Notes under the pieces: model-generated
Database searches by the model: none
Seen by the model: only the letters and a program-made list of their open reading frames with translations
Told to the model about the DNA's origin: nothing
NCBI RefSeq assembly: GCF_964213995.1
Contig: NC_135802.1
Coordinates: forward strand, 47,430,001 to 47,494,000
DNA from: Mustelus asterias
Taxonomy: Eukaryota
Direction: 5' to 3'
Length of the DNA: 64,000 nucleotides
Translations under genes and position numbers: made by a program
Shown here: one piece after another, positions 1-64,000 of the stretch
Numbering within the stretch: position 1 is the stretch's first letter
How the letters are laid out: the number at the start of each line of letters is the position of its first letter

Positions 1-415
1 ATGGGGGTGGGGTGGTCCTACTGCTACTCTGCATAGGGATCAGTGGCAGAGGGGGGTGAGGGGCTGGCCCGGAGACGTCCGGGAAGCTCACGATCGGTGG
101 GGGGGTGGGAGTTCCCACGGCCAGTGAAGCGGGGTTGCTGTGCTGGCCAGCGATTGGGAGGCCGGCAGTGTGCGGCTAATGCGCGTGCACCGATCTCCAC
201 TCTGACAGATTGGCGCATGTGCAGTGGCCCACTCAGCGCTACGCTGCTGGCCTCTCCAGCAGGAATATGCCCCGTCCCCTGATTTTCAGCGCGAATCTCC
301 CTGAGCCACTCTGTGATGCTCAGAGTGTGGGAGATTCATTTTGAAAATCATGCTTAAAAAAAAACCAGCGGGAATTACTCTCATTTTTACACAAATTTGA
401 CACTTAGAATTTTTG
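1..415. mobile_element. Partial GC-rich non-autonomous DNA transposon (Harbinger-type MITE)
   Basis: Its end (...gacacttagaattttt) resembles the right end of the 6651-10125 MITE. Confidence 0.5.
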
Positions 416-968
416 CCTTACTCTGTGTTGCTCTGAATTGGTACACTGCCTTGGGAAACCACAGAATGGTAGTTGTCAATTTTATTCATTTTAGATTTGT
501 TCTTGGTCACTACCTAAATCCCCACAATTATCATTGCTCCATCATCCAGACGTGACTTTAACAGTCATGATTCAGAAAGCTAATATTGCTGTGTGTTGAC
601 TTACCTCAAGAAGGAATGTTTTTTTTGGTGGGGTAACAGGGTTAACTAATTCTCCATTCTGGGATTTTAGCGTTGGCCTGTATGTCAAGAACTCGCTACT
701 GAAGGTTTTAGTTTGATAATGAATTTGTTTATCTCTTCTTACTGTTTAAATGGTGATTCACAATATCTGTAGCATTCATGTTTAGAACCTAATTTTGCAA
801 TAGTCACTTGATATTATTGAAATAAAAGAATATACATGAAGTTTGAAGTAAATGTAATTTCCTCAAAATGGTTAACTTCTTCACAAGTTCAACAACTGTC
901 CTGCTTCAAAAGCACTCTGGATTTTTAAGGGTTAAATGCATGTTTTTAACATGCACCTTCTCCCATAG

Positions 969-1190
969 GAACCTCACCTAGGCGAAGAAGGAATGATGGG
1001 TGCTGGACTGTCACATGATCAGCGGAAATTGCTGCAAAGGTTTGATCCATCCAGGGTGACTAAAGAGGGTGGCAGTGTTTCTTCTTCAGATCTGAATAGC
1101 AGTCAGAGAGCACATTTAATCAAGTCTGCCAATAGGGACACAATAGGCTTCTTCATCGCTAAATTCGTGAAGGTGCAGGGTGTGTCATAA
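969..1190 (+). CDS. NSUN6: NSUN6 (tRNA/mRNA m5C methyltransferase), last coding exon
   Basis: Acceptor cccatag ends at 968. Translation EPHLGEEGMMGAGLSHDQRKLLQRFDPS...ANRDTIGFFIAKFVKVQGVS* matches the NSUN6 C-terminus as recalled (EPQIGGEGM.GAGL...LQRFDP...DSIGFFIAKFVK). NSUN6 is the known convergent neighbour of CACNB2. Confidence 0.92.
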   Translation, partial: EPHLGEEGMMGAGLSHDQRKLLQRFDPSRVTKEGGSVSSSDLNSSQRAHLIKSANRDTIGFFIAKFVKVQGVS

Positions 1191-1223
1191 TCCAAAACAA
1201 AACGTCAAATACCGGAAATTCAA

Positions 1224-1252
1224 AATAAAAACCAGAAGATTCTAGAAATAAA
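1224..1252 (+). promoter_or_regulatory. Candidate NSUN6 polyadenylation signals (AATAAA at 1224-1229 and 1247-1252)
   Basis: Two AATAAA hexamers just after the stop codon; usage is not demonstrated. Confidence 0.4.
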
Positions 1253-2254
1253 GAGCAGGTCAGTTAGCATCGGTAAGGAACAAAGATGGGTTATTGATGT
1301 TTCACCTGCGTATCCTTTAATTAATAGCTAGGTAGTTGGTATGCTGTTTGTAAACTGGTTAACACCTGAAGCTCAACTGTGAGCGCCAGCAGTTTATTGT
1401 TCCCATGACAGCAAGCCAAAGGCATTGTTGCCATGGTAGCAATAGATTTTGCCAGCTGTTCAATGAGATCATACACCATGTGCTGAAAAAGGTCATTAGG
1501 AGCTTTTGCATTTCATATAGAACCCGGATTGCAATATTTGGTCATATTTCTAATGTTTTGTATATGGAGACAGAAATGCAACATAAGCAACAGCTTCATG
1601 TGAAATGCCTTGTACTTAATGTCAAATTTTTGGCTTTCATTTTACATTTAAGCATAACTTATTTCAATTTTATAGTTTACAGAAAGTATTGGGAAACGTT
1701 TTTGTCCTTTTTACATTGTGTTATTATTGACAATTAAATCTTGTATTGTTTTATGTGAAACATTTCCTTAGTAAAGAAAACAGACTAAACTAGCCATGAT
1801 TATATTTCCTTTTTAATTTTGTGCACTGTCTACAGTAAGCTTATTTATAATGCCCCTATTTTTGAGTCACAATTTTTATATCAACATTTTTAGACAATGA
1901 TATTTTATCAACAATGATAAAACCTGGAGGTTAATATTTGCTGTCATACAATAGGGCCAGGTCTTCAGCCACTGATTAGCACTGCACGTGTTTCTTAGAT
2001 CTGCCTGTCATTTGGGTTTTAACACTCAATTGGAAATCTATTATGTTTGAAGTTGTCCAATTTTGAATAATAATTTGCCTAGCTTGTGTGGTTTGGCCTC
2101 GAAAACCTAGCTCTTGCACCAACTGATTTTACAGCTGACAGATTGTGGCCACTTTGTAACAACTGATTTATTATTTTCCTTGAGCCTACTACATATGACT
2201 CTTGCTTCCTCACACAGTGACCTCTTGCTTGCTTTTCATATCCCTGCAAGTGAT

Positions 2255-3503
2255 AGAACAAAGCAGAATGATGAGACAGAGTACAAGAATGAGATAGAGA
2301 ATCTGGTGAACTGGTGCGGCAAAAATAATCTCTCCCTCAATGTCAACAAAATGAAGGAGATTGTCATTGACTTCAGGAAGCATAGTGGAGGACATGCCCC
2401 TGTCAACATCAATGGGGACGAAGTAGAAATGGTCAAGAGCTTCAAGTTTTTAGGTGTCCAGATCACCAACAACCTGTTCTGGTCCCCCCATGCCAACACT
2501 ATAGTTAAGAAAGCCCACCAATGCCTCTACTTTCTTAGAAGACTAAAGAAATTTGGCATGTCAGCTACGATCAGCCATGATCTTACTGAATGGCGGAGCA
2601 GGCTTGAGGGGCTAGGTGGCCTACTCCTGCTCCTATTTCTTATGTTCTTATGACTCTCACCAACTTTTACAGATACACCATAGAAAGCATTCTTTCTGGT
2701 TGTACAACAGCTTGGTAAGGCTCCTGCTCTGTCCAAGACCGCAAGAAACTACAAAAGGTCGTGAATGTAGCCCAATCCATCATGCAAACCAGCCTCCCAT
2801 CCATTGACTCGGTCGACACTTTCATAGAATCATAGAATCTTACAGTGCAGAAAGAGGCCATCCGGCCATCGAGTCTGCACCAACCACAATCCCACCCAGA
2901 CCCTATCGCCATATCCCTACATATTTACCTACTAATTCCTCTAACCGATGCATCCTGGGACACTCACAGTCAATTTAGCATGACCAATCAACCTAGCCCG
3001 CACATCTTTGGACTGTGGGTGGAAACCGGAGCACCTGGAGGAAACCCACGCAGACATGGGGAGAATGTGCAAACTCCACACAGACAGTGACTTAAGCCGG
3101 GATTCGAACCCAGGTCCCCGGAGCTGTGAAGCAGCAGTGCTAACCACTATGCTACCGTGCCGCCCACTGCCTCGGCAAAGCAGCCAGCATAATTAAGGAC
3201 CCCACACACCCCGGACATTCTCTCTTCTACCTTCTTCCGTCGGTAAAAAGATACAAAAGTCTGAGGTCACGTACCAACCGACTCAAGAACAGCTTCTTCC
3301 CTGCTGCTGTCAGACTTTTGAATGGACCTACCTTGCATTAAGTTGATCTTTTTCTACACCCTAGCTATGACTGTAACATTACATTCTGCTCTCTCTCCTT
3401 TCCTTCCCTATGAACGATATGCTTTGTCTGTGGTAGCGCGCAAGAAACGATACTTTTCACAGTATGTTAATACATGTGACAATAATAAATCAAATCAAAT
3501 CAA
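2255..3503 (+). mobile_element. Rex1/Babar-clade LINE 3' fragment, interrupted by a CR1 3' end (~2569-2652) and an HE1 SINE
   Basis: RT C-terminus NDETEYKNEIENLVNWCGKNNLSLNVNKMKEIVIDFRK...KKAHQCLYFLRRLKKFG; ends in an aataaa(tcaaa)n tail. Confidence 0.85.
2824..3165 (-). mobile_element. HE1-type V-SINE with CR1-derived tail
   Basis: tRNA-like head ggcggcacggtagcatagtggttagcactgctgc, V-domain gggtttcctccaggtgctccggtttc and (ttctatga)n tail. Confidence 0.9.
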
Positions 3504-4659
3504 AAGCCTGCTGTGGGTAGGAGCATTTTATTCATCGTACCAGTTACAGAAGAGATTCTACAAATTGCCATGAGCAATGACACGGAAGATCTGCCAGTAA
3601 TATGTCTCGTTAAGATTTCCACTTCCTGCATTCACTAACCATGAACAGAATCTTGTGGCCTCCCCTGTGGCAGGGCATTTAATCAGGTGAGAGGGTGGCT
3701 GGTGGGGACACTGCCATCTTCCACCTTGATTAAGCCCATGGATAGCCTACCTATCTGGCCACCAATTGAGGCCCTTAAGTGAGCAATTAATGCCCACTTA
3801 ATACCTCACCTTGCCACCACTAGTATTAATCTAGCAGTGTGAGAGTCTCACCATTTGAGGAATGGAAGAAATTCTTGGCATGTTTGCTTGCAAGCTCCCA
3901 CGCTTGGGTGGTGTGGTGGTGTCTTGTTGAAAGGCATTCAATGCCTGATCGGCTTTGGGAAGCATCGGGGTGATGGGGTCTGAGAGCCACCTACCTCCTT
4001 GCCTTTGTTGCCTACCCTACGACTCCTTTCTCACCTGTGCCTCAGTCCCTGATGCTTTGGGTGGATAATGGCAGCAGCCACCGCATCCCAGGTGGCACTG
4101 TTGAGTACCGAAGAGTTTCTGGTCTTGGATTGGCTGGCAGCTCAGTGGGTGGAACTTGTAACCCTGGGTCCTTGGTCACGGGCCCACTGCTGGCTCTGTC
4201 AAGTGCCTGAGTGGCGTAAGATATTGTGGCCCTCCCTAAAGGAGGTATTGTAAGGCCCTCATTGACTATTTAGCTGGCAGCGAAGACTCCCGTCACCTCC
4301 ACAAGATTCTGCCCCATATTTCCTATGCCATGATTTGAATCTAAGACTTTTTATTTCAACATTTAAAATGGGAAAATTTTTGGAAATGAAATCTTTTGCT
4401 ATCAAACTTAAACCAATGAAGTCACAAGGCTTTTTGAAAAAGCATGTTTGCCTTTTTTCCTCTAGCTGTAAGTACTAATGTGCCAAATAAGATTTTTTAA
4501 TAATTTGAAGACAAATATTTCACAACAGCACAACTAATATTATTGTATTTTCATTGTATATCTTTGATATCTTTGCTTCATGAGCTCAGCATTTAAAAAT
4601 CCTGGGCTTCAAGTAGATATTTGTTCCTGAAAGTGGAGTCAAGCCAAGGAAAACCTGGT

Positions 4660-6600
4660 CATAAGACAGAGGAGCAGAATTAGGCCATTCGGCCCATCGA
4701 GTCTGCTCTGCCATTCAATCTTGGCTGATATTTTTCTCATCCCCATTCTCCTGCCTTTTCCCCATAACCCCTGATCCCCTTATTAATCAAGAACCTATCT
4801 ATCTCTGTCTTAAAGACACTCAATCACCTGGCCCATGATCCATCTCCTTTGACATCCTTGAGAAAGTGACAACTTAATGGTACGCTAAACATCCAGAAGT
4901 CATTTGGCTGCAGTCCTTGTGGGAATTCTCTTCCCCATACCTTGGGTATGGGTAAGAGAAATTGGCTGCAAGATAAACCATCTGCTACTTGTTGGAGAAA
5001 ATACATAAGGTAAGCGTGAGGAGAATACTGAGTGGGCTACTCCAGGACTCATTCTAAGGTCATGATTGTTTCTAATTTACAGCGACAACTTGGACTGAGA
5101 AACCTAACGCAAATTGGGTAAATTTGCAGATGATAACAAACTTGGAGGAACAATGGGAAATGGAATTGGGCCAATTATTAGAGGGCAGAGTGCCAGCAGA
5201 TTAAAAACTGCAGACAAGGTTCTGAATAAAATTAAATGTATAATTGACAATGTAGATAAAGGGCAGCATGAGATAGCGCATAAGATCACTTGCAAAATGC
5301 CTGGAAGAGATGTGGGAACTAGAGCAGTTTGGCAGTGCTCACTGACATGTGGTAAAGTATCATGACCACATAAGCTTAGAAAATCTGCAGCAAGACACAG
5401 CAGTTAGCAGATTCGTGCCAAAAACAAGACTTGTGCTATAAAGCAACCTGGACAGCATTGTGCAGTCAGGTTTAGACTTGGGGATAGTACATATTGCTAG
5501 GGTTACATCAAATTCTGTGATCAAACTTAAGGTGCGTTTTAGTGGAAAATGCAAACATGGGATTAAATTTGTGTTCTTTGTTACTCAAAGCTTAGAAATA
5601 TCTTGGATCGGCACCTAATTTGTGGATATAATAGATATATTCACTTGATTGTAATCGCATATGTAATCATTATGGCACAGGAGACCATTCGACCATCGAC
5701 CCCATGCCACTCTCAGCAGAGCAGTCTAATTTGTCCCATTACCTTGCTCTATGTAGCTCTGAAAGTTTATTTCCCTCAAGTGCACATCAGTTTCTTTGGG
5801 AAATTGTTCATCGTCTCTGTGTCCACCACCCTTGCAGGCAGCGAGGTTCAGGTCATTAGCATACACTGCGTAAAAGAAAAGAGGTTCTTCCTCTCATCCT
5901 CCCTGCAACTCTTACCCAAAACCTTAAATTGTGTTCTCTTGTTCTTGTACCATCAGCTAATAGGAACAGCTTTGTTTTGTCTGCTTTGTCAAACCTCTCA
6001 TAATCTCATGCATATCTACCAAATCTCCCTCCCCTCACCAAGGAGAACAACCCCAGCTTTTCCAAACTAACCTCAAGTGCTGAAATCATTCTGATAAATC
6101 TCCTCTGCACCTCTTAAGGACCTTCACATCTTTTCCAAAGTGTGGTGACCAGAAACTGAATGCAAGAATCTAATTGAGGTCTAACCAGAGCTTTACAAAG
6201 GTTCAGCACAACTTCCCAGTTTTCCAATCCATTACTTATAAAGCCCAAGATACCACATGCTGTGCTAAGCACTCTCTCAACATGTTCTGCCATCTTCAAA
6301 GATCTAGGCACACGAACCCCCTCAGGTCCCTCTGTCCTTTTGTACTCTTTAGAACTGTACCATTTCTTCTCGTCTATATTGCCCCTCTGTATCCCTCCTG
6401 CCAGAATGCATCACTTCACACCTCTCTGCCACACTTGTATGCCCACTGCCCTGTTACAGTCAATTAGTATCATCCTCACTGTCAGTCACACTCCCCAAGT
6501 TTAGTGTCATTGGTAAATTTCAAAATGTTACTCTCTGTTCCTATATATGTCAGAATAGCCGTGGTCCCAGCACTGAAAGCCTTGGGGAATGCCACTGTAT
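4660..6600. mobile_element. Cluster of old, decayed CR1 LINE fragments
   Basis: CR1 3' end at 4660-4850 (-), KFADD remnant near 5120 (+), and an LVRPQLDSCIQF remnant at 6114-6311 (-). Confidence 0.7.
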
Positions 6601-6650
6601 GTATCCTCTATACGGAGGGGTGGAAATGCAGCCATTTATCACAACTCACT

Positions 6651-9600
6651 GGGGGCGATTATCCCATTCCAACCCGCTAATTTTTTGGTGGGTCGGGCTG
6701 GGAGATTTGCACATGTGTTCCCGAAGCGCGTGCATCTCTCAGCGACGGATATCCGGCGCGGTCGGGACCACACTGGAAACTGGCGGGAACAGCAGGCAAG
6801 TCACTTTAATCTTATTTCAATGTGATTATGGGGACTGGGACTCAATTTTCCAGGCCCGATAGCATTTCCCACCCGCCAGTACAATTTCATTCTAGTGGGG
6901 TTTAGAGTAACTACCCACTTTCGGGGAATTAATGGGCGATTTCGCTGGAGTGAAGGGGGGACAATCAAGAGGTGGGGGATGGTGCCCCCGGGCATGGGCA
7001 CCCTGGCAGTGCCAGCCTGTGCCCCCGGCACTGCCCACCGGGCATTGGGCAGTGCCAAGGGTGTAGGGCCTATTGGGGGTGGGGCCTTGGCGGCGATCGG
7101 TGGGGGTGAGGGGTCCCGATGCCACTGACATTTGGATTGATTGGGGCTGGAGGGAATTTTGCAATCGGGCGGGCTGGGAGGGGGGGTAGGGAGGTGGTCT
7201 GCTGGGGGAGGTCTGCCTCCTGTGGGAGGGGTCTGTCAGGGGAGATCATTACTGGTGGGGCGGTGGAGGAATCGGGGCTGGCCTGGGAATGCTTGTGGGG
7301 GCCATGATTGGGCCATGGCGGGGTGCTGGAGGGGCAGCACTGCGGGAGTCCCAGGCCTGGCCAGCAAACTGCAGGCTCCCAGTTTGGGGCCACTGTGCAC
7401 GAGCAGCATTCCAGAACTGTCAGACTCCGGCGTGAAAAGGCCCCGCCCCTGAGCTTTTAATGATATTCACGATTGTGACCTCTGATTGCACAGAGTGGGA
7501 AGATTCAAGTTTGAACTCCCACTGAAAAAAACAATCGTGATTTACACCATTTTTCCTGCGAATTCAGCACTTAGAACCATTGAACATTACAGCACAGAAA
7601 CAGGCCTTTTGGCCCTTCTTGGCTGTGCCAAACCATTTTTCTGCCTAGTCCCATTGACCTGCACCTGGACCATATCCCTCCACACCCCTCTCTTCCATGT
7701 ACCTGTCCAAGTTTTTCTTAAATGTTAAAAGTGAGCCCGCATTCACCACCTCATCTGGCAGCTCATTCCACACTCCCACCACTCTCTGTGAAGAAGCCCC
7801 CCCTAATATTCCCTTTAAACTTTTCCCCCCTCACCCTTAACCCATGTCCTCTAGTTATTTTCTCCCCTAGCCTCAGTGGAAAAAGCCTGCTTACATTCAC
7901 TCTATCTATACCCATCATAATTTTATACACCTCTATCAAATCTCCCCTCATTCTTCTACGCTCCAGGGAATAAAGTCCTAACCTATTCAACCTTTCTCTG
8001 TAACTCAGTTTCTCAAGTCCCGGCAACATCCTTGTAAACCTTCTCTGCACTCTTTCAACCTTATTAATATCCTTCCTGTAATTAGGTGACCAAAACTGCA
8101 CACAATACTCTAAATTCGGCCTCACCAATGTCTTATACAACCTCACCATAACATTCCAACTCCTATACTCAATACTTTGATTTATAAAGGTCAATGTACC
8201 AAAAGCACTCTTTACAACCCTATCTACCTGTGACGCCACTTTTAGGGAATTATGTATCTGTATTCCCAGATCCCTCTGTTCTACTGCACTCTTCAGTGTC
8301 CTGCCATTTACCTTGTATGTTCTACCTTGGTTTGTCCTTCCAAAGTGCAATACCTCACACTTGTCTGCATTAAACTCCATCTGCCATTTTTCAGCCCATT
8401 TTTCTAGCTGGTCCAAATCCCTCTGCAAGCTTTGAAAACCTTCCTCACTGTCCACTACACCTCCAATCTTTGTATCATCAGCAAATTTGCTGATCCAATT
8501 TACCACAGTATCATCCAGATCATTGATATAGATGACAAACAACAATGGATCCAGCACTGATCCCTGAGGCACACCACTAGTCACAGGCCTCCACTCAGAT
8601 AAGCAATCCTCCACTACCACTCCCTGGCTTCTTCCATTGCATCTCCACATCATTCTTCCATTGAGCCAATGTCTAATCCAATTTACTACCTCTCCATGTA
8701 TACCTAGCGACTGAACCTTCCTGACTAACCTCCAGTAAGGTCTTTGACAAGATCCCGCATGGAAGTCCATGTAGACAACATCCACTGCCTTCCCTTCATC
8801 CACTTTCCTGGTAACCTCCTCGAAAAACTCTAATAGATTGGTTAAACATGACCTACCACGCACAAAGCCATGTTGACTCTCCCTAATAAGTCCCTGGCTA
8901 TCCAAATATTTGTAGATCCTATCTCTTAGTACTCCTTCCAATAATTTACCTACTGACGTCAAACGTACCGGCCTATAATTTCCCGCATTACTTTTTGAGC
9001 CTTTTTTAAACAGCGGAACAACATGAGCTATCCTCCAATCATCCGGCACCTCACCCGTGGATACCGACATTTTAAATATATCTGCCAGGGCCCCTGCAAT
9101 TTCAGCACTAGTCTCCTTCAAGGTCTGAGGGAATACCCTGTCCGGTCCTGGGGATTTATCTACTCTGATTTGCCTCAAGACAACAAGCACCTCCTCCCCT
9201 TTAATCTGTATAGGTTCCATGACCTCCCTACTTGTTTGCCTTATTTCCATAGACTCCATGCCAGTTTCCTGAGTAAATACGGATGCAAAAAAACCATTTA
9301 ATATCTCCCCCATTTCTTTTGGTTCCATACATAGCCAACCACTCTGATCTTCAAGAGCACCAATTTTATCCCTTACTATCCTTTTGCTCTTAATATACCT
9401 GTAGAAGCTCTTAGCATTATCCTTCACCTTGTCTGCCAAAGCAACCTCATGTCTTCTTTTAGCCCTCCTGATTTCTTTCTTAAGTAGTTTCTTGCACTTT
9501 TTACACTCCTCAAGCATCTTTTTTGCTCCCTGTTGCCTAGACATGTCATACATCTCTCTCTTCTTCTTGATCAGAGTTCCAATATCCCTCGAGAACCAAG

Positions 9601-10125
9601 GTTCCTTATTCTTATTCACTTTGCCTTTAATCCTGACAGGAACATACAAACTCTGCACTCTCAAAATTTCTCCTTTGAAGGCCTCCCACTTACCATTCAC
9701 ATCCTTGCCAGAGAACAGCCTGTCCCAATCCATGCTTTTTAGATCCTTTCTCATTTCTTCAAATTTGGCCTTTTTCCAGTTTAGAACCTCAACCCGAGGA
9801 CCAGATCTATCTTTATCCATGATCAACTTGGAACTAATGGCGTTATGATCACTGGAACCAAAGTGTTCCCCTACACACACTTCCGTCACTTGTCCTAACT
9901 CGTTTCCTAATAGGAGATCTAATATTGCATCCTGTCTAGTTGGTACCTCTATATATTGATTTAGAAAATTTTCCTGAACACATTTTACAAGCTCTAACCT
10001 GTCTAGACCTTTAACAGTATGGGAGTCCCAATCTATATGTGGAAAATTAAAATCCCCTACTATCACAACTTTATGTTTCCTGCAGTTGTCTGCTATCTTA
10101 GAATATTTTTGGGAGAATCGTCCCC
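6651..10125. mobile_element. Harbinger-type MITE (~950 bp) split by a CR1 insertion
   Basis: TIRs gggggcgattatccca (6651) and tgggagaatcgtcccc (ends 10125); 3-bp TSD act at 6648-6650 and 10126-10128. Confidence 0.8.
7577..10096 (-). mobile_element. 5'-truncated young CR1 LINE, open ORF2 (end of APE endonuclease plus complete RT)
   Basis: ORF 7763-10156 has GDFNFP, SDH, PGPD, NYRPV, QHGF, GVPQGSVL and FADD motifs. TSD cttagaa at 7570-7576 and 10097-10103. The first ~20 aa of the ORF come from the flanking MITE/host sequence. Confidence 0.95.
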
Positions 10126-11754
10126 ACTGTTCTGTCTTTCGCCCATTTTTACCCAAAATGACTCCTATTCCATGAGTCTCAATTTATTTTACGTGGTATT
10201 TTGTTGAAGGCTTTCTTAAAATCCATACTGACAGATCCATTGTATCCCTTCATCATTTGTTAGTTCAATAGAAAGGCCTTTTACAAGTCCATGCTAACTC
10301 TCCTTAATTAAGTAAAATCTCCCCATGTGCCTGTCGATTTTCTCCTGGATGTTAAACTGATTGACCTGTAGCTACAAGGAATGTAGCTACACCTTTCTTG
10401 AAAAAGTGTCACTGTACAATCCTCTGGTGCCTCCTGTGCATCAGGCAATATTCCATAGAATCCCTACAGTGCAGAAGAAGACCATTTGGCCCATCGAGTC
10501 TGCCCGAATCCTCGAAAGATGACTCTACCTAGGCCCATTCCCCTGCTCTATCCCCACGCATTGATCATTGCCAATCCACCTAACCTTCACATCTTGGAAG
10601 ATTATGCCTCAGCCTTCCACTATTTCCATTCTTTAACAACCTGGGAATGCAAGCCATCTGGACTAGGCAAGTATAGGCAGCCTTCCTAGTGCATCCTATT
10701 CATTTTCACCCCATCATTATGTTGGTGTTCAGTAAATCTCTAATGTTAACTTTTCTTGGGGGCGGAGAGAATTCACTGGCCCTGTGGCGATTGGCAGGTA
10801 TCTGTTGATTATTCCAAACAGCTTATTTTAATGTAATTAGCGAGCTTGAAGCCTGATTCAAAGTCCTCCCGCCATTCACCCACCTCTCCAGTGGGATCTG
10901 AACAGCTTTGGTGCTGCTCTTGAGCATCGTGGCACATTGGACCTCAAGTGGGGTCGGGCAAGTTAAGTGCAGTGCCCATGTGTTCCTCTGCTGCTGCCAG
11001 GCTGCAACGGCAGAGTCCCCAAGGGTCCTGAGGTTGGATGGGTTCAGGAGGGGGGCAAGGGGTTGAACTTGGCACTCTCCCCGGGATGTGGGGGGGGAGG
11101 CGGGGGGTAGGTCTAGTGGCTAGGCTGATCCTTCTAGCCTGGGCAGCCTGAAGATCACTCCTGGCATGGTGATTTTCCTGCAAGTGGCAAGACTTTGCTT
11201 TTCTGGAGAATCACAGCCTATGTGTCTAAACCATTTTCCTTTGAGCTGCTGGTCCTATATGATGGTGTCATTCCATATCCCAGAAGACTGTCATTCCATA
11301 TGAGGCAAATCCAAACTCTACGTAGATTTCTCTTTAGTTTGGCTTGGAGATTAAGTTGGGTGATGGTTTCTGCACAATCAGACACATGACTAACCAATAA
11401 CAAGAAAATTAATTCAGTGAATATATAAGATTGAAAAGTTAGGCAATTTGTCTGATTTAAACTTGTTTGCTTAGTGACCATTATGACTTGAAATTTGCAC
11501 CTTTCTAATGTTCTAGCTCACATTTTGAATTGAAAACTGTTTCTACATGATGTAACTCATGCTACAACTAAACATCTATGAGAAGGATAGGAACAAGGAG
11601 CTGAAAAGTCCACAGTCTCCTCCATCCCACCCAGCAGTGACATTAGCTCATTGTCACCCAAGATACTGGCAGAAAATTACAGCACAGAAAGAGAACATTC
11701 AGCTCATCTATCCAGTAATGGTGGAAACTGGAAGAGAGCAATAGTTCCATTTTT

Positions 11755-12470
11755 AAAATCTTTCACAGGATGTGGGTGTCGTTGGCTTGGTGCATCCCCA
11801 ATTGTCCTTGAGAGGTTGGTGGTGAGCCATCTCTTGAACCGCTGCAGTCCATGTGGTGTAGGTACATACACAGTGCTGTTAGGGAGGGAGTTCCAGTATT
11901 TTGTCCCAGCGACAGTGAACAGTTTGAAGTGATATAGTTCCAAATCAGGACGGTGTGTGGCTTAGAGGAGAAGTAACAGATGCTGGTGTTCACCTGCCTC
12001 TGCTGCCCTTGCCCTTCTAGGTGGAAGAGGTCACGTTCATTGTGGAACATAGGCATCGCTGGCTGGCCAGCATTTATTGCCCTCCCTAGTTGCCTTTGGA
12101 GGACAGTTGAGAGTCAACCACATTGCTGTGGCTCTGGAGTCACATGTAGGCCAGACCAGGTAAGGACAGCAGATTTCCTTCCCTCAAGGCCATTAGTGAA
12201 CAATCGACAATGGTTTCATGGTCCTCAGAAGATTCTTAATTCCAGATTTTTAAAAATTGAATTCAAATTCCACATCTGCCGTGGCGGGATTTGAACCTGG
12301 GTCTCCAGAACATTAGTTGAGTTTCTGGATTAATAATCTAGATTCTGGATTAATAATCTAACGATAATACCACTAGATGCTGTTGATGGAGCCTCTGTGA
12401 GTTCCTGCAGTACATCTTGTAAATGGTACATACAGCTGCCACTGTACATCGATGACGGAGGGAGTGGATG
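11755..12470 (-). mobile_element. LINE 3' fragment with a nested SacSINE1/DeuSINE-type SINE (~12040-12378)
   Basis: Decayed RT-terminal peptide (..YWNSLPNSTVYVPTPHGLQRFK..). The SINE matches the copies at 48847 and 62270. Confidence 0.7.
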
Positions 12471-13349
12471 ATGGAGGCGATGGATGGGGTACATTCTGAA
12501 TATTGAGCCTAGGTGGTGAGTGTTCATCAGGTGGAGGAAGAGGAAATTACAGCCTTTAACTGATACCCACATCTGTCCTTCCTGTAGGGCTCACTGGATA
12601 ATGATCATTCAAGGCTCAGTCATTATAGCAAAGAAGGAGGCTGTTCACCCTTTCGACCCAATACCGGCTCACTGTAAAGCAACCCAATCGCTCCTATTCC
12701 CCTGCTCTCTTTGTGGTCTCTGATTTTATCCTCACTCACCCAGCTAAGGAGTTCTACCATTGCTGATGACAGATTGGTGATCAATCAGGTTCTTCCGTCT
12801 CCTGTTAAAGAAATTAGTGAGGCTCCATGAACTGGTTCTCTGAGATTTTGAAACAAATCAACATGCATTTGTAGTCTGACATGCTTTGATACAGTTTTTG
12901 TATTTGAAGAAATTAGATTGAACAGATTCATTTGAAACAGAAATTAATGTTCAGCAGCATTCATGTTTGCATATTTTCAAGGTGGACTGATGTTCCAGAT
13001 CCCGCTTACGTTTTTTGTAAAACAAGCCTGAAAAGTGATTTCAATACAACAAGCCATCTGTCAAATGCCTTATGTGGCAACATAATCAACCCTGTGGCAA
13101 TCAAAGTGAAGGAGTGGTTTATTGCGAATGACACATTATACTACAATTAGAACAATTTGCTTCAATTAACTAAAAAACTGAGTTTGTGAAAATGAAAGTA
13201 ATGTTTGGAGCTATGCCACAAGATGACAATTGCAATGATATTTCAGAATACAGTCAGTGATTAATTCTGGTCACAAATTCATTGTGACCACACAGTCCTG
13301 GAAGGTCTTTGTTCTTCAGTTATAACCAAACCATTATTCGTCTCATTTT

Positions 13350-13635
13350 AGTTTATCAGTGTCACAAGTAGGCTTACACTAACACTGCAATGAAGTTACT
13401 GTGAAAATCCCCTAGTCGCCACACTCCGGCGCCTGTTCGGGTACACTGAGGGAGAATTTAGCATAGCCAATGCACCTAACCAGCACATCATTTGGATTGT
13501 GGGATGAAACTGGAGCAGCCGGAGGAAACCCACGCAGACGCAGGGAAAACGTGCAGACTCCACAAGCCAGAATCGAACCCGGATCCCTGGTGCTGTGGAG
13601 GCAGCAGTGCTAACCACTGTGCCACCATGCCGCCT
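13350..13635 (-). mobile_element. V-SINE with alternative (non-CR1) tail
   Basis: HE1-like head and V-domain followed by a ggggattttcacagtaacttcattgcagtgtt...tgtgacact tail. Confidence 0.85.
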
Positions 13636-14699
13636 GGAGATAGATTGTATGTGGTAAGTGAATGGTGAATGTGTCACGACAAGTGTTAGGTTGGAGCATT
13701 GCAGTTGGAAATTTGGGAGCGATGCCCTCATACCAATTTCAACTGCATCAAAGTGTGGGGATGTTGAACAAATCCAGTCGCTCCCGGGGTGGGTGGCCCT
13801 CTAACTTCACTCACCTGCCTCCTAACCGTTCTCTATGTAGGATGGGTCGAAGAAGGCCTGTGACAGATCTTACTGTCTTTTTGTTATAAGTGCTGTGCCC
13901 TGAAGAAAAGGGGAAATTTGATACCACCACCAGCAAGAGAAAGAAAATATCACATTAAAATGGGCATGATATTGTTCCACATAATAAATTGCAGGACCAC
14001 GAATTGGTAATCTTTAATTTGCATTTTCTTATAGTTTGTACATTTAACAAGTTTGCTTTTCAAACTTCAGTTATTCGACGACCACATAAATAACATTGTT
14101 GTGAAGAACTTTAAGCACCATTTGAGGTTTTCATTATTAGAAATGATGACTGGCTGATAATGTTACCCTGTAATTCCATTTGATGCTCTTTAAAATGTCA
14201 CCTATACCCAGGATAGAAGAGTGTCAAACTACTGTGCCTCTAAACATGTGATATAGTTTTAAACCAGGCACATTTCCTTTCCCCCATTTTCAAATTGTGA
14301 TCCACTTTTGTTCCCTCTACTGTAGGTGATGTAACTACATTATATCTCCTCAGAACAGGTTCATCATTGAAGAGCTGTTACTATTTCAGTTGTCAGGTTA
14401 TGAAGACTATTATGGGGTATATGTTATTTGGTGGCTGTGCCTCATTGGCAAGAGGACAGATTGGACAATAGGGTATAGAGGTCAGCAACGTCTGCTTCAT
14501 GACAATAGACAGAAAAATTGAACAGCACAAATCAGGTGCACTATAGGCAGGAATTCTCCGACCTCGCCCGCGGCTGCGAGTGGAGATTTGGCTGCGCATC
14601 AAATACTCCATTCTTGCTGGCAGCGATGGCTGGCCGTATGAGATCGGGAGAATTCCAGCCATAGTCTCCACATTCAGTTATTTTAAATAACATAAATGG

Positions 14700-14855
14700 T
14701 TGAAATGCTCAGCAGGTCTTGAAGCAGCTGTGGAGTGAGAAAAGCAGTGTTAATGTTGCCGACTGATGACCTTTCATCAGAACCCAAGAGCGTTAACTTT
14801 GTTTCTCTCTCCAGAGATGCACACAGACTTGCTGAGTATTTCCAGCATTTTCTGC
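14700..14855. mobile_element. Old fold-back Penelope-like remnant
   Basis: Imperfect inverted arms (gaaatgctcagcaggtct / agacttgctgagtatttc) around a decayed CTGATGA core on the - strand. Confidence 0.55.
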
Positions 14856-15409
14856 TCCAGGTATCTCCAGTTATTTGAGTTGCTCTCCTGTTGAATGAAA
14901 AACTGTACTGGGAACACAGACGCGTTAACTTTTCTTTATACGAAACATGAACTCAGCAAAACAGGTTCCAAAATGAGTTCACCTTGGACTAAAGCTGAAT
15001 GCATGACTCACTGTTGTATTGACTCAAGTGCTTAGGTCTGATTGGTTTGTGTGCCCACACAGCACCTCAGAAACAGTGCACCTGTAATTAATAAGACTGG
15101 AGTGATTCAAATCCAAATTGTTCTCAGTTTAACCTTTCCTCTCCTGAAGGCACTGACTCATGCTGGGATATGGTTCTATGATACACCTCTGATATCTCAC
15201 TGATTTATCCACTAAACAGCAGAAGAGCTGGAGTGTTTCTAAGGTGCACTGGTAATTATGGCAAATTTACATTATTTACACGCACTCAGACTAAAGGTTT
15301 GGACTACAAAGTACCCATTAACACAAACTAATCTTTTTACCACACGTTTGCCTTTGAGAGTTTTAAAAGCGCAAAATCCAAAACCTCCAAACACCAGAGT
15401 TCAAGTTTA

Positions 15410-17091
15410 GCTCTTTGTTCTGCAAATGTTTATTTTTTACACAAAAGCCCAATGCACATTCGGTCAATAGCTGCATCCAAATCAGGCCTCCTACAACAAA
15501 GGTAGGAAATGAGAAGAGTGGGGGAAAGTGCAGTCAATGCAGCAACAGATCTGAAATCCATTTTGTTACTTGGAAGAAAAAAATTAATCATTTGGTAGTT
15601 GAAGCAGAGAATGAACAACAGCTGATGTGCCAGAACATTTATCATTTTTTATGGTGTCGAAACAGGAAGGAAAAGGAGTAACCTATTTCAGGCAAAGTGA
15701 CTGGAAGTATGTAGGCATGTGGATGTGCATATATGTGGGTGGGTGTGTGTGTGTGTGTATGTATGTGCATCTCTTCATTACATAACAGAAGCAATGGAAC
15801 ATTGTTCCTGTTCATAAAATGGCCTTCCTATGTGTTAAGTTAACATGTACAGCCATCATTTGTACAGTTAAATAAATAACTCCATTAAACAGTGCAACAA
15901 GATCACCTACCGTCAATATCTACAAAGGCAATTATGAATTATATATATATATATATATACATACAAGTGCTTACAAACTGGATTTTGAAAATAAATTCCA
16001 CAAATGTGCATATACAGTCACCAGAACTTTATCTTTATGCCCATTAAGCAATAAGACAAAGTCATTTGGGAAAGTTGGATAGTTTTTAAACAAAGGAAAA
16101 AAAGTAACAGAATCTTCAGGCAACTCCTAAACAAAAAATATCATGTAACTTACATAATATTCAATATTTGGTATATAACTTAGACTTATCAAGTAAATTG
16201 CTCACTGCCTTGTCTGTTAAAACTATTCATTTTACAAAAAACCTAAATATGTCTATATATATATTATATATTATATATTTAATTTCCCACCCCAATGACC
16301 GATGATATATGCATCTGTGTTCTGAATTTTAAAAGCTAGGGAAAAAATGAAAACTGTACTAACTACAAATTTTCCAAAATAGGCCAATTGTAGTTGGTAG
16401 GATCAAGGAGGAAATACATTATCATTTGGACTCTGAAGCAGATATAGTGGCTAAAACTATATTCCTTTTTTTTTCTCCAAATGTTGTGTACAAATAGAAT
16501 GATACTATATATACAGTACATAGTACCTGTACTTAGAAAATACTTTTCTTAATTAACTCTGACGTGTAAGGCAAGACTAAATTCCCCAATCCCACCCCAT
16601 CTACTGAAATAAGCCAGAGTGGTCGTTAAACATATAAAGATTTCTTTTAAAAACAAAAGTTACACATGCAGAAATGAAAGTTTTTTTGAGGAAAGAAAGG
16701 TAAACCATAGTATAAGCTGATCCGACCTTTCCTGAATACCCAGGAATTTTTGTTTTTTCTCCCTCCTACACATATGTTGCTCAAGAACATTAACAGTAGT
16801 TTGATAGTAAACAGTTATTGTTCAGCCAATAGCAGTGAAAACCAAACCAAAAACACTTAAGAGCACAGTACCACACTAGCAGATCTGTAATTGTACCAGG
16901 TTTTAAAATGAATCATATTTGAATCTATTTCCGTGCTGCCTCAGCAGCCTCTGTGTGAAATCTCAAGTTTACAATAACCTTTACAGACGGATCAGGTAAA
17001 TATATACTTTTTCTTTTACACACATAAACTAAAGGGGACACGGGGGATGGAGGGGAAGTGGGGGGGGGGGGGGGGAGCCGTGTAGGCAGAG
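15410..17091 (-). other. CACNB2: Probable CACNB2 3' UTR
   Basis: AT-rich stretch with no recognisable TE downstream of the stop; AATAAA on - at 15429-15434; contains (GT)n near 15725-15768 and (TA)n near 15940-15960. Confidence 0.5.
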
Positions 17092-17589
17092 TTATTGGCG
17101 GATGTACACATCCTGGTTCCACTCGCCGACATCATTCCTTTTTTTAGACGCGACATCCCCATCTTTTTCACAATATCGATCCTTCGATTTATGCCGACTG
17201 CGCTGCTTATTGCGTTCATTGTGATCCTGTTCTCGGTCTCGTTCCTTGGAACGGTGCTGTGACTCTCTGTGCCTGTGGGTGCCATCACCTTGGGATTCCT
17301 CCATATGATTGTGGGCCTGGTGTGAGCTATAATGATCGCCAGGACTATCCGTATAATCATCCTTTGGTTCAATGTACACAGACTCCCTGCTGCCTTTGAC
17401 ATCAGAGTCAAACGTTTCCTGTCTCTCCAGGCTTCGGCCTGCAGTGCTCCGGTGATTGTGATGCTTTGCAGAGGAAGAAGTTCGATGGTGGGACTTTTTC
17501 GCTGGCTCCGGTGGCTTCTCTTCCTCCTGGGAAGCAGTTCTCTCAGGTCCTGAATGGGGCGGTTTCTGCTCTCCCTGTTTTTGTTCACC
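17092..17589 (-). CDS. CACNB2: CACNB2 exon 14 (terminal)
   Basis: GEQKQGEQ...RQETFDSD...[40 protein letters not shown]...[11 protein letters not shown], the diagnostic beta2 C-terminus; ag acceptor at 17590-17591; 498 bp. Confidence 0.95.
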
Positions 17590-18355
17590 CTGGTTAGTAC
17601 CACACCATGCAACAATCCAGTTAGTAGAATTTCACAATTCATGAAATACTTCCTTAGTCTGATTAATTTACCAAGCTGAAGAGGCATGCACTACACACAA
17701 CCAAGCTTTCACTTAAATGTAATAAAAGTTAATGCCTGCTTTTACTAACATTTACAAGATAATAAGCATTTTCACTTGGTTGCTGAAACAAAGCAATTAC
17801 TGTCAAGGCATCTTCAAGTAAAACAACTCAAATGTTAACTTAATATTCTGAAACGAATAGTGAAAATTGTTAAAGTAAATCAGAAGTAATGGTCTTGAGG
17901 GGTACTATTCAACACGAGCTTAATTCTACACCCTTTTTTCAAACGTAGACATACTGAACCCATATTAGCTCAATGGTTATGAATGCTTTTTAAATAAGCA
18001 TGCAGCCTCCAAAATACAAGCTTATGATTGATCACATTGGGGTCAAGGGTACAGACTAATGGAATTATGCTTAAACCACTCAGTACTCCTTTGTTAGTTT
18101 TACTTTGATTCATCACAACTACCACAACCAGGGTTAAATGATTTTCTCATGCCAAGCTGTTGCCCATCAGGAGATGCAGGCAAAAGTAACACCATTTTTC
18201 AAGGACGCCACGTTTAGATTCTACCCTGAAGCTGGAAGGTAATTAAATGTCTCCATTTCCAGTGCAGTGTGATTGTCACCGATCTTTTTGCTTTTTCCAT
18301 CTTTGTCTGTAGCCCAAAAATGAAGGTTAGGTTGGAGAGAAGCAAGAACTTGTAC

Positions 18356-18541
18356 CTGGAGATTGGAGACTGGTGCCGGGCTTGTAGGAAGAGCTGCACT
18401 GGCCATTGTACGACTGAGGAGAGGATTGGGAGGGTTGCTGCTCGGAGGGTGGGTAGCTCTCCAGTAAGCTTCCAGGTAATCAGACAAGTGCTCACAGGCA
18501 TCTTCCAGCTGATTTTCATCAAGAATTACATCGAACAATTC
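18356..18541 (-). CDS. CACNB2: CACNB2 exon 13
   Basis: [33 protein letters not shown]...SPAPVSNLQ; 186 bp, ag/gt flanked. Confidence 0.96.
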
Positions 18542-19165
18542 CTACAAAAATGGTAGAAGCTTTTAAGTTTTTTTTCCAACAAGAAAACATTTGAATTCAC
18601 GTGTTTTGTTGAGACAAAAATATTTTGGGTGCTATTTTCCGCCTGCGCTCACTCCAAGACCGGAAAATCTCACCCTAGGTCAATGGACCGTTGCACAATC
18701 CGTGTCTCATCTGCTATGATTCCCGTGGCGGGCGGGAGGGAAAATTCCCCTCCCCTTATCTTCAATTGTTTGATGTACTTGGTACATTATAAAGTACTGC
18801 TACTAATATTATTTTGTGACAAGTCTGTGTGTTCATTTCAAATGCCTCTGTTGCGTTAGTACAAGATAAATCCATTTTAAATCGATTTGCACCTTTGTTG
18901 ATACAAGTCATTTCTACCTTAGTAACTGACATAACCCATCCCTGGTATCAAATCGTACTTTAATAAGAAATAATATATTGAGCTCCAATGAGGGGCACTG
19001 GAATGAAAGCTGTTGTAATAGACTTTAAATGTTTGTAATTAATAATTTATTGCATTCCATTTTCTGTGAGGAAAAGGTAAAAAGAATTTGTAAATTCCTC
19101 TGTGCTTCCTCACCCTTCTAATTGTGAACCTTTCCCTTCTTCACTTTGTTCTTCCACACATACAA

Positions 19166-19440
19166 ATACCGCACGCAGACGCAAACGCCGCACGCAGATG
19201 CAAACGCCGCACGCAGACACGGATACCGCACGCTGACACGGATACCGCACGCTGACACGGATACCGCACGCTGACACGGATACCGCACGCTGACACACAT
19301 ACCGCATGCAGACACACATACCGCACGCAGACACGGATACCGCACGCAGACACGGATACCGCACGCAGACACGGATACCGCACGCAGACACGGATACCGC
19401 ACGCAGACACGGATACCGCACGCAGACACGGATACCGCAC
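19166..19440. repeat. CpG-rich 19-bp minisatellite (gcagacacggataccgcac), ~14 copies
   Basis: Tandem units are directly visible, and overlapping ORFs repeat every 19 aa (three units). Confidence 0.95.
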
Positions 19441-19579
19441 ACACCTCTTAGCAAAAACAGATATTTTCATTGTAATTGGAGACTGGGATGGACATGCGCT
19501 TGAGTAAGAAAGCTTACAAACAAGAGAGCAAGAGTGAGAGAGAGAGTGCATGGTATAGTAGAGCTGAAAGGGTTAATTT

Positions 19580-19917
19580 TTTAAAACTTCGCTCATGGGA
19601 TGTGGGCAACGCTGGCTGGGCCAGCGTTTATTACCCTTCTCTGAGGGCATTTAAGAGTCAACCACATTGCTGTAGGTCTGGAGTCACATATAGGCCAGAC
19701 CAGGTGAGGACAACAGACTTCCTTCCCTAAAGGAAGGATGGGTTTTTATGACAAGCGACAATGGTTTCATAGTCATCGTTATAGACTTTTAGTTACAGAT
19801 TTTTACAGAATTCAAATTTCATCATCTGCCAAGGGATTTCAACCCGGGTCCCCAGAGCATCATTCTGGGTTCCTGGATTACTATTCCAGCGATAATACCA
19901 CTATGCCACTACCTCCC
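19580..19917 (-). mobile_element. SacSINE1/DeuSINE-type SINE
   Basis: Head gggaggtagtggcatagtggtattatc, core ggtctggcctatatgtgactccagacc and cccacatcccatga tail. Confidence 0.8.
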
Positions 19918-21381
19918 TGCAGGCTGCATAACCTGGCTTTGTATTCCCGAAAGGGTGTTTAAGATAATTAAGGAATTCAATAGCGTACATCAAGATAAAC
20001 TTTTTTCTGGTGGGAGAATCAAGATCAAGGGCCTTAACATTCAAATTACATCTGGACAATCTAAGAGTGAAATCAGGAAGCGCACAGAGGGCACTGGAAA
20101 TTTTCAAACTTGCTCTTCCAAGAGACTTGAAATTTTCATGATTTAGATCGCTAGATAGGGTAAGGAATCCAAGGGACATAGAACAAAGAAAGGTAAATCG
20201 AGTTATGCTGCAGATCTGCCAAGACCTAAGTGAATGGCAGAACAGACTTGAGATGGAGAGTTGCTGAAGGATCTACGCCTGTCCCTATTGAATTTCAATT
20301 AACCAGGCCATCATTCATTCACTTCTAGAGGCAAATGGTAATAACCAGTCCAAAATGAGAGGGCATATTTCTCAATGTAGTATTCCCAGTGCACAGCTTC
20401 ATGAGTGAACATCAGACATTTGGGAGAGAAAGTCACATGTCAGGTTAGTGCTCTATATGATTGGCCCCACTGCTAAATTAGCATCCTCCTCAGGCATTAG
20501 ATGGCATAAATATGTTCATGGGGGTCCAACTCATGTTTAAGGACAGTCTTCATGAGATTATTTATCCGTGAGCAGGGCAGGCATTATGTCAGCAACAAAA
20601 GGCAAAGGTTAAGTTTCTTTTCAAAGCAAAGATATATTACATTTTGTATGAGAATAGGGGGAGCAGGAGCCGTCTCCTAACTTCAGTCTTACTGATTACC
20701 CATATCCTGCTCTGAGACCAGTCTGTGGACCACTGCCAGTAGCCGGAATTTAATTTTTCTTGTGAGGTGAGCTTGTGGCTTCGTATGTGTGGATAAGGCT
20801 TAAATTGGTGCTGACCTCAGGTCTCTGGTTGTGTGCTGTTCATGAAAGCAGGTCCAGACACAACCTTGGTATCATCGCGTTGCTACCTCCTGGTTTACTT
20901 TGTTCTTTTATTATTTTCTACATTTTGGATTTCATTTTCTGTGATACTCCAATCTAGTACTCTCAATCGTGAAAATTTAAATTAGCCCAACAACTGGAGC
21001 AAGTTTGATGCCTTGATGCTCCAGTTTAATTTCTAAACATGTCATCCGTATCATTGGATTCTCCGTGAAGTACTCTCCATGAAGTACTTACATGAGTCAT
21101 GTAAGCAGGGTGATGCCAATTTCCACGATACCTTTTACTCGCGTACAATTAAAACACAAAAAACTAGAAATGGACAGGGTGATTCTGATGAGACATGAGA
21201 GAGAAGAAAAGGCTGGGAACTTCCTCTCAGCTGCTCCCACTGCGATGCCATAACCTTTTATATAAGTTTCAGACCTACTTGTGGCGAAAATATGGTAGTG
21301 GAGTGGAAAGGAAATTCTGTTTTAGCAAACATGGTGAAGGATACCACGCATAACACTGAGCTGGATCTTTCTGGAGCGTGG

Positions 21382-23365
21382 CAAAGAACAAAGAACAATA
21401 CAGCACAGGAACAGGCCCTTCGGCCCTCCAAGCCCACGCCACTCCCTGGTCCAAACTAGACCATTCTTTTGTATCCCTCCATTCCCACTCCGTTCATGTG
21501 GCTATCTAGATAAGTCTTAAATGTTCCCAGTGTGTCCGCCTCCACCACCTTGCCCGGCAGCGCATTCCAGGCCCCCACCACCCTTTGTGTAAAATACGTC
21601 CTTCTGATATCCGTGTTAAACCTCCCCCCCCCACCTTGAACCTATGACCCCTCGTGAACGTCACCTCCGACCTGGGGAAAAGCTTCCCACCGTTCACCCT
21701 ATCTATGCCTTTCATAATTTCATACACCTCTATTAGGTCACCCCTCATCCTCCGTCTTTCCAGTGAGAACAACGCAGTTTACCCAATCTCTCCTCATAAC
21801 TAAGCCCTTCCATACCAGGCAACATCCTGGTAAACCTCCTCTGCACTCTCTCTAAAGCCTCCACATCCTTCTGGTAGTGTGGCGACCAGAACTGGGCGCA
21901 GTATTCCAAATGCGGCTGAACCAACGTTCTATACAACTGCAACATCAGACCCCAACTTTTATACTCTATGCCCCGTCCTATAAAGGCAAGCATGCCATAT
22001 GCCTTACTCACTACCTTCTCCACCTATGACGTCACCTTCAAGGATCAGTGGACATGCACACCCAGGTCCCTCTGCGTATCTACACCCTTTATGGTTCTGC
22101 CATTTTTCGTATAGCTCCCCCCTACGTTAGTTCTACCAAAATGCATCACTTTGCATTTATCAGGATTGAACTCCATCTGCCATTTCTTTGCCCAAACTTC
22201 CAGCCTATCTATATCCTTCTGTAGCCTCTGACAATGTTCCTCATTATCTGCAAGTCCAGCCATTTTCGTGTCGTCCGCAAACTTACTGATCACCCCAGTT
22301 ACACCTTCTTCCAGATCATTTATATAAATCACAAACAGCAGAGGTCCCAATACAGAGCCCTGCGGAACACCACTAGTCACAGGCATCCAGCCGGAAAAAG
22401 ACCCTTCCACTACCACCCTCTGTCTCCTGTGACCAAGCCAGTTCTCCACCCATCTAGCCACCTCCCCCTTTATCCCATGAGATCCAACCTTTTGCACCAA
22501 CCTACCATGAGGGACTTTGTCAAACGCTTTACTAAAGTCCATATAGACGACGGCCACGGCCCTTCCCTCATCAACCATTCTAGTCACTTCTTCAAAAAAC
22601 TCCACCAGGTTAGTGAGGCATGACCTCCCTCTCACAAAACCATGCTGACTATCGTTAATGAGTTTATGCCTTTCTAAATGCGCATACATCCTATCTCTAA
22701 GAATCCTCTCCAACAACTTCCCTACCACGGACGTCAAGCTCACCGGCCTATAATTTCCCGGGTTATCCTTCCTACCCTTCTTAAATAACGGGACCACATT
22801 AGCTATCCTCCAATCCTCTGGGACCTCACCTGTGTCCAGTGACGAGACAAAGATTTGCGTCAGAGGCCCAGCGATTTCATCTCTCGTCTCCCTGAGAAGC
22901 CTTGGATAGATTCCATCAGGCCCTGGGGATTTGTCAGTCTTTATATTCCCTAAAAAACCTAACACTTACTTCCTTGTAATGGAGATTTTCTCTGACGGGT
23001 CAACACTCCCCTCCGAGACACTCCCAGTCAACACATCCCTCTCCTTTGTGAATACCGACGCAAAGTATTCATTTAGGATCTCCCCTACTTCTTTGGGCTC
23101 TTAGCATAATTCCCCACTTTTGTCCCTGAGAGGTCCGATTTTTTCCCTGACAACCCTTTTGTCCCTAATGTATGAATAAAATGCCTTGGGATTCTCCTTA
23201 ATCCTGTCTGCAAAGGACATTTCGTGACCCCTTTTTGCCCTTCTAATTCCTCGTTTGAGTTGTTTCCTACTTTCTTTGTATTCCTCCAGAGCTCCCTTCG
23301 TTTTTAGCTGCCTGGACCTAACGTACGCCACTCTTTTCTTTTTGACCAATCCCTCAATTTCCCTG
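21382..23365 (-). mobile_element. 5'-truncated CR1 LINE with disrupted RT
   Basis: ORFs 22045-22965, 21745-22023, 21506-21772 and 23101-23379 carry CR1 RT motifs (DFSKAFDKVPH, GVPQGSVLGP, FADD); (ttctttg)n tail; possible tggca TSD. Confidence 0.95.
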
Positions 23366-25037
23366 GCATCTGATTGCATACACTATTTAGATTTTTTTTT
23401 CCTGTACCCTGTGCCATGACCTGCTGGAATTGCAAACTGGGTAAAAATGTGGCAAAGGCAATTGGGCATCTGTGAAGAACGGTGAGACTAAGTTTCCTTA
23501 ATGAGATTTCCAATTTAAGAAAGAACAAAGAAACAGAAAGGATGGAGAGAGTGAACTAGAGTCAAATCAGCTAGAGAGATACAGAAAAAAAAATTGGTTG
23601 AGAGAAAGAAGAGAATGGAAAAATAGTTTAAAAAAACATTTTTTTCAATTTTGAACAACAAATTTATTTCATGCAAGGTTGAGATTGATCACTTCAAATT
23701 GTTCCTTTCTGAGTCAGAGATTGATTGGCATTCTATTCATAATCATGTAATTAAAATGGTGCTTATGCTTTTAATTGCCAGATATAAATCTCTGCAGGGA
23801 GTTTAATATGCAATTAAATGCAAATCCAACAAGTTTGTTTTTTAAGAATAATGGGGAGGCTAACGGAGAGATGCTCTTTGTGTGAAGCAAGCAACAAAGT
23901 GACAGGAATCAAAATTCTGGAGCTTTCCATCTGTTAATCTCTTGAATTTAGGACCAATCTACACATTAGTAATGGCGTGCTGTTATTTTTCCAGCAACAG
24001 CTAGCCCATTAAATGTCATATGTCATGTCCAATGCTGATTGACTTCTTGTCCATTCACTGCAGTAATTTGTATCCAAGACTTCCAGCAACTTTAACGAAC
24101 AAATACACCCTTGCCTTGCACTATCATCCCTTTTGTCATTTAAGCTCTCCTGTCTTGCACCCTACCACAGACCTTCTCTTTTGTTCTCTCCTGTCCCTTC
24201 TCTCCCTCCGTATCTGCAGAAATCCTGCACAACATTATCGACCTGAAATGCTGGCTGGAATTTTATGGTCCCTTTGGGGATTGACTGGGAGGTGATACAG
24301 TTGGCAAAATGGCGTGGGAAGTGGTTGGGATGGATGCTTGACATCTTCTCTCTGCCATGCCTTTTGCCAGTGGCAGCAAAGTTGGCAGATCGGCTGCCCA
24401 CCTGGAGACCAACTGAGCTATTTAAATGCCACAATTAATGGCCATTTCTCAACTCCATGGGCATCTTGCCAGAGACCACCCAGTGAAACTTGACAACCTC
24501 CAGAGTAAAAGAGCCCTCCTTTTTGATCACTCCATGCACCCCCACCCCTTCAGCAAAAGCAACCCCGTAGTAACAGCGTCACCGGTGCACGGCAACTATC
24601 CCCTCCCCATTCCCCCTGTCTGATCACTGCCTCCCCAGCAACCCCAACCCCACCTATCCTGCTCTAAAACACTACACTGCTGAGACACCCTCTCCCTTGT
24701 TTCAGCAATGGCCACCATTGGCAATGCCACTGCTTAGATTGAAGTGCTGGCCCTCCCATTGGGCCACCTTCATTAATTGGATGGTGGTCACTTAATCGGC
24801 CATGGCTGGCAAAATGCAGCCCCCAAGTCCTGCCATCCACTGAAGAAGGGTCATGTCCCGGCAGAACATCTACCCTCATGAGAAGATTCATCTGTCTGCT
24901 TCTCTCTCCCCAGATATTGCCAGAGCTGCTGAATCATTCCAGCAGTTTCTATTTCCTGCACAGCATGCTCATGCTCAAGAAGTGATGTTAAGCGGTTGAT
25001 TTAATTGGTTTTCAAGAATTAAATACGATAACTTTTA

Positions 25038-25184
<147 letters not shown>

Positions 25185-25335
25185 CTACATGCATGGCAAA
25201 ATGGGAAGATTAGGAAGTTAGTATGCAGAAAATAGTCAAGTGCCTATCCGAACTGATATAAAGATTGATCTATTACAGTAGATCGGCATATATAAAATAG
25301 TCTCTTGGTAGTGCAGAACTTAAAATAGAGACATG

Positions 25336-25371
25336 CTGTCGAAGCTTTTCATCTGTCACTCATCAGGACAG
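25336..25371 (-). ncRNA. Minimal type I hammerhead ribozyme motif (second PLE family, stem II decayed)
   Basis: The - strand reads ctgtc CTGATGA gtgacagat GAAA agct TC gacag, with a perfect 5-bp stem I. Confidence 0.65.
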
Positions 25372-25579
25372 ACACAAGAATACCAAATTTCAAAAGAACA
25401 ACAATATAAACCGCATGAAAAAAAGGGTACTGATTAGTTGGCAAGTGGATTCTGGTCAAGGCATTCCCAATGGAGAATGTACCAGGGAATAGTTATCCCC
25501 CAAACCTTAGCTAAAGTTCCTTGCTTTTTTGAATTTAAAAAGATTAAAAGGACCACCATATACAGTTTAAATTCATACC

Positions 25580-25773
25580 GTAAGAAGTCTCACCAACACC
25601 AGGTTAAAGTCTAACAGGTTTATTTGGAATCACGAGCTTTCAGAGTGGCTCACCTGATGAAGGAGCAGCGCTCCGAAAGCTCGTGATTTCAAATAAACCT
25701 GTTGGACTTTGGCCTGGTGTTGTGAGACTTCTTACTGTGCCCGGCCCAGTCCAGTGCTGACATCCCAACATCA
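25580..25773 (+). mobile_element. Short fold-back Penelope-like insertion with hammerhead and tail
   Basis: Inverted arms (gtaagaagtctcac.. / ..gtgagacttcttac), tail ..catcccaacatca, TSD taaattca(t/c)acc at 25568-25579 and 25774-25785. Confidence 0.85.
25650..25686 (+). ncRNA. Minimal type I hammerhead ribozyme motif
   Basis: tcac CTGATGA a ggagc-agc-gctcc GAAA gc TC gtga: intact core, stems I and II, palindromic AGCT stem III. Confidence 0.85.
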
Positions 25774-25807
25774 TAAATTCACACCAGTAGAGTGAATTAG
25801 GGACAAT

Positions 25808-26814
25808 GGGTCCTATTTTACCATTTTGATTCCAAGTGCTCGGCGGACTTTAAACTGAGAGTGTTTCAGATCCGACTTTTACCCCTGTTCTGAGGCGCCC
25901 TCATACGCATTCTGCCTGAAAAAATATCAGCAATTCCGAATCGCGCTGCATAAGCCTGTGGGTGGGGCTTAACGTGCCCAAAATCCTGCAGTTCTGATCG
26001 GTACCTCCAACTGCGCATGCCCAAAAAAAAAATGATAGAATGCCGCTCCCTGCCACATCTCTCCTGGGCCAGATAATGCCTCCCCCTGGCCCTCACAGAC
26101 ATTGCCCCACACCCACAACATTACTGACCCCTTTATCCCCCCCACCACCCAGACTAATCAGGGGGCCCCTCCCCCACCTTCCCCCCGCCCCACCCCCCCC
26201 CCCCCCCCGCCAATCTCAGACAGAGTGGCAGCGGAGCCCCTTTCACCCCCACTGATTTCAAGCAAAGTGGCAGCGGATTCCCTTTCACCCCCACTGATCA
26301 CAGGCAGAGTGGCAGCGGACACCCTTTAACCCCCATTAATCACAGGCAGAGTGGCAGCAGACCCCCTTTCACCCCCAATGATCTCAAGCAGAGTGGCAGG
26401 GGCCCTTCCCTCTCCCCCACCCCCCTCCCCCCTGCCCGACTGATCTCGAGCAGGGAGCCGTCGGATGCTTGGTACTTACCTCCTCACTAACCCTCACTGA
26501 TGGAGTGCCCAAATTGGATATATATGGAGCATGTCTGTTTCGTGCCGATTTCGGATGAGCAAACGCGGTGGTAAAGGGGGAAGTGTCGGTAAAGTTGGGC
26601 GTGTAGCCCATTAAGTCAATTTAAATGCATGCAAATGCATTTAAATAGCTGTCGCGCCCGTTTTGGATGCAGTCCTGATTGCATCCATTTTCGGGCCTTG
26701 GTAAAGGGGGAACTGCCACGGAGACAGGCGCGGATCGCGTTACTCTCCTCACACCCGACTTTACCAAGCTTCCGCGCCCAAAAATGGGCACAACGCAATG
26801 GTAAAATCGGGCCC
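25808..26814. mobile_element. Harbinger-type MITE with an internal ~39-bp tandem repeat (~5 copies, 26210-26400)
   Basis: TIRs gggtcctattttaccatt / aatggtaaaatcgggccc; TSD aat on both sides; internal unit cagagtggcagcgga-cccctttcacccccactgat. Confidence 0.85.
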
Positions 26815-27280
26815 AATGACTCTTGCTCCATTTAAATGAGATGGAGTGTTTTTTATACCTATCTAACTTTACCTGGGATGAACCTAGCCAGTTTTCCTAA
26901 TTCAGCTAATCCCTTGTTTTTAGGCTGAGCCGGAAATTGATGCCTGCTCCAAGGTGAGGGAGAGAAGGTGTTCGCTGCCTGGGTCAAGCGTGTGGCAACA
27001 CAAATTCCCCGCAGTGCAGCCCTGTTGCATTTTAGAAGGACAGAAGGAATTTATCCGAGGTCTCAGGATGTTGGTGGCTGTCCCCTTCCAGATCCTCCTC
27101 TGATCTGAAAGGTCAGCCCTGCATCCTCAAACCTCAGTTTCCACTGGCATTTGGTGGAACCCTGAGAAATGATGCCAGAATTATGGTGAAATTCCCTTGC
27201 AATCGACATACATTTTACTTTTCAAACTTCTTGTCAATGTTAACATTTATTTGCTTGAAGTTTAGTGATGCAGGATTACA

Positions 27281-27737
27281 AAGAACAAAGAAAATTACAG
27301 CACAGAAACAGGCTCTTCGGCCCTCCAAGCCTGCAAAGACCATGAAATAACACCCCCTATCTTTCTGGGACTATATCCCTCTATTCCCATCCTGTTCATG
27401 TATTTGTCAAGACGCCCCTTAAAAGTCACTATTGTATCTGCTTCCATTACCTCAGGCAGCGAGTTCCAGGCATCCACCACCCACTTGCCTCATACATCTC
27501 CTTTAAACCTTGCCCCCTAGTAACTGACTCTTCCACCCTGGGAAAAAGCTTCTCACTATCCACTCTGTCCTTGCCTCTCATAATTTTGCAGACTTCTATA
27601 AGGTCGCCCCTCAACCTCCATCGTTCTGGTGAGAACAAACCAAGTTTCTCCAAAGTCTCCTCATAGCTAATGCCCTCCATACCAGGCAACATCCTGGTAA
27701 ATCTTTACTGTACCCTCTCCAAAGCTTCCACATCCTG
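27281..27737 (-). mobile_element. CR1 3' fragment
   Basis: MLPGMEGISYEE..LGLFS.E..RLRGDLIEV and AWNSLP remnants; (ttctttg)n tail. Confidence 0.9.
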
Positions 27738-27761
27738 GAGTAGCCTGTTATGACCTAGTCA

Positions 27762-28032
27762 CAGTAAGAAGTCTCACAACACCAGGTTAAAGTCCAACAG
27801 GTTTATTTGGTAGCAAATACCATAAGCTTTTGGAGCCCTGCTCCTTCATCAGATGGAGTGGAAATGTGCTCTCAAACAGTGCACAGAGAGCACATTTCCA
27901 CTCCATCTGACGAAGGAGCAGCACTCTGAAAACTTATGGTATTTGCTACCAAATAAACCTGTTGGACTTTAACCTGGTGTTGTGAGACTTCTTACTGTGT
28001 TCACCCCAGTCCAACGCCGGCATCTCCACATC
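27762..28032 (+). mobile_element. Fold-back Penelope-like insertion with two oppositely oriented hammerhead motifs
   Basis: ~112-bp inverted arms 27761-27873 and 27886-27998; tail ..gccggcatctccacatca; 12-bp TSD atgacctagtca at 27750-27761 and 28033-28044. Confidence 0.9.
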
Positions 28033-28256
28033 ATGACCTAGTCATGCAGGGTTGTGTTTCGTGACTTTACTAAATGGAGGAATCTCAACCTTTGCACTTG
28101 AAAAGTTAATCACCACTTTTGAAATGGTGTTTAAAAACTCTAACACCCTCCCAAGCTGACAGACTTTGGGGAGGTTATGTCGGTGGTGTTGGAAGCACCA
28201 AGGGAAAATGCAAAAAAAAAATCAGAATTGAAACCATATAGTAGCAGTCACTTTAC

Positions 28257-28408
28257 CTTTGGAGAGGAAATCTTCACGTAGACTATCACAGGAGCCAAAG
28301 AGGTTTTACCCAACTGAGCTGGATGGTTGATTGTGTCCGCATCAAGGACTACTAACTGCAATGTTCTTGCTAGTTCAAAAATCCGCTCAATTTCACACTG
28401 GACTTCAG
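28257..28408 (-). CDS. CACNB2: CACNB2 exon 11 (GK domain)
   Basis: (A)[50 protein letters not shown]; 152 bp. Confidence 0.96.
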
Positions 28409-29487
28409 CTGCAAGTCAAGAAGCAAAAACAGGTCAAGGAGTGCAAGATTGGTTATTCCACTTTTGAAGTTTATATACTAGGGTTTTAGATTCAGTTAGA
28501 ATCGCTCCCAATAATTTCACTGATAAAATTACTGCAACACACACTACTGCATCTTCAGAACCTTTCGATGTTCCGCATACAATTATAGCTGGACTTCTCA
28601 GTGTAAACTTGGACAATGATTTGTCTCAATTGGATACCTGTGTCTGTCCCAAACTCTGATCTCACAGTGAAAATAGCATTTTATTCAAAGTATCGAAAAG
28701 GTATTCCCTGCACATCTTTGGTTATATGAGCCATTTAAACCACAGAGTCCTGAGTGGGCTCAGTGTCTCCTTCATTGTCAGTTGGTTGCTATCCGAGAGC
28801 ATTCTTCATCTGAATCCAGGAAATTTGAGCAACACCAAGGCTGCGACTTTCCTGACCCTCCATGGCAGGACCTCCTCGCTGCAGGAGAAGCGGTCACAAC
28901 GTGCTGTAACACTTTGCTGGATTTCTGCCATCTGTATCAACATCAGTGAACATTAGCAAACGATCCTGACATATACTGATGTCCTGAAACACATCACTGT
29001 CAGCTATGCCCATTACAGTTACGCCAGTCACCATTGTTAACCAGCAATCCTATTTTTCTCCAATGAGCCTGATATAGCTAGCTCATTACAATGTGGCACA
29101 CCAAACTAAAAATGCAAGGTAAAGAGTGAGTGAGTGAGTGAATGATGCTGGGGTGTACTGGAGTGACACTGGCCCCTGGCTTGTTGTCTTCCACAACATC
29201 TCTCGAATGGGAAAATAGATTATGATATCCTGACGAACAACCTTTATATAAAGTGTTCAAAATAAATGGTATGGTAAATGTGTTCAGTAAATGTTATGTT
29301 GGCTAGTTAGAATAAGAATGAAGTACATCAGTAGCTGATGACCAATGCAGCAGAGTGGCTGTCCAAACCTTCTGTTTCAGGGACTTTATAGGAATGGTTG
29401 AAAGTGACAGTATCAAGCGACACAGTAACAAATGCTAATATCTATGAAAGATTTGCCAACCCTCCTTATTCTAGAAAGATACTGATC

Positions 29488-29765
29488 TCTTGATACTGAG
29501 AGGCAGGAGGTGTAGGGGGGATGTGAGGAAAAGCTTTTTTACCCAGAGGGTGATGACTGTCTGGAATGCGCTGCATGGGAGGGTGGAAGAGGTGGGTTGC
29601 CTCACATCCTTTAAAAAGTACCTGGATGAGCATTTGGCACGTCACAACTTCCAAGGCTATGGGATAAGTGCTGGTAGACGGGATTAGGTGGAAGTTCAGG
29701 TGTTTCTCGTGTGCAGACTCGATGGGCCGAAGGGCCTCTTCTGCACTGTATGATTCTATGATTCT
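29488..29765 (+). mobile_element. CR1 3' fragment
   Basis: RGDVRKSFFTQRVMTVWNAL..FKKYLDEHL followed by a (tgattcta)n tail. Confidence 0.85.
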
Positions 29766-30249
29766 TCTCTGCACCCAATATGTGTACAGTGTTATGAAAC
29801 AGGAATTGTAAGTGGGAAAACCCTACTAGGTTAGTAAAGTTTTTAAACCATTAGATATTAAGGCACTGATGGAACTACCAGCATGAAGTTAAATTACTTC
29901 TAAAACAGGCTAACAAGAAAGCAGTTTACACACATGAGATGCAGTAAGACATTTAAACAAATGATTATGATTTTGAAACACATATGTTGATATTTTGAAT
30001 GTATTAATGTATTTTTAAAGATATATTGTTCACTTCAGCCAAGAGCAATTTGCTGCGAAGCATCGTGGTCAAAGGCATTTGGGCAAAGCCATATTCCAAG
30101 AGAATATGCAAGCTTTACCGGTAAAGTTTCGGATGAAGAGAACATTTAGAACACTTAATCATATTTCATGAATAGGGTTTATTCACTATCCAGACAAGAT
30201 GGATGCATGCTCAGACATGGAGTCATGTATTTGTACTTATTTATTGTAT

Positions 30250-30545
30250 TTATTTATTTGTGTCACAAATAGGCTTACATTAACACGGCAATGAAATTAC
30301 TGTGAAAATTCTCCAGTTGTCACACTCCGGCGCCTGTTCAGGTACACTAAGGGAGAATTTTAGCATGGTCAATGCACCGAACCAGCACCAGTCTTTCGGA
30401 TTGTGGGAGGAAACCGGAGCACCCGAAGGAAACCCACGCAGGCACGGGGAGAATGTGCAGACTCTGCACAGACAGTGACCCGAGGCTGGGAATCGAACCC
30501 GGGCCCCTGGTGCTGTGAGGCAGCAGTGCTAACCACTGTGCCACC
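30250..30545 (-). mobile_element. V-SINE with alternative tail
   Basis: Same structure as 13350-13635. Confidence 0.85.
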
Positions 30546-32542
30546 TACATGTGTTAATCTGGTTTGGCAGTGACCTATAAGGGAACCCATGAGAACATTC
30601 ATTTGAATGTTGGGCTAGCGTCTGAAGTTACGAGGCAGTGCGGGAAGTGGGGTCAGCCAAGACGAGTTAGCTTCCGGATTTTACGTATTAATAAAATGCC
30701 ATTATGCCAGAGGGTAAGATGCGATTGGCTAAGGTATATGACAGGTATTTTGTTGATTTATGTATATTGAAGATGATTGATTTAAAGTTAATGAAAGGTG
30801 GGGAGTTATTGATAAGAAAAACCTATAATTGATCTGTTTTGAATTGTATATGTCAGATTTTCATTAGAAAGCTCTAGCTGCTCAATTTCAGAGCTGCCCT
30901 GACCCTTTGATGGTCTCCTAGTGGCCGCTGGTTGTAATAAAAGTTACATCTTGAAACTGAGACACTAGCTTCATGAGTCTTGTATTTTCTGAAGTTTAGA
31001 GAGCACCGGCCGCCTCGGAAATCCCACCAACAGGGATTAACACAGGTGATGGCCTTTTCCTATTCTTCCTGAGCTAATCTTCTTGAAGAGCTCTCATGCT
31101 CATTACTGCCAGAGGATCTACATCTCAGCCTCACTTCCTCAAGGAGAAGTCTCCTGGAGCACTGCAGAACATGGTTATTGAACGTGCAAACCCAATCCGT
31201 GCACCTTCACTAAAAGTTCATTGTTTTAGAAATAGTTCCTTACATTTCAATATTCCTTTTCTCAAAAAACAACTTAATCCCCTTGCTGAAATTCAATCCA
31301 GACAAATTTGTTTTGCACTATATCAAACATAGCTGGAAATTAATCAATATATCACTGGGCAGCATATTGTGCATTGCACTTTTTCCTAATCTGAATTCTA
31401 TATACATGTTATCAAGTTTTCTTAAAACGTTTTTCAATTAAAATATTTTTTTAAATGTTAAGGACCGGGATTCTCCGATCTCTTTTGCCCTGCCACCACT
31501 GCCTGTGAGAACTTAGCACTCAGCCAAAATTCCATTCATTGCTACAGGACCAGAGAATCCCAGCTGCGGACGAGGTCAGAGAATTCCAGCCAAGATGGAC
31601 TGAGAGGTTGGAAAATTCAAATCAGTTGTCAAAACCACTGCGAGAATTCAATTTATCTACATTTTATCTATTAGATTTCTAACAGACAAAACCCAGATAT
31701 TTAAGCTGGGAATATTCACTATGCAGCAGTAGCTAATTTCTCGAATTTCTTCATCCTTTTCAAGATCAAAAATACTTCCAGGTGCCTCTGAATTTCCTAT
31801 GAAGCCACTAATTAGCCAGCGTAGGCACGATGGGCCGAATGGCCTCCTTCTATGCTTAACGATTCTGAGATCCAGCGAACAGATAGTATTCTGTACTGCT
31901 GTCATGGCAACAACGGACAACAATATCAAGAGAGTCTAAAAGGCAGCAGGGAAACATTAAAGATCTGCACCACATCAGAATGTCAATAACTTTCTGTTCC
32001 TTCAATAACCAGACGAATAATTTATTAAATGCACTTCATTTGACAGTAATTTCCATCCTTCAACTCCAATTATACTGGTGAAACTGTACATCATATTAAA
32101 ATGGCAAGTCATTTAGCTTAACACAAGGAACACCAATAGAAATGTTCTTGCACCCGGGGAAGGGAAAATACATATTTGTCTGCAAACTTGTATGTTAAAT
32201 TGGCAATTTTGATATTTTAAGTATTTTGATGAAAGTAATGGACTAACGCTCAAGACATCCAGATGTTGCATTTTTTGAAATTCTGCCAACTATATTCCAC
32301 CAAACCCTTCGACTCCTTTACAATCGTGACAGTTCCATAATAATGGCAAGTAGGTCGCAGAATCAAAGCTTCATATTGATGCTCAAGACTTGCCACTAAC
32401 TGGACACAATTTCAGGCTAAACCTACAGGATAGAAGTGCTGAGTGTTAGAGATGCTTGGCTGCTGCTTTTTGTACTCTTTGTTGTCAAGGAACAAACCTA
32501 AACTTTGGGCCAAAAGCACTGCTGACTGTCAGCCAGAGTTTA

Positions 32543-32805
32543 AAGTTTATTTATCAGCGTTACAAGTATGTTTTTATTAACACTGGAATGAAGTTACTGT
32601 GAAAATCCCGTAGTCGCTATGCTCCAGGTACACTGAGGGAGAATTTAGCATGGCCAATGCACCTAAATGGCACGTCTTTCAGACTGTGGGAGGAAACCCA
32701 CGCAGACACAGAGAGAATGTGCAGACTCTGTACAGACAGTGATCCAAGTCGGGAATCGAACCCAGGTCCCTGGCGCTGTGAGCAGTGATAACCACTGTGC
32801 CGCCT
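32543..32805 (-). mobile_element. V-SINE with alternative tail
   Basis: Same structure as 13350-13635. Confidence 0.85.
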
Positions 32806-34242
32806 ACACTGTGAAGGACAAGCTTGCTCTCTTTTTGCCCTTTCTCGTAAGTCGCAAAGAAAAAAAAAATCAGTTCTAATTGGCAGATAGATTTTGGCGG
32901 AGAATGGAGGCGGGGGAGAGAGAGGAAGTGAAAGGTTGCTAGTATTTTTTCTTGGTTTCAGTGGCACTCTGGTGTATGCTGGGACTGCTGTCACTTTGGA
33001 AATCGAATGACTTGGCATCAACAACAACAAAATCAGTCAAGGTTTTCAGATAATGGGGGATGCAAGGGGAGAATTAACAATGAACATTCAAAACTTGGAC
33101 TGCTGAAAAGTGATAAAAAGGCCATTAAAATTTGGTGCAATTTCATACATTTTCAATCATAATCATTTGCCAATTCACTAGAATTTAAGTGACATGGGAT
33201 TTGATAATGACAGTCTGTTATTCATGGATTTTTGTTAATTGAACCCGAGACTGGAATTTCCTGATGTTTTGCGCCACAGCGATAGTGTATCCCCATGAAC
33301 CTTCTACAACCGCCTGTATTTTGAGAACGACTGATGACTTTGCTCTCCCCACTCTATGATCCCTGGAACTTAAGTGTATATCTGTCAAGACTGCTGAAAA
33401 ACAGTCAATAACAGCACTAATCAAAATCAATGCTAGTTATAATTTCACTGAATTAATACCACTTTGACCACTGAATATAATTAGCACCAGACTTTGGACA
33501 CATTCAATGTCTAAAATTCTAAGGCTGGAATCTTACCACTGTTCACACCGATGGGATTTGCCCATCCCACCGCAGTGAGCGGAGATTTGTCTGGCCGCCA
33601 AATTCTCCGAATTCGCTGCAGCAGGAACATGGCGTGAACTGCAGGTAAGATTGGGCCCAATACTGTGGGATATGAATGTTAAGTTATTGGCCTGAGATTT
33701 TTCTCTCTGCTACAGCAGATAAGTTAACTCATTTAAAATAAATGGCTTAATGCCTATGATAGAACGCCAAAAAAATATCAGATACATGTTTTAAACATTG
33801 ATTTGCCAGAAAAAAGGAATGGAATTTGTGTTGTGGGAAGAGCCTTTGGGAGCATCCGTAGTCTTCTCCTATGTAACAGCAGAGACAGTTCCAATTCAAT
33901 AGTGCAGTTGAACTGGAAATCATGAATAATTGAATAAATGTGTGTTACTACTTTTGGATAAATGTAGTGTGTCCCTGTCCTTACCAACCAAGTGCCCAGC
34001 AGCAACTGCAAATGACAATGATGAATTTTCTGCCCACAATTTTCCACCCACTGTGCTTAGGGACATGTATGGACATTTTGGGAGCTAACTACAGCCAGGA
34101 GGCTGCTGTAAATCCTTTTTAGTATATACCTTTTGTGTTCATGAATGAAGTCTGTGAAAGCGCATCTTCACAGTGTGTCAGGTGAGGATTCAGAAAATCT
34201 ATTCCATGATTGGTGAATTCAAAAAAGCAGATGTATTCAAAT

Positions 34243-34752
34243 CATAGAATCCCTATAGTGCAGAAGGAGGTCACTCGGCCCATTGGGTCTGCACCAGCTC
34301 TCTGACAGAGTGTCTTATCCAGGCCCTATCTCCATAATCCCACATATTTATCACAGCTAATCCACTCAACCTACTTACCTTGTGACACCTTGGGGTAATT
34401 TAAGTATGGCAAATGCATCTCGCCTGCACAGGCCGAATTCTCTAGCCAAGTTTCCCACCGGCGGGAGGTGGCGTGTTGTTTGCTGGTGGCAGAATACTCT
34501 GGTCCCGCCGCTGTCAATGGGAATTCCCACTGATGTCACCCCACATCAATGAGAAACCCATGGGTGAAGGTGCGTGTACGGCCAGAGAATTCTGGCCCAC
34601 ATCTTTGGACTGTGGGAGAAAACTGGAGCACCCGGAGGAAACCCATGCAGACACAGGGAGAATGTGCAAGCTCCACACAGACAGTCACCTAAGGCCGGAA
34701 TTGAACCCAGGTCCCTGGCACTGTGAGGCAGCAGTGCTAACCACCGTGCTGA
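34243..34752 (-). mobile_element. HE1 V-SINE interrupted by a small MITE (~34430-34596)
   Basis: SINE halves flank an element with TIRs ggccgaattctctagcc / ggccagagaattctggcc. Confidence 0.8.
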
Positions 34753-36665
34753 CCTGAGAAATGAGAATCCTTTGTTTGTAAGGTGCAAGTCAAACCGATG
34801 AGGTCATATCTATTGCCCATTCTAAACCTTTCTTCCAATAACTACTGAAATATTGATACAATGAGACACAAAGGTGAACAACCCTAAAATATCACAATCC
34901 AAACATTGCACTGTAGTGAGGCCACATGGAGAACCTGCATGTGAGAGTGACTCATTCAACTATGACTATTCTTCAGAAGTAGCAGCTTTACTGATGACAA
35001 GCCAAAAAAACAAAGCACAGCCAAAAAACAAGTACACAGACATAAAAACACCTGAAAGAATTTGTTGCCAACTTTCTAGTATACATACCCAAAGCATCTG
35101 CAAAGGGAGGGCATTAATAAAGCAAAAGAATAAAAAAAAAGCCAAGACAATCAAGTTTGTACAGAGCACAGAAAATGTGTTACAAAGTTATATGCAATGG
35201 AAATGTACAAATGTGGAACCATTTGTTATTTATATAAATTAATACCACAGACACAAGCAGTGCAGTAAATTTCACAGTGAGGCCAGTGCAGGAAATGGAA
35301 AATGTCACACTGGTTCGGTAAGCAGTGCTTTACTAGGTTAAGTTTTATTACTGGGGCTGAGTAGAAACAGCTTCAATCTGCAGCTGGCCATGTGATAACT
35401 GACCTGGCAGTACTCAAAGACAGAGACACTGGAGCCAAGAAAAAGCAAAGAAGTCAAGTGCACAGCACAGACCTCATAAAGATAAGCAAACGAAAAGATG
35501 TGAGATTCTCTTGGACGAACAGAAGTTGAACATTGAAAACATTCCATCTCCACTGTACTATTCTACAGTTAAGCTTTTCAGTTGGGAGTTCTGGTTTTCC
35601 TTTTGTCTGGAGCATGATCATATAAATACTATGGTTTAGTGGTTGTGTTATTGGGTTAGTACTCCAGAGGCCTTGCTGAATAATCTGAAATCCCACCATG
35701 GCAGTTTGTGAACATATTTCAGTTAATTAGCTAAATTTGAAACAAAACGGTAGTAGTTGACCAGGAGGATTTTAGGACTTTGGTAAAAACACAACTTCTT
35801 GTAATGTCCTTTAGGGAAGGAAATCTGCCATCCCTACTTGATCTGACCTATAAGTGTGGTTAATTCATAACTGCCCTGTGAATGGCTTTGTAAACCATAA
35901 AACCCCTAAAGTATAGGAGGAGGTCATTTGTCCCATCAAGGCTGCACCAACTCTCCAACAGAGCGCCATGAATTCAGTTTACCTCCACCTTAGCAGGGGA
36001 TGACCTCAAGGGATGATCAATAAATGCTAGCCTTTCCAGTGATGACTACATCCCCTGAATGTACAATAATTTAGAGTCAAAGAGGTTTACAGCATGGAAA
36101 CAGGCCCTTCGGCCCAACTTGTCCATGCCTCCTTTTTTTTTAAACCCCTAAGCTAGTCCCAATTTTAAAAAACAAAAAAAAATGCAGGCAGGCCAAATGA
36201 GGAATCCATTTTAATGTGGGATGCCTGATGGTTTCTTGACAGGATATTTTCATCTTCAGCATTCCCTGTGCAAAGCTTTTCACACAGCGCATGTCAGGAT
36301 TTCAGAGTAAATTTAAAAAAGGTAATTTACCTGGACAGTTCTAATTATCATACTGTGTGAGGCAAGTGTGAAATTTTTAACCAGATCAGGAGTAACTCTC
36401 AGAAGCTAGATTCCTTACAGAGGCTAGCGTGATCACCATGTGCCTCCAATTTATACTCCGAGCTACTAGAAGCGGACTGGTAGAGAAGCCTAGAATGAAG
36501 TAAATACCAGGCCCTTAAACGACAACAGTATTTATGGATTGCAAGAAAAAGCTTTTGGGAAAGCACGAACAGAACATTTCCCTAAAATCTTCCATTAGAA
36601 CCAAAATTATTTAAAGCATTGTGCATAGTCAGATCAGAAAATCAGATTTTAGAATAACTCGCTTA

Positions 36666-37013
<348 letters not shown>

Positions 37014-38379
37014 CTAAAGGACGGATGTATTTTTATCAGTTCAAACTGAAATATTCCATTAATCAGAAGTGCAACCAGCATGTCATGTGCCAGAAATGCA
37101 GTTTACGATATCCTAAGAATTATTCAATTTGTTTACTAACTGCAAATTATATTTTACTTAAATAATTAAACTAAAATTAAATTAAGATTGGCTTACATAA
37201 AAAATGTACTGATTCTTATCAGAATGCAATGTGTAGAGGCTTTCAGACATGAAGCTGAACTGAACAAGCTTCACTTTAGAACAAATGGCACTTCTTCACT
37301 TTTCCTTTTCTGATTTCCTGCTATTCTCTAACCGCTTTTCCAAAAGCTGCATCATGCTGGGTACTGTTTTATGGGAGACATTTACCCTCTGGTATCTCAG
37401 ACAAGAAGCCATTTTGGTGAGGGCTCAGATGATGACTTTGGCAAATCTATTCAACCTCAAATGGTAAAGTCAAGCAGGATTACTATTACCGTAAACCCAA
37501 AAGTGAATGAGCCTTTGGACATATGTATTGGGCAAGCACAGCAATGGACTTGTGGGGAACAGTCTGCAGTCACCATTGAGGCTCAACCATGAACAACAGA
37601 CTTGAATGGGGTAATGGAGAATGTCAGAACTCTATCTGCAAGAACCAACATCTCCAGAAAATGGGAAATAGCGGAGAAAGGTTTTTTAAAAACTGCATAC
37701 AAATAAGTTCTGAATGTCTTGCATTCATTAACAAATATTTCCCGTGATATTCCTCCTAAATGAAGAGGAAGTGCACAAGGAGCTGAAGGTCTACTGATTG
37801 AGTTACAGGACGTAAATGGAATTGGATTGGCAATTCGCAAGGAGAGTGGTAATTAAATCCTGTGATATTGAATGTTTTCAACTTCCAATATGGAGTTATA
37901 CAGACCAAACAAAAAAATTTGAATGCATGAGTCAGAGGACGATGAAGAGAATTAAATCTTTTTCCAAGGCTTCAACAATCTTTCTGTGATTTAATCACAG
38001 TCACTTAGTCAGAGAAGGAAGCAGCTGAAAAGTCAAGCTCAAGTTATTTCATGGATGATCATAACATCACCTAGAAACCAGGATTGTGTCTCCATCCAAC
38101 TTGCCCAGACACTCTGCCACCCTACTTAAAACTACGAAATACAAAATCCTTTTGACTATAATTGTCAAAAAAAATTAAAAAGGGTGAGTGCAGTACAGCA
38201 CAAGTGGGAGAGCGTTTTAAAAATTATGGGGTGTCTGTACCCATCTGATCAACAAAGTTAACACACTTTTTGCCATTTCACTCTGTAGGGAGATTTTGCC
38301 AGACTTTGGAATCATTCCTTTTATAAAGTATTAATGGATGCTGATGAAATATTGAGGACTCAACCTACGCATTGACCCT

Positions 38380-38600
38380 ATTTGATTTGATTTATTATTG
38401 TCACATGTATTGGGATACAGTGAAAAGTATTGTTACTTGCGTGCTGTACAGACAAAACATACTGTTCATAAAGTACATAGGAGAGAAGGAAAGGAGACGG
38501 TGCAGAATATAGTGTTACAGTTAGAAATGGGGTCAAGAGAAAGATCAGCTTAACATATGGTAGGTCCATTCAAAACTCTGATGGCAGCAGGAAAGAAGCG
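38380..38600 (-). mobile_element. Rex/Babar LINE 3' end
   Basis: Homologous to 3290-3503, with a (tcaaa)n tail. Confidence 0.85.
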
Positions 38601-38649
38601 TTGAGGATTCAACCTACATATTCACTACTTCCTATAGAACTGTACGTAC

Positions 38650-38708
38650 CGTCCTTCAAATCTGTGTTTCAGAAAGTCAAACAATGCTTTTTGCATCATG
38701 TCTGTCAC
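38650..38708 (-). CDS. CACNB2: CACNB2 exon 9
   Basis: VTDMMQKALFDFLKHRFEG(R); 59 bp. Confidence 0.96.
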
Positions 38709-39959
38709 CTAAAGAAAGGAATATTATAAAATGAAAGTTTAATTCATGTTTTGATAATAAAACACTTGACCTACAGTTTAAAACTGGATTTGCGTAATAT
38801 ATCATTCTGCAGTGTTTCTAGGATTTTATAGTCATCGAGGGAGCTGTGTGATGAGCTTGATACCTGGATTTGACAGTTCCAGTTTGGTGATAAGTCTTTG
38901 TATTTGGAGTGTTTGGAGCAGAAAAGTCTGTTTGATTGATCCTAATATCTCGCAATTCCTCACTCCATAAAATATTGATTCAATTCTCCCGTAATATATT
39001 TCCTACGCTATCTGCATCATAACCTCAAGTAAATTCATTACTTAGTACCAGACAGAATTTGGTGAACCTGTCTGCTATCACACTGGCATGTTACCAAATC
39101 AGCACTCACATGTCACCACCCCATGGATGAGGGTTGCATTGTCACAATTCAGAATGCTAAAATCAATAGGAAATGATCAGACTCATTAACCATCCAGCAT
39201 TTAGTTGCATTTCAAAGTCCAATGCCATCTTTTAGCTGTGCCAAACCAGTAGCAGGATTCCCACCCCAGCAATGCACTCATTCTCAGATTTGCTGCTCAA
39301 ACTAAATGTATTGCGAAGAAGCATTCCTTTTTTTGCTGGTTTGCAGAGGTGTTGATTTGTACATTTTTCCATATTTCAAACTGGTCACAAAACGCAAACA
39401 ATTTCAACTGAATGTAGTGAATAAACAAGAGGCTGCCACCAGAGTTTCATTTGTAAACATGGCACTTTGGAGCGAGGCAATTCAAAACGTTAAGAACCCC
39501 GATATTTTAGCAAACTAGATCGGAGTTAAGTTTCCAACCTGTGCAAATGAACAAAACTGGAAGATGTGAAGGCAATGATTACTTTTTAAAAAGCGAGCAG
39601 AAGTGCCTCTTACTATAAGTGAACCAAATAAAAATACAATGCACATAGAAAAAAATGTACTCTTTACCTTTGGGTTCATATTCCAACGTGAAAGAATAAA
39701 AGTCCTCACCTGCAAACTCAATCTTAAGAAATCTGTGCCTTTTTATGCATCTCGATTACAAAAGTAGAGTTAAGTTTATTTATTAGTGTCACCAGTAGGC
39801 TTACATTGACAGTGCAATTAAATTACTGTGAAAGTCCCTTGTCTCTTTCCTTCCCAAGTGTCAATGTTATGGCCTATTGTATGCAGCAATATTTTAAAAA
39901 CTGTTGTCTGTAGAGCATGCCACAGAAATTTTAAAAAGCTCCTTATGGTCCATTCTTCA

Positions 39960-40079
<120 letters not shown>

Positions 40080-40107
40080 TTAGAATGTCATGAACAGAAT
40101 AGTTTCC

Positions 40108-40697
40108 AAGTTAAGTTTGTTTATTAGTGTCACAAGTGGACAGCACAGCGGCAAAGTGGTTAGCACTGCTGTATCAGGGCCAAGGACCTGGGTTCAATTG
40201 AGTGATTGTGTGGAGTTTGCATATTCTCCACGTGTCTGTGTGTTTCCTCCGTGTGCTCCGGTTTCCTCCCACAGTCCAAAAATGTGCGGGTTACGTGGAT
40301 TGGCCATGCTGAATTGATCCTTTGTGTCAGGATAAATACGTGGGTTTGCAGGGTTAGGGCCTGGGTGGGATTGTTGTTGGTACAGGCTCGATGGGCCAAG
40401 TGGCCTCTTTCTGCACTGCAGGAATTCTATGAAACACTGCAATGAAGTTACTGTGAAAATCCCCTAGCCACCACACTCTGGCGCCTGTTCGGATACACTG
40501 AAGGAGAATTTAGCATGGCCGATGTGCCTAACCAGCATGTCTTTCAGACAGTGGGTGGAAACCAGAACACCCGGAGGAAACCCACGCAGACACGGGGAGA
40601 ACGTGCAGACTCCGCACAGACAGTGACCCACGCTGGGAATCGAACCCGGGTCCCTGGCACTGTGAGGCAGCAGTGCTAACACTGTGCCACCATGCTG
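40108..40697 (-). mobile_element. Alternative-tail V-SINE with an HE1 SINE (~40138-40431, +) nested in its tail
   Basis: The tail is split at ...gtcacaagt / acactgcaatgaag by an oppositely oriented HE1 copy. Confidence 0.85.
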
Positions 40698-42060
40698 CCA
40701 ACTGTTACCCCTTTTAACACCAATTTCACAACTAACCTCCCCATCAAATATTTTTCATTGCCTAAAGTCGGTATTGGATTAAGATTCATATATCCTAGAA
40801 ATTGCGCTGACAAACATTGAATAAGTCAATAGTTTCTGCTGGATTGTTTCGATTTCCCAGACCTAATTAACAGCCTAGTTACACAATGAAAATATCTGAA
40901 CTAACTTTCCAATTAAATGGCTAACTGAAAATACAAGATATATGAAAATGAATATTTATGTATTTAACAGCAACTGTGCTTTCCATTGTTATATTTAACA
41001 GTCGGAAAAAGGACGAGCTTTCCTGATGTTCTATGGTGCTGCGAGACTGATTGCTTTGGTGACTGATGCACAGCGTCAGCACCTGTGCACAGTAACAGTC
41101 GCCATGTTAAGGCCTGGCAGACAAGAACCTTGTTAAAGCAAAATCCACTGTGGGATTTCAAGTGTTCACCACTCATTAAAAGACAACGAGTTGTGGAGTA
41201 AACAAAAACTGGGTGTGTTTGGTCCCCAGGGGTGATAGAGACACGTCCTAACTTAGTAAATATTTAAACAGCTTATAAACAGAGGACATGACAGATCCTG
41301 AATCACATTTAACTGCTCGGTCCTGAAAGATACCACCGTTAATTTGGCTGACAAGAATGCCAATCACACAAGCTCAAATCATAAGTGCAATATAGACAGG
41401 AGTAAAGAATCTCTGTTCCATTCTTTTTAATTCAGCCCTTGCAAAATTCAGACAAAATCGCAGACTTCTAAGTTTTTCTAAAAACATGACGGGCCGGATT
41501 TTCCGGCCTTTCCCGTCAGCAGGATCTGCCGGCCCCATCGAAGATGAGCCCGTGATGGATTCCCCAGCGGCAAAGCAAGCAAGCCGTGCAAAACGCCGTA
41601 GACTTCGGTGGGACTGGAAGATCTGCCGGTGGCCAACGACGAACTGTCTCCTCTGTCAGAAATCACGCTGTGGGGGAACCGGAAAATCCCACCCAATAAT
41701 ACTGTATCTGTGAAAATGTATTTAATTTCACTGAATGCTCTATAATTTACATGGACCAATGTAACTGTGCTGGTAATACATCAGTTAACTCGATTGATGG
41801 TGACCCCTGGGCCAAGAAGCCTAAAGAGACCATACTAGCTTGCGCTTCCTCCAGTTGAGGAAAATATTTCGGCCCTGTTGGGGATGGGCACGAAGGCAGC
41901 CATTTGGGCACGGAATTGTGTGCTTAATTGCCGTGGCTCTTCGTCTGCTGCCTGGGCATATTTCTCAGAGCCGGGATGGGGAAACAGCAGGGCTAACCTC
42001 CTGCAAATGGCAGCTTGAGATGTTTAGCTACCTTCCTTAATTGCTCAGGGGGCCTGCCCT

Positions 42061-42452
42061 CATAGAATCCCTACACTGCGGAGAAGGCCATTCAGCCCAT
42101 CAAGCCTGCACCAACTCTGACAGAGGGCAGGATTTTACGGCCTCACTCGCCCCGAAACCATAAAATTCCACCCAAGGTCAACGGACATTTCCATTCCGCC
42201 TCTCGCCCGCTCCAATTTCTGTGGTAGGTGGGACGGTAGAATTCGGCCAGGTCCTCTCCCCTGCCTTATCCCTGTCATACCACACATTTCCCATGGGCCA
42301 ATCCATCTACCCTACGCATCTTGGGACACTATGGGGCAATTTAGCATGGCCAATCCATGTAACCTGCACATGTTTGGACTGTGGGAGGAGGAAGCACCTG
42401 GAGAAAACCCAGGCAGACATGGGAAGAGCATGCAAACGCTACACAGACAGTC
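42061..42452 (-). mobile_element. Decayed HE1 V-SINE with an inserted MITE fragment (~42126-42250)
   Basis: catagaatccctaca tail and V-domain remnants. Confidence 0.7.
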
Positions 42453-44770
42453 CACTAATTGGCCAATTCTGGAAAAATGGCAGATGAGCGGCAGTCCCCC
42501 ACACAGTGACCCCAGCTGGGCCTGATAGCAGGGTCCTGAACCCCATGGGGAAAGTCCTGCTCTAAAAGAGAGAAATATAACTACATTTGGAAACAATCAA
42601 GCATTCAAGTGTTTTCTATTATTACTATAACAATAACCAAAAACAAAAATCAGGTTCAACTCTAGATGGATGGTTTAATTTATTTTGTCAGCAACTAAAT
42701 GCATTCGCATTTTCAGAACAATAGACCATTTTTGCCTAAACTCTTGGAAGTGGTGAGTTTTGAAGCAGCAGATGTGGCCCGCCATTAGCCGGCATTGGGA
42801 ACTCTTGGGCCCATCGCTGTCAACAGGTTTTCCCATTGTTTGCACCGTCCGTTGCCAGGGAACCTGTGACGGGGCGGGCGCTGTCAGTGGGACCGGAAGA
42901 TCCTGACGGTCGGAACGCCTGCAAAATTTTGGCCCTTTTACTTTGCTGGCCAATTGTTTGGTCAGGATCAGGTTAACACAGAATGTACAAATAAACTCAG
43001 GATTTATTTTGTTACCATATTGCATCTCCTCTGTGGGCAGTGCAGCAAGAGATTAAAGGTTTAGAGGTTCAAGGCCACAAGAGGTGATTCAATGTTAGCT
43101 GATTTAAGGGGCCAAATATGCACTGTGTCTTTGGTTTCAGCATAAGTGCCAGGAATAGCCTGCTACCTGAACGCAGCAGAAGTCAGTGGGAGAGGTTTCC
43201 TCTATGGGAGATATCAGCCAGCTGGGCCCGGAACCATGGCAGTGGCCAGCATCAAGGAACTCAGAACAGGCAGAGCTGCATTTGGCTCTATATAAAGGGG
43301 CCAAAGCAAAAGTCCGAATGAGAAATAACTGTGATTCAGGCCAAGTCCCTGGCCTGGGCCCCCTTCTCTGTCTGTGAGAATCAGAGAGCTCCTTTAGTTA
43401 CAGGCGGTCTTTGAGTTCAGACAAACGGCACTTATGATGCTTGTATGTTGACACCCTTTTCAAATTTATAACACCGTTCAGACTTCCATGCCAGCTCACC
43501 TTTAATATTTTTATCATACATAAACACTACTGCCTATACACGGAAACAGAGTCAAATAATCCAACAGCCAGTAGGTCGCTGACCTGGAACATGCTGGGGG
43601 AAGTTGTGATACATTTGGCCCCCTGCACCCCTCACTCACCAGGCCATAACACCAGGTTGGAAGGTCGGATTGGTGCGCGGTCACCAGCTGGTTACGGGGC
43701 TTGGCGGTCTATGGAGAATGGTCGCTGTGGCCCGCTGCCTGGGCGAGCTACAGCCCAGAAAGTGAAGAATGGTTTTCGGCGGATCATTTTGGCACACCGT
43801 ACCCAGGAAGTGTTAGCCAGGCCCGAGCCAAAACCAAGTCAGCCGCACCCCAGGAAAGGTATCCGGCAGAGGTTTGAATGTCTGAAACCCAGGGGAAAAG
43901 CGGTCGCTGGTAAAAAGCATGCTTTTCCTCACTGACAGAACCAATGCCCCATTTTTAACATTGTTCCTCTGGGAAAATCGACTTGCGACATTTTGGCTTA
44001 GGGCGCTGATTCCAGGAATGAATTTTGTCCCAAGTCCAAGGACTGCCTGAATTGGTCAATTGCATGGTTGCAGCTCCAAGGTCAGGAATGAGGCAAGCCC
44101 CCACTTCTGGGTTACATGGAAGTTCCACCTCAAACAAGATCCCCGAAGGAAATGAGCGGAGAAGGCTGGTATTTAATCTATCAGGATACAAGCCCGAGTC
44201 TGGAGCCTTTCACTAACTTACAGTGGCCGTGCTTTGGAAAGCGTATGGAAATTTGGGACTATGGCATCTCTGGATATGTCACTTATTTGGGATTCAGCCA
44301 GCAGCAGTCCATAAAGGAATGTACCTCAGTGATATAGGCAGAATTTATACACAAGCAACATGCTCAATGCAGGGGCACAAGCACTGGGTCAGAAACTGGA
44401 TTGTAGCTGGAGCCGGCTTTGTTGTGGCTGTTCTTTTGATCGCAGAATGCTGGCGTGATGACGACTCTGACACTCTGAATCAAGGCTCGATATGTAATGG
44501 GATCTGGGCAAGGGTCAGTATTCCAGATTGATTCCTGAAGCTTCAGCAACCAAAAGGATAGAAGTGCAATGTGGCAAGGCAGCCCCTGATACTCTGACTC
44601 TTCTGTGGAATTCCTGTTGCAAGCTGGGAGGAGCCATTATTGTTTCCCTCAAACAGAAAGCAGAGGCCCAGCCTCTTAGACCAAACAGGCATGGCTGGAA
44701 ATGATAGATCTAGTGAGCAGTGTAGTATAAGGGTTAATGTGGGACTGAGTACAGGTCCCTCCTGGTTCTT

Positions 44771-44835
44771 GGCTCCATAGCTCAATGGTTAGCACACTGG
44801 TCTTGTAAACCAGGAGTCACAAGTTCAATTCTTCA
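44771..44835 (+). pseudogene. tRNA-Thr(TGT) pseudogene, 3' end decayed
   Basis: ggctccatagctcaatggttagcacactggtcTTGTaaaccaggagtcacaagttcaattct closely follows vertebrate tRNA-Thr-TGT; anticodon stem ctggt/accag is intact, but the acceptor-stem 3' strand is lost. Confidence 0.8.
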
Positions 44836-45279
44836 GGGATCAGTTGGCTGGGTGGATAGTTTGTGATATGGAGTGACATCAAGAGCAAGCATTTAATTCC
44901 CATAATGGCTGGGGTCATTTATAAACCTACTGAAGACTACAAAGACAACACCTCTGTAACAACAACCTTGCAACAAGCAGCAACTGTTGATTTCTCACAC
45001 TTAGATTTTGTGATGCAAGAGATTCCATGAAGGTGGGAAGGTTTAGTGGTCCCAGGTGTTGGATACCCACACTCTGAACTCCCCCAAATCTACTGCACAG
45101 CACTCCTCAGACTAGTAGACTTCGCAGCTGCACTCCTCTCTCTATGAAGGCACTGTCCTCACACCCACTGACGCTCACCCTGATCTCAGTGCCATCCCAG
45201 ACATATCCCCCACATCCATTCTCCTCAAATGTTCTCATTCCATCCTTTCCATACAATTCACAGCTCACGCCTGCTTTCT

Positions 45280-45430
45280 TTCTCTGCAAAGAACACCTGG
45301 GAGAGACAGAGAACCGGAGGTGGCCCTCCAATGAAGCTAGCCTGTCCACTGCAGAGGCAGCAGCAATGGAGATTAGCTGGGTGGCGGAGTGCAAAGCTGT
45401 TGCTGGTGAGATGGGAGTCTCCCGGATACC
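45280..45430 (+). pseudogene. Harbinger transposon Myb/SANT-like protein remnant
   Basis: AKNTWERQRTGGGPP / LSTAEAAAMEI (frameshifted) resembles the N..ER..TGGG.P...LT..EE motif of Harbinger accessory proteins. Confidence 0.6.
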
Positions 45431-46192
45431 GGGCGACAGAATTAGAAACCACACTGCCACTCGGCACACAACCATCGCTGAGGTTGACTTCTTGTCACCG
45501 TTTAGTGAAATTTGAACATCTGCACAATGTTGACTCTTTGCCCTTTATTTCCCGCAGCTTTGAGCATAACGCAGGAGCTGGAGGAAGGAGGAGGCAGGCG
45601 AGTTCTCAGGGGTCACACAGGCTGAAGAAACACTGGCACAGGACGGATGAATAACTTCCACCATCTCGGATGCAAACCCTACAGTGGGTCTCCTAAATTG
45701 TTTGGAGTATTTGGGTGGCTTTGGTGCTACAATGCAGGACGAATGTGAAAAACTGTCACTGAAGGAAGCACGACCGTGCTTACTGAGGGGCTACTGCATG
45801 GCCAACTCCCACTGGGGTGAAGAAAACTTCCCAGCCATACATTAAAGGCATGATCAACATTTATCAGCATTTATCAGTGCAATGCCAGTGCAGCACAAGA
45901 AGCTTTTTCAACTCTTAATGATGGAATATAGGAAATATTTCTAATGACCCCACCTCAACCACCCTTTGGGGCAGAGAATTCTAGAGATTCACCACCCTCT
46001 GAGAGAAGAAATTTCTGAGTTTTAAATGACTGGCCCTTTATCTTGTAGCTATGCCCCCTAGCCGAGACTCTCCCACCAGTGAAGCATCTCACTATCCATT
46101 CTGTCAAGCCCCCTCAGGATCTTATATGTTTGAATAAGGTCACCCCTCACTCTTCTAAACTCAAAGGAAGACAGACCCAGACTATTTCCTGG

Positions 46193-46776
46193 GAACGGAG
46201 TGGGAATGGAGGGATACAAAAGAGTGGTCTAGTTTGGACCAGGGAGCGGCGCGGGCTAATTGTTCTTTGTTTCTCGTTTCAAGGCTTCATTCTATGATCA
46301 TCTTGCTGGTGCCAGTACAGAGCGAGACTGCGGATAGTTGGGAACCTGTCTCGGGGGCAGGGAATTCAGATGGTGTTCGTAAAGCAGAAGTGGAAATGAA
46401 TAGGGTTGGGAAGCATTTTCTGATCAGGGCCAGTGTGATCTCCTGGACTCGTTTCGATCGCCTCAGGGGGTCGGAGAGGAATTTCCCAGATTTTTTTTCC
46501 CCATATTGGCCCTGGGGTTTTCACTCTGGGTTTTCGCCTCTCCCTGGAGATCACATGGTCTGGAATGGGGGGGTGGGGGTGAGTTAATAGGTTGTGATGA
46601 ACAAAGCATCGTAGCTGTGAGGGACAGCTCGGTGGATAGGATATTAGGATGTAGATAGGCTGGAAAATTGGGCGGGGATCCTGGATTCAGGATTCAATCC
46701 TGGACCGGGGAGCGGCGCGGGCTTGGAGGGCCGAAGGGCCTGTTCCTGTGCTGTATTGTTCTTTGTTCTTGTTCTT
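46193..46776 (+). mobile_element. Young CR1 3' end carrying a ~443-nt internal passenger, inserted in an older CR1 fragment (~45940-46890, -)
   Basis: Near-identical to the reverse complement of 62859-63445; 23-nt direct repeats at 46235-46257 and 46701-46723. Confidence 0.85.
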
Positions 46777-48134
46777 ATTTCATCTTTCTTGATAGGACAA
46801 CCCTCTCATCCCAGGAATTAGCCTGGTGAATCTCCTTTGGATTGCCTCCAATGTTACTTTATCCTTTTTTAGGTAAGGGGACCAAATCTGTATGCAACTG
46901 AACTGTAATTCATGCCCAGGATGCCATTGAATAAATAAGGACTCCCAAGGTAAAATTATTTAGGCAAATTTAATTTAGGTAAGAAGAAAGTCTTTTTATT
47001 GTTAATGATGTCTGCCAAGACCCTAAGTTTAGTTAACCTTGCTCGTGGACTTAGATTAGCACCTCTAATTATTATAAATATAAGTATACAAATTCAATGC
47101 ACCAGTCATGACTTTTCATCTTGAAAAGATCAATGCGAAACAGAAAGCATCTCAAAATAAAATGGCTAGTGGTTTGATTTTCATGAACATTTGTTTGTCA
47201 ATCCCAGTGCAGACACGATAGGCCAAACAGCCTCCTTCTATGCTGTTGATTTGATTAGAAATATAACTAGCTATTACTTAAATATGGATAAAATGCAACA
47301 GAATACATTACAAACTAACGATTACAAATATATCCAGTTTAATTATACCAGCATATATTTATTATCAGATGTAACGTCACATCAAAAGCAAACATGGGCA
47401 CTAGGGATAGACTGCGTAATTAAGCAAGTTGCTTTCAAGGGAAACAGAGACAATAGCACCAAATGGTCTTTGTCCAAAGCATTCACACATCGCTTCTTAT
47501 CATTTCCCAATAAGACTTTTTTCCCCTGGGCAGCACATTTTCTCCCATTTATTTCAGATTTATAGTATGTTTTTCTTTTCAGCCACACTCTCATTTTCTG
47601 TGTTAAATTTATTTCCGAATAGTTACAAAATACCCAAATGTAAGTTACCAAGAAACCAGTAACCAGCACATGACTCAATTTTCAGATCGTATCTTAAAGT
47701 AACAAAACATGCCAAACATCAAAGCAGAAAACACAAAGCATCAATACGACTGAACTTAACACACAAAGATCAAAGCACAGTAACAACAGCCATAAAGATT
47801 TTTTTTCTCTCTGTTTCACCTAAACTAATGCACAGGACAATCTAATACAATACTGACAGTCCTGTTGTCCAGTTGCTAGGTAGCAGGGAATGTCCCAGTG
47901 GCATAATTAGCATGATTCTCAAAAGTTTATGCACATAGCTAGCTCTCTGATGAGTCTCTTGTGCATGCTTTAGAACCAATCAAAATCTGAATCTCTGCAA
48001 ATCATGTGTTGCAATTATGTGGTCCTAGTGTTCACTCATTTTTCAAGAAAGAAACTTGTTCATGCTGATCGAGCTTAAGATTTCAATGCTAATTATGCAA
48101 TGGGCAGGACCGACATGTAACAATATTGACTTAC

Positions 48135-48154
48135 CGATTTCTGCTTCTGTTTAG
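48135..48154 (-). CDS. CACNB2: CACNB2 alternative micro-exon 7B (AKQKQKS)
   Basis: tatag|CTAAACAGAAGCAGAAATCG|gtaagt; 20 bp. Confidence 0.93.
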
Positions 48155-48307
48155 CTATAGAAACATTGAAGAAAAAAACAAGAATAACAGGGCATGCATA
48201 TTATTGACTTTTCACAGGACACATACAAATACAAGACATACTGCTGGTTATGTGACATACTGCTGGTTAGCACGTGCGACAGACTGCAGTTTAGGAAGTA
48301 TGGTTAC

Positions 48308-48441
48308 CTTCTTAAAGAAGGGCATTCTTTTCTCTTTAGACTGGGGAGACGTTAGACTGTTTACACTGGCTATAGGGGAGCGGTGATTTGCCGGGGGATC
48401 ATTGTCTTCTGCATCTAAGCCACTGGCATCTAAATCAAAAG
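48308..48441 (-). CDS. CACNB2: CACNB2 alternative exon 7A (long HOOK)
   Basis: [45 protein letters not shown]; 134 bp. Confidence 0.95.
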
Positions 48442-48846
48442 CTACACAGGCAGATAGGTCCAGGGTACCAGGCAAGAGGGGAAGGAAGGAAAACAGGAGT
48501 TGAATGAATGGGAGTAATTCAAATAAAATATACAGTGGCACATATAAAGTAAAATATGGCAATGTACAAACAGTAAAAGAAAAGGAACCAAAGACAACAC
48601 ACCTATTTATGTCAAATATAAAACAAGAGACAAACAATGAATTGTGCCATAAATACCGAGAAGTTTAAACTGGAGCTTCTGGAAAAAAAGGTAAATAAAT
48701 TCTCTGCAGAAAGAATTTGGCTTACTTAATCATTACAACAATAAACACACTTCATTATTCACTTGCAAACATCAGATTGAAACTCTATTGGCAGGTTTGT
48801 TAACAGTGGCAAACTTCAAATAAGGAAGCATCCTTATCCATCCTGT

Positions 48847-49178
48847 GGGGAGGCAGTGGCGCAGATGTATTGTCACTAGACTAGTAATCCAGAGACCCAG
48901 GGTAACGCTCTGGGGACCTGGGTATGAATCCCACCATGGCAGATGGTGAACTTTGAATTCAATTTTTAAAAAATCTGGATGACCACGAAACCATTGTTGC
49001 AAAAACCCACATCGTTCACTAATGTCCTTTAGGAAGGAAATCTGTTGTCCTTACCTGGTCTGGCCTACATGTGACTCCAGATCCACAGCAATGTGGGCGA
49101 CTCTTAATTGCCCTCAAGGATGGGCAATAAATGCTGACTCAGCCAGCAATGTCCACATCCCATGAATGAATAACAAAA
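48847..49178 (+). mobile_element. SacSINE1/DeuSINE-type SINE
   Basis: tRNA-like head gggaggcagtggcgcag..., conserved core and catcccatgaatgaataa tail. Confidence 0.85.
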
Positions 49179-49385
49179 GTGAGACTTTCATTATCACCTT
49201 TAATCTATTTGTGTAAAAACAGACAGTATGATGGTTCAGTTTGTGGACATTAATTGTGCACTTAAGGACATCAATTGGCAGCAGGGCAGAAGGCCATAAT
49301 CAGGGTGCGGCAGGAAGGTGGTGGGGTCCCCACATGCCATCCTCCTACCTCATTAACTGAAACCCCCCCACCCCAACGCCAAACA

Positions 49386-49731
49386 GGGCGGCATGGTAGC
49401 ACAGTGGTTAGCACTGCTGCTTCACAGCTCCAGGGTCCCGGGTTCGATTCCCGGCTCGGGTCAATGTCTGTGTGGAGTTTGCACATTCTCCTCGTGTCTG
49501 CGTGGGTTTCCTCCGGGTGCTCCGGTTTCCTCCCACAGTCCAAAGATGTGCGGGTTAGGTTGATTGGCCAGGTTTTAAAAAAATTGCCCCTTAGAGTCCT
49601 GGGATGTGTAGGTTAGAGGGATTAGTGGGTAAAATATGTGGGGGTAGGGCCTGGGTGGGATTGTGGTCGGTGCAGACTCGATGGGCCGAATGGCCTCCTT
49701 CTGCACTGTAGGGTTTCTATGATTTCTATGA
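49386..49731 (+). mobile_element. HE1 V-SINE, full length
   Basis: A box and B box (ggttcgattcc), V-domain and (tttctatga)n tail. Confidence 0.92.
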
Positions 49732-51889
49732 TATCCTGGGGGAGGTAACTGAATTGTGCACACACACTCATAAGAAAAATTATTACATTAATCTGCAAAT
49801 ATAGTCATTCAATTCTTTTCTTGAAATCACTTATGTTTACATGGGATCAAGGTGCATTTAAATTACTTGGCTTGTTATTATCCACTTCTGTTTCTCTTCT
49901 CTCAAGGCCTCAGTTTCTGTGCTAAGTACCCTTCCAGTAGATATTGTCAGGCTAAGTAAACATGGCTCTCGAATAGACTGGATCTTAAACTATGTCTGGC
50001 AGAGGCAGAGGCAGAGCCCGGCAGCCTGCACTACTACTGGGATCAGTACGGAGAAAAGAAAATCAAAACAAGGGGAAAGAATATTCAGGTCAATAGACCA
50101 TGACTGAAAAAGTCCAGCCAATTTCAAATTATTCTTTGTAATCAAATGTCAGGAAAAATATTATAAAGTAACGGGAGGACTTCAAGGAGAGGCTACAGAA
50201 AATTTGTTCTTGTTCTGTTCCAATGCCATCTGCTCACACCCCGCTGAAGATCTAGTTCTTATTACCACGTGTAATTGCAATTTAATCTTTGAGAAATAGC
50301 GTCAAGCCAAGCACTTGTATATCAGTGCATCCAATTACCAAACCCATCCTTACAACCCACAGCTCACATTTCCGCTTCAGGTCGCAGGCATCCAACCCAC
50401 ACAAATAATTCAGTTTCATCATGTACAGAAATCCTAGCAATGCCCTAATCAATATGAAGCTCTCCACACCAGTCATACTACAGACATAATTCACATTTAA
50501 GCCTATAGACCAAATGGCAATCCTGTAAATTATGGTGTTCCAACAAGAGATTAAGGGGCCAATTTTAATATGCTCAAAACCCTAAAAATCATGGCATTCA
50601 AAATCATTTCCAATCGCCAATGGAACAGAATGTTAGAAAGTGAATACTTCTTATCATCCTAAGCAACAGGGGCTTTGGGATTCTGTAGTCGCCTTCATCA
50701 TTTGCTATTTGTCACCAGATGGACCACTTACTTCCCTCAACATCTCTGCTCCAATTTGAGAAACCTCTTGGTTTGCTTCAATTTGCATGTCTTATGGATG
50801 AAAGAGAATTAATTACAACTAATTTAAAAAGTGCAATCAGTAAGAAAGCTCTGAACTGCTCAGGTTTTTACTCCCCCTGTCTGCTAATAGCATTTCAATA
50901 AACTCTATTTATTTTGGAATTAACAAGGTTATTTTTTCATCTTTAGGTGTGCGTATGGAGCTAAAATGAAATGGAAAGAACTGGATTGGATATCTGGTTA
51001 AGGACATACTGAAAATCTAAAGATGATTAAATACATGTCTGGCTCCTATATTATGATGTGGAGATGCCGGCGTTGGACTGGGGTAAGCACAGTAAGAAGT
51101 CTCACAACACCAGGTTAAAGTCCAACAGGTTTATTTGGTAGCAAATACCATAAGCTTTCGGAGCAATGCTCCTTCGTCAGATGGAGTGGTCTCTGTTCTC
51201 AAACAGGGCACAGACACAGAAATCAAATTACAGAATACTGATTAGAATGCAAATCTCTACAGCCAGCCAGGTCTTAAATGTACAGACAATGTGGGTGGAG
51301 GGAGCATTCAACACAGGTTAAAGAGATGTGTATTGTCTCCAGACAGTACAGCTTGTGAAATTGTGCAAGTCCAGGAGGCAAGCTGTGGGGGTTACTGATA
51401 ATGTGACATAAATCCAACATCCCAGTTTAGACCGTCCTCATGTGTGCGGAACTTGGCTATCAGTTTCTGCTCAGTGACTCTGCGCTGTCATGTGTCGTGA
51501 AGGCCGCCTTGGTGAAGACGAACATCTCGCCAAGGCCATCCCCACACCCCGGCACGGTAGCACAGTGGTCAGCACTGCTGCTTCACAGCTCCAGGGACCT
51601 GAGTTCGATTCCCGGCTTGGGTCACTGTCTGTGTGGAGTTTGCACATTCTCCTCGTGTCTGTGTGGGTTTCCTCCAGGCGCTCCGGTTTCCTCCCACAGT
51701 CCAAAGATGTGCGGGTTAGGTTGATTGGCCATGCTAAAAATTGCCCCTTAGTGTCCTGAGTAGGTTAGAGGGATTAGCGGGTAAATGTGTAGGGATATGG
51801 GAGTAGGGCCTGGGTGGGATTGTGGTCGGTGCAGACTTGATGGGCCGAATGGCCTGTTTCTGCACTGTAGGGTTTCTATGATTCTATGA

Positions 51890-52414
51890 CCCCCACTTCT
51901 TGCCTTCAAACAACCACGCAACCTCAAACAGACCATTGTCCGCAGCAAACTACCCAGCCTTCAGGAGAACAGTGACCACAACACCACACAATCCTGCCAC
52001 AGCAACCTCTGCAAGACGTGCCGGATCATCAACACGGATGCCATCATCTCACGTGAGAACACCATCTACCAGGTACACGGTACCTACTCTTGCAACTCGG
52101 CCAACATTGTCTACCTGATACGCTGCAAGAAAGGATGTCCCGAGGCATGGTACATTGGGGAAACCATGCAGACGCTACGACAACGGATGAATGAACACCG
52201 CTCGACGATCACCAGGCAAGACTGTTCTCTTCCTGTGGGGGAGCACTTCAGCAGTCACGGGCATTCAGCCTTGGATCTTCAGGTAAGCGTTCTCCAAGGC
52301 GGCCTTCACGACACATGACAGCGCAGAGTCACTGAGCAGAAACTGATAGCCAAGTTCCGCACACATGAGGACGGTCTAAACCGGGATGTTGGATTTATGT
52401 CACATTATCAGTAA
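51890..52414 (+). pseudogene. PLE ORF C-terminus: Cys linker plus GIY-YIG endonuclease, one premature stop
   Basis: PPLLAFKQPRNLKQTIVRSKL..CHSNLCKTC..NIVYLIRCKKGCPEAWYIGETMQTLRQRMNEHR..VGEHF..EQKLIAKFRTHEDGLN; TGA at 52316-52318. Confidence 0.9.
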
Positions 52415-52621
52415 CCCCCACAGCTTGCCTCCTGGACTTGCACAATTTCACAAGCTGTACTGTCTGGAGACAATACACATCTCTTTAACCTGTGTTGAAT
52501 GCTCCCTCCACCCACATTGTCTGTACATTTAAGACCTGGCTGGCTGTAGAGATTTGCATTCTAATCAGTATTCTGTAATTTGATTTCTGTGTCTGTGCCC
52601 TGTTTGAGAACAGAGACCACT

Positions 52622-52658
52622 CCATCTGACGAAGGAGCATTGCTCCGAAAGCTTATGG
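52622..52658 (+). ncRNA. Minimal hammerhead ribozyme motif (mirror copy on - at ~51148-51184)
   Basis: ccat CTGACGA a ggagc-att-gctcc GAAA gc TT atgg. Confidence 0.8.
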
Positions 52659-54883
52659 TATTTGCTACCAAATAAACCTGTTGGACTTTAACCTGGTGTT
52701 GTGAGACTTCTTACTGTCCTATATTATGTCCATGACAACTTCAACCTTTGAAACACATTGGGCAGAGGGTTGAATAGAATAGATTATGTTAATATTTTCC
52801 AACTCCGCTTCACTGGAGTCTGGTCCTGTATCTCCTCCAGGGGAATCAATTAATGGGGAAGTGCAGCAGGACAAATGGCAAAAGTTCTATTGTAGGAAAA
52901 AGGAGGCACTTTTCTCCTTCCATACTCATAGACAATATCATCTCTTTCCAGATGCAAGTGTTTGAACTGTCAAATAGTGCTCAGAGGTTACTCAACAACT
53001 TTGTGCCATTTTATTGTTGGAGCAGCTTCATAGCAAGTGATGGAGCAATACGTGGCACTGGAACACCAGCTTGCTGAACCATGTGCACTTGGCTGTTTAA
53101 ATAACGACTGGATACGTCCCAGCGATGATACCTTTCATGGTTGAATAGCCTAGCAGAACAGTTTACACATTCACATAAACTTAACTACTCAGTGGATAGA
53201 CTGAACATTGGTCTTCAAACAGTGCTAAAAAAAGGGGAAGAACATTTGTAAAATTAAGTATCATCCACATTCAAGCAGATAAGCCAACATCACACAATGC
53301 ATCAGAGTGAAGTCCACTGCCATACTATGGTTGATTGATCAGTTTTATGTCTACACAATACTTAACGGTTCTTTAATGCATGGATACTACCCTTAGTCAA
53401 TATTAAAATATGTGGAAAGAGGGAGGGAGAGAGGTGCTGTGGAGAAAGAGAGAGGAGGATAAAGCAGCATGATGAACACCGCTGTGTTACTGTTTACAAG
53501 ACAGCTGATTTAGATATAAATGTCTTTCTGCAGATTATAGAAATCAGCATGCATGGGTTTTAGAATGGCTTGCTTCTCATTTGTATTTAAGGCATGGTTC
53601 CACCATTTTAAAATTTGAATATTTTAAAATTGCTTCAATTCTCTACGCAGGGAGGGTGCATAGTTGGTTGGCTACTCTCAGAGGAGTTGGATATTATCTC
53701 AAACTGGGCAAGGTCACTGAATTTTGGCTCCCACTGTCATTTTCAATAAATCTCTGAACAACCAAAGCTTGTCATCACCTCCAGATGTATGAACCACTCA
53801 CTATGCTCTGGCAGCTCAGGGATCACTGATATTCAAAATGGATGGAGATGTAAAACGGCTGCAATAAATGAAGAGCAAAACAGATGTGGAGGGAAAACAA
53901 TATTGGTCAAAACAAGAAGGAAACGACATGATAACTAAACACTTTGCAGATTGGTTCAGGAAATGATTAACAGATAGGCCAGGAAAAAAGTGCAAAATCC
54001 TGATAAATTTTATAGTGACGTGTGATCATCCAGGTAGCTCTCAGCAGTGTCATTTTTTTCTGAGCCTCACAGTTATTCATCATTCACATCAGAAAATGCA
54101 TCAGAAAATTCTCATCCATGATCATAAACTTTAACCTGCTTTGCTTCACAATCTTCAATTTTTACCTGATAATAATAAGCTCCTGAAGATTAATTTTGAT
54201 GGCGAAAGGTTGAGCATTAAGAATCTACTGCCTGTCTTGGTAAAATGTGTGATAGGTTCACTTCAAGCTCCAGAGAAATTGAGAGTTTTCCTTTCACTTC
54301 CCTGGCAGCCAGAGGCAGAATTAATCAACCATGATGAAGTGATCATATTTCAGATCTTTAAGTATAATCTGATTTCACCTCCCCGCATCAACATTAGTAA
54401 ATCAATGTACTGATTCAGTTTTTCTGGCCAGAAAGAAATCTTGTGCGGCTTTGTGAAAAAAAAACTACAGCATAAAAGGGTTAGCCATGCTACCTAACTG
54501 ATATTGCCTCAAGGAAGGCTACATAGTAGATTTCAATCCTGTTATCTGCTAACACCCATCTTGATACCTGCATTCATTCAGAGATACAGATTCAGGAAGG
54601 ATAGACTGGACAGCAGCTAGAATCCTAGCATTTGATGTACCAAATTGTAAGGATTAGAAGTTGCCCTGCCCCAATGTCTGGGTTTTTTTCATAAAGTTAT
54701 TTTTAATTAAACTACTAGTCTCAGGCAGGAAGATAAAATATTCTCATTGCTTTTAAATACACATAGCTAACAGAACAATATTCAGGTTCAACAATGCAAT
54801 TCAAACAAAATCTAATCAATAAACTAATAATGATGATCAAGTATAGGTGTTTTGGAAGGTAAAGAATTTGTTGACCCACTTAC

Positions 54884-54960
54884 CAGAAGAGGGTGGAGTG
54901 GATCGCCTGGAACTAGGTGCCACATCACCAAAACTGGAAGATGAATTTCCACCCGATTTA
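54884..54960 (-). CDS. CACNB2: CACNB2 exon 6
   Basis: (S)[25 protein letters not shown]; 77 bp. Confidence 0.95.
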
Positions 54961-57387
54961 CTAGAAGAAAGAGAGAGATAATAATCAAATCTAATAATAT
55001 TATATTGCAAGGAATTTGTTCAACGGCAAAGATAACCAACATTCATGCTTCCAATCATCAAATAAGCTTCTTGCCCATTTCTCAGCCCATCTGCTGGCCA
55101 GTCCAGATTTTTTGTACAATGTTCATCACCATTATCTTTACTGTCTTCGTTACACTTTAAATTACTACAAATTCATCTCCCCTCCAAATCAATTCTGAAT
55201 GATGTGAGCAGTAGGGGAGTTAAAGGGAAGGTTCACAAGAGATTCACAAGGGTGGTATTAGAACTGAGAGGTTGATGTCCAGTAGGAAAGATAGTGAACA
55301 GAGTGGGACTTCATTTGTCTCGAAAAAGACTAAGGGGAGCATTTTCCCAATTATCAACAAAGGCCGATAGCGGATTTAGAGAGGCACTGAAGCTGTCAGC
55401 ACTCACGGTGGCTTTCTTCATGATCGGGGAGCCATTTTTAAAGTCCATCCCAGTGCACAAAAGTTCATATATAAACCGCTCCCCCCGCCCCCCAATCCCA
55501 TGGCACTGTCCAAGCACTGCCCTTGATACTCTCCATGGGGCAGTCCCCGGGCATGCCCCTCTCCCCACTGAGTAACACACTCACCTCTGGGCGGTTTGCT
55601 CGCCAGGTGCACACCTTGGGAGATCAGTTGTGATTCCCACCGGTCTCCCACACCAGCGTGAATGGACTTTTTTTTTACAGGCTGGGAGGGTCATTCAGGC
55701 ATAGAAGCCATTAGGTCCTGTTCAGGGAGGGGGGACGGGGACAACTGCATCATGCTTTTGCGTCAGCGTGAAACACGATCTGGACATTCACGAGACTTTC
55801 CGCTCTTGTTGCCATTCCGCCCAACAAAAGCAGACATGGACAATCCACCCCCCAAGGGTGGAATTCTCCCATGCCACCTGCGACAGGTTTGGTGGCAGGG
55901 GGGAACAGAGAATCTACTGGGAGTCAAAGGTTGGAATTCTCCAATCTCCTTCGCCCCACCACCACTATCAACAAGAGCGGAGAACTGGGTGCACAGCCAA
56001 ATCTCCACTCACTGCAGCGAGACCGGAAAATCCCAGCCATGGGTGAGGCTGGAGTATTCTGGCCAAAAAGTCAGAAAGCTGCCGGTGTAAAATCCTGTTG
56101 CAATTCTCCCAATGGCAGGTTGGTCTTCCTGCTGGCTGGTGGCGTGAAGACCATTTATATTCAATTGCATCTGAAGAATGTTCATTAAAACGGCTCTTTT
56201 TTCTTGACCCCATGTTAAAAACTTGGAACTGTGTTTTGCCATTTCCCCAGGTTGTTGAACGAAGAGGATCAAACCAAGTAGCAAGAGTTCCAAAATGCAC
56301 CAATGGTCCAGAGTTTGCTGAATTGAGTGACACGTGCCTTTGCCAATGTGTAAATTGTGACCTTAAGCTTGCAGCAAGGAAGAGATACCCTGTCAAATGC
56401 AAATCACCACAAGTAATTGGTCGATTTGTGCCATTCTGCTGTTAACTTCAAAAAAATAGCATCTCACTTAACCTCACAATGAATTGCAAGAAGTTGCTGC
56501 AATGGCACATCAATTCACCATTAAGCTAGCGACAGAAAATTAGCCTAATTACTTGCAGTCTTTGAATCCTATTAACATAAGTGCCAATGACTGCCAATCA
56601 AATTCTTGCCCAGAAGTGAACAAGAGTGGAACTGTATTTCTTCAGGTTGCATGTTATTTCCAAGTTTTTAACACGGGGCCAAAGAAAATGACCATGGAAA
56701 CATTAAAAGAATTGTAATCAACTGTGTGTGGTATTATTGTGAATGATTTAATTGATGTTTGCTTATCACAAGATAATTATGGATGAGGAAGTCCATTCAG
56801 CCCATCTTAGTTCATCCATCAAATTGACACTGGAGCATCTAGTTAGTTCATGTACTTCACCAGGACAATTGTTTCCACTGCTCGGTTGAGAACTGAAATC
56901 TATGTATAGATTATTCTCATGAAGATCTTCCTGATATCAGTCCAAATTTCATATTTGCTGGTTCTAACCTGGCTCTTGTGATTTCAATTCAAGAATTTTT
57001 TCAAATTTAGCTGTTCTATATATTTTTTTAAAAGGCCTATTTTTCCCCACTTTTGCTCCTTAATCTTCCTTTCACTTCTCTTTCTGTGTCTGACATTGAA
57101 TTCACCCACTATTATTCACCATTCTTTTCAGCCCTCGCGCTGTTTATTTCTCAGGTCCTCATTTCTGTAACCTTTCTCTAAGCACCACAATCCTCTCAGA
57201 TCTTGACACTCCTCTGAATCTGGCCGCTTGCACCTTAAGTCATTCCACCACTATGACAGGTGGCTAAAACCTTGGTCAAAGGGCAGGTTTTCTCGAAGAA
57301 CCTGAAAAGGTGGAGAGAGAGGTAGAGAGGCGAGAGAGATGAAATTGCAGAGTTTGGGACCTTGCCAGGTGAAGGCAAATCTGTCAA

Positions 57388-57850
57388 TTTTGATTTGATT
57401 TATTGTTGTCACGTGTATTGGGATACAGTGAAAAATATTGTTTCTTGCGTGCCATACAGACAAAATATATCGTTCATAGAGTACATAGGGGAGAAGGAAA
57501 GGAGAGGGTACAGAATATAGTGTTGCAGTTACAGGTCGGGTGAAGAGAAAGATCAGCTTAATATATGATAGGATCATTCAAAAGTCTAGGAAGTTCAGCA
57601 GGGAAGAAACTGTTCTTGTGTCTGTTGGTACTTGCTTTTAGACTTTGATATCTTTTTCTTGACGGAAGAAGGTGGAAGAAGTATGTCTGGGGTGTGTGGG
57701 GTCCTTGATTATGCTGGCTGCTTTCCCATGGCAGTGGGAAGTATAGACGGAGTCAATGGATGGGAAGCTGGTTTGCGACATGGATTGGGCTACGTTCACA
57801 ATCCTGTGTAGTTTCATGCAGTCTTGGTCAGAGCAGGAGCCATACCAATA
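57388..57850 (-). mobile_element. Rex/Babar LINE 3' fragment
   Basis: Homologous to 2710-3503 without the nested SINE. Confidence 0.85.
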
Positions 57851-58102
57851 GTAGAGCGATGAAAATCAAGTGATGGACAAAATACATGCTAATTGCAAGC
57901 TGCAGTTACTATATAAAGATTGACTTCAGATCTCCTAACAGAAGGTTCAGATGTAAAAGAAAGCTTTAGCTTGTTGATAAAAGTTGAATGGCCAAAATGC
58001 TGCCACTGCAAACAGTTTGTAGTCCAACCAGTGCTCCCTTAAATGGTACAGATTATGCTGTAGTGAATTATTCTAGCCCTTGACATAAAATGATTGTTCT
58101 TT

Positions 58103-58303
58103 AAGAACATAAGAACATAAGAAATAGGAGCAGGAGTAGGCCATCTAGCCCCTCGAGCCTGCCCCGCCATTCAATAAGATCATGGCTGATCTGACGTGGA
58201 TCAGTACCACTTACCCGCCTGATCCCCATAACCCTTAATTCCCTTACCGATCAGGAATCCATCCATCCGCGCTTTAAACATATTCAGCGAGGTAGCCTCC
58301 ACC
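58103..58303 (-). mobile_element. CR1 3' end with (ttcttatg)n tail
   Basis: taagaacataagaacataagaaataggagcagg...; same subfamily as the piece at 2569-2652. Confidence 0.85.
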
Positions 58304-58938
58304 AAATATTTTATTTACATTTCAATCTGTGCATTCTCCTATAACTGTTGCCAGTAGTCTTGGTAATACTAGGGCAAACACATTAGTATTTTCCTTTTAT
58401 TGCAATCACCCCAAGGTGTAAAGCCTTCATTTTTAAATTTTCAACATTACTGATTTCCCTAAACATTTTACATTCAGAATAAAACTAGAGTCAACAATTG
58501 CACCAGTTGAAGTATCCCAAATTCCCTAGATGTTTGGGCCCAAACAATGTTCAGTGTTGAGCACAGTTAATCAAATCAGAAATGGATCCCAATTTCAGGT
58601 CTGGCCTTAGTTTTCTGGTCTGGGTACAGGTCATGAAGCAGTACTATCCGTTTTATCACATGGGGGAATTTTTCCATCCCACCCGGAATCGTAGTGGGCG
58701 GTGGGGGCGGACCATGCAAAGGTCTGTTGACCTCGGGCTGGATTTTCCAGTTTTGGGGCAAGCATGGCCGGAAAATCCCGCCATAACACTTCTATTATGT
58801 TATTTATCAGACTCGACGGCTGTGTCATTGGGAGAATTTGAGCAGGAGGAATTTCAGGGAAATTGAAACATATTGGAATTGTCACATGCTGATCCCAAGC
58901 ATTTTCCACATCAGGAAGTTTTCATTCCTCAAGCTTAC

Positions 58939-59075
58939 CTGGAGTGATATTTTCCTTGCTTCACCTTTTGATCGTTCTGGAACCTCATGTTTTCTAATTT
59001 AACTGGGCTTGGGATGAATCCTATTTCACAGCCTTCCTTGACCAGCCGTCCTATCCACCAATCATTGCTAAATTT
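58939..59075 (-). CDS. CACNB2: CACNB2 exon 5 (SH3)
   Basis: [45 protein letters not shown]; 137 bp. Confidence 0.96.
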
Positions 59076-59170
59076 CTAAACATGGGAGCAAACAAGGAAA
59101 GAAAACAGAAGCATAAATATACGCACATGTTCAATCAAAATTGCTGTGTTAAATGCTGAATCAAACCTAC

Positions 59171-59293
59171 TTCTTTGACATGTAGAAAATCCTTTGCTTC
59201 AAATGAGATAGCCATGCCTGGGACAGGGACTTCATTATCCAGTGCTGCACTGTAGCCGACATTTGTCCGTACAGCAAATGCAACAGGTTTAGT
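59171..59293 (-). CDS. CACNB2: CACNB2 exon 4 (SH3)
   Basis: [41 protein letters not shown]; 123 bp. Upstream exons lie beyond the window. Confidence 0.96.
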
Positions 59294-60429
59294 CTGCCAG
59301 GACAAAAAATAGAACATATTTTTAAGTTACATATTTCAGATTTGCTGAAGCCATGGACGACTCTGTGACTGTTCAGTGCTCTGCCGATGCCTTCCTGTTG
59401 GTACATTGGGCATTATGTTCACCAGACCTTAACTCTGCATTCAGATACGCGTTAGCATGATGCAGGAGCACTTATAAACTGATTCAATTAACACAGAAAA
59501 ATTTCAATCGTGTTCCATTTCATGCAGGCTAGATTTGATTTGCACAATAGAAGCCAAATCTTTCAAAAACACAAAAATATTCAGAATTTACTTTTGATTT
59601 TTGGAATTAAAATTCAGCAATTTTCCAATGTTAAAAATAAAGGCAGTGCTTTGTTTTTTTAAAAATGGATAATTCCTTTTCTTTCCTGCTTTCCAGCATC
59701 CACACTCTCAGCTTCACATCGTTCTCAACAGCTTTGTGTCTTTCTATATCAGAAACTTGCTTAAAGGGCAAGAGAGAGCTGTATGTATTCCCTCCCTCCT
59801 AAGGTCAAAGATGGATTGTGGCACAACACAAAATCTTTCAACAAGAGCCCTTTTTCTGACAGGATTCATGCCGCTAAAGTGCATTCCATTTCAAGAAGCA
59901 CTGGTAAGACACTCTTGCCAATCTTGTGTTTCCAGCAAAGAGCCTTGTGGGACCCAAGTACAGTTGGAGCTGGAGACAATCCATTGTTGGGTGAATCTGC
60001 AACCGGGCATATTAAGTGACCTTCGGCGACAGCAAGGACGCTGAATAAACCCTCACATTCCATGGGTAAATTCAACTGTTCCCAAACACATGGATTGTTT
60101 GACATAATTTCCTTTATCTTCTGAGGGTTCTGCCTCCCCCAAAATGAAAATCCGTCTCAACAATTTCAACGTTAAAGGGCGTGATCTTACCTGCTGTTCG
60201 CGGCACACTCCCGCTGCAGCATGGTCGGAGAATTTGGCGCCCAGCCAAATCTCCACTCACTGCAGCGGGATGGGAAAATCCCACCAGCATGAACAGTGAA
60301 CATTCCAACCAAATACTTTGAATATAAAACTAATCAAATATCAGGCCAGTTTAACATCGTTATTTGGAAGTTACTATCATTCAGTTGGTTTAAACCTGCA
60401 ACTTGGCTTGGTGGGTAACCTAAAAGAAA

Positions 60430-61725
60430 CATAGAGTCATAGAGGTTTACAACATGGAAACAGGCCCTTCTGCCCAACTTGTCCATGCTGCCCTTTTTTT
60501 AAAACCACTAAATTAGTCCCAATTGCCCACATTGGGCCCATATCCCTCTCTCCATCTTACCCATGTAACTGTCCAAATGCTTTTTAAAAGAAAAAATTGT
60601 ACCCGCCTCTACTACTGCCTCTGGCAGCTTGTTCCAGACACTCACTCACCATTTTAATTCTAATTTTAAGTAAACTGTTTAAGTGACTTGCAAGCTGTCA
60701 CGCTTCATGACCAATCTAATTCCCTGATGCCTCGCCCACACTGACGGTGGGAAGTATTTCCCACACATTCGATAAGTTTTGTGAGAGTGGCAGAGTACAA
60801 CAGCAAATGAAGCCACATTAAACAACATTTCAACCACAGTTAGAGTCCTTACTGCATTGCACCCCATTGTGGTAAGTGCAATAAAGTGGGGAGAGCAAGT
60901 CACGGGTGAGAGTAGAAATGAGCTACTCGATCATTTCTGCTGGATTAGAAAAAAAGGTCAAAGACTCAGAAGTTTGTATGTTTTTAAAAAAAACGGTTTT
61001 GATAGAATAGATAAGGCGAGCTTTTCTTTGGCTGCGAGTCAATTTAAAATGGTCACTCAGGGAGGGAGAAAAAGAGGTCAGCAGAAATGTATTTACACAG
61101 AGTTGTTGGAATATTTGTCACTGACAACAGCTGAGGGAAAAGAAAACATTGCATTTTAAAAGTGGGATAAATATTAAAAGCTGAATGATGGAGGATAGCA
61201 GGCAATGGGATTAGTTCATGCAAAGAGCCATCACAAAGACAAGAGGCTGAATGGCTTCCTTCTGCGCAGTGAATTGATGTACTTTTAATGTTTCGGGATT
61301 ACTGTGCTTTGATAGAATTGGAGTTCCCTGGAGCGTAGGAGGTTTAGGGGTGATCTTATAGAGGGCTATAAAATAATGAGGGGCATAGATAAGGTAGATA
61401 GTCAATATCTTTTCCCAAAGATAGGGGAATCTAAAACTAGAGGGCATACGTTTAAGGTGAGAGGAGAGAGATACAAAAGTGTCCAGAGGGACAAGTTTGT
61501 CACCTAGAAGGTGGTGATTGTCTGCAACGAGCTGCCAGAGGTAGTGGTAGATGTGGCTACAATTTCGTCTTTTAAAAAGCATTTAGACAGTTACATGGGT
61601 AAGATGGGTATAGAGAAAATGGGCCCAATGTGAGCAATTGGAATTAGCTTAAAATGTAAAAACTGGGCGGCATGGACAAGTTGGGCCGAAGGGCCTGTTT
61701 CCATGCTGTAAACCACTATGACTCT
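60430..61725. mobile_element. Two CR1 3' fragments of one subfamily in inverted orientation (60430-60650 on -, 61325-61725 on +)
   Basis: Shared catggaaacaggcccttc / ccaacttgtccatg 3' UTR and tatgactcta tail. Confidence 0.8.
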
Positions 61726-62269
61726 ACCAGTTTGGAGTTCAAGCTTAAACTTCGTGATTCAAGTGAAGCCTATCTAGAATAGGGACCAGCACAACATGGA
61801 TATAGTATTGCACACAAAATGCTCGGTCTCAGTAGTGGCAGCACAGCTGAATCTGAATAAACACAACCAGTTTGCCAAAAAAATGCCATTCATGCATTGC
61901 AATTTCTGAGAACAGAGCATAAAATCAGTAAGTCTTGACGCAATAGACTATTTAATAATTCATTCAAACCATTTAACCGAAGCAAGAAACAACAACAAGC
62001 AATAAATATAAATATAGTTTACTCAAGGGTGAATTGTGCTTTCACAATGTGGTTTTTGACATAATGCTGTCTGAAAACCATTAATTGAGTTGTTATACTA
62101 GGATCAGTAATTACACTTGACAGGATGGAAAATGGATTTTAGTGGAATTTTATTTAGGAATCAAGTAGGTGTAGAGATGGGAGGTGGGATTTTCCAATGT
62201 CGCTCGCCTCGAGACTGGAAAATCCTGATTGAGTTCAGTTCTTAGACAAGTTGCGAGTTCTGAATTTAT

Positions 62270-62623
62270 TTATGTTTTATTAGGGATGGCTGGCTGGGCC
62301 GGCATTTATTGCCCATGCCTCACTGCCCTCCATTTCTGACAGTTGAGAGTCAACCACATAGCTGTGGGTTTGGAGTCACATGTAGGCCAGACCAGGTAAG
62401 GACAGCAGATTTTCTTCCCTGAAGGTTGTTAATGAACCAGATGGGTTTTCGTGACAATCGTTTGGTTTGTTTCATGGTTATCATTAGACTTTTAATTCCA
62501 GAGTTTTTATTGAATTCCAATTTCGCCATCTACCATGGTGGGATTTGAACCCAGGTCTCCTGATCTTTTCCTGGGTTTCTGGATTAATAGTCCAGTGACA
62601 ATACTACTATGCCACTACCTCCC
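62270..62623 (-). mobile_element. SacSINE1/DeuSINE-type SINE
   Basis: Homologous to 48847-49178. Confidence 0.85.
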
Positions 62624-62858
62624 TGTGCTTTATACTGGTAATGTTTAGAATTCTCATCAGGCACCTTTTGATACTTGGCTGTCATGAATTCCTGGGAAGT
62701 GTCATCTTTTTAACAGAGGTTCCAAGAATAACATGCTTCCGTGTCGAGTGACCAGAACCATGTAGGATTTAATAAGCAGGCCTGGCATCTCAGTTAATCC
62801 TATTGATAGCTCATTGATTGCCATGACTGTTCAAGAATGTTTGTCCTATTCTACCAGC

Positions 62859-63587
62859 CAAAGAACAAAGAACAAAGAACAAAGAACAATACAGCACAGG
62901 AACAGGCCCTTCGGCCCTCCAAGCCCGCGCCGCTCCCCGGTCCAGGATTGAATCCTGAATCCAGGATCCCCGCCCAATTTTTTCAGCCTATCTACATACC
63001 AATATCCTATCCACCGAGCTGTCCCTCACAGCTACGATGCTTTGTTCATTACAACCTATTAACTCACCCCCACCCCCTATTCCAGACCATGTGATCCCCA
63101 GGGAGAGGCGAAAACCTAGAGTGAAAAACCCCAGGGCCAATATGGGGAAAAAAAAAATCTGGGAAATTCCTCTCCGACCCCCTGAGGCGATCGAAACGAG
63201 TCCAGGAGATCACAATGGCCCTGATCGGAAAATGCTTCCCAACCCTAGTCATTTCCACTTCCATGAACACCATATGAATTCCCTGCCCCCGAGACAGGTT
63301 CCCAACTATCCGCAGTCTCGCTCTGTACTGGCACCAGCAAGATGATCATAGAATGAAGCCTTGAAACGAGAAACAAGGAACAATTAGCCCGCGCCGCTCC
63401 CTGGTCCAAACTAGACCACTCTTTTGTATCCCTCCATTCCCACTCCGGTCATATAGCTGTCTAGATAAGTCTTAAACGTTCCCAGTGTGTCCGCCTCCAC
63501 CACCTTGCCCGGCAACACATTCCAGGCCCCCACGACCCTCTGTGTGAAATATGTCCTTCTGATATCTGTGTTAAACCTCCCCCCCTT
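62859..63587 (-). mobile_element. CR1 3' end with the same ~443-nt passenger
   Basis: CR1 ORF2 end (YFTQRVVGAWNVLP..FKTYLD), direct repeats at 62922-62944 and 63386-63408, (ttctttg)n tail. Confidence 0.9.
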
Positions 63588-64000
63588 CAAAGAACAAAGA
63601 ACAAAGAACAGTACAGCACAGGAAACAGGCCTTCGGCCCTCCAAGCCTGTGCCGCTCCTTGGTCCAACTAGACCAATCGTTTGTATCCCTCCATTCCCAG
63701 GCTGCTCATGTGACTATCCAGGTAAGTCTTAAACGATGTCAGCGTGCCTGCCTCCACCACCCTACTTGGCAGCGCATTCCAGGCCCCCACCACCCTCTGT
63801 GTAAAAAACGTCCCTCTGATGTCTGAGTTATACTTCGCCCCTCTCAGCTTGAGCCCGTGACCCCTCGTGATCGTCACCTCCGACCTGGGAAAAAGCTTCC
63901 CACTGTTCACCCTATCTATACCCTTCATAATCTTGTATACCTCTATTAGATCTCCCCTCATTCTCCGTCTTTCCAAGGAGAACAACCCCAGTCTACCCAA
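63588..64000 (-). mobile_element. CR1 3' region, continuing beyond the window
   Basis: LGLFSLERRRMRGDLIEVYKIMKG...FFTQRVVGAWNALP; tail starts at 63588. Confidence 0.92.

Follow-up and report, generated by a model that had tools for sequence, protein, structure and literature searches.

A 13-nucleotide Penelope-like tail in a CR1 element of Mustelus asterias lies at a sequence-defined insertion hotspot

How does the reverse transcriptase gene of one retroelement come to contain eight extra codons, with a fragment of another retroelement at their centre? The gene in question belongs to a CR1 LINE copy on the minus strand (positions 7572-10183), with an ORF2 frame at 7763-10183, matches to RVT_1 and Exo_endo_phos_2, and approximately 94–95% identity to its sister copies. 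It is located in the window, by which we mean the whole stretch of 64,000 nucleotides of Mustelus asterias DNA analysed here. Two identical 11-mers, at 8629-8639 and 8653-8663, enclose 13 nt at 8640-8652. The original prediction was that these 13 nt are the tail of a Penelope-like element (PLE) inserted between 11-bp repeats in the CR1 frame, and this is confirmed by the letters of the window, by shuffled sequences and by empty relatives. The 13-mer has three matches in the window (at 8640, at 28021 and, on the minus strand, at 51054-51066), compared to an expectation of 0.17, and none of 100 shuffles reached three. A longer, 15-mer match had also been proposed: the copy at 28020-28034 is exact, while the minus-strand copy is at 51053-51067, one base away from the 51054-51068 first given. 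The frame reads WLNGR-MMWRCNGR-SQ at the focal site and WLNGR-SQ in an empty copy (L034), and the insertion does add 24 nt in frame, as had been claimed, with a gain of eight codons. The 24 extra bases are 13 nt of the tail of a Neptune-type PLE plus an 11-bp duplication, at a CR1 hotspot.

The expected empty site is readily found in the CR1 relatives. An unbiased sample of 29 CR1 copies, picked by the DNA flanking the site, contained 25 empty copies, three with inserts (L033, L038 and L049) and one with an inversion starting at the site (L050); the focal insert was present in none of the 29. Exact 27-mers of the empty site number 4,805 genome-wide (G000). Other insertions are few: 62 loci, with 90 kb of CR1 aligned, contain approximately five. 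The inversion in L050 (approximately 1467-1500, minus strand) is a short piece of CR1 running from the hotspot edge, contains no PLE sequence, and has the appearance of a double-strand-break repair scar. Public reads and contigs from four runs were also searched with the empty CR1 stretch; two runs gave two and zero reads, and the others short divergent contigs. The in-frame length of the focal insert is probably due to chance: selection for an in-frame insert was considered and rejected, since other inserts at the CR1 site have all lengths. The host is probably unaffected by one 13-nt insertion in an old copy of CR1.

By its sequence, the source is an EN+ PLE with the Neptune/Nematis arrangement of reverse transcriptase (RT), linker and GIY-YIG domain. 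Locus L133 contains a 915-codon open frame with YIDD and YIGET motifs and an RVT_1 match. A GIY-YIG profile match was obtained on a fragment in the window, and none was reported for the full 915-codon frame. The linker before the GIY-YIG domain is of the form CX4CxxC (CHSNLCKTC) and is present in 49 of 60 aligned rows; a CCHH endonuclease motif, with cysteines in the GIY-YIG core and two downstream histidines, was recognised in the alignment by eye. EN+ PLEs of the Neptune and Nematis type are described as having the RT followed by a CX2-5CxxC linker and GIY-YIG (PMC8557442). A pLTR, an inverted arm and a one-sided tail of approximately 36 nt are also present. The L133 sequence was folded with its first codons taken from the inverted-arm junction, which makes approximately 15 N-terminal residues non-native; the predicted structure has a pLDDT of 91.9 and long N-terminal helices over residues 4-132, and its top six structure matches are all telomerase RTs. 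A sequence search of the PDB with the PLE protein gave no match. The relatives of the protein are from sharks, and pieces of it are found inside annotated host-gene isoforms of several sharks (P0004, P0009-P0015), which would represent either exonised PLE or annotation error. Hammerhead-like core motifs were noted in the pLTR by eye (52620-52660 and 27900-27935); a search for a hammerhead ribozyme there gave no Rfam match and a folding z of -0.28.

The window contains two larger two-armed copies of the element, both on the plus strand and both with a 12-bp duplication inside TG-N16-CA. One (27750-28044) is 271 bp long with the tail on the right arm; the other (51044-52728) is 1,661 bp long including a nested repeat, carries the GIY-YIG fragment, and has the tail on the inverted left arm. 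The nested repeat (51515-51889, approximately 375 bp) lies at the junction of the arms and has relatives at 2822-3165 and 49386-49731. An older, diverged two-armed copy at 25577-25776 has a degenerate duplication of approximately 11 bp and no clear fit to TG/CA.

A larger sample shows that the TG/CA arrangement is a general one. Among 112 tails in the retrieved loci, a duplication of at least 7 bp was found in 78 and of at least 10 bp in 62, mostly 12–13 bp, leaving 34 in which the script found no duplication of at least 7 bp. When the empty sites of the 62 were rebuilt, 34 had TG-N16-CA and 16 had TG-N17-CA (random expectation approximately 3.4% each), and 18 had the extended form CTG-N16-CAG, against a background of 0.2%. 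The edges of the duplication are mostly 2 nt inside each half-site, giving the rule TG-NN^[12-13 bp]^NN-CA, where the carets mark putative nick positions read from those edges. After L131 was dropped, as it is itself in the CR1 hotspot, 47 of 61 sites fit the rule. In a held-out 400 kb, seven of ten insertions with a duplication fit it (background 6.6%); the misfits are thus 14 of 61 training sites and three of ten held-out sites. L148 and L166 share a target sequence, and others (L113, L114) resemble sites in common repeats. Further PLE hotspots probably exist.

The focal insertion can be read in these terms. The target's left half, at 8624-8628 on the plus strand (the orientation of all the parts that follow), consists of CTG and two further bases, and in 78 of the first 100 junctions with a non-C base foreign sequence ends exactly here. 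A bottom-strand nick would fall between 8628 and 8629. Next comes the left copy of the duplication (8629-8639), which lacks the last base of the usual 12 bp and whose last G also matches the PLE tail; then the 13 nt of tail, in sense orientation (8640-8652); then the right copy (8653-8664), with the full 12 bp, whose first T is shared with the PLE template base that comes next. Positions 8665-8669 hold the target's right half, two bases followed by CA(A), and the corresponding top-strand nick would be between 8664 and 8665. The CR1 site matches both half-sites, and a weight matrix ranks it second in the 3.4-kb locus, with 12.5 bits.

The main point, which goes beyond the original prediction, is that this CR1 position is a hotspot defined by its sequence. 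Genome-wide, there are 415 occurrences of its right half with a non-C base in front. Inspection of the first 100 by eye identified the 78 foreign junctions and 22 point or 1-nt changes; a further 382 junctions at the CR1 site end at a second start of the element, described below. By extrapolation there would be approximately 700 PLE-type junctions at one exact CR1 base, in roughly a tenth of the copies. At two control CR1 bases examined by the same design, none of the junctions was foreign (0 of 36 and 0 of 6); the first is the better control because the 16-mer of the second is present in only 23 of 147 loci. For 78:22 at the hotspot against 0:36 at the control base, the Fisher p is 5e-18. The local density of PLE tails is approximately 30 per Mb (14 in 474 kb), which suggests an enrichment at the hotspot of the order of a thousandfold. 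An apparent strand bias, with the tail always on the right, was rejected as an artefact of the letter filter, which excludes second-start junctions: one form occurred three times and another 382 times.

Retrieval succeeded for 73 of the 78 foreign junctions, of which 72 were parsed and 60 had the left flank. These 60 resolved inserts range from 6 to 2,480 nt, with at least 11 nt of PLE in 55 of them; overall, the hotspot inserts run from bare duplications up to 2.5 kb, in both orientations. The duplication is 12 bp in 35 of the 60 and 13 bp in 12, in keeping with the earlier claim that the focal repeats resemble in length those of larger PLE copies. A search with a filled query returned 29 other CR1 loci, all 29 of which carried inserts; this sample is biased by its query, and rates were taken from the other samples.

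Short fills with exact flanks were found at the CR1 site in 63 copies, representing approximately 52 distinct events as judged by eye. These comprise 25 with at least 7 nt of PLE, seven with shorter possible PLE, three with a possible tail from another family, nine that are duplication only, and eight unassigned, the last two groups containing no recognisable PLE. Three short fills (L015, L021, L265) resemble a different tail variant, and another PLE subfamily may share the target. One could suppose that the position is simply fragile, a hairpin or host-made break patched with PLE cDNA, or that a few CR1 copies have been amplified. Short inverted repeats flank the site on direct reading, some fillers are copied from the flanks, and about 10 of the 63 short-filled copies are one duplicated locus. 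Nevertheless the edge is exact to the base, the same geometry recurs at unrelated sites, and the inserts differ between copies in length and orientation and are therefore mostly independent, which argues against amplification; we regard fragility or amplification as barely credible, and retain targeting by the element. One tail-filled CR1 site is present in ten copies (C71, C106 twice, C115, C124, C140, C401, C478, C667 and C754), mostly on small contigs and in two sequence variants, which could be an amplified locus or uncollapsed duplicates.

The same CR1 element contains a second, weaker target, CTG-N17-CAG, at 8564-8586 (plus strand), 60 bp from the hotspot and empty in the window copy. 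With the one junction filter tried, foreign junctions were found there in 17 of the first 100 of 397 matches. The weight matrix gives this site 15.3 bits, above the 12.5 bits of the hotspot, although the hotspot seems to be hit more often, and the motif and matrix are therefore incomplete as measures of site strength. Separate PLE insertions are present at both targets in L232, L239 and L243, the second-target insert in L243 being a short tail-only piece of approximately 25 nt. In L036 (approximately 1189-1415), some 225 bp of PLE stand in place of CR1 sequence and end near the second target.

The junctions indicate where copying begins. PLE inserts have two possible starts, the end of the tail and a point approximately 36 nt upstream of it, and the latter is used at least as often as the tail end at the CR1 site (the 382 junctions above). 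It had been suggested that the focal insert maps the priming end of the PLE RNA. This does not hold: beyond the tail, the template goes on to an in-frame ATG and the N-terminal part of the ORF, so that the end of the tail lies inside the RNA and is not its 3' end; junctions scatter from -3 to +7. The focal 13-mer insert does begin at a start site that is also used by longer PLE copies. In two-armed inserts, each arm uses a different one of the two starts. Among 62 tailed inserts, the opposite end was the second start 57 times, a plain join five times and never a tail; conversely, of 33 inserts at the hotspot that begin at the second start, 23 had a tail at the opposite end and two a join (one of which is possibly a second start), with eight having no assigned end. 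The left duplication is full in 39 of 39 left-primed inserts and in 9 of 21 unprimed ones (p 2e-7). Of 40 filler-free tail junctions, 33 show agreement between the target and the template base that follows, and 20 show it over two bases (p approximately 3e-14), using a single template copy as reference and a nick placed by the motif. Filler is present at 7 of 47 tail junctions.

On the basis of these observations, we consider it probable that the PLE protein cuts both strands of a spaced palindrome, that either or both of the 3' overhangs prime at internal starts on the RNA, and that ends without priming are cut back and then joined through microhomology. In this scheme the GIY-YIG protein, probably as a dimer, would nick each strand 2 nt inside the TG/CA half-sites to leave 3' overhangs of 12–13 nt. 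Either overhang could then prime reverse transcription inside the RNA, often aided by one to three matching bases. The priming overhang would be kept whole, and the non-priming overhang would be trimmed and joined to the end of the cDNA by microhomology, sometimes with filler copied from the flank. The geometry of the cut, the dimer and the repair pathway are all inferred. One-armed inserts are common at the hotspot (26 with second start and join, 16 with join and tail), and these would fit with sequential nicking as in ordinary target-primed reverse transcription, in which a nick at NN-CA is followed by priming and later by a second-strand nick at a similar half-site 12–13 nt away, with no dimer or simultaneous cut. 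GIY-YIG homing enzymes are described as monomeric nickases, and the length of PLE duplications has been ascribed to a later second-strand cut (PMC8557442). Against this, the spacer is fixed at 16–17 with both half-sites present, the two different starts are strictly paired in two-armed inserts, and there are duplication-only scars as well as an inversion starting at the CR1 site. We therefore think sequential nicking unlikely and prefer the cutting of both strands.

Under this preferred mechanism, the bottom strand of the focal site would have been primed at the tail end, with only 13 nt of cDNA surviving, and the top overhang would have lost one base and been joined through the shared G. The 13-mer would thus be made by the element's own endonuclease and RT, as suggested by the shared target and junction, and the 24 nt are likely to be the shortest outcome of the insertion reaction that the element normally carries out. 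The earlier proposal that reverse transcription aborted after approximately 13 nt stands as regards the PLE origin of the piece, while abortion is indistinguishable from the trimming of a longer cDNA. The scrap could also be what is left of a longer insertion, deleted later by microhomology-mediated repair or a second cut; microhomology deletions are reported to disable Penelope copies (PMC3846280), and several truncated-tail loci are internal deletions in longer copies. Such a deletion would need an end point no more than one base from the edge of the duplication, the same edge is common to many short inserts at the CR1 site, and trimming is tied to whether the overhang primed, all of which make a later deletion very unlikely compared to direct formation of the short piece.

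The focal insertion had been proposed to represent a class of micro-insertions. Such a class exists, as seen from the 63 short-filled copies, but it is modest in size: among the 78 foreign hotspot junctions, 12 (the focal case included) have inserts of 25 nt or less, and a blind scan of 1.06 Mb for short direct repeats recovered the focal case and no other PLE micro-insert. There was also no motif enrichment among the repeats of the blind scan, once the internal duplication of one repeat had been set aside by eye. The expected enrichment of tail 13-mers was borne out. Elsewhere in the genome, 277 are missing the three template bases that come before the 13-mer, whereas the reversed control gave 16; for the first 30 of these truncated-tail loci, a nearby repeat of at least 8 bp was found in seven (control 7.7%), and a motif-guided reconstruction with at least 5 bp fits seven (control 2.7%), the filler often being copied from the flank. 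Tail-only inserts with filler copied from neighbouring target DNA are seen in L190, L191, L192, L202 and L214, and we take this filler to resemble the templated insertions of polymerase theta. Micro-insertions are therefore real but a minority, with an estimated few thousand to about ten thousand genome-wide.

It is useful to compare these features with known systems. The L1 endonuclease is of the AP type and acts at TT/AAAA, priming takes place on poly(A), and the second priming site of L1 is not known to be fixed. The Neptune-type PLE is different in having two fixed internal starts and a symmetric target. It resembles L1 twin priming and L1 double-strand breaks in that both ends of the break may carry cDNA, in inverted orientation, and in its short-homology 5' joins (bioRxiv 10.1101/2024.12.14.628481). 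A close comparison among PLEs is with PAc (Poseidon_Ac of Anolis carolinensis), whose protein cuts and extends both strands in vitro, is predicted to dimerise via a long N-terminal helix, has two internal starts flanking the tail, prefers AT-rich ATT sites, and starts without target homology (PMC11167929). The two internal copying starts that bound the tail and the long helices in the predicted structure are thus shared. PAc belongs to the Penelope/Poseidon clade, and in place of its AT-rich ATT sites and starts without homology we find here a Neptune linker, a spaced palindromic target, a 12–13-bp stagger and frequent 1–3-nt matches; the term 'duplication' is absent from the main text of PMC11167929. 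Heavy 5' truncation, an inverted arm, a tail of 30–40 bp at one end and microhomology 5' joins agree with Neptune/Nematis-type elements and with the general PLE layout (PMC8557442, PMC3846280). The same two papers report duplications of 8–10 bp for rotifer PLEs, a variable duplication length for PLEs, a 'moderate' target preference and a microsatellite bias, with one of the two preferring self-priming as the origin of the inverted arm. The spaced palindrome, the hotspot in another retroelement and the tail-only inserts set the present element apart from their descriptions, as far as the parts of these papers covered here extend. In the literature searched, which excluded Repbase and most subscription papers, no description was found of a PLE target in the form of a spaced palindrome, of a CR1 hotspot for PLEs or of tail-only inserts.

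The focal scrap is real and mechanistically ordinary, and it points to a targeting rule that is unusual and to a natural data set that is useful. A fuller reading, to which we incline slightly, is that the Neptune-type element is a sequence-directed double-strand integrase, in which a dimer would read two CTG half-sites 16–17 bp apart and make a 12–13-nt staggered break, with two fixed internal RNA starts assigned to the two overhangs. It would have left thousands of unannotated footprints of 0–35 nt, including cDNA-free duplications, and filled about a tenth of the copies of one CR1 site, so that this site would preserve, like a natural library, the results of repairing one defined cut. The way in which PLEs integrate, and the reason for their inverted arm and one-sided tail, are still open questions (PMC8557442, PMC11167929). 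With the target defined and the nick positions predicted, a simple cleavage assay for PLE integration becomes available, and from the approximately 700 events at one base one can read which overhang acted as primer, where copying started and how the other end was joined. Short indels and 12–13-bp duplications between TG and CA in such genomes may be retroelement footprints missed by repeat annotation. Finally, the insertion of the PLE into CR1 is a case in which one retroelement recurrently disrupts the RT gene of another.

Follow-up and report, generated by a model that had tools for sequence, protein, structure and literature searches.

A retained last intron in shark CACNB2 probably encodes a β1a-like, muscle-type C-terminus of ancient origin

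In a 64,000-nucleotide stretch of the Mustelus asterias genome (the window), the calcium-channel β2 gene CACNB2 produces a transcript that retains its last intron, intron 13, and both this form and the conventionally spliced one are found in a single sequencing run. Retention of the intron would swap the 165-residue end encoded by exon 14 for a tail of 44 residues. We consider it probable that this tail is the muscle-type C-terminus that chordate calcium-channel β subunits had ancestrally, and that repressing the exon-14 acceptor would switch it on in muscle.

The gene is shark CACNB2, as its core domain, its exon 14 and its neighbour NSUN6 all show, and the original prediction was right to call it clearly β2. 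In a core-domain tree of 22 rows, hand-picked among the fetched proteins, it groups with elasmobranch β2 (support 95) and the C11 copy of the same genome falls in the β1 clade (support 96); the deep order of β2 versus β3/β4 is poorly supported (9–27). Two hagfish sequences in this tree (P0268 and P0312), labelled β2-like but with a last exon that starts like that of β1 (HLVHGE), lie outside both the β1 and β2 clades with weak support. Exon 14 is identical to catshark β2 at 152 of 165 residues and to human β2 at 108 of 162, compared with 42–54 identical residues of 125–160 for β1 proteins (43 of 125 for a rodent β1). Methyltransferase exons, whose best PDB match is NSUN6 (E 5.5e-18), precede the window by 6 and 18 kb on the plus strand; NSUN6 lying tail-to-tail with CACNB2 is what we take to be the mammalian arrangement. 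The genome holds four CACNB loci, with β1 and β2 on different contigs. Past exon 13, the C11 copy reads into a canonical 35-residue β1a tail. C14, which we take to be β4-like from its exon-13 end, meets a stop after a single codon, and C4860, presumably β3-like, has no β1a-type motif.

CACNB2 is encoded on the minus strand. Exon 13 (18356–18541) carries the end of the GK domain and the proximal C-terminus, and is joined in the contigs, including that of the retained transcript, to exon 12 (25089–25184). Its donor, CAG/GTACAA (18350–18358), also codes for Gln-Val-Gln and has CAG/GTACAG as its β1 counterpart. Translation past exon 13 gave an open frame of 44 codons (18355–18224) closed by a TAG at 18223–18221, identical to the one originally described, so that the coding extension occupies 18221–18355. 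Intron 13 (17590–18355, 766 nt) is kept whole in the read-through transcript and contains neither AATAAA nor ATTAAA, so the intron is retained in full and the two forms share one 3′ end. Exon 14 begins at 17589, and its junction with exon 13 was observed in run X1; its coding part (17092–17589, 165 residues), the canonical β2 C-terminus, is 3′ UTR in the retained form. Positions 16283 and 15434 of the shared 3′ UTR (15434–17091) mark candidate poly(A) signals, and contigs reach 15600, the edge of the stretch used for this comparison. At 15806, in this UTR, X21 and X23 carry an insertion of 16 letters relative to the window, an allele or an assembly difference.

The first part of the tail is homologous to β1a, its residues 1–14 corresponding to V490–W503, and 10 of these 14 are identical to the read-through of the same genome's β1. 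Residues 3–14 score 41 against that β1 tail (8/12 identities), a score reached by none of 200,000 random 12-codon windows (best 27); thus, the similarity is not due to chance, while the 44-codon open frame by itself is weak evidence (chance about 0.10). Rabbit β1a (PDB 6jpa_C, residues 428–504) aligns across the exon boundary through V490–G504, and the alignments of the long β1 form (7vfs_D) and β2c (8hlp_C) end at the last exon-13 residue. The likeness to the β1a read-through, claimed in the original prediction, is therefore borne out by both the 14-residue match and the rabbit alignment, and the similarity between β1 and β2 stops after codon 14. The residues kept are V490–L493, S495, L496, N499, L500, F502, and W503, so that the hydrophobic face (L496, L500, W503) is present in full. 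Seven of the first ten residues are those of β1a, with A, Q, and P at 494, 497, and 498: T494A changes a residue found in 118/118 β1a-type tails, R497Q a position that is Arg or Lys in 118/118, and R498P one that is Arg in 114/118. The shark β2 tail is also longer (44 versus 34–35 residues) with a conserved end of its own, and lacks the E-H-A-type end of the approximately 35-residue β1a tail; it falls outside the strict β1a type, though its origin and mode of production are shared. Helical hydrophobic moments gave no useful separation of the tails, and AlphaFold2 gave no usable model of the 486-residue sawshark isoform (42 sequences; mean pLDDT 40, below 50 over the tail).

The distal C-terminus of β1a/β1D (rabbit V490–M524; PDB 6jpa_C; PMC9171810) arises, like the shark β2 tail, by in-frame read-through of the exon-13 donor. 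The two differ in how the transcript ends: the whole 766-nt intron is retained in shark β2, whereas intron 13 of shark β1 is 11,058 nt long and its read-through likely ends by intronic polyadenylation. Canonical β2 (human 660-residue form, PDB 8hlp_C) comes from the same gene as the tail, and the exon-14 form is also made in the shark (X1).

The same 44-residue tail and stop occur in a sawshark, an electric ray (XP_069770764.1) and a thorny skate (XP_032871219.1), all three being automatic isoform predictions, and in a contig of 2,983 nt. Across the five elasmobranch sequences, the window included, there is no indel, and the invariant columns number 14/14, then 1/12, then 12/18. The original prediction had named early stops or frameshifts in other sharks and rays as evidence against it; none was found, with 44 codons and the same stop in 5/5 sequences. 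All four tail-bearing database sequences contain exon 7A, the long HOOK exon (48307–48441, minus strand), and three of them begin with a short first exon and total 486 residues, much like the short β1 forms (477–483). A search of the 40 kb upstream did not reveal the first exon of the 486-residue form. The short HOOK exon, 7B, follows exon 7A at a distance of about 150 nt (48120–48170, minus strand), so both HOOK forms are encoded. One stingray model from the same cluster (P0005, XP_059828135.1) continues past exon 13 with a third ending, 11 residues long and unlike both the tail and exon 14; it could represent a further last exon or an artefact of prediction.

Among the best 120 of 5,203 matches it appears in three, two elasmobranch representatives and bowfin β2 (MBN3307356.1, a gene model and not a transcript), where it is worn and reads VQVLTKLRSNVGF; the remaining 117 use exon 14 and carry little information on their introns. 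In fragments that read past exon 13, classed by reading their exon-13 sequence and including no chimaera or cyclostome intron, the motif was found in 0/11 of tetrapod-type β2 and 0/6 of β4-type, and a partial motif in 5/15 of ray-finned-type β2. Three ray-finned-type β2 sequences (P0274, P0277, P0287) read LH-LQVLTK(L/E), with a donor position that no longer codes for Val; in one teleost β2 copy the tail may have become the fixed ending. In zebrafish, 3′ RACE gave one C-terminal variant per β2 gene, so that, unlike in shark β2, no C-terminal alternative was found there, as far as the available part of PMC2365960 goes. The end of exon 13 had also been described as β1-like, and it is (25/31 residues), but the feature is not specific to sharks: chimaera, coelacanth, sturgeon, and bowfin β2 share it, and tetrapod β2 has drifted away.

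Transcript evidence came from the assembled contigs of four runs (X1, X21, X22, and X23) among 24 listed; such contigs drop rare forms, and their depth cannot rank genes. Three of the four runs are not recorded as RNA, but exon 12–13 joints or cover argue for RNA, and X22 and X23 come from other organisms, judging by their codes. In X21, one contig of 4,585 nt with 1 mismatch spans 15774–18541, covering exon 13, intron 13, exon 14, and 3′ UTR, and continues at 18541 into exon 12 (placed at 25089), showing that intron 12 was removed and intron 13 kept. X22 and X23 have single contigs through the whole of intron 13 with no exon 13–14 joint listed; at 18541 the X22 contig leaves the stretch and continues for another 961 nt. 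X1 contains both forms, with a depth of 86.4 for the spliced exon 13–14 joint and 6.5 for the retained contig, and an exon 12–13 joint as well. Hence, the read-through transcripts that the original prediction proposed to look for do exist, with contigs across intron 13 in all four runs. With no junction downstream of its stop, the read-through transcript would escape NMD. Among the differences listed, 0 fall in the 101 nt of the acceptor, 18 in 530 nt of the intron middle, and 2 in the 135 nt of the tail, which is a hint only; the two in the tail, K18E and T30I, are both amino-acid changes in its distal part.

At the β1 locus, X21, X22, and X23 carry the β1 read-through, and X1 is nearly without β1 cover. 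In X21 the β1 read-through RNA can be followed into intron 13 for 2.9 kb or more (L005 1267–4200), in contigs broken by repeats. The occurrence of the β1 and β2 read-through forms in the same three runs is a hint of muscle expression, and we think it reasonably probable that the tail isoform is expressed mainly in muscle.

The exon-14 acceptor offers a candidate switch. A TACTAAC lies 10 nt before exon 14 (17593–17599), at the same position as in β1, and a second one, of the branch-site/QKI type, 37 nt before it (17620–17626). A TGCATG at −22 (17606–17611), which we take to be an RBFOX-type motif, is within an 11-nt stretch common to the β1 exon-14 acceptor, where TACTAAC is at −10 and TGCATG at −28; this stretch alone is modestly rare (41/5,000 random sites). 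The acceptor has a pyrimidine share of 0.50, the poorest of 10 acceptors examined, and the exon-13 donor is off consensus and doubles as coding sequence. Using distances chosen after seeing this acceptor (TACTAAC within 15 nt, TGCATG within 40 nt), only 1 of 4,234 AG sites on the minus strand of the window has both motifs, namely the exon-14 acceptor itself. At the exon 12 acceptor (25185–25225), ACTAAC stands at −38 and TGCATG at −9, yet exon 12 is included in the contigs and not known to be skipped, so the combination of ACTAAC and TGCATG is not sufficient. A motif search over 20 kb did not find exon 14 of shark β4.

In the sections of PMC13004596 available, QKI and SF1 are competitors for ACUAAC branch sites, repression by QKI is strong where such sites occur in tandem, and QKI levels are high in muscle and low in neurons; in QKI-null mouse heart, Cacnb1 splicing shifts to the brain form, according to part of PMC10202634. 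Exons repressed by QKI at tandem branch sites, such as RAI14 exon 11, have two ACUAAC motifs near the 3′ splice site, as shark β2 does (PMC13004596, same sections). Exon 14 differs from RAI14 exon 11 in being the last exon, so blocking it would leave the intron in the message and create a different C-terminus. We propose, at roughly even odds, that QKI, helped by RBFOX, blocks the exon-14 branch site in muscle. With exon 14 blocked, β2 would keep its short intron 13, and β1, with its 11,058-nt intron, would end inside the intron. These features suggest that the choice between β1a and β1b is set by a splice-acceptor module common to β1 and β2.

As to function, the most likely putative role is in placing or tuning L-type channels at muscle junctions, where the tail would resemble β1a in its action, though weaker or tuned differently. 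In the accessible text of PMC9171810, the distal C-terminus is exclusive to β1a and essential for tetrads, the whole protein can do without L496, L500, and W503, and the first ten tail residues, alike from fish to mammals, are the authors' candidates as active residues. Full tetrad-forming, β1a-like coupling by shark β2 appears doubtful. About as probable is a different use of an equally real and ancient isoform, in which the β2 tail has its role in heart, smooth muscle, electric organ, or sensory cells, is unconnected with skeletal-muscle junctions, and acts mainly through the loss of the exon-14 tail. Such a role would fit the three substitutions at sites conserved in β1a, one of them a proline, as well as the failure of mammalian β2a to form tetrads (PMC9171810, same text) and the presence of the motif in a tunicate (see below), although coupling in tunicate muscle relies on an influx of calcium (PMC5538450, in part). 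However, the runs in which only the retained β2 form was assembled are those that carry the β1a-type form, and 14 residues invariant from sharks to rays are more than truncation alone would need.

The retained intron might instead be unfinished or detained RNA, the conserved bases being splicing signals and the frame an untranslated relic. The weak donor and pyrimidine-poor acceptor would suit such an RNA, the first two tail codons overlap the donor, and a frame of this length is open by chance at about 0.10. We consider this very unlikely, given that the length and stop are the same in 5/5 elasmobranch sequences even though the middle 12 residues vary freely, that the β1 and β2 tails differ silently at third positions (4/9 shared degenerate codons), that the intron indels in X1, four among the rows listed, all come after the stop, and that the retained form alone was assembled in 3/4 runs (X21, X22, and X23). 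We consider it highly probable that the retained transcript is translated into protein.

The age of the tail is indicated by a tunicate. A deep search returned 69 matches, 12 of them long unrelated proteins, and its weakest match was the CaV β subunit of Halocynthia roretzi (BAF35849.1), which ends in VHVLTSLKRNLSF at the same position. This tail is identical at 12/13 residues to 3 of the 118 β1a-type tails and at 10 or more to 71 of them, and it resembles human β1a in its length of 34 residues and its acidic end; unlike the shark β2 tail, it has no tryptophan. The Halocynthia gene is an invertebrate gene outside the vertebrate paralogues, and the likeness is known from the protein. Its core is 78% identical to that of the window gene, below every full vertebrate row, which argues against contamination. 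Since the tunicate subunit has a matching tail, the simplest reading of the sequences is that the tail is likely older than all four vertebrate genes and than tetrads. The original prediction, which placed its origin before the β1/β2 duplication, is supported but understated the age. Inheritance from before the vertebrate duplications, with the tail kept in β1 and elasmobranch β2, worn in ray-finned β2, and lost from tetrapod β2 and from β3/β4, is in our judgement very probable.

Gene conversion that copied the tail from β1 into β2 is also very unlikely. It would account for the exon-13 end and the tail both being β1-like (25/31 and 10/14 residues), but the two genes are on different contigs, the same exon-13 end occurs in chimaera, coelacanth, sturgeon, and bowfin β2, and the tunicate carries the tail motif. 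Silent differences are found at 17/24 shared codons in the exon-13 end and 4/9 in the tail, compared with 15/26 in the GK part; as silent sites are as diverged in the exon-13 end and tail as in the GK part, a recent conversion is unlikely, and one earlier than the jawed-vertebrate split is possible. A transposon origin of the intron or the tail was rejected, as the intron, originally described as 766 bp with no recognisable transposable element, matched only itself in a genome search that skipped very common words.

The isoform is already present in databases as unnamed automatic predictions, and a literature search in which subscription journals were thinly covered found no description of the shark β2 isoform or of the tunicate match, with nothing on the isoform in the accessible parts of 10.1101/274449 and PMC9019481. 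The presence of the tail in shark β2 challenges its exclusivity to β1a. Which of the 35 distal β1a residues act is left open in the available text of PMC9171810, and nature provides a graded series, from the tunicate (near-identical start, influx-dependent muscle) through shark β2 (three substitutions, invariant across sharks and rays) to bowfin β2 (worn), that could map the residues needed and reveal whether an older part was taken over for skeletal coupling in vertebrates. More speculatively, the β1a tail could be a chordate muscle module, a peptide together with a QKI/RBFOX last-exon switch, that is older than tetrads; sharks and rays would then run two tail-bearing β subunits together in muscle, and the β2 form would couple CaV1.1 to RyR1, an ability lost in tetrapod β2.

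The introns around exon 13 also contain repeats. A short element just upstream of exon 13 (18634–18755) is matched by many unrelated contigs, and intron 12 holds a tandem array of 14.5 copies of 19 nt (19166–19440) and broken reverse-transcriptase frames on the minus strand (21748–23382), presumably from a LINE-type element. In intron 11 there is a second tandem array, of about 4.5 copies of 42 nt (26221–26420), and a stretch resembling it apparently lies near exon 13 of β4.

Follow-up and report, generated by a model that had tools for sequence, protein, structure and literature searches.

Head-to-head Penelope-like insertions of Mustelus asterias favour a palindromic target and are probably primed from two nicks

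We analysed a window of 64,000 nt of the Mustelus asterias genome (contig NC_135802.1, positions 47,430,001 to 47,494,000, forward strand) and found that its three fold-back insertions, E1, E2 and E3, are dead, 5′-truncated, head-to-head insertions of a Neptune-type Penelope-like retrotransposon (PLE). The fold-back form is the normal product of this element: 116 of 119 inverted insertions bounded by target-site duplications (TSDs) carry exactly one tail. We consider it likely that a symmetric enzyme makes two nicks, 12 nt apart, in the sequence CTG-N16-CAG, that reverse transcription is primed at each of them, and that the short hairpins are run-off products at the capped RNA start.

Re-examination of all three loci confirmed the inverted arms, one-sided tails, TSDs of about 12 bp and hammerhead motifs described in an initial annotation. 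The ends it gave hold for E1 and E2, but E3 ends at 52716, position 52717 being the first base of the TSD. Each insertion has one tail, and arm-against-arm identity, in alignment columns, was 60/67 (E1), 106/112 (E2) and 426/428 (E3). E1 (25580–25773) lies between TSDs at 25568–25579 and 25774–25785 (12 bp, one mismatch), and the CTG/CAG motif is absent from its flanks. Its tail-less inverted pLTR arm (25580–25647, minus strand) lacks the CUGAUGA core, with its 5′ end at about +15 to +17, within stem II. The tail-bearing arm (25649–25773, plus strand) belongs to the old TATATA subfamily, has its 5′ end at −5, at the putative transcription start, and holds a minimal hammerhead (25650–25686, plus strand, antisense to the host transcript) with a predicted cut after its predicted H17, 25682. 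E2 (27762–28032) is flanked by the half-site CTG (27745–27747), 2 nt and a TSD (27750–27761) on the left, and by a TSD (28033–28044), 2 nt and the half-site CAG (28047–28049) on the right. Its tail-less arm (27762–27889, minus strand) overlaps the tail-bearing arm (27886–28032, plus strand, 5′ end at −21) by about 4 nt at the centre. Both of its hammerhead copies are altered, with G12 changed to A in the former (27820–27856, minus strand) and the GC step and stem II changed in the latter (27903–27939, plus strand).

E3 (51056–52716) is preceded by CTG (51039–51041), 2 nt and a TSD (51044–51055), and followed by a TSD (52717–52728), 2 nt and an imperfect half-site, CAT, ending at 52733. Its tail-bearing inverted arm (51056–51516, minus strand) consists of the final endonuclease (EN) codons, pLTR and tail, and includes an intact hammerhead on the host strand (51148–51184, minus strand). 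The tail-less long arm (51509–52716, plus strand) overlaps it by 8 nt, is 5′-truncated at ORF nucleotide 2117, and is 98% identical to a full-length copy of the family (locus L071). It contains a C-x4-C-x2-C linker with a GIY-YIG endonuclease coding fragment (51890–52414, plus strand; in-frame stop at 52316–52318) and an intact minimal hammerhead (52622–52658, plus strand; predicted cut after 52654). A later insertion of approximately 340 bp into this arm (51550–51888, plus strand) is, from its structure, presumably a tRNA-headed SINE. The hammerhead is thus present in every insertion, as first annotated, but in E1 it is confined to the plus strand, in E2 it is altered in both arms, and in E3 alone it is intact in both arms.

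The proposed PLE identity was borne out by coding sequence. The full-length copy has an intact, single ORF of 892 aa with a reverse transcriptase (RVT_1, E 7.6e-10) and, at its C terminus, a GIY-YIG domain, as in EN+ PLEs, and the E3 fragment matched GIY-YIG (PF01541, E 4.2e-5). Other features of EN+ PLEs were also found: a partial tandem or pLTR, an inverted 5′-truncated copy, a one-sided tail of 30–40 bp, a TSD, and a hammerhead motif inside the pLTR. Besides its ORF, the full-length copy has a partial tandem and an inverted copy, and the A of the ATG is the last base of its tail. The C-x4-C-x2-C motif lies between the reverse transcriptase and EN in both the E3 fragment and the full-length copy; a CX2-5CxxC linker at this position marks the Neptune clade in the available text of PMC8557442. 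The linker also occurs in Nematis, but vertebrate reports cover Neptune and Poseidon only, and we therefore refer to the element as Neptune-type. Approximately 400,000 pLTR arms of this PLE are present in the genome, and every subfamily, including that of E1, has copies running on into EN-coding sequence.

In a random sample of 1.28 Mb of sequence, 71 of 143 arms lie outside TSD-bounded pairs. The TSD was 12–13 bp long in 73 of the 119 TSD-bounded inverted insertions. Where the TSD measures 12 bp (40 insertions), the prevailing bases are T (34) and G (35) at −4 and −3, and C (29) and A (29) at +3 and +4. CTG and CAG at a spacing of 16 were found in 34/116 sites against 0.6 expected, and TG-N16-CA in 64/116 against 4.5% at random, the other 52 sites being without it. 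These results show a palindromic target motif, CTG-N16-CAG, around the 12-bp duplication.

In the process that we propose, the insertions are probably built at the landing site: a two-fold symmetric enzyme would nick this target at positions 12 nt apart, and reverse transcription would be primed at both nicks. Synthesis of the tail arm would begin at the start codon of the ORF (+126, counted from C3 of the hammerhead) and that of the tail-less arm approximately 34 nt upstream, at +92. The same RNA is probably read towards its 5′ end from both starts, and the resulting cDNA ends would then be linked by short stretches of microhomology or with a few extra bases. Where priming falls at the upstream-pLTR sites, about 130 nt of template would remain up to the capped transcription start, which lies next to stem I of the hammerhead, and run-off there would yield 'strong-stop-like' hairpins of 200–270 bp such as E1. 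The ends of E2, which belongs to a young, TATA-less subfamily, are more diffuse (−21 and about −35), and E3 would derive from a longer, broken template. More tentatively, and with somewhat less than even confidence, we suggest that this PLE integrates as a transposase/LINE hybrid, in which a dimer reads CTG-N16-CAG and nicks 12 nt apart, and two reverse transcriptases engage one RNA in tandem, at positions 34 nt from each other. The leading, tail-less one would usually go further, both would halt at one and the same end of the RNA, and priming of transcripts within the upstream pLTR would produce 'strong-stop' hairpins by the tens of thousands, as a record of the capped start and of an extra G at the 5′ edge of the hammerhead.

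The position of arm 5′ ends, placed with subfamily references, bears on the capped start. Of 82 arms reaching +9 in the random sample, 37 end within −20 to +9 (1.6–1.7% per nt) and 13 within −200 to −21 (0.09–0.30% per nt). In old subfamilies, TATATA is found at −36 and, at −6, an Inr-like A; the pile-up sits at this TATA(−30)/Inr site on the 5′ edge of the hammerhead. Taken by itself, the random set gives no significant difference between old and young arms in how often ends are focused there (14/23 against 5/15, P=0.18); the difference becomes significant with loci found by tail pattern added (16/25 against 7/32, P=0.002). A pile-up at position 328 and part of a −4 peak were reference artefacts, set right by the subfamily references. 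We rejected splicing as an explanation for the −6 stop, as there is neither an AG acceptor nor a constant upstream exon. Among the first 100 of 5,267 genome matches, a G precedes A(−6) in 66, against 29 of 100 at −5 (hand counts; Fisher P=2.6e-7; background 31%). Copying of the cap is the source of a 5′ G in L1 elements, and the extra G at −6 is as expected from such copying, although we estimate that about one-third of these G residues (approximately 24/66) could come from the partner arm or microhomology; a partner suffix of at least 8 nt ending in G was present in 5 of 30 loci checked.

It is unlikely, though the least so among the alternatives, that priming is two-ended as proposed while the pile-up and extra G result from stalling or repair at a pseudo-palindrome beside stem I. 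In 34 of the 66 G cases (hand count), T-G before A(−6) builds a TGA-C-TCA pseudo-palindrome, and several centres are exact palindromes at the A(−6) site. However, the pile-up is found beyond the structure, on its 5′ side, which the reverse transcriptase reaches only after reading through it, and 30 nt below the TATA box; G is not enriched one base on; and TATA-less young subfamilies with the same A yield only 973 matches, mostly substitutions in longer copies.

The 5′ ends of the two arms of an insertion are correlated (rho 0.74), and outside the start zone, 21 of 75 pairs have ends at most 10 nt apart, compared with 3.5 in shuffles (maximum 11 in 10,000). Subfamily agrees between arms in 67 of 69 pairs, which fits one shared RNA and two RNAs from one source locus alike. 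Among 76 well-aligned pairs, the arms overlap by 1–18 nt at 36 centres, are flush at 7, and are separated by 1–14 extra bases at 21 and by larger inserts at 12. The correlated ends and short central palindromes or microhomologies would also suit single-ended priming followed by snap-back, in which a single cDNA would fold back and be copied to give the inverted arm; such self-priming was proposed in the available text of PMC3846280, and the inverted arm of the full-length copy is 99.8% identical to the adjacent tandem unit against 99.1% to the distal one. Set against this are the precision of both insertion ends within a symmetric target, and the finding that the tail arm is the shorter in 55/116 insertions (longer in 27/116) even though the long arm has no terminal tail. 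Copying of a long arm that lacks a tail could not yield a short tailed arm unless an internal tail is present in the template, as it is in the full-length copy, and this counts against snap-back, to which we assign a probability marginally below that of stalling.

The initial annotation had offered two readings of the short hairpins, truncated integrations or a non-autonomous mini-family, and had proposed recurrent breakpoints at the hairpin centre as the mark of the latter. By that test an independent mini-family is refuted: all 64 short hairpins have distinct centres, with no recurrent unit or shared internal junction. A third possibility had been missed: centre junctions are unique while arm ends recur in one zone, probably the transcription start. 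That 20 of 36 random TSD-bounded insertions are at most 300 bp long, that arm ends cluster near stem I, and that non-autonomous PLE derivatives are known from the available texts of PMC8557442 and bioRxiv 10.64898/2026.07.22.740005 could be taken to favour a retrozyme-like family transposing as a fold-back unit. Such a family is nevertheless very improbable. Insertion spans form a continuum from 107 to 3,145 bp, hairpins occur in every subfamily and carry its variants, and the hairpin fold is predicted to abolish the hammerhead; moreover, retrozymes, as defined in the accessible part of the same preprint, are direct tandem repeats with a hammerhead per unit, whereas E1, E2 and E3 are inverted pairs.

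We also analysed the hammerhead itself. Stem I is TCAC/GTGA at 25650–25686 and CCAT/ATGG at 52622–52658, as annotated, and the compensatory change holds genome-wide (C-G 11,566; U-A 28,395; C·A 1,659; U·G 1,653). The 37-nt E1 motif is not a chance occurrence, since it has 1,547 exact copies in the genome and its reversed control none. An Rfam scan gave no hammerhead family at gathering level, only sub-threshold, chance matches to miRNA hairpins. Across 17 haplotypes, 94.8% of cells are paired (slid controls, 26–47%), with two-sided change in three of nine pairs; in all, the covariation comes down to about three changes of pair along a single lineage. The conserved core, together with covariation from few independent events in support of stems I and II, identifies a minimal type I hammerhead. 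The initial annotation had read this covariation as selection on RNA structure; that reading applies to the active master elements, in which the hammerhead is selected, but not to E1, E2 and E3, in which it is a passenger. At the predicted cleavage site, +29, there was no clear excess of starts in the random sample or the first 100 of 3,782 genome matches: the local hazard at +27 to +31 was 0.63–0.81% per nt against 0.4–0.9% nearby, and hand-counted apparent starts were 18, 14, 4, 21, 7, 12 and 24 at +27 to +33; of these, about six at +30 are variants of subfamily or by deletion, and 12 at +33 fall at a microhomology hotspot. An all-A/T 4-mer lies upstream of 18 of 36 early starts.

The host gene, on the minus strand, encodes a calcium-channel beta subunit. 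Pfam gave no match for three of four host-exon frames, and a PDB sequence search then identified frames with a CACNB SH3-domain exon (59138–59326, minus strand; best match beta-2) and a guanylate-kinase/C-terminal exon (18224–18541, minus strand; best match beta-1). The suggestion that ribozyme motifs lie on both strands of CACNB2 introns holds for E3 but not for E1 or E2. It is scarcely credible that the inserts act as ribozymes or regulators in the host pre-mRNA, for although one intact motif of E3 lies on the host strand and isolated motifs have predicted stem probabilities of at least 0.9, this value falls to 0.0 in all three whole insertions (the E3 motifs being predicted to be locked in an arm–arm duplex), the host-strand motif is absent in E1 and carries G12A in E2, cleavage by minimal hammerheads is poor even when they are dimeric (PMC4209133) and requires the element's protein in vitro according to the available text of PMC11167929, and the genome background is approximately 110 arms per Mb.

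For the origin of inverted PLE copies and their one-sided tail, Craig 2021, in its available part, invokes unexplained cleavage properties of the EN. The Mustelus family supplies exact and testable parameters: a target motif, a 12-nt stagger, two putative reverse-transcription start sites and a predicted start of transcription, together with full-length ORFs that occur naturally. A further lesson is that hammerhead hairpins, present by the tens of thousands in such genomes, arise as by-products of integration and should not be taken for regulatory ribozymes or precursors of miRNAs. In the main texts of the open-access literature, we found no description of a palindromic target, twin priming or a cap G in PLEs (the supplements of PMC11167929 may bear on target preference), nor of correlated 5′ ends of two arms, a 5′-end pile-up at a TATA(−30)/Inr site or an extra G there.

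Compared with EN+ PLEs in the available parts of PMC8557442 and PMC3846280 (the latter on Adineta Pen2a), the Mustelus element shares the ORF with a reverse transcriptase and C-terminal GIY-YIG, partial tandems, a head-to-head inverted 5′-truncated copy, a one-sided tail of 30–40 bp, the TSD, and TATA and Inr-like motifs in the pLTR; the near-fixed 12-bp TSD within CTG-N16-CAG and short forms stopping at the putative start site were not found in those descriptions. Published minimal hammerheads, as far as the accessible text goes, have the same CUGANGA core, unpaired base before stem II, G10.1–C11.1 pair, palindromic GC step and 4-bp stem I, but many Mustelus copies have U at position 17. The same text already reports opposite-strand pairs 100–700 bp apart and many consensus families with compensatory changes, and does not name sharks. 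Non-LTR retrozymes (available text of bioRxiv 10.64898/2026.07.22.740005) resemble the Mustelus hairpins in being ORF-less and pLTR-derived with a type I hammerhead, but are direct tandem repeats amplified as units, whereas the hairpins are inverted one-off products with unique centres. PAc, a Poseidon element of Anolis (Frangieh 2024, PMC11167929, available text), cleaves and extends both strands in vitro and has two internal reverse-transcription start sites that delimit an AC-rich tail, and it resembles the Mustelus element in these respects and in its minimal hammerhead upstream of the starts. The PAc ORF begins inside stem II, with reverse transcription starting approximately 111–118 nt into the ORF, and its target preference is AT-rich (ATT); in contrast, the Mustelus element has the Neptune-type Cys linker, its ATG 126 nt below C3, where the distal start is placed, and a preference for a spaced palindrome.

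The inverted arms, one-sided tails and duplications of approximately 12 bp reported in the initial annotation for three Penelope-like (PLE) insertions were all confirmed in the window: E1 at 25580–25773 (arms with 60/67 identical columns), E2 at 27762–28032 (106/112) and E3 at 51056–52716 (426/428), each with one tailed pLTR arm and a 12-bp target-site duplication (TSD) on each side. Positions within arms and hammerheads are counted from hammerhead C3 as 0. Taken alone, the hammerhead motifs formed stems I and II with a predicted probability of at least 0.9, but in predicted folds of whole insertions these probabilities fell to 0.0, because in the model arm pairs with arm. The expected presence of ribozyme motifs on both strands held for E3, in which both are intact, but not for E1 (motif on the plus strand only) or E2 (both motifs damaged).

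The insertions lie in a calcium-channel beta-subunit gene on the minus strand, likely CACNB2 judging from exon similarity; the top match was beta-2 for the SH3 exon and beta-1 for the guanylate-kinase exon. Minus-strand frames at 17095–17631 and 48251–48664 presumably represent additional exons of the host gene, for the C-terminus and the HOOK region, and a Pfam search of these two frames gave no match. Read on the minus strand, which is that of the host transcript, the 5′ edge of the old-subfamily hammerhead (25645–25660) gives an antisense sequence close to a consensus 5′ splice site (CAG/GTGAG), and the many thousands of old-subfamily arms could supply cryptic splice donors. Tandem arrays with periods of 19 bp and 42 bp were also present at 19124–19484 and 26204–26420.

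E3 contains a GIY-YIG fragment with 68,920 first-look candidates genome-wide. A full element at another locus (L071) carries an 892-aa RT+EN ORF, together with a partial tandem and an inverted copy; the A of the ATG start codon (+126) marks the end of the tail, and tail-less arms terminate at approximately +92. Long ORFs were also present at L036:5949–9594 (minus strand), which we take to be a Ty3/gypsy-like LTR retrotransposon. The C-x4-C-x2-C linker points to a Neptune-type element, this linker being a Neptune trait according to the available part of PMC8557442.

A random sample of 128 fixed-position 10-kb stretches (1.28 Mb) contained 143 arms, 71 of them outside TSD-bounded inverted pairs, and 36 TSD-bounded inverted insertions, including 20 of ≤300 bp; extrapolation gives approximately 411,000 arms and 57,000 short hairpins genome-wide, and 57,995 exact matches to a 28-nt tail word were counted. 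Adding 15 insertions from tail-pattern loci and 68 selected in other ways to these 36 gave a non-redundant set of 119, of which 116 have one tail and three have none. An independent ribozyme-only mini-family, one origin suggested earlier for the 200–270-bp hairpins, was rejected by the breakpoint comparison proposed with it, since all 64 short hairpins had distinct centres (64/64) and insertion spans formed a continuum from 107 to 3,145 bp. Copies extending into EN-coding sequence were present in every subfamily, including that of E1.

A 12-bp duplication was found at 40/116 sites, with T (34/40) at −4, G (35/40) at −3 and CA (29/40 and 29/40) at +3/+4. Across the 116 sites, CTG and CAG were spaced by 16 in 34 cases (0.6 expected) and by 17 in nine (0.7 expected), and TG-N16-CA occurred at 64/116 insertion sites compared with 4.5% of random sites. 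E2 matched the CTG/CAG target fully, E3 nearly and E1 not at all. From these sequences, we infer a nuclease of two-fold symmetry that cuts with a stagger of 12 nt.

In the 116 one-tailed insertions, the tailed arm was the shorter of the two in 55 and the longer in 27, the arms differing by no more than 5 nt in the other 34; a short tailed arm could not arise by snap-back copying of a tail-less one, unless there was an internal tail. The 5′ ends of the two arms correlated (rho 0.74); beyond the start zone, they still lay within 10 nt of each other in 21/75 pairs (3.5 in shuffles), and hairpin centres showed arm overlaps of 1–18 nt or short extra sequence. Given these arm lengths, end correlation and centres, and the in vitro cutting and extension of both strands by PAc, in which two internal start sites bound the tail (available part of PMC11167929), reverse transcription would be primed from both nicks. 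Both copies probably derive from one RNA, although two RNAs from one locus may have served as templates. At two other loci (L144:5312–5581 and L044:6159–6442), the centre holds the tail and first 37–60 nt of the ORF fused to hammerhead +3 to +5, which suggests template jumps onto other RNA fragments. The centre of L146:9444–9637 is built from short, reiterated copies of the arm termini, much like the templated insertions seen in end-joining repair, and the same 6-nt inter-arm microhomology at +33 marked a joining hotspot in 12 of the first 100 junctions listed.

Among random-sample arms reaching +9, 37/82 terminated within −20 to +9 (1.6–1.7% per nt), against 0.09–0.30% per nt in −200 to −21 and 0.3–0.9% per nt downstream in the random sequence. 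In old subfamilies, TATATA at −36 is followed 30 nt later by an Inr-like A at −6, in line with the 30-nt TATA-to-start rule and the Inr consensus. For rotifer pLTRs, the available part of PMC3846280 describes both TATA and Inr-like motifs. We infer that short-hairpin arms run off the RNA 5′ end at this predicted transcription start. Old subfamilies showed a tighter end focus than young ones once tail-pattern loci were included (p 0.002); with random loci alone, the difference was not significant (p 0.18). At sequence breaks, the base preceding A(−6) was G in 66, A in 12 and T in 22 of the first 100 of 5,267 matches listed (hand count), and approximately 11 of the 100 were substitutions within longer copies. 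At the next base, −5, G accounted for 29 of the first 100 listed (hand count; p 2.6e-7 versus −6). An independent local set gave G in 8/11 at −6, but also in 6/14 at −5 and 4/8 at −8. The partner arm could have served as template for approximately 24 of the 66 G cases at −6, and the remainder still exceeds the 31% background. TATA-less young subfamilies gave 973 such matches, the first 100 listed including approximately 27 true junctions, approximately 14 with G (hand count). By analogy with work on the L1 retrotransposon, our reading is that the extra G may be copied from the cap, a point not covered in the available part of PMC2666806. Among subfamily references, the TATA box was lost stepwise from old to young (TATATA, TTTATA, none) in a still active element, implying a promoter switch.

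Pooled tests over arm ends revealed no clear excess of starts at the predicted cleavage position, +29; any such excess may be confined to a subfamily. Of 230 hammerhead motifs across all loci, 125 have U at position 17, 65 have C, 38 have A and two have G, and the youngest subfamilies carry U; U here gives the weakest cleavage triplet.

The inverted architecture, tail and minimal hammerhead are already known. Our search of open-access literature did not find a palindromic target, shared-template two-ended priming or cap-marked run-off in PLEs, and the available part of PMC12910113 is likewise silent; the family is a useful source of mechanistic traces of PLE insertion. The compensatory stem I change noted initially between subfamilies recurred genome-wide, the core-proximal pair being C-G in 11,566 copies, U-A in 28,395, C.A in 1,659 and U.G in 1,653. 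Among the matches listed, C.A copies mostly reflected CpG-type decay; U.G was frequently present in both arms of an insertion and so looks like an intermediate subfamily. In 17 chosen haplotypes, two-sided change occurred in 3/9 pairs, and the fourth stem I pair was unpaired in 8/17. On this comparison of copies, the covariation is a matter of few events along a single master lineage, in agreement with the pattern reported by Cervera and De la Pena in the available part of PMC4209133.
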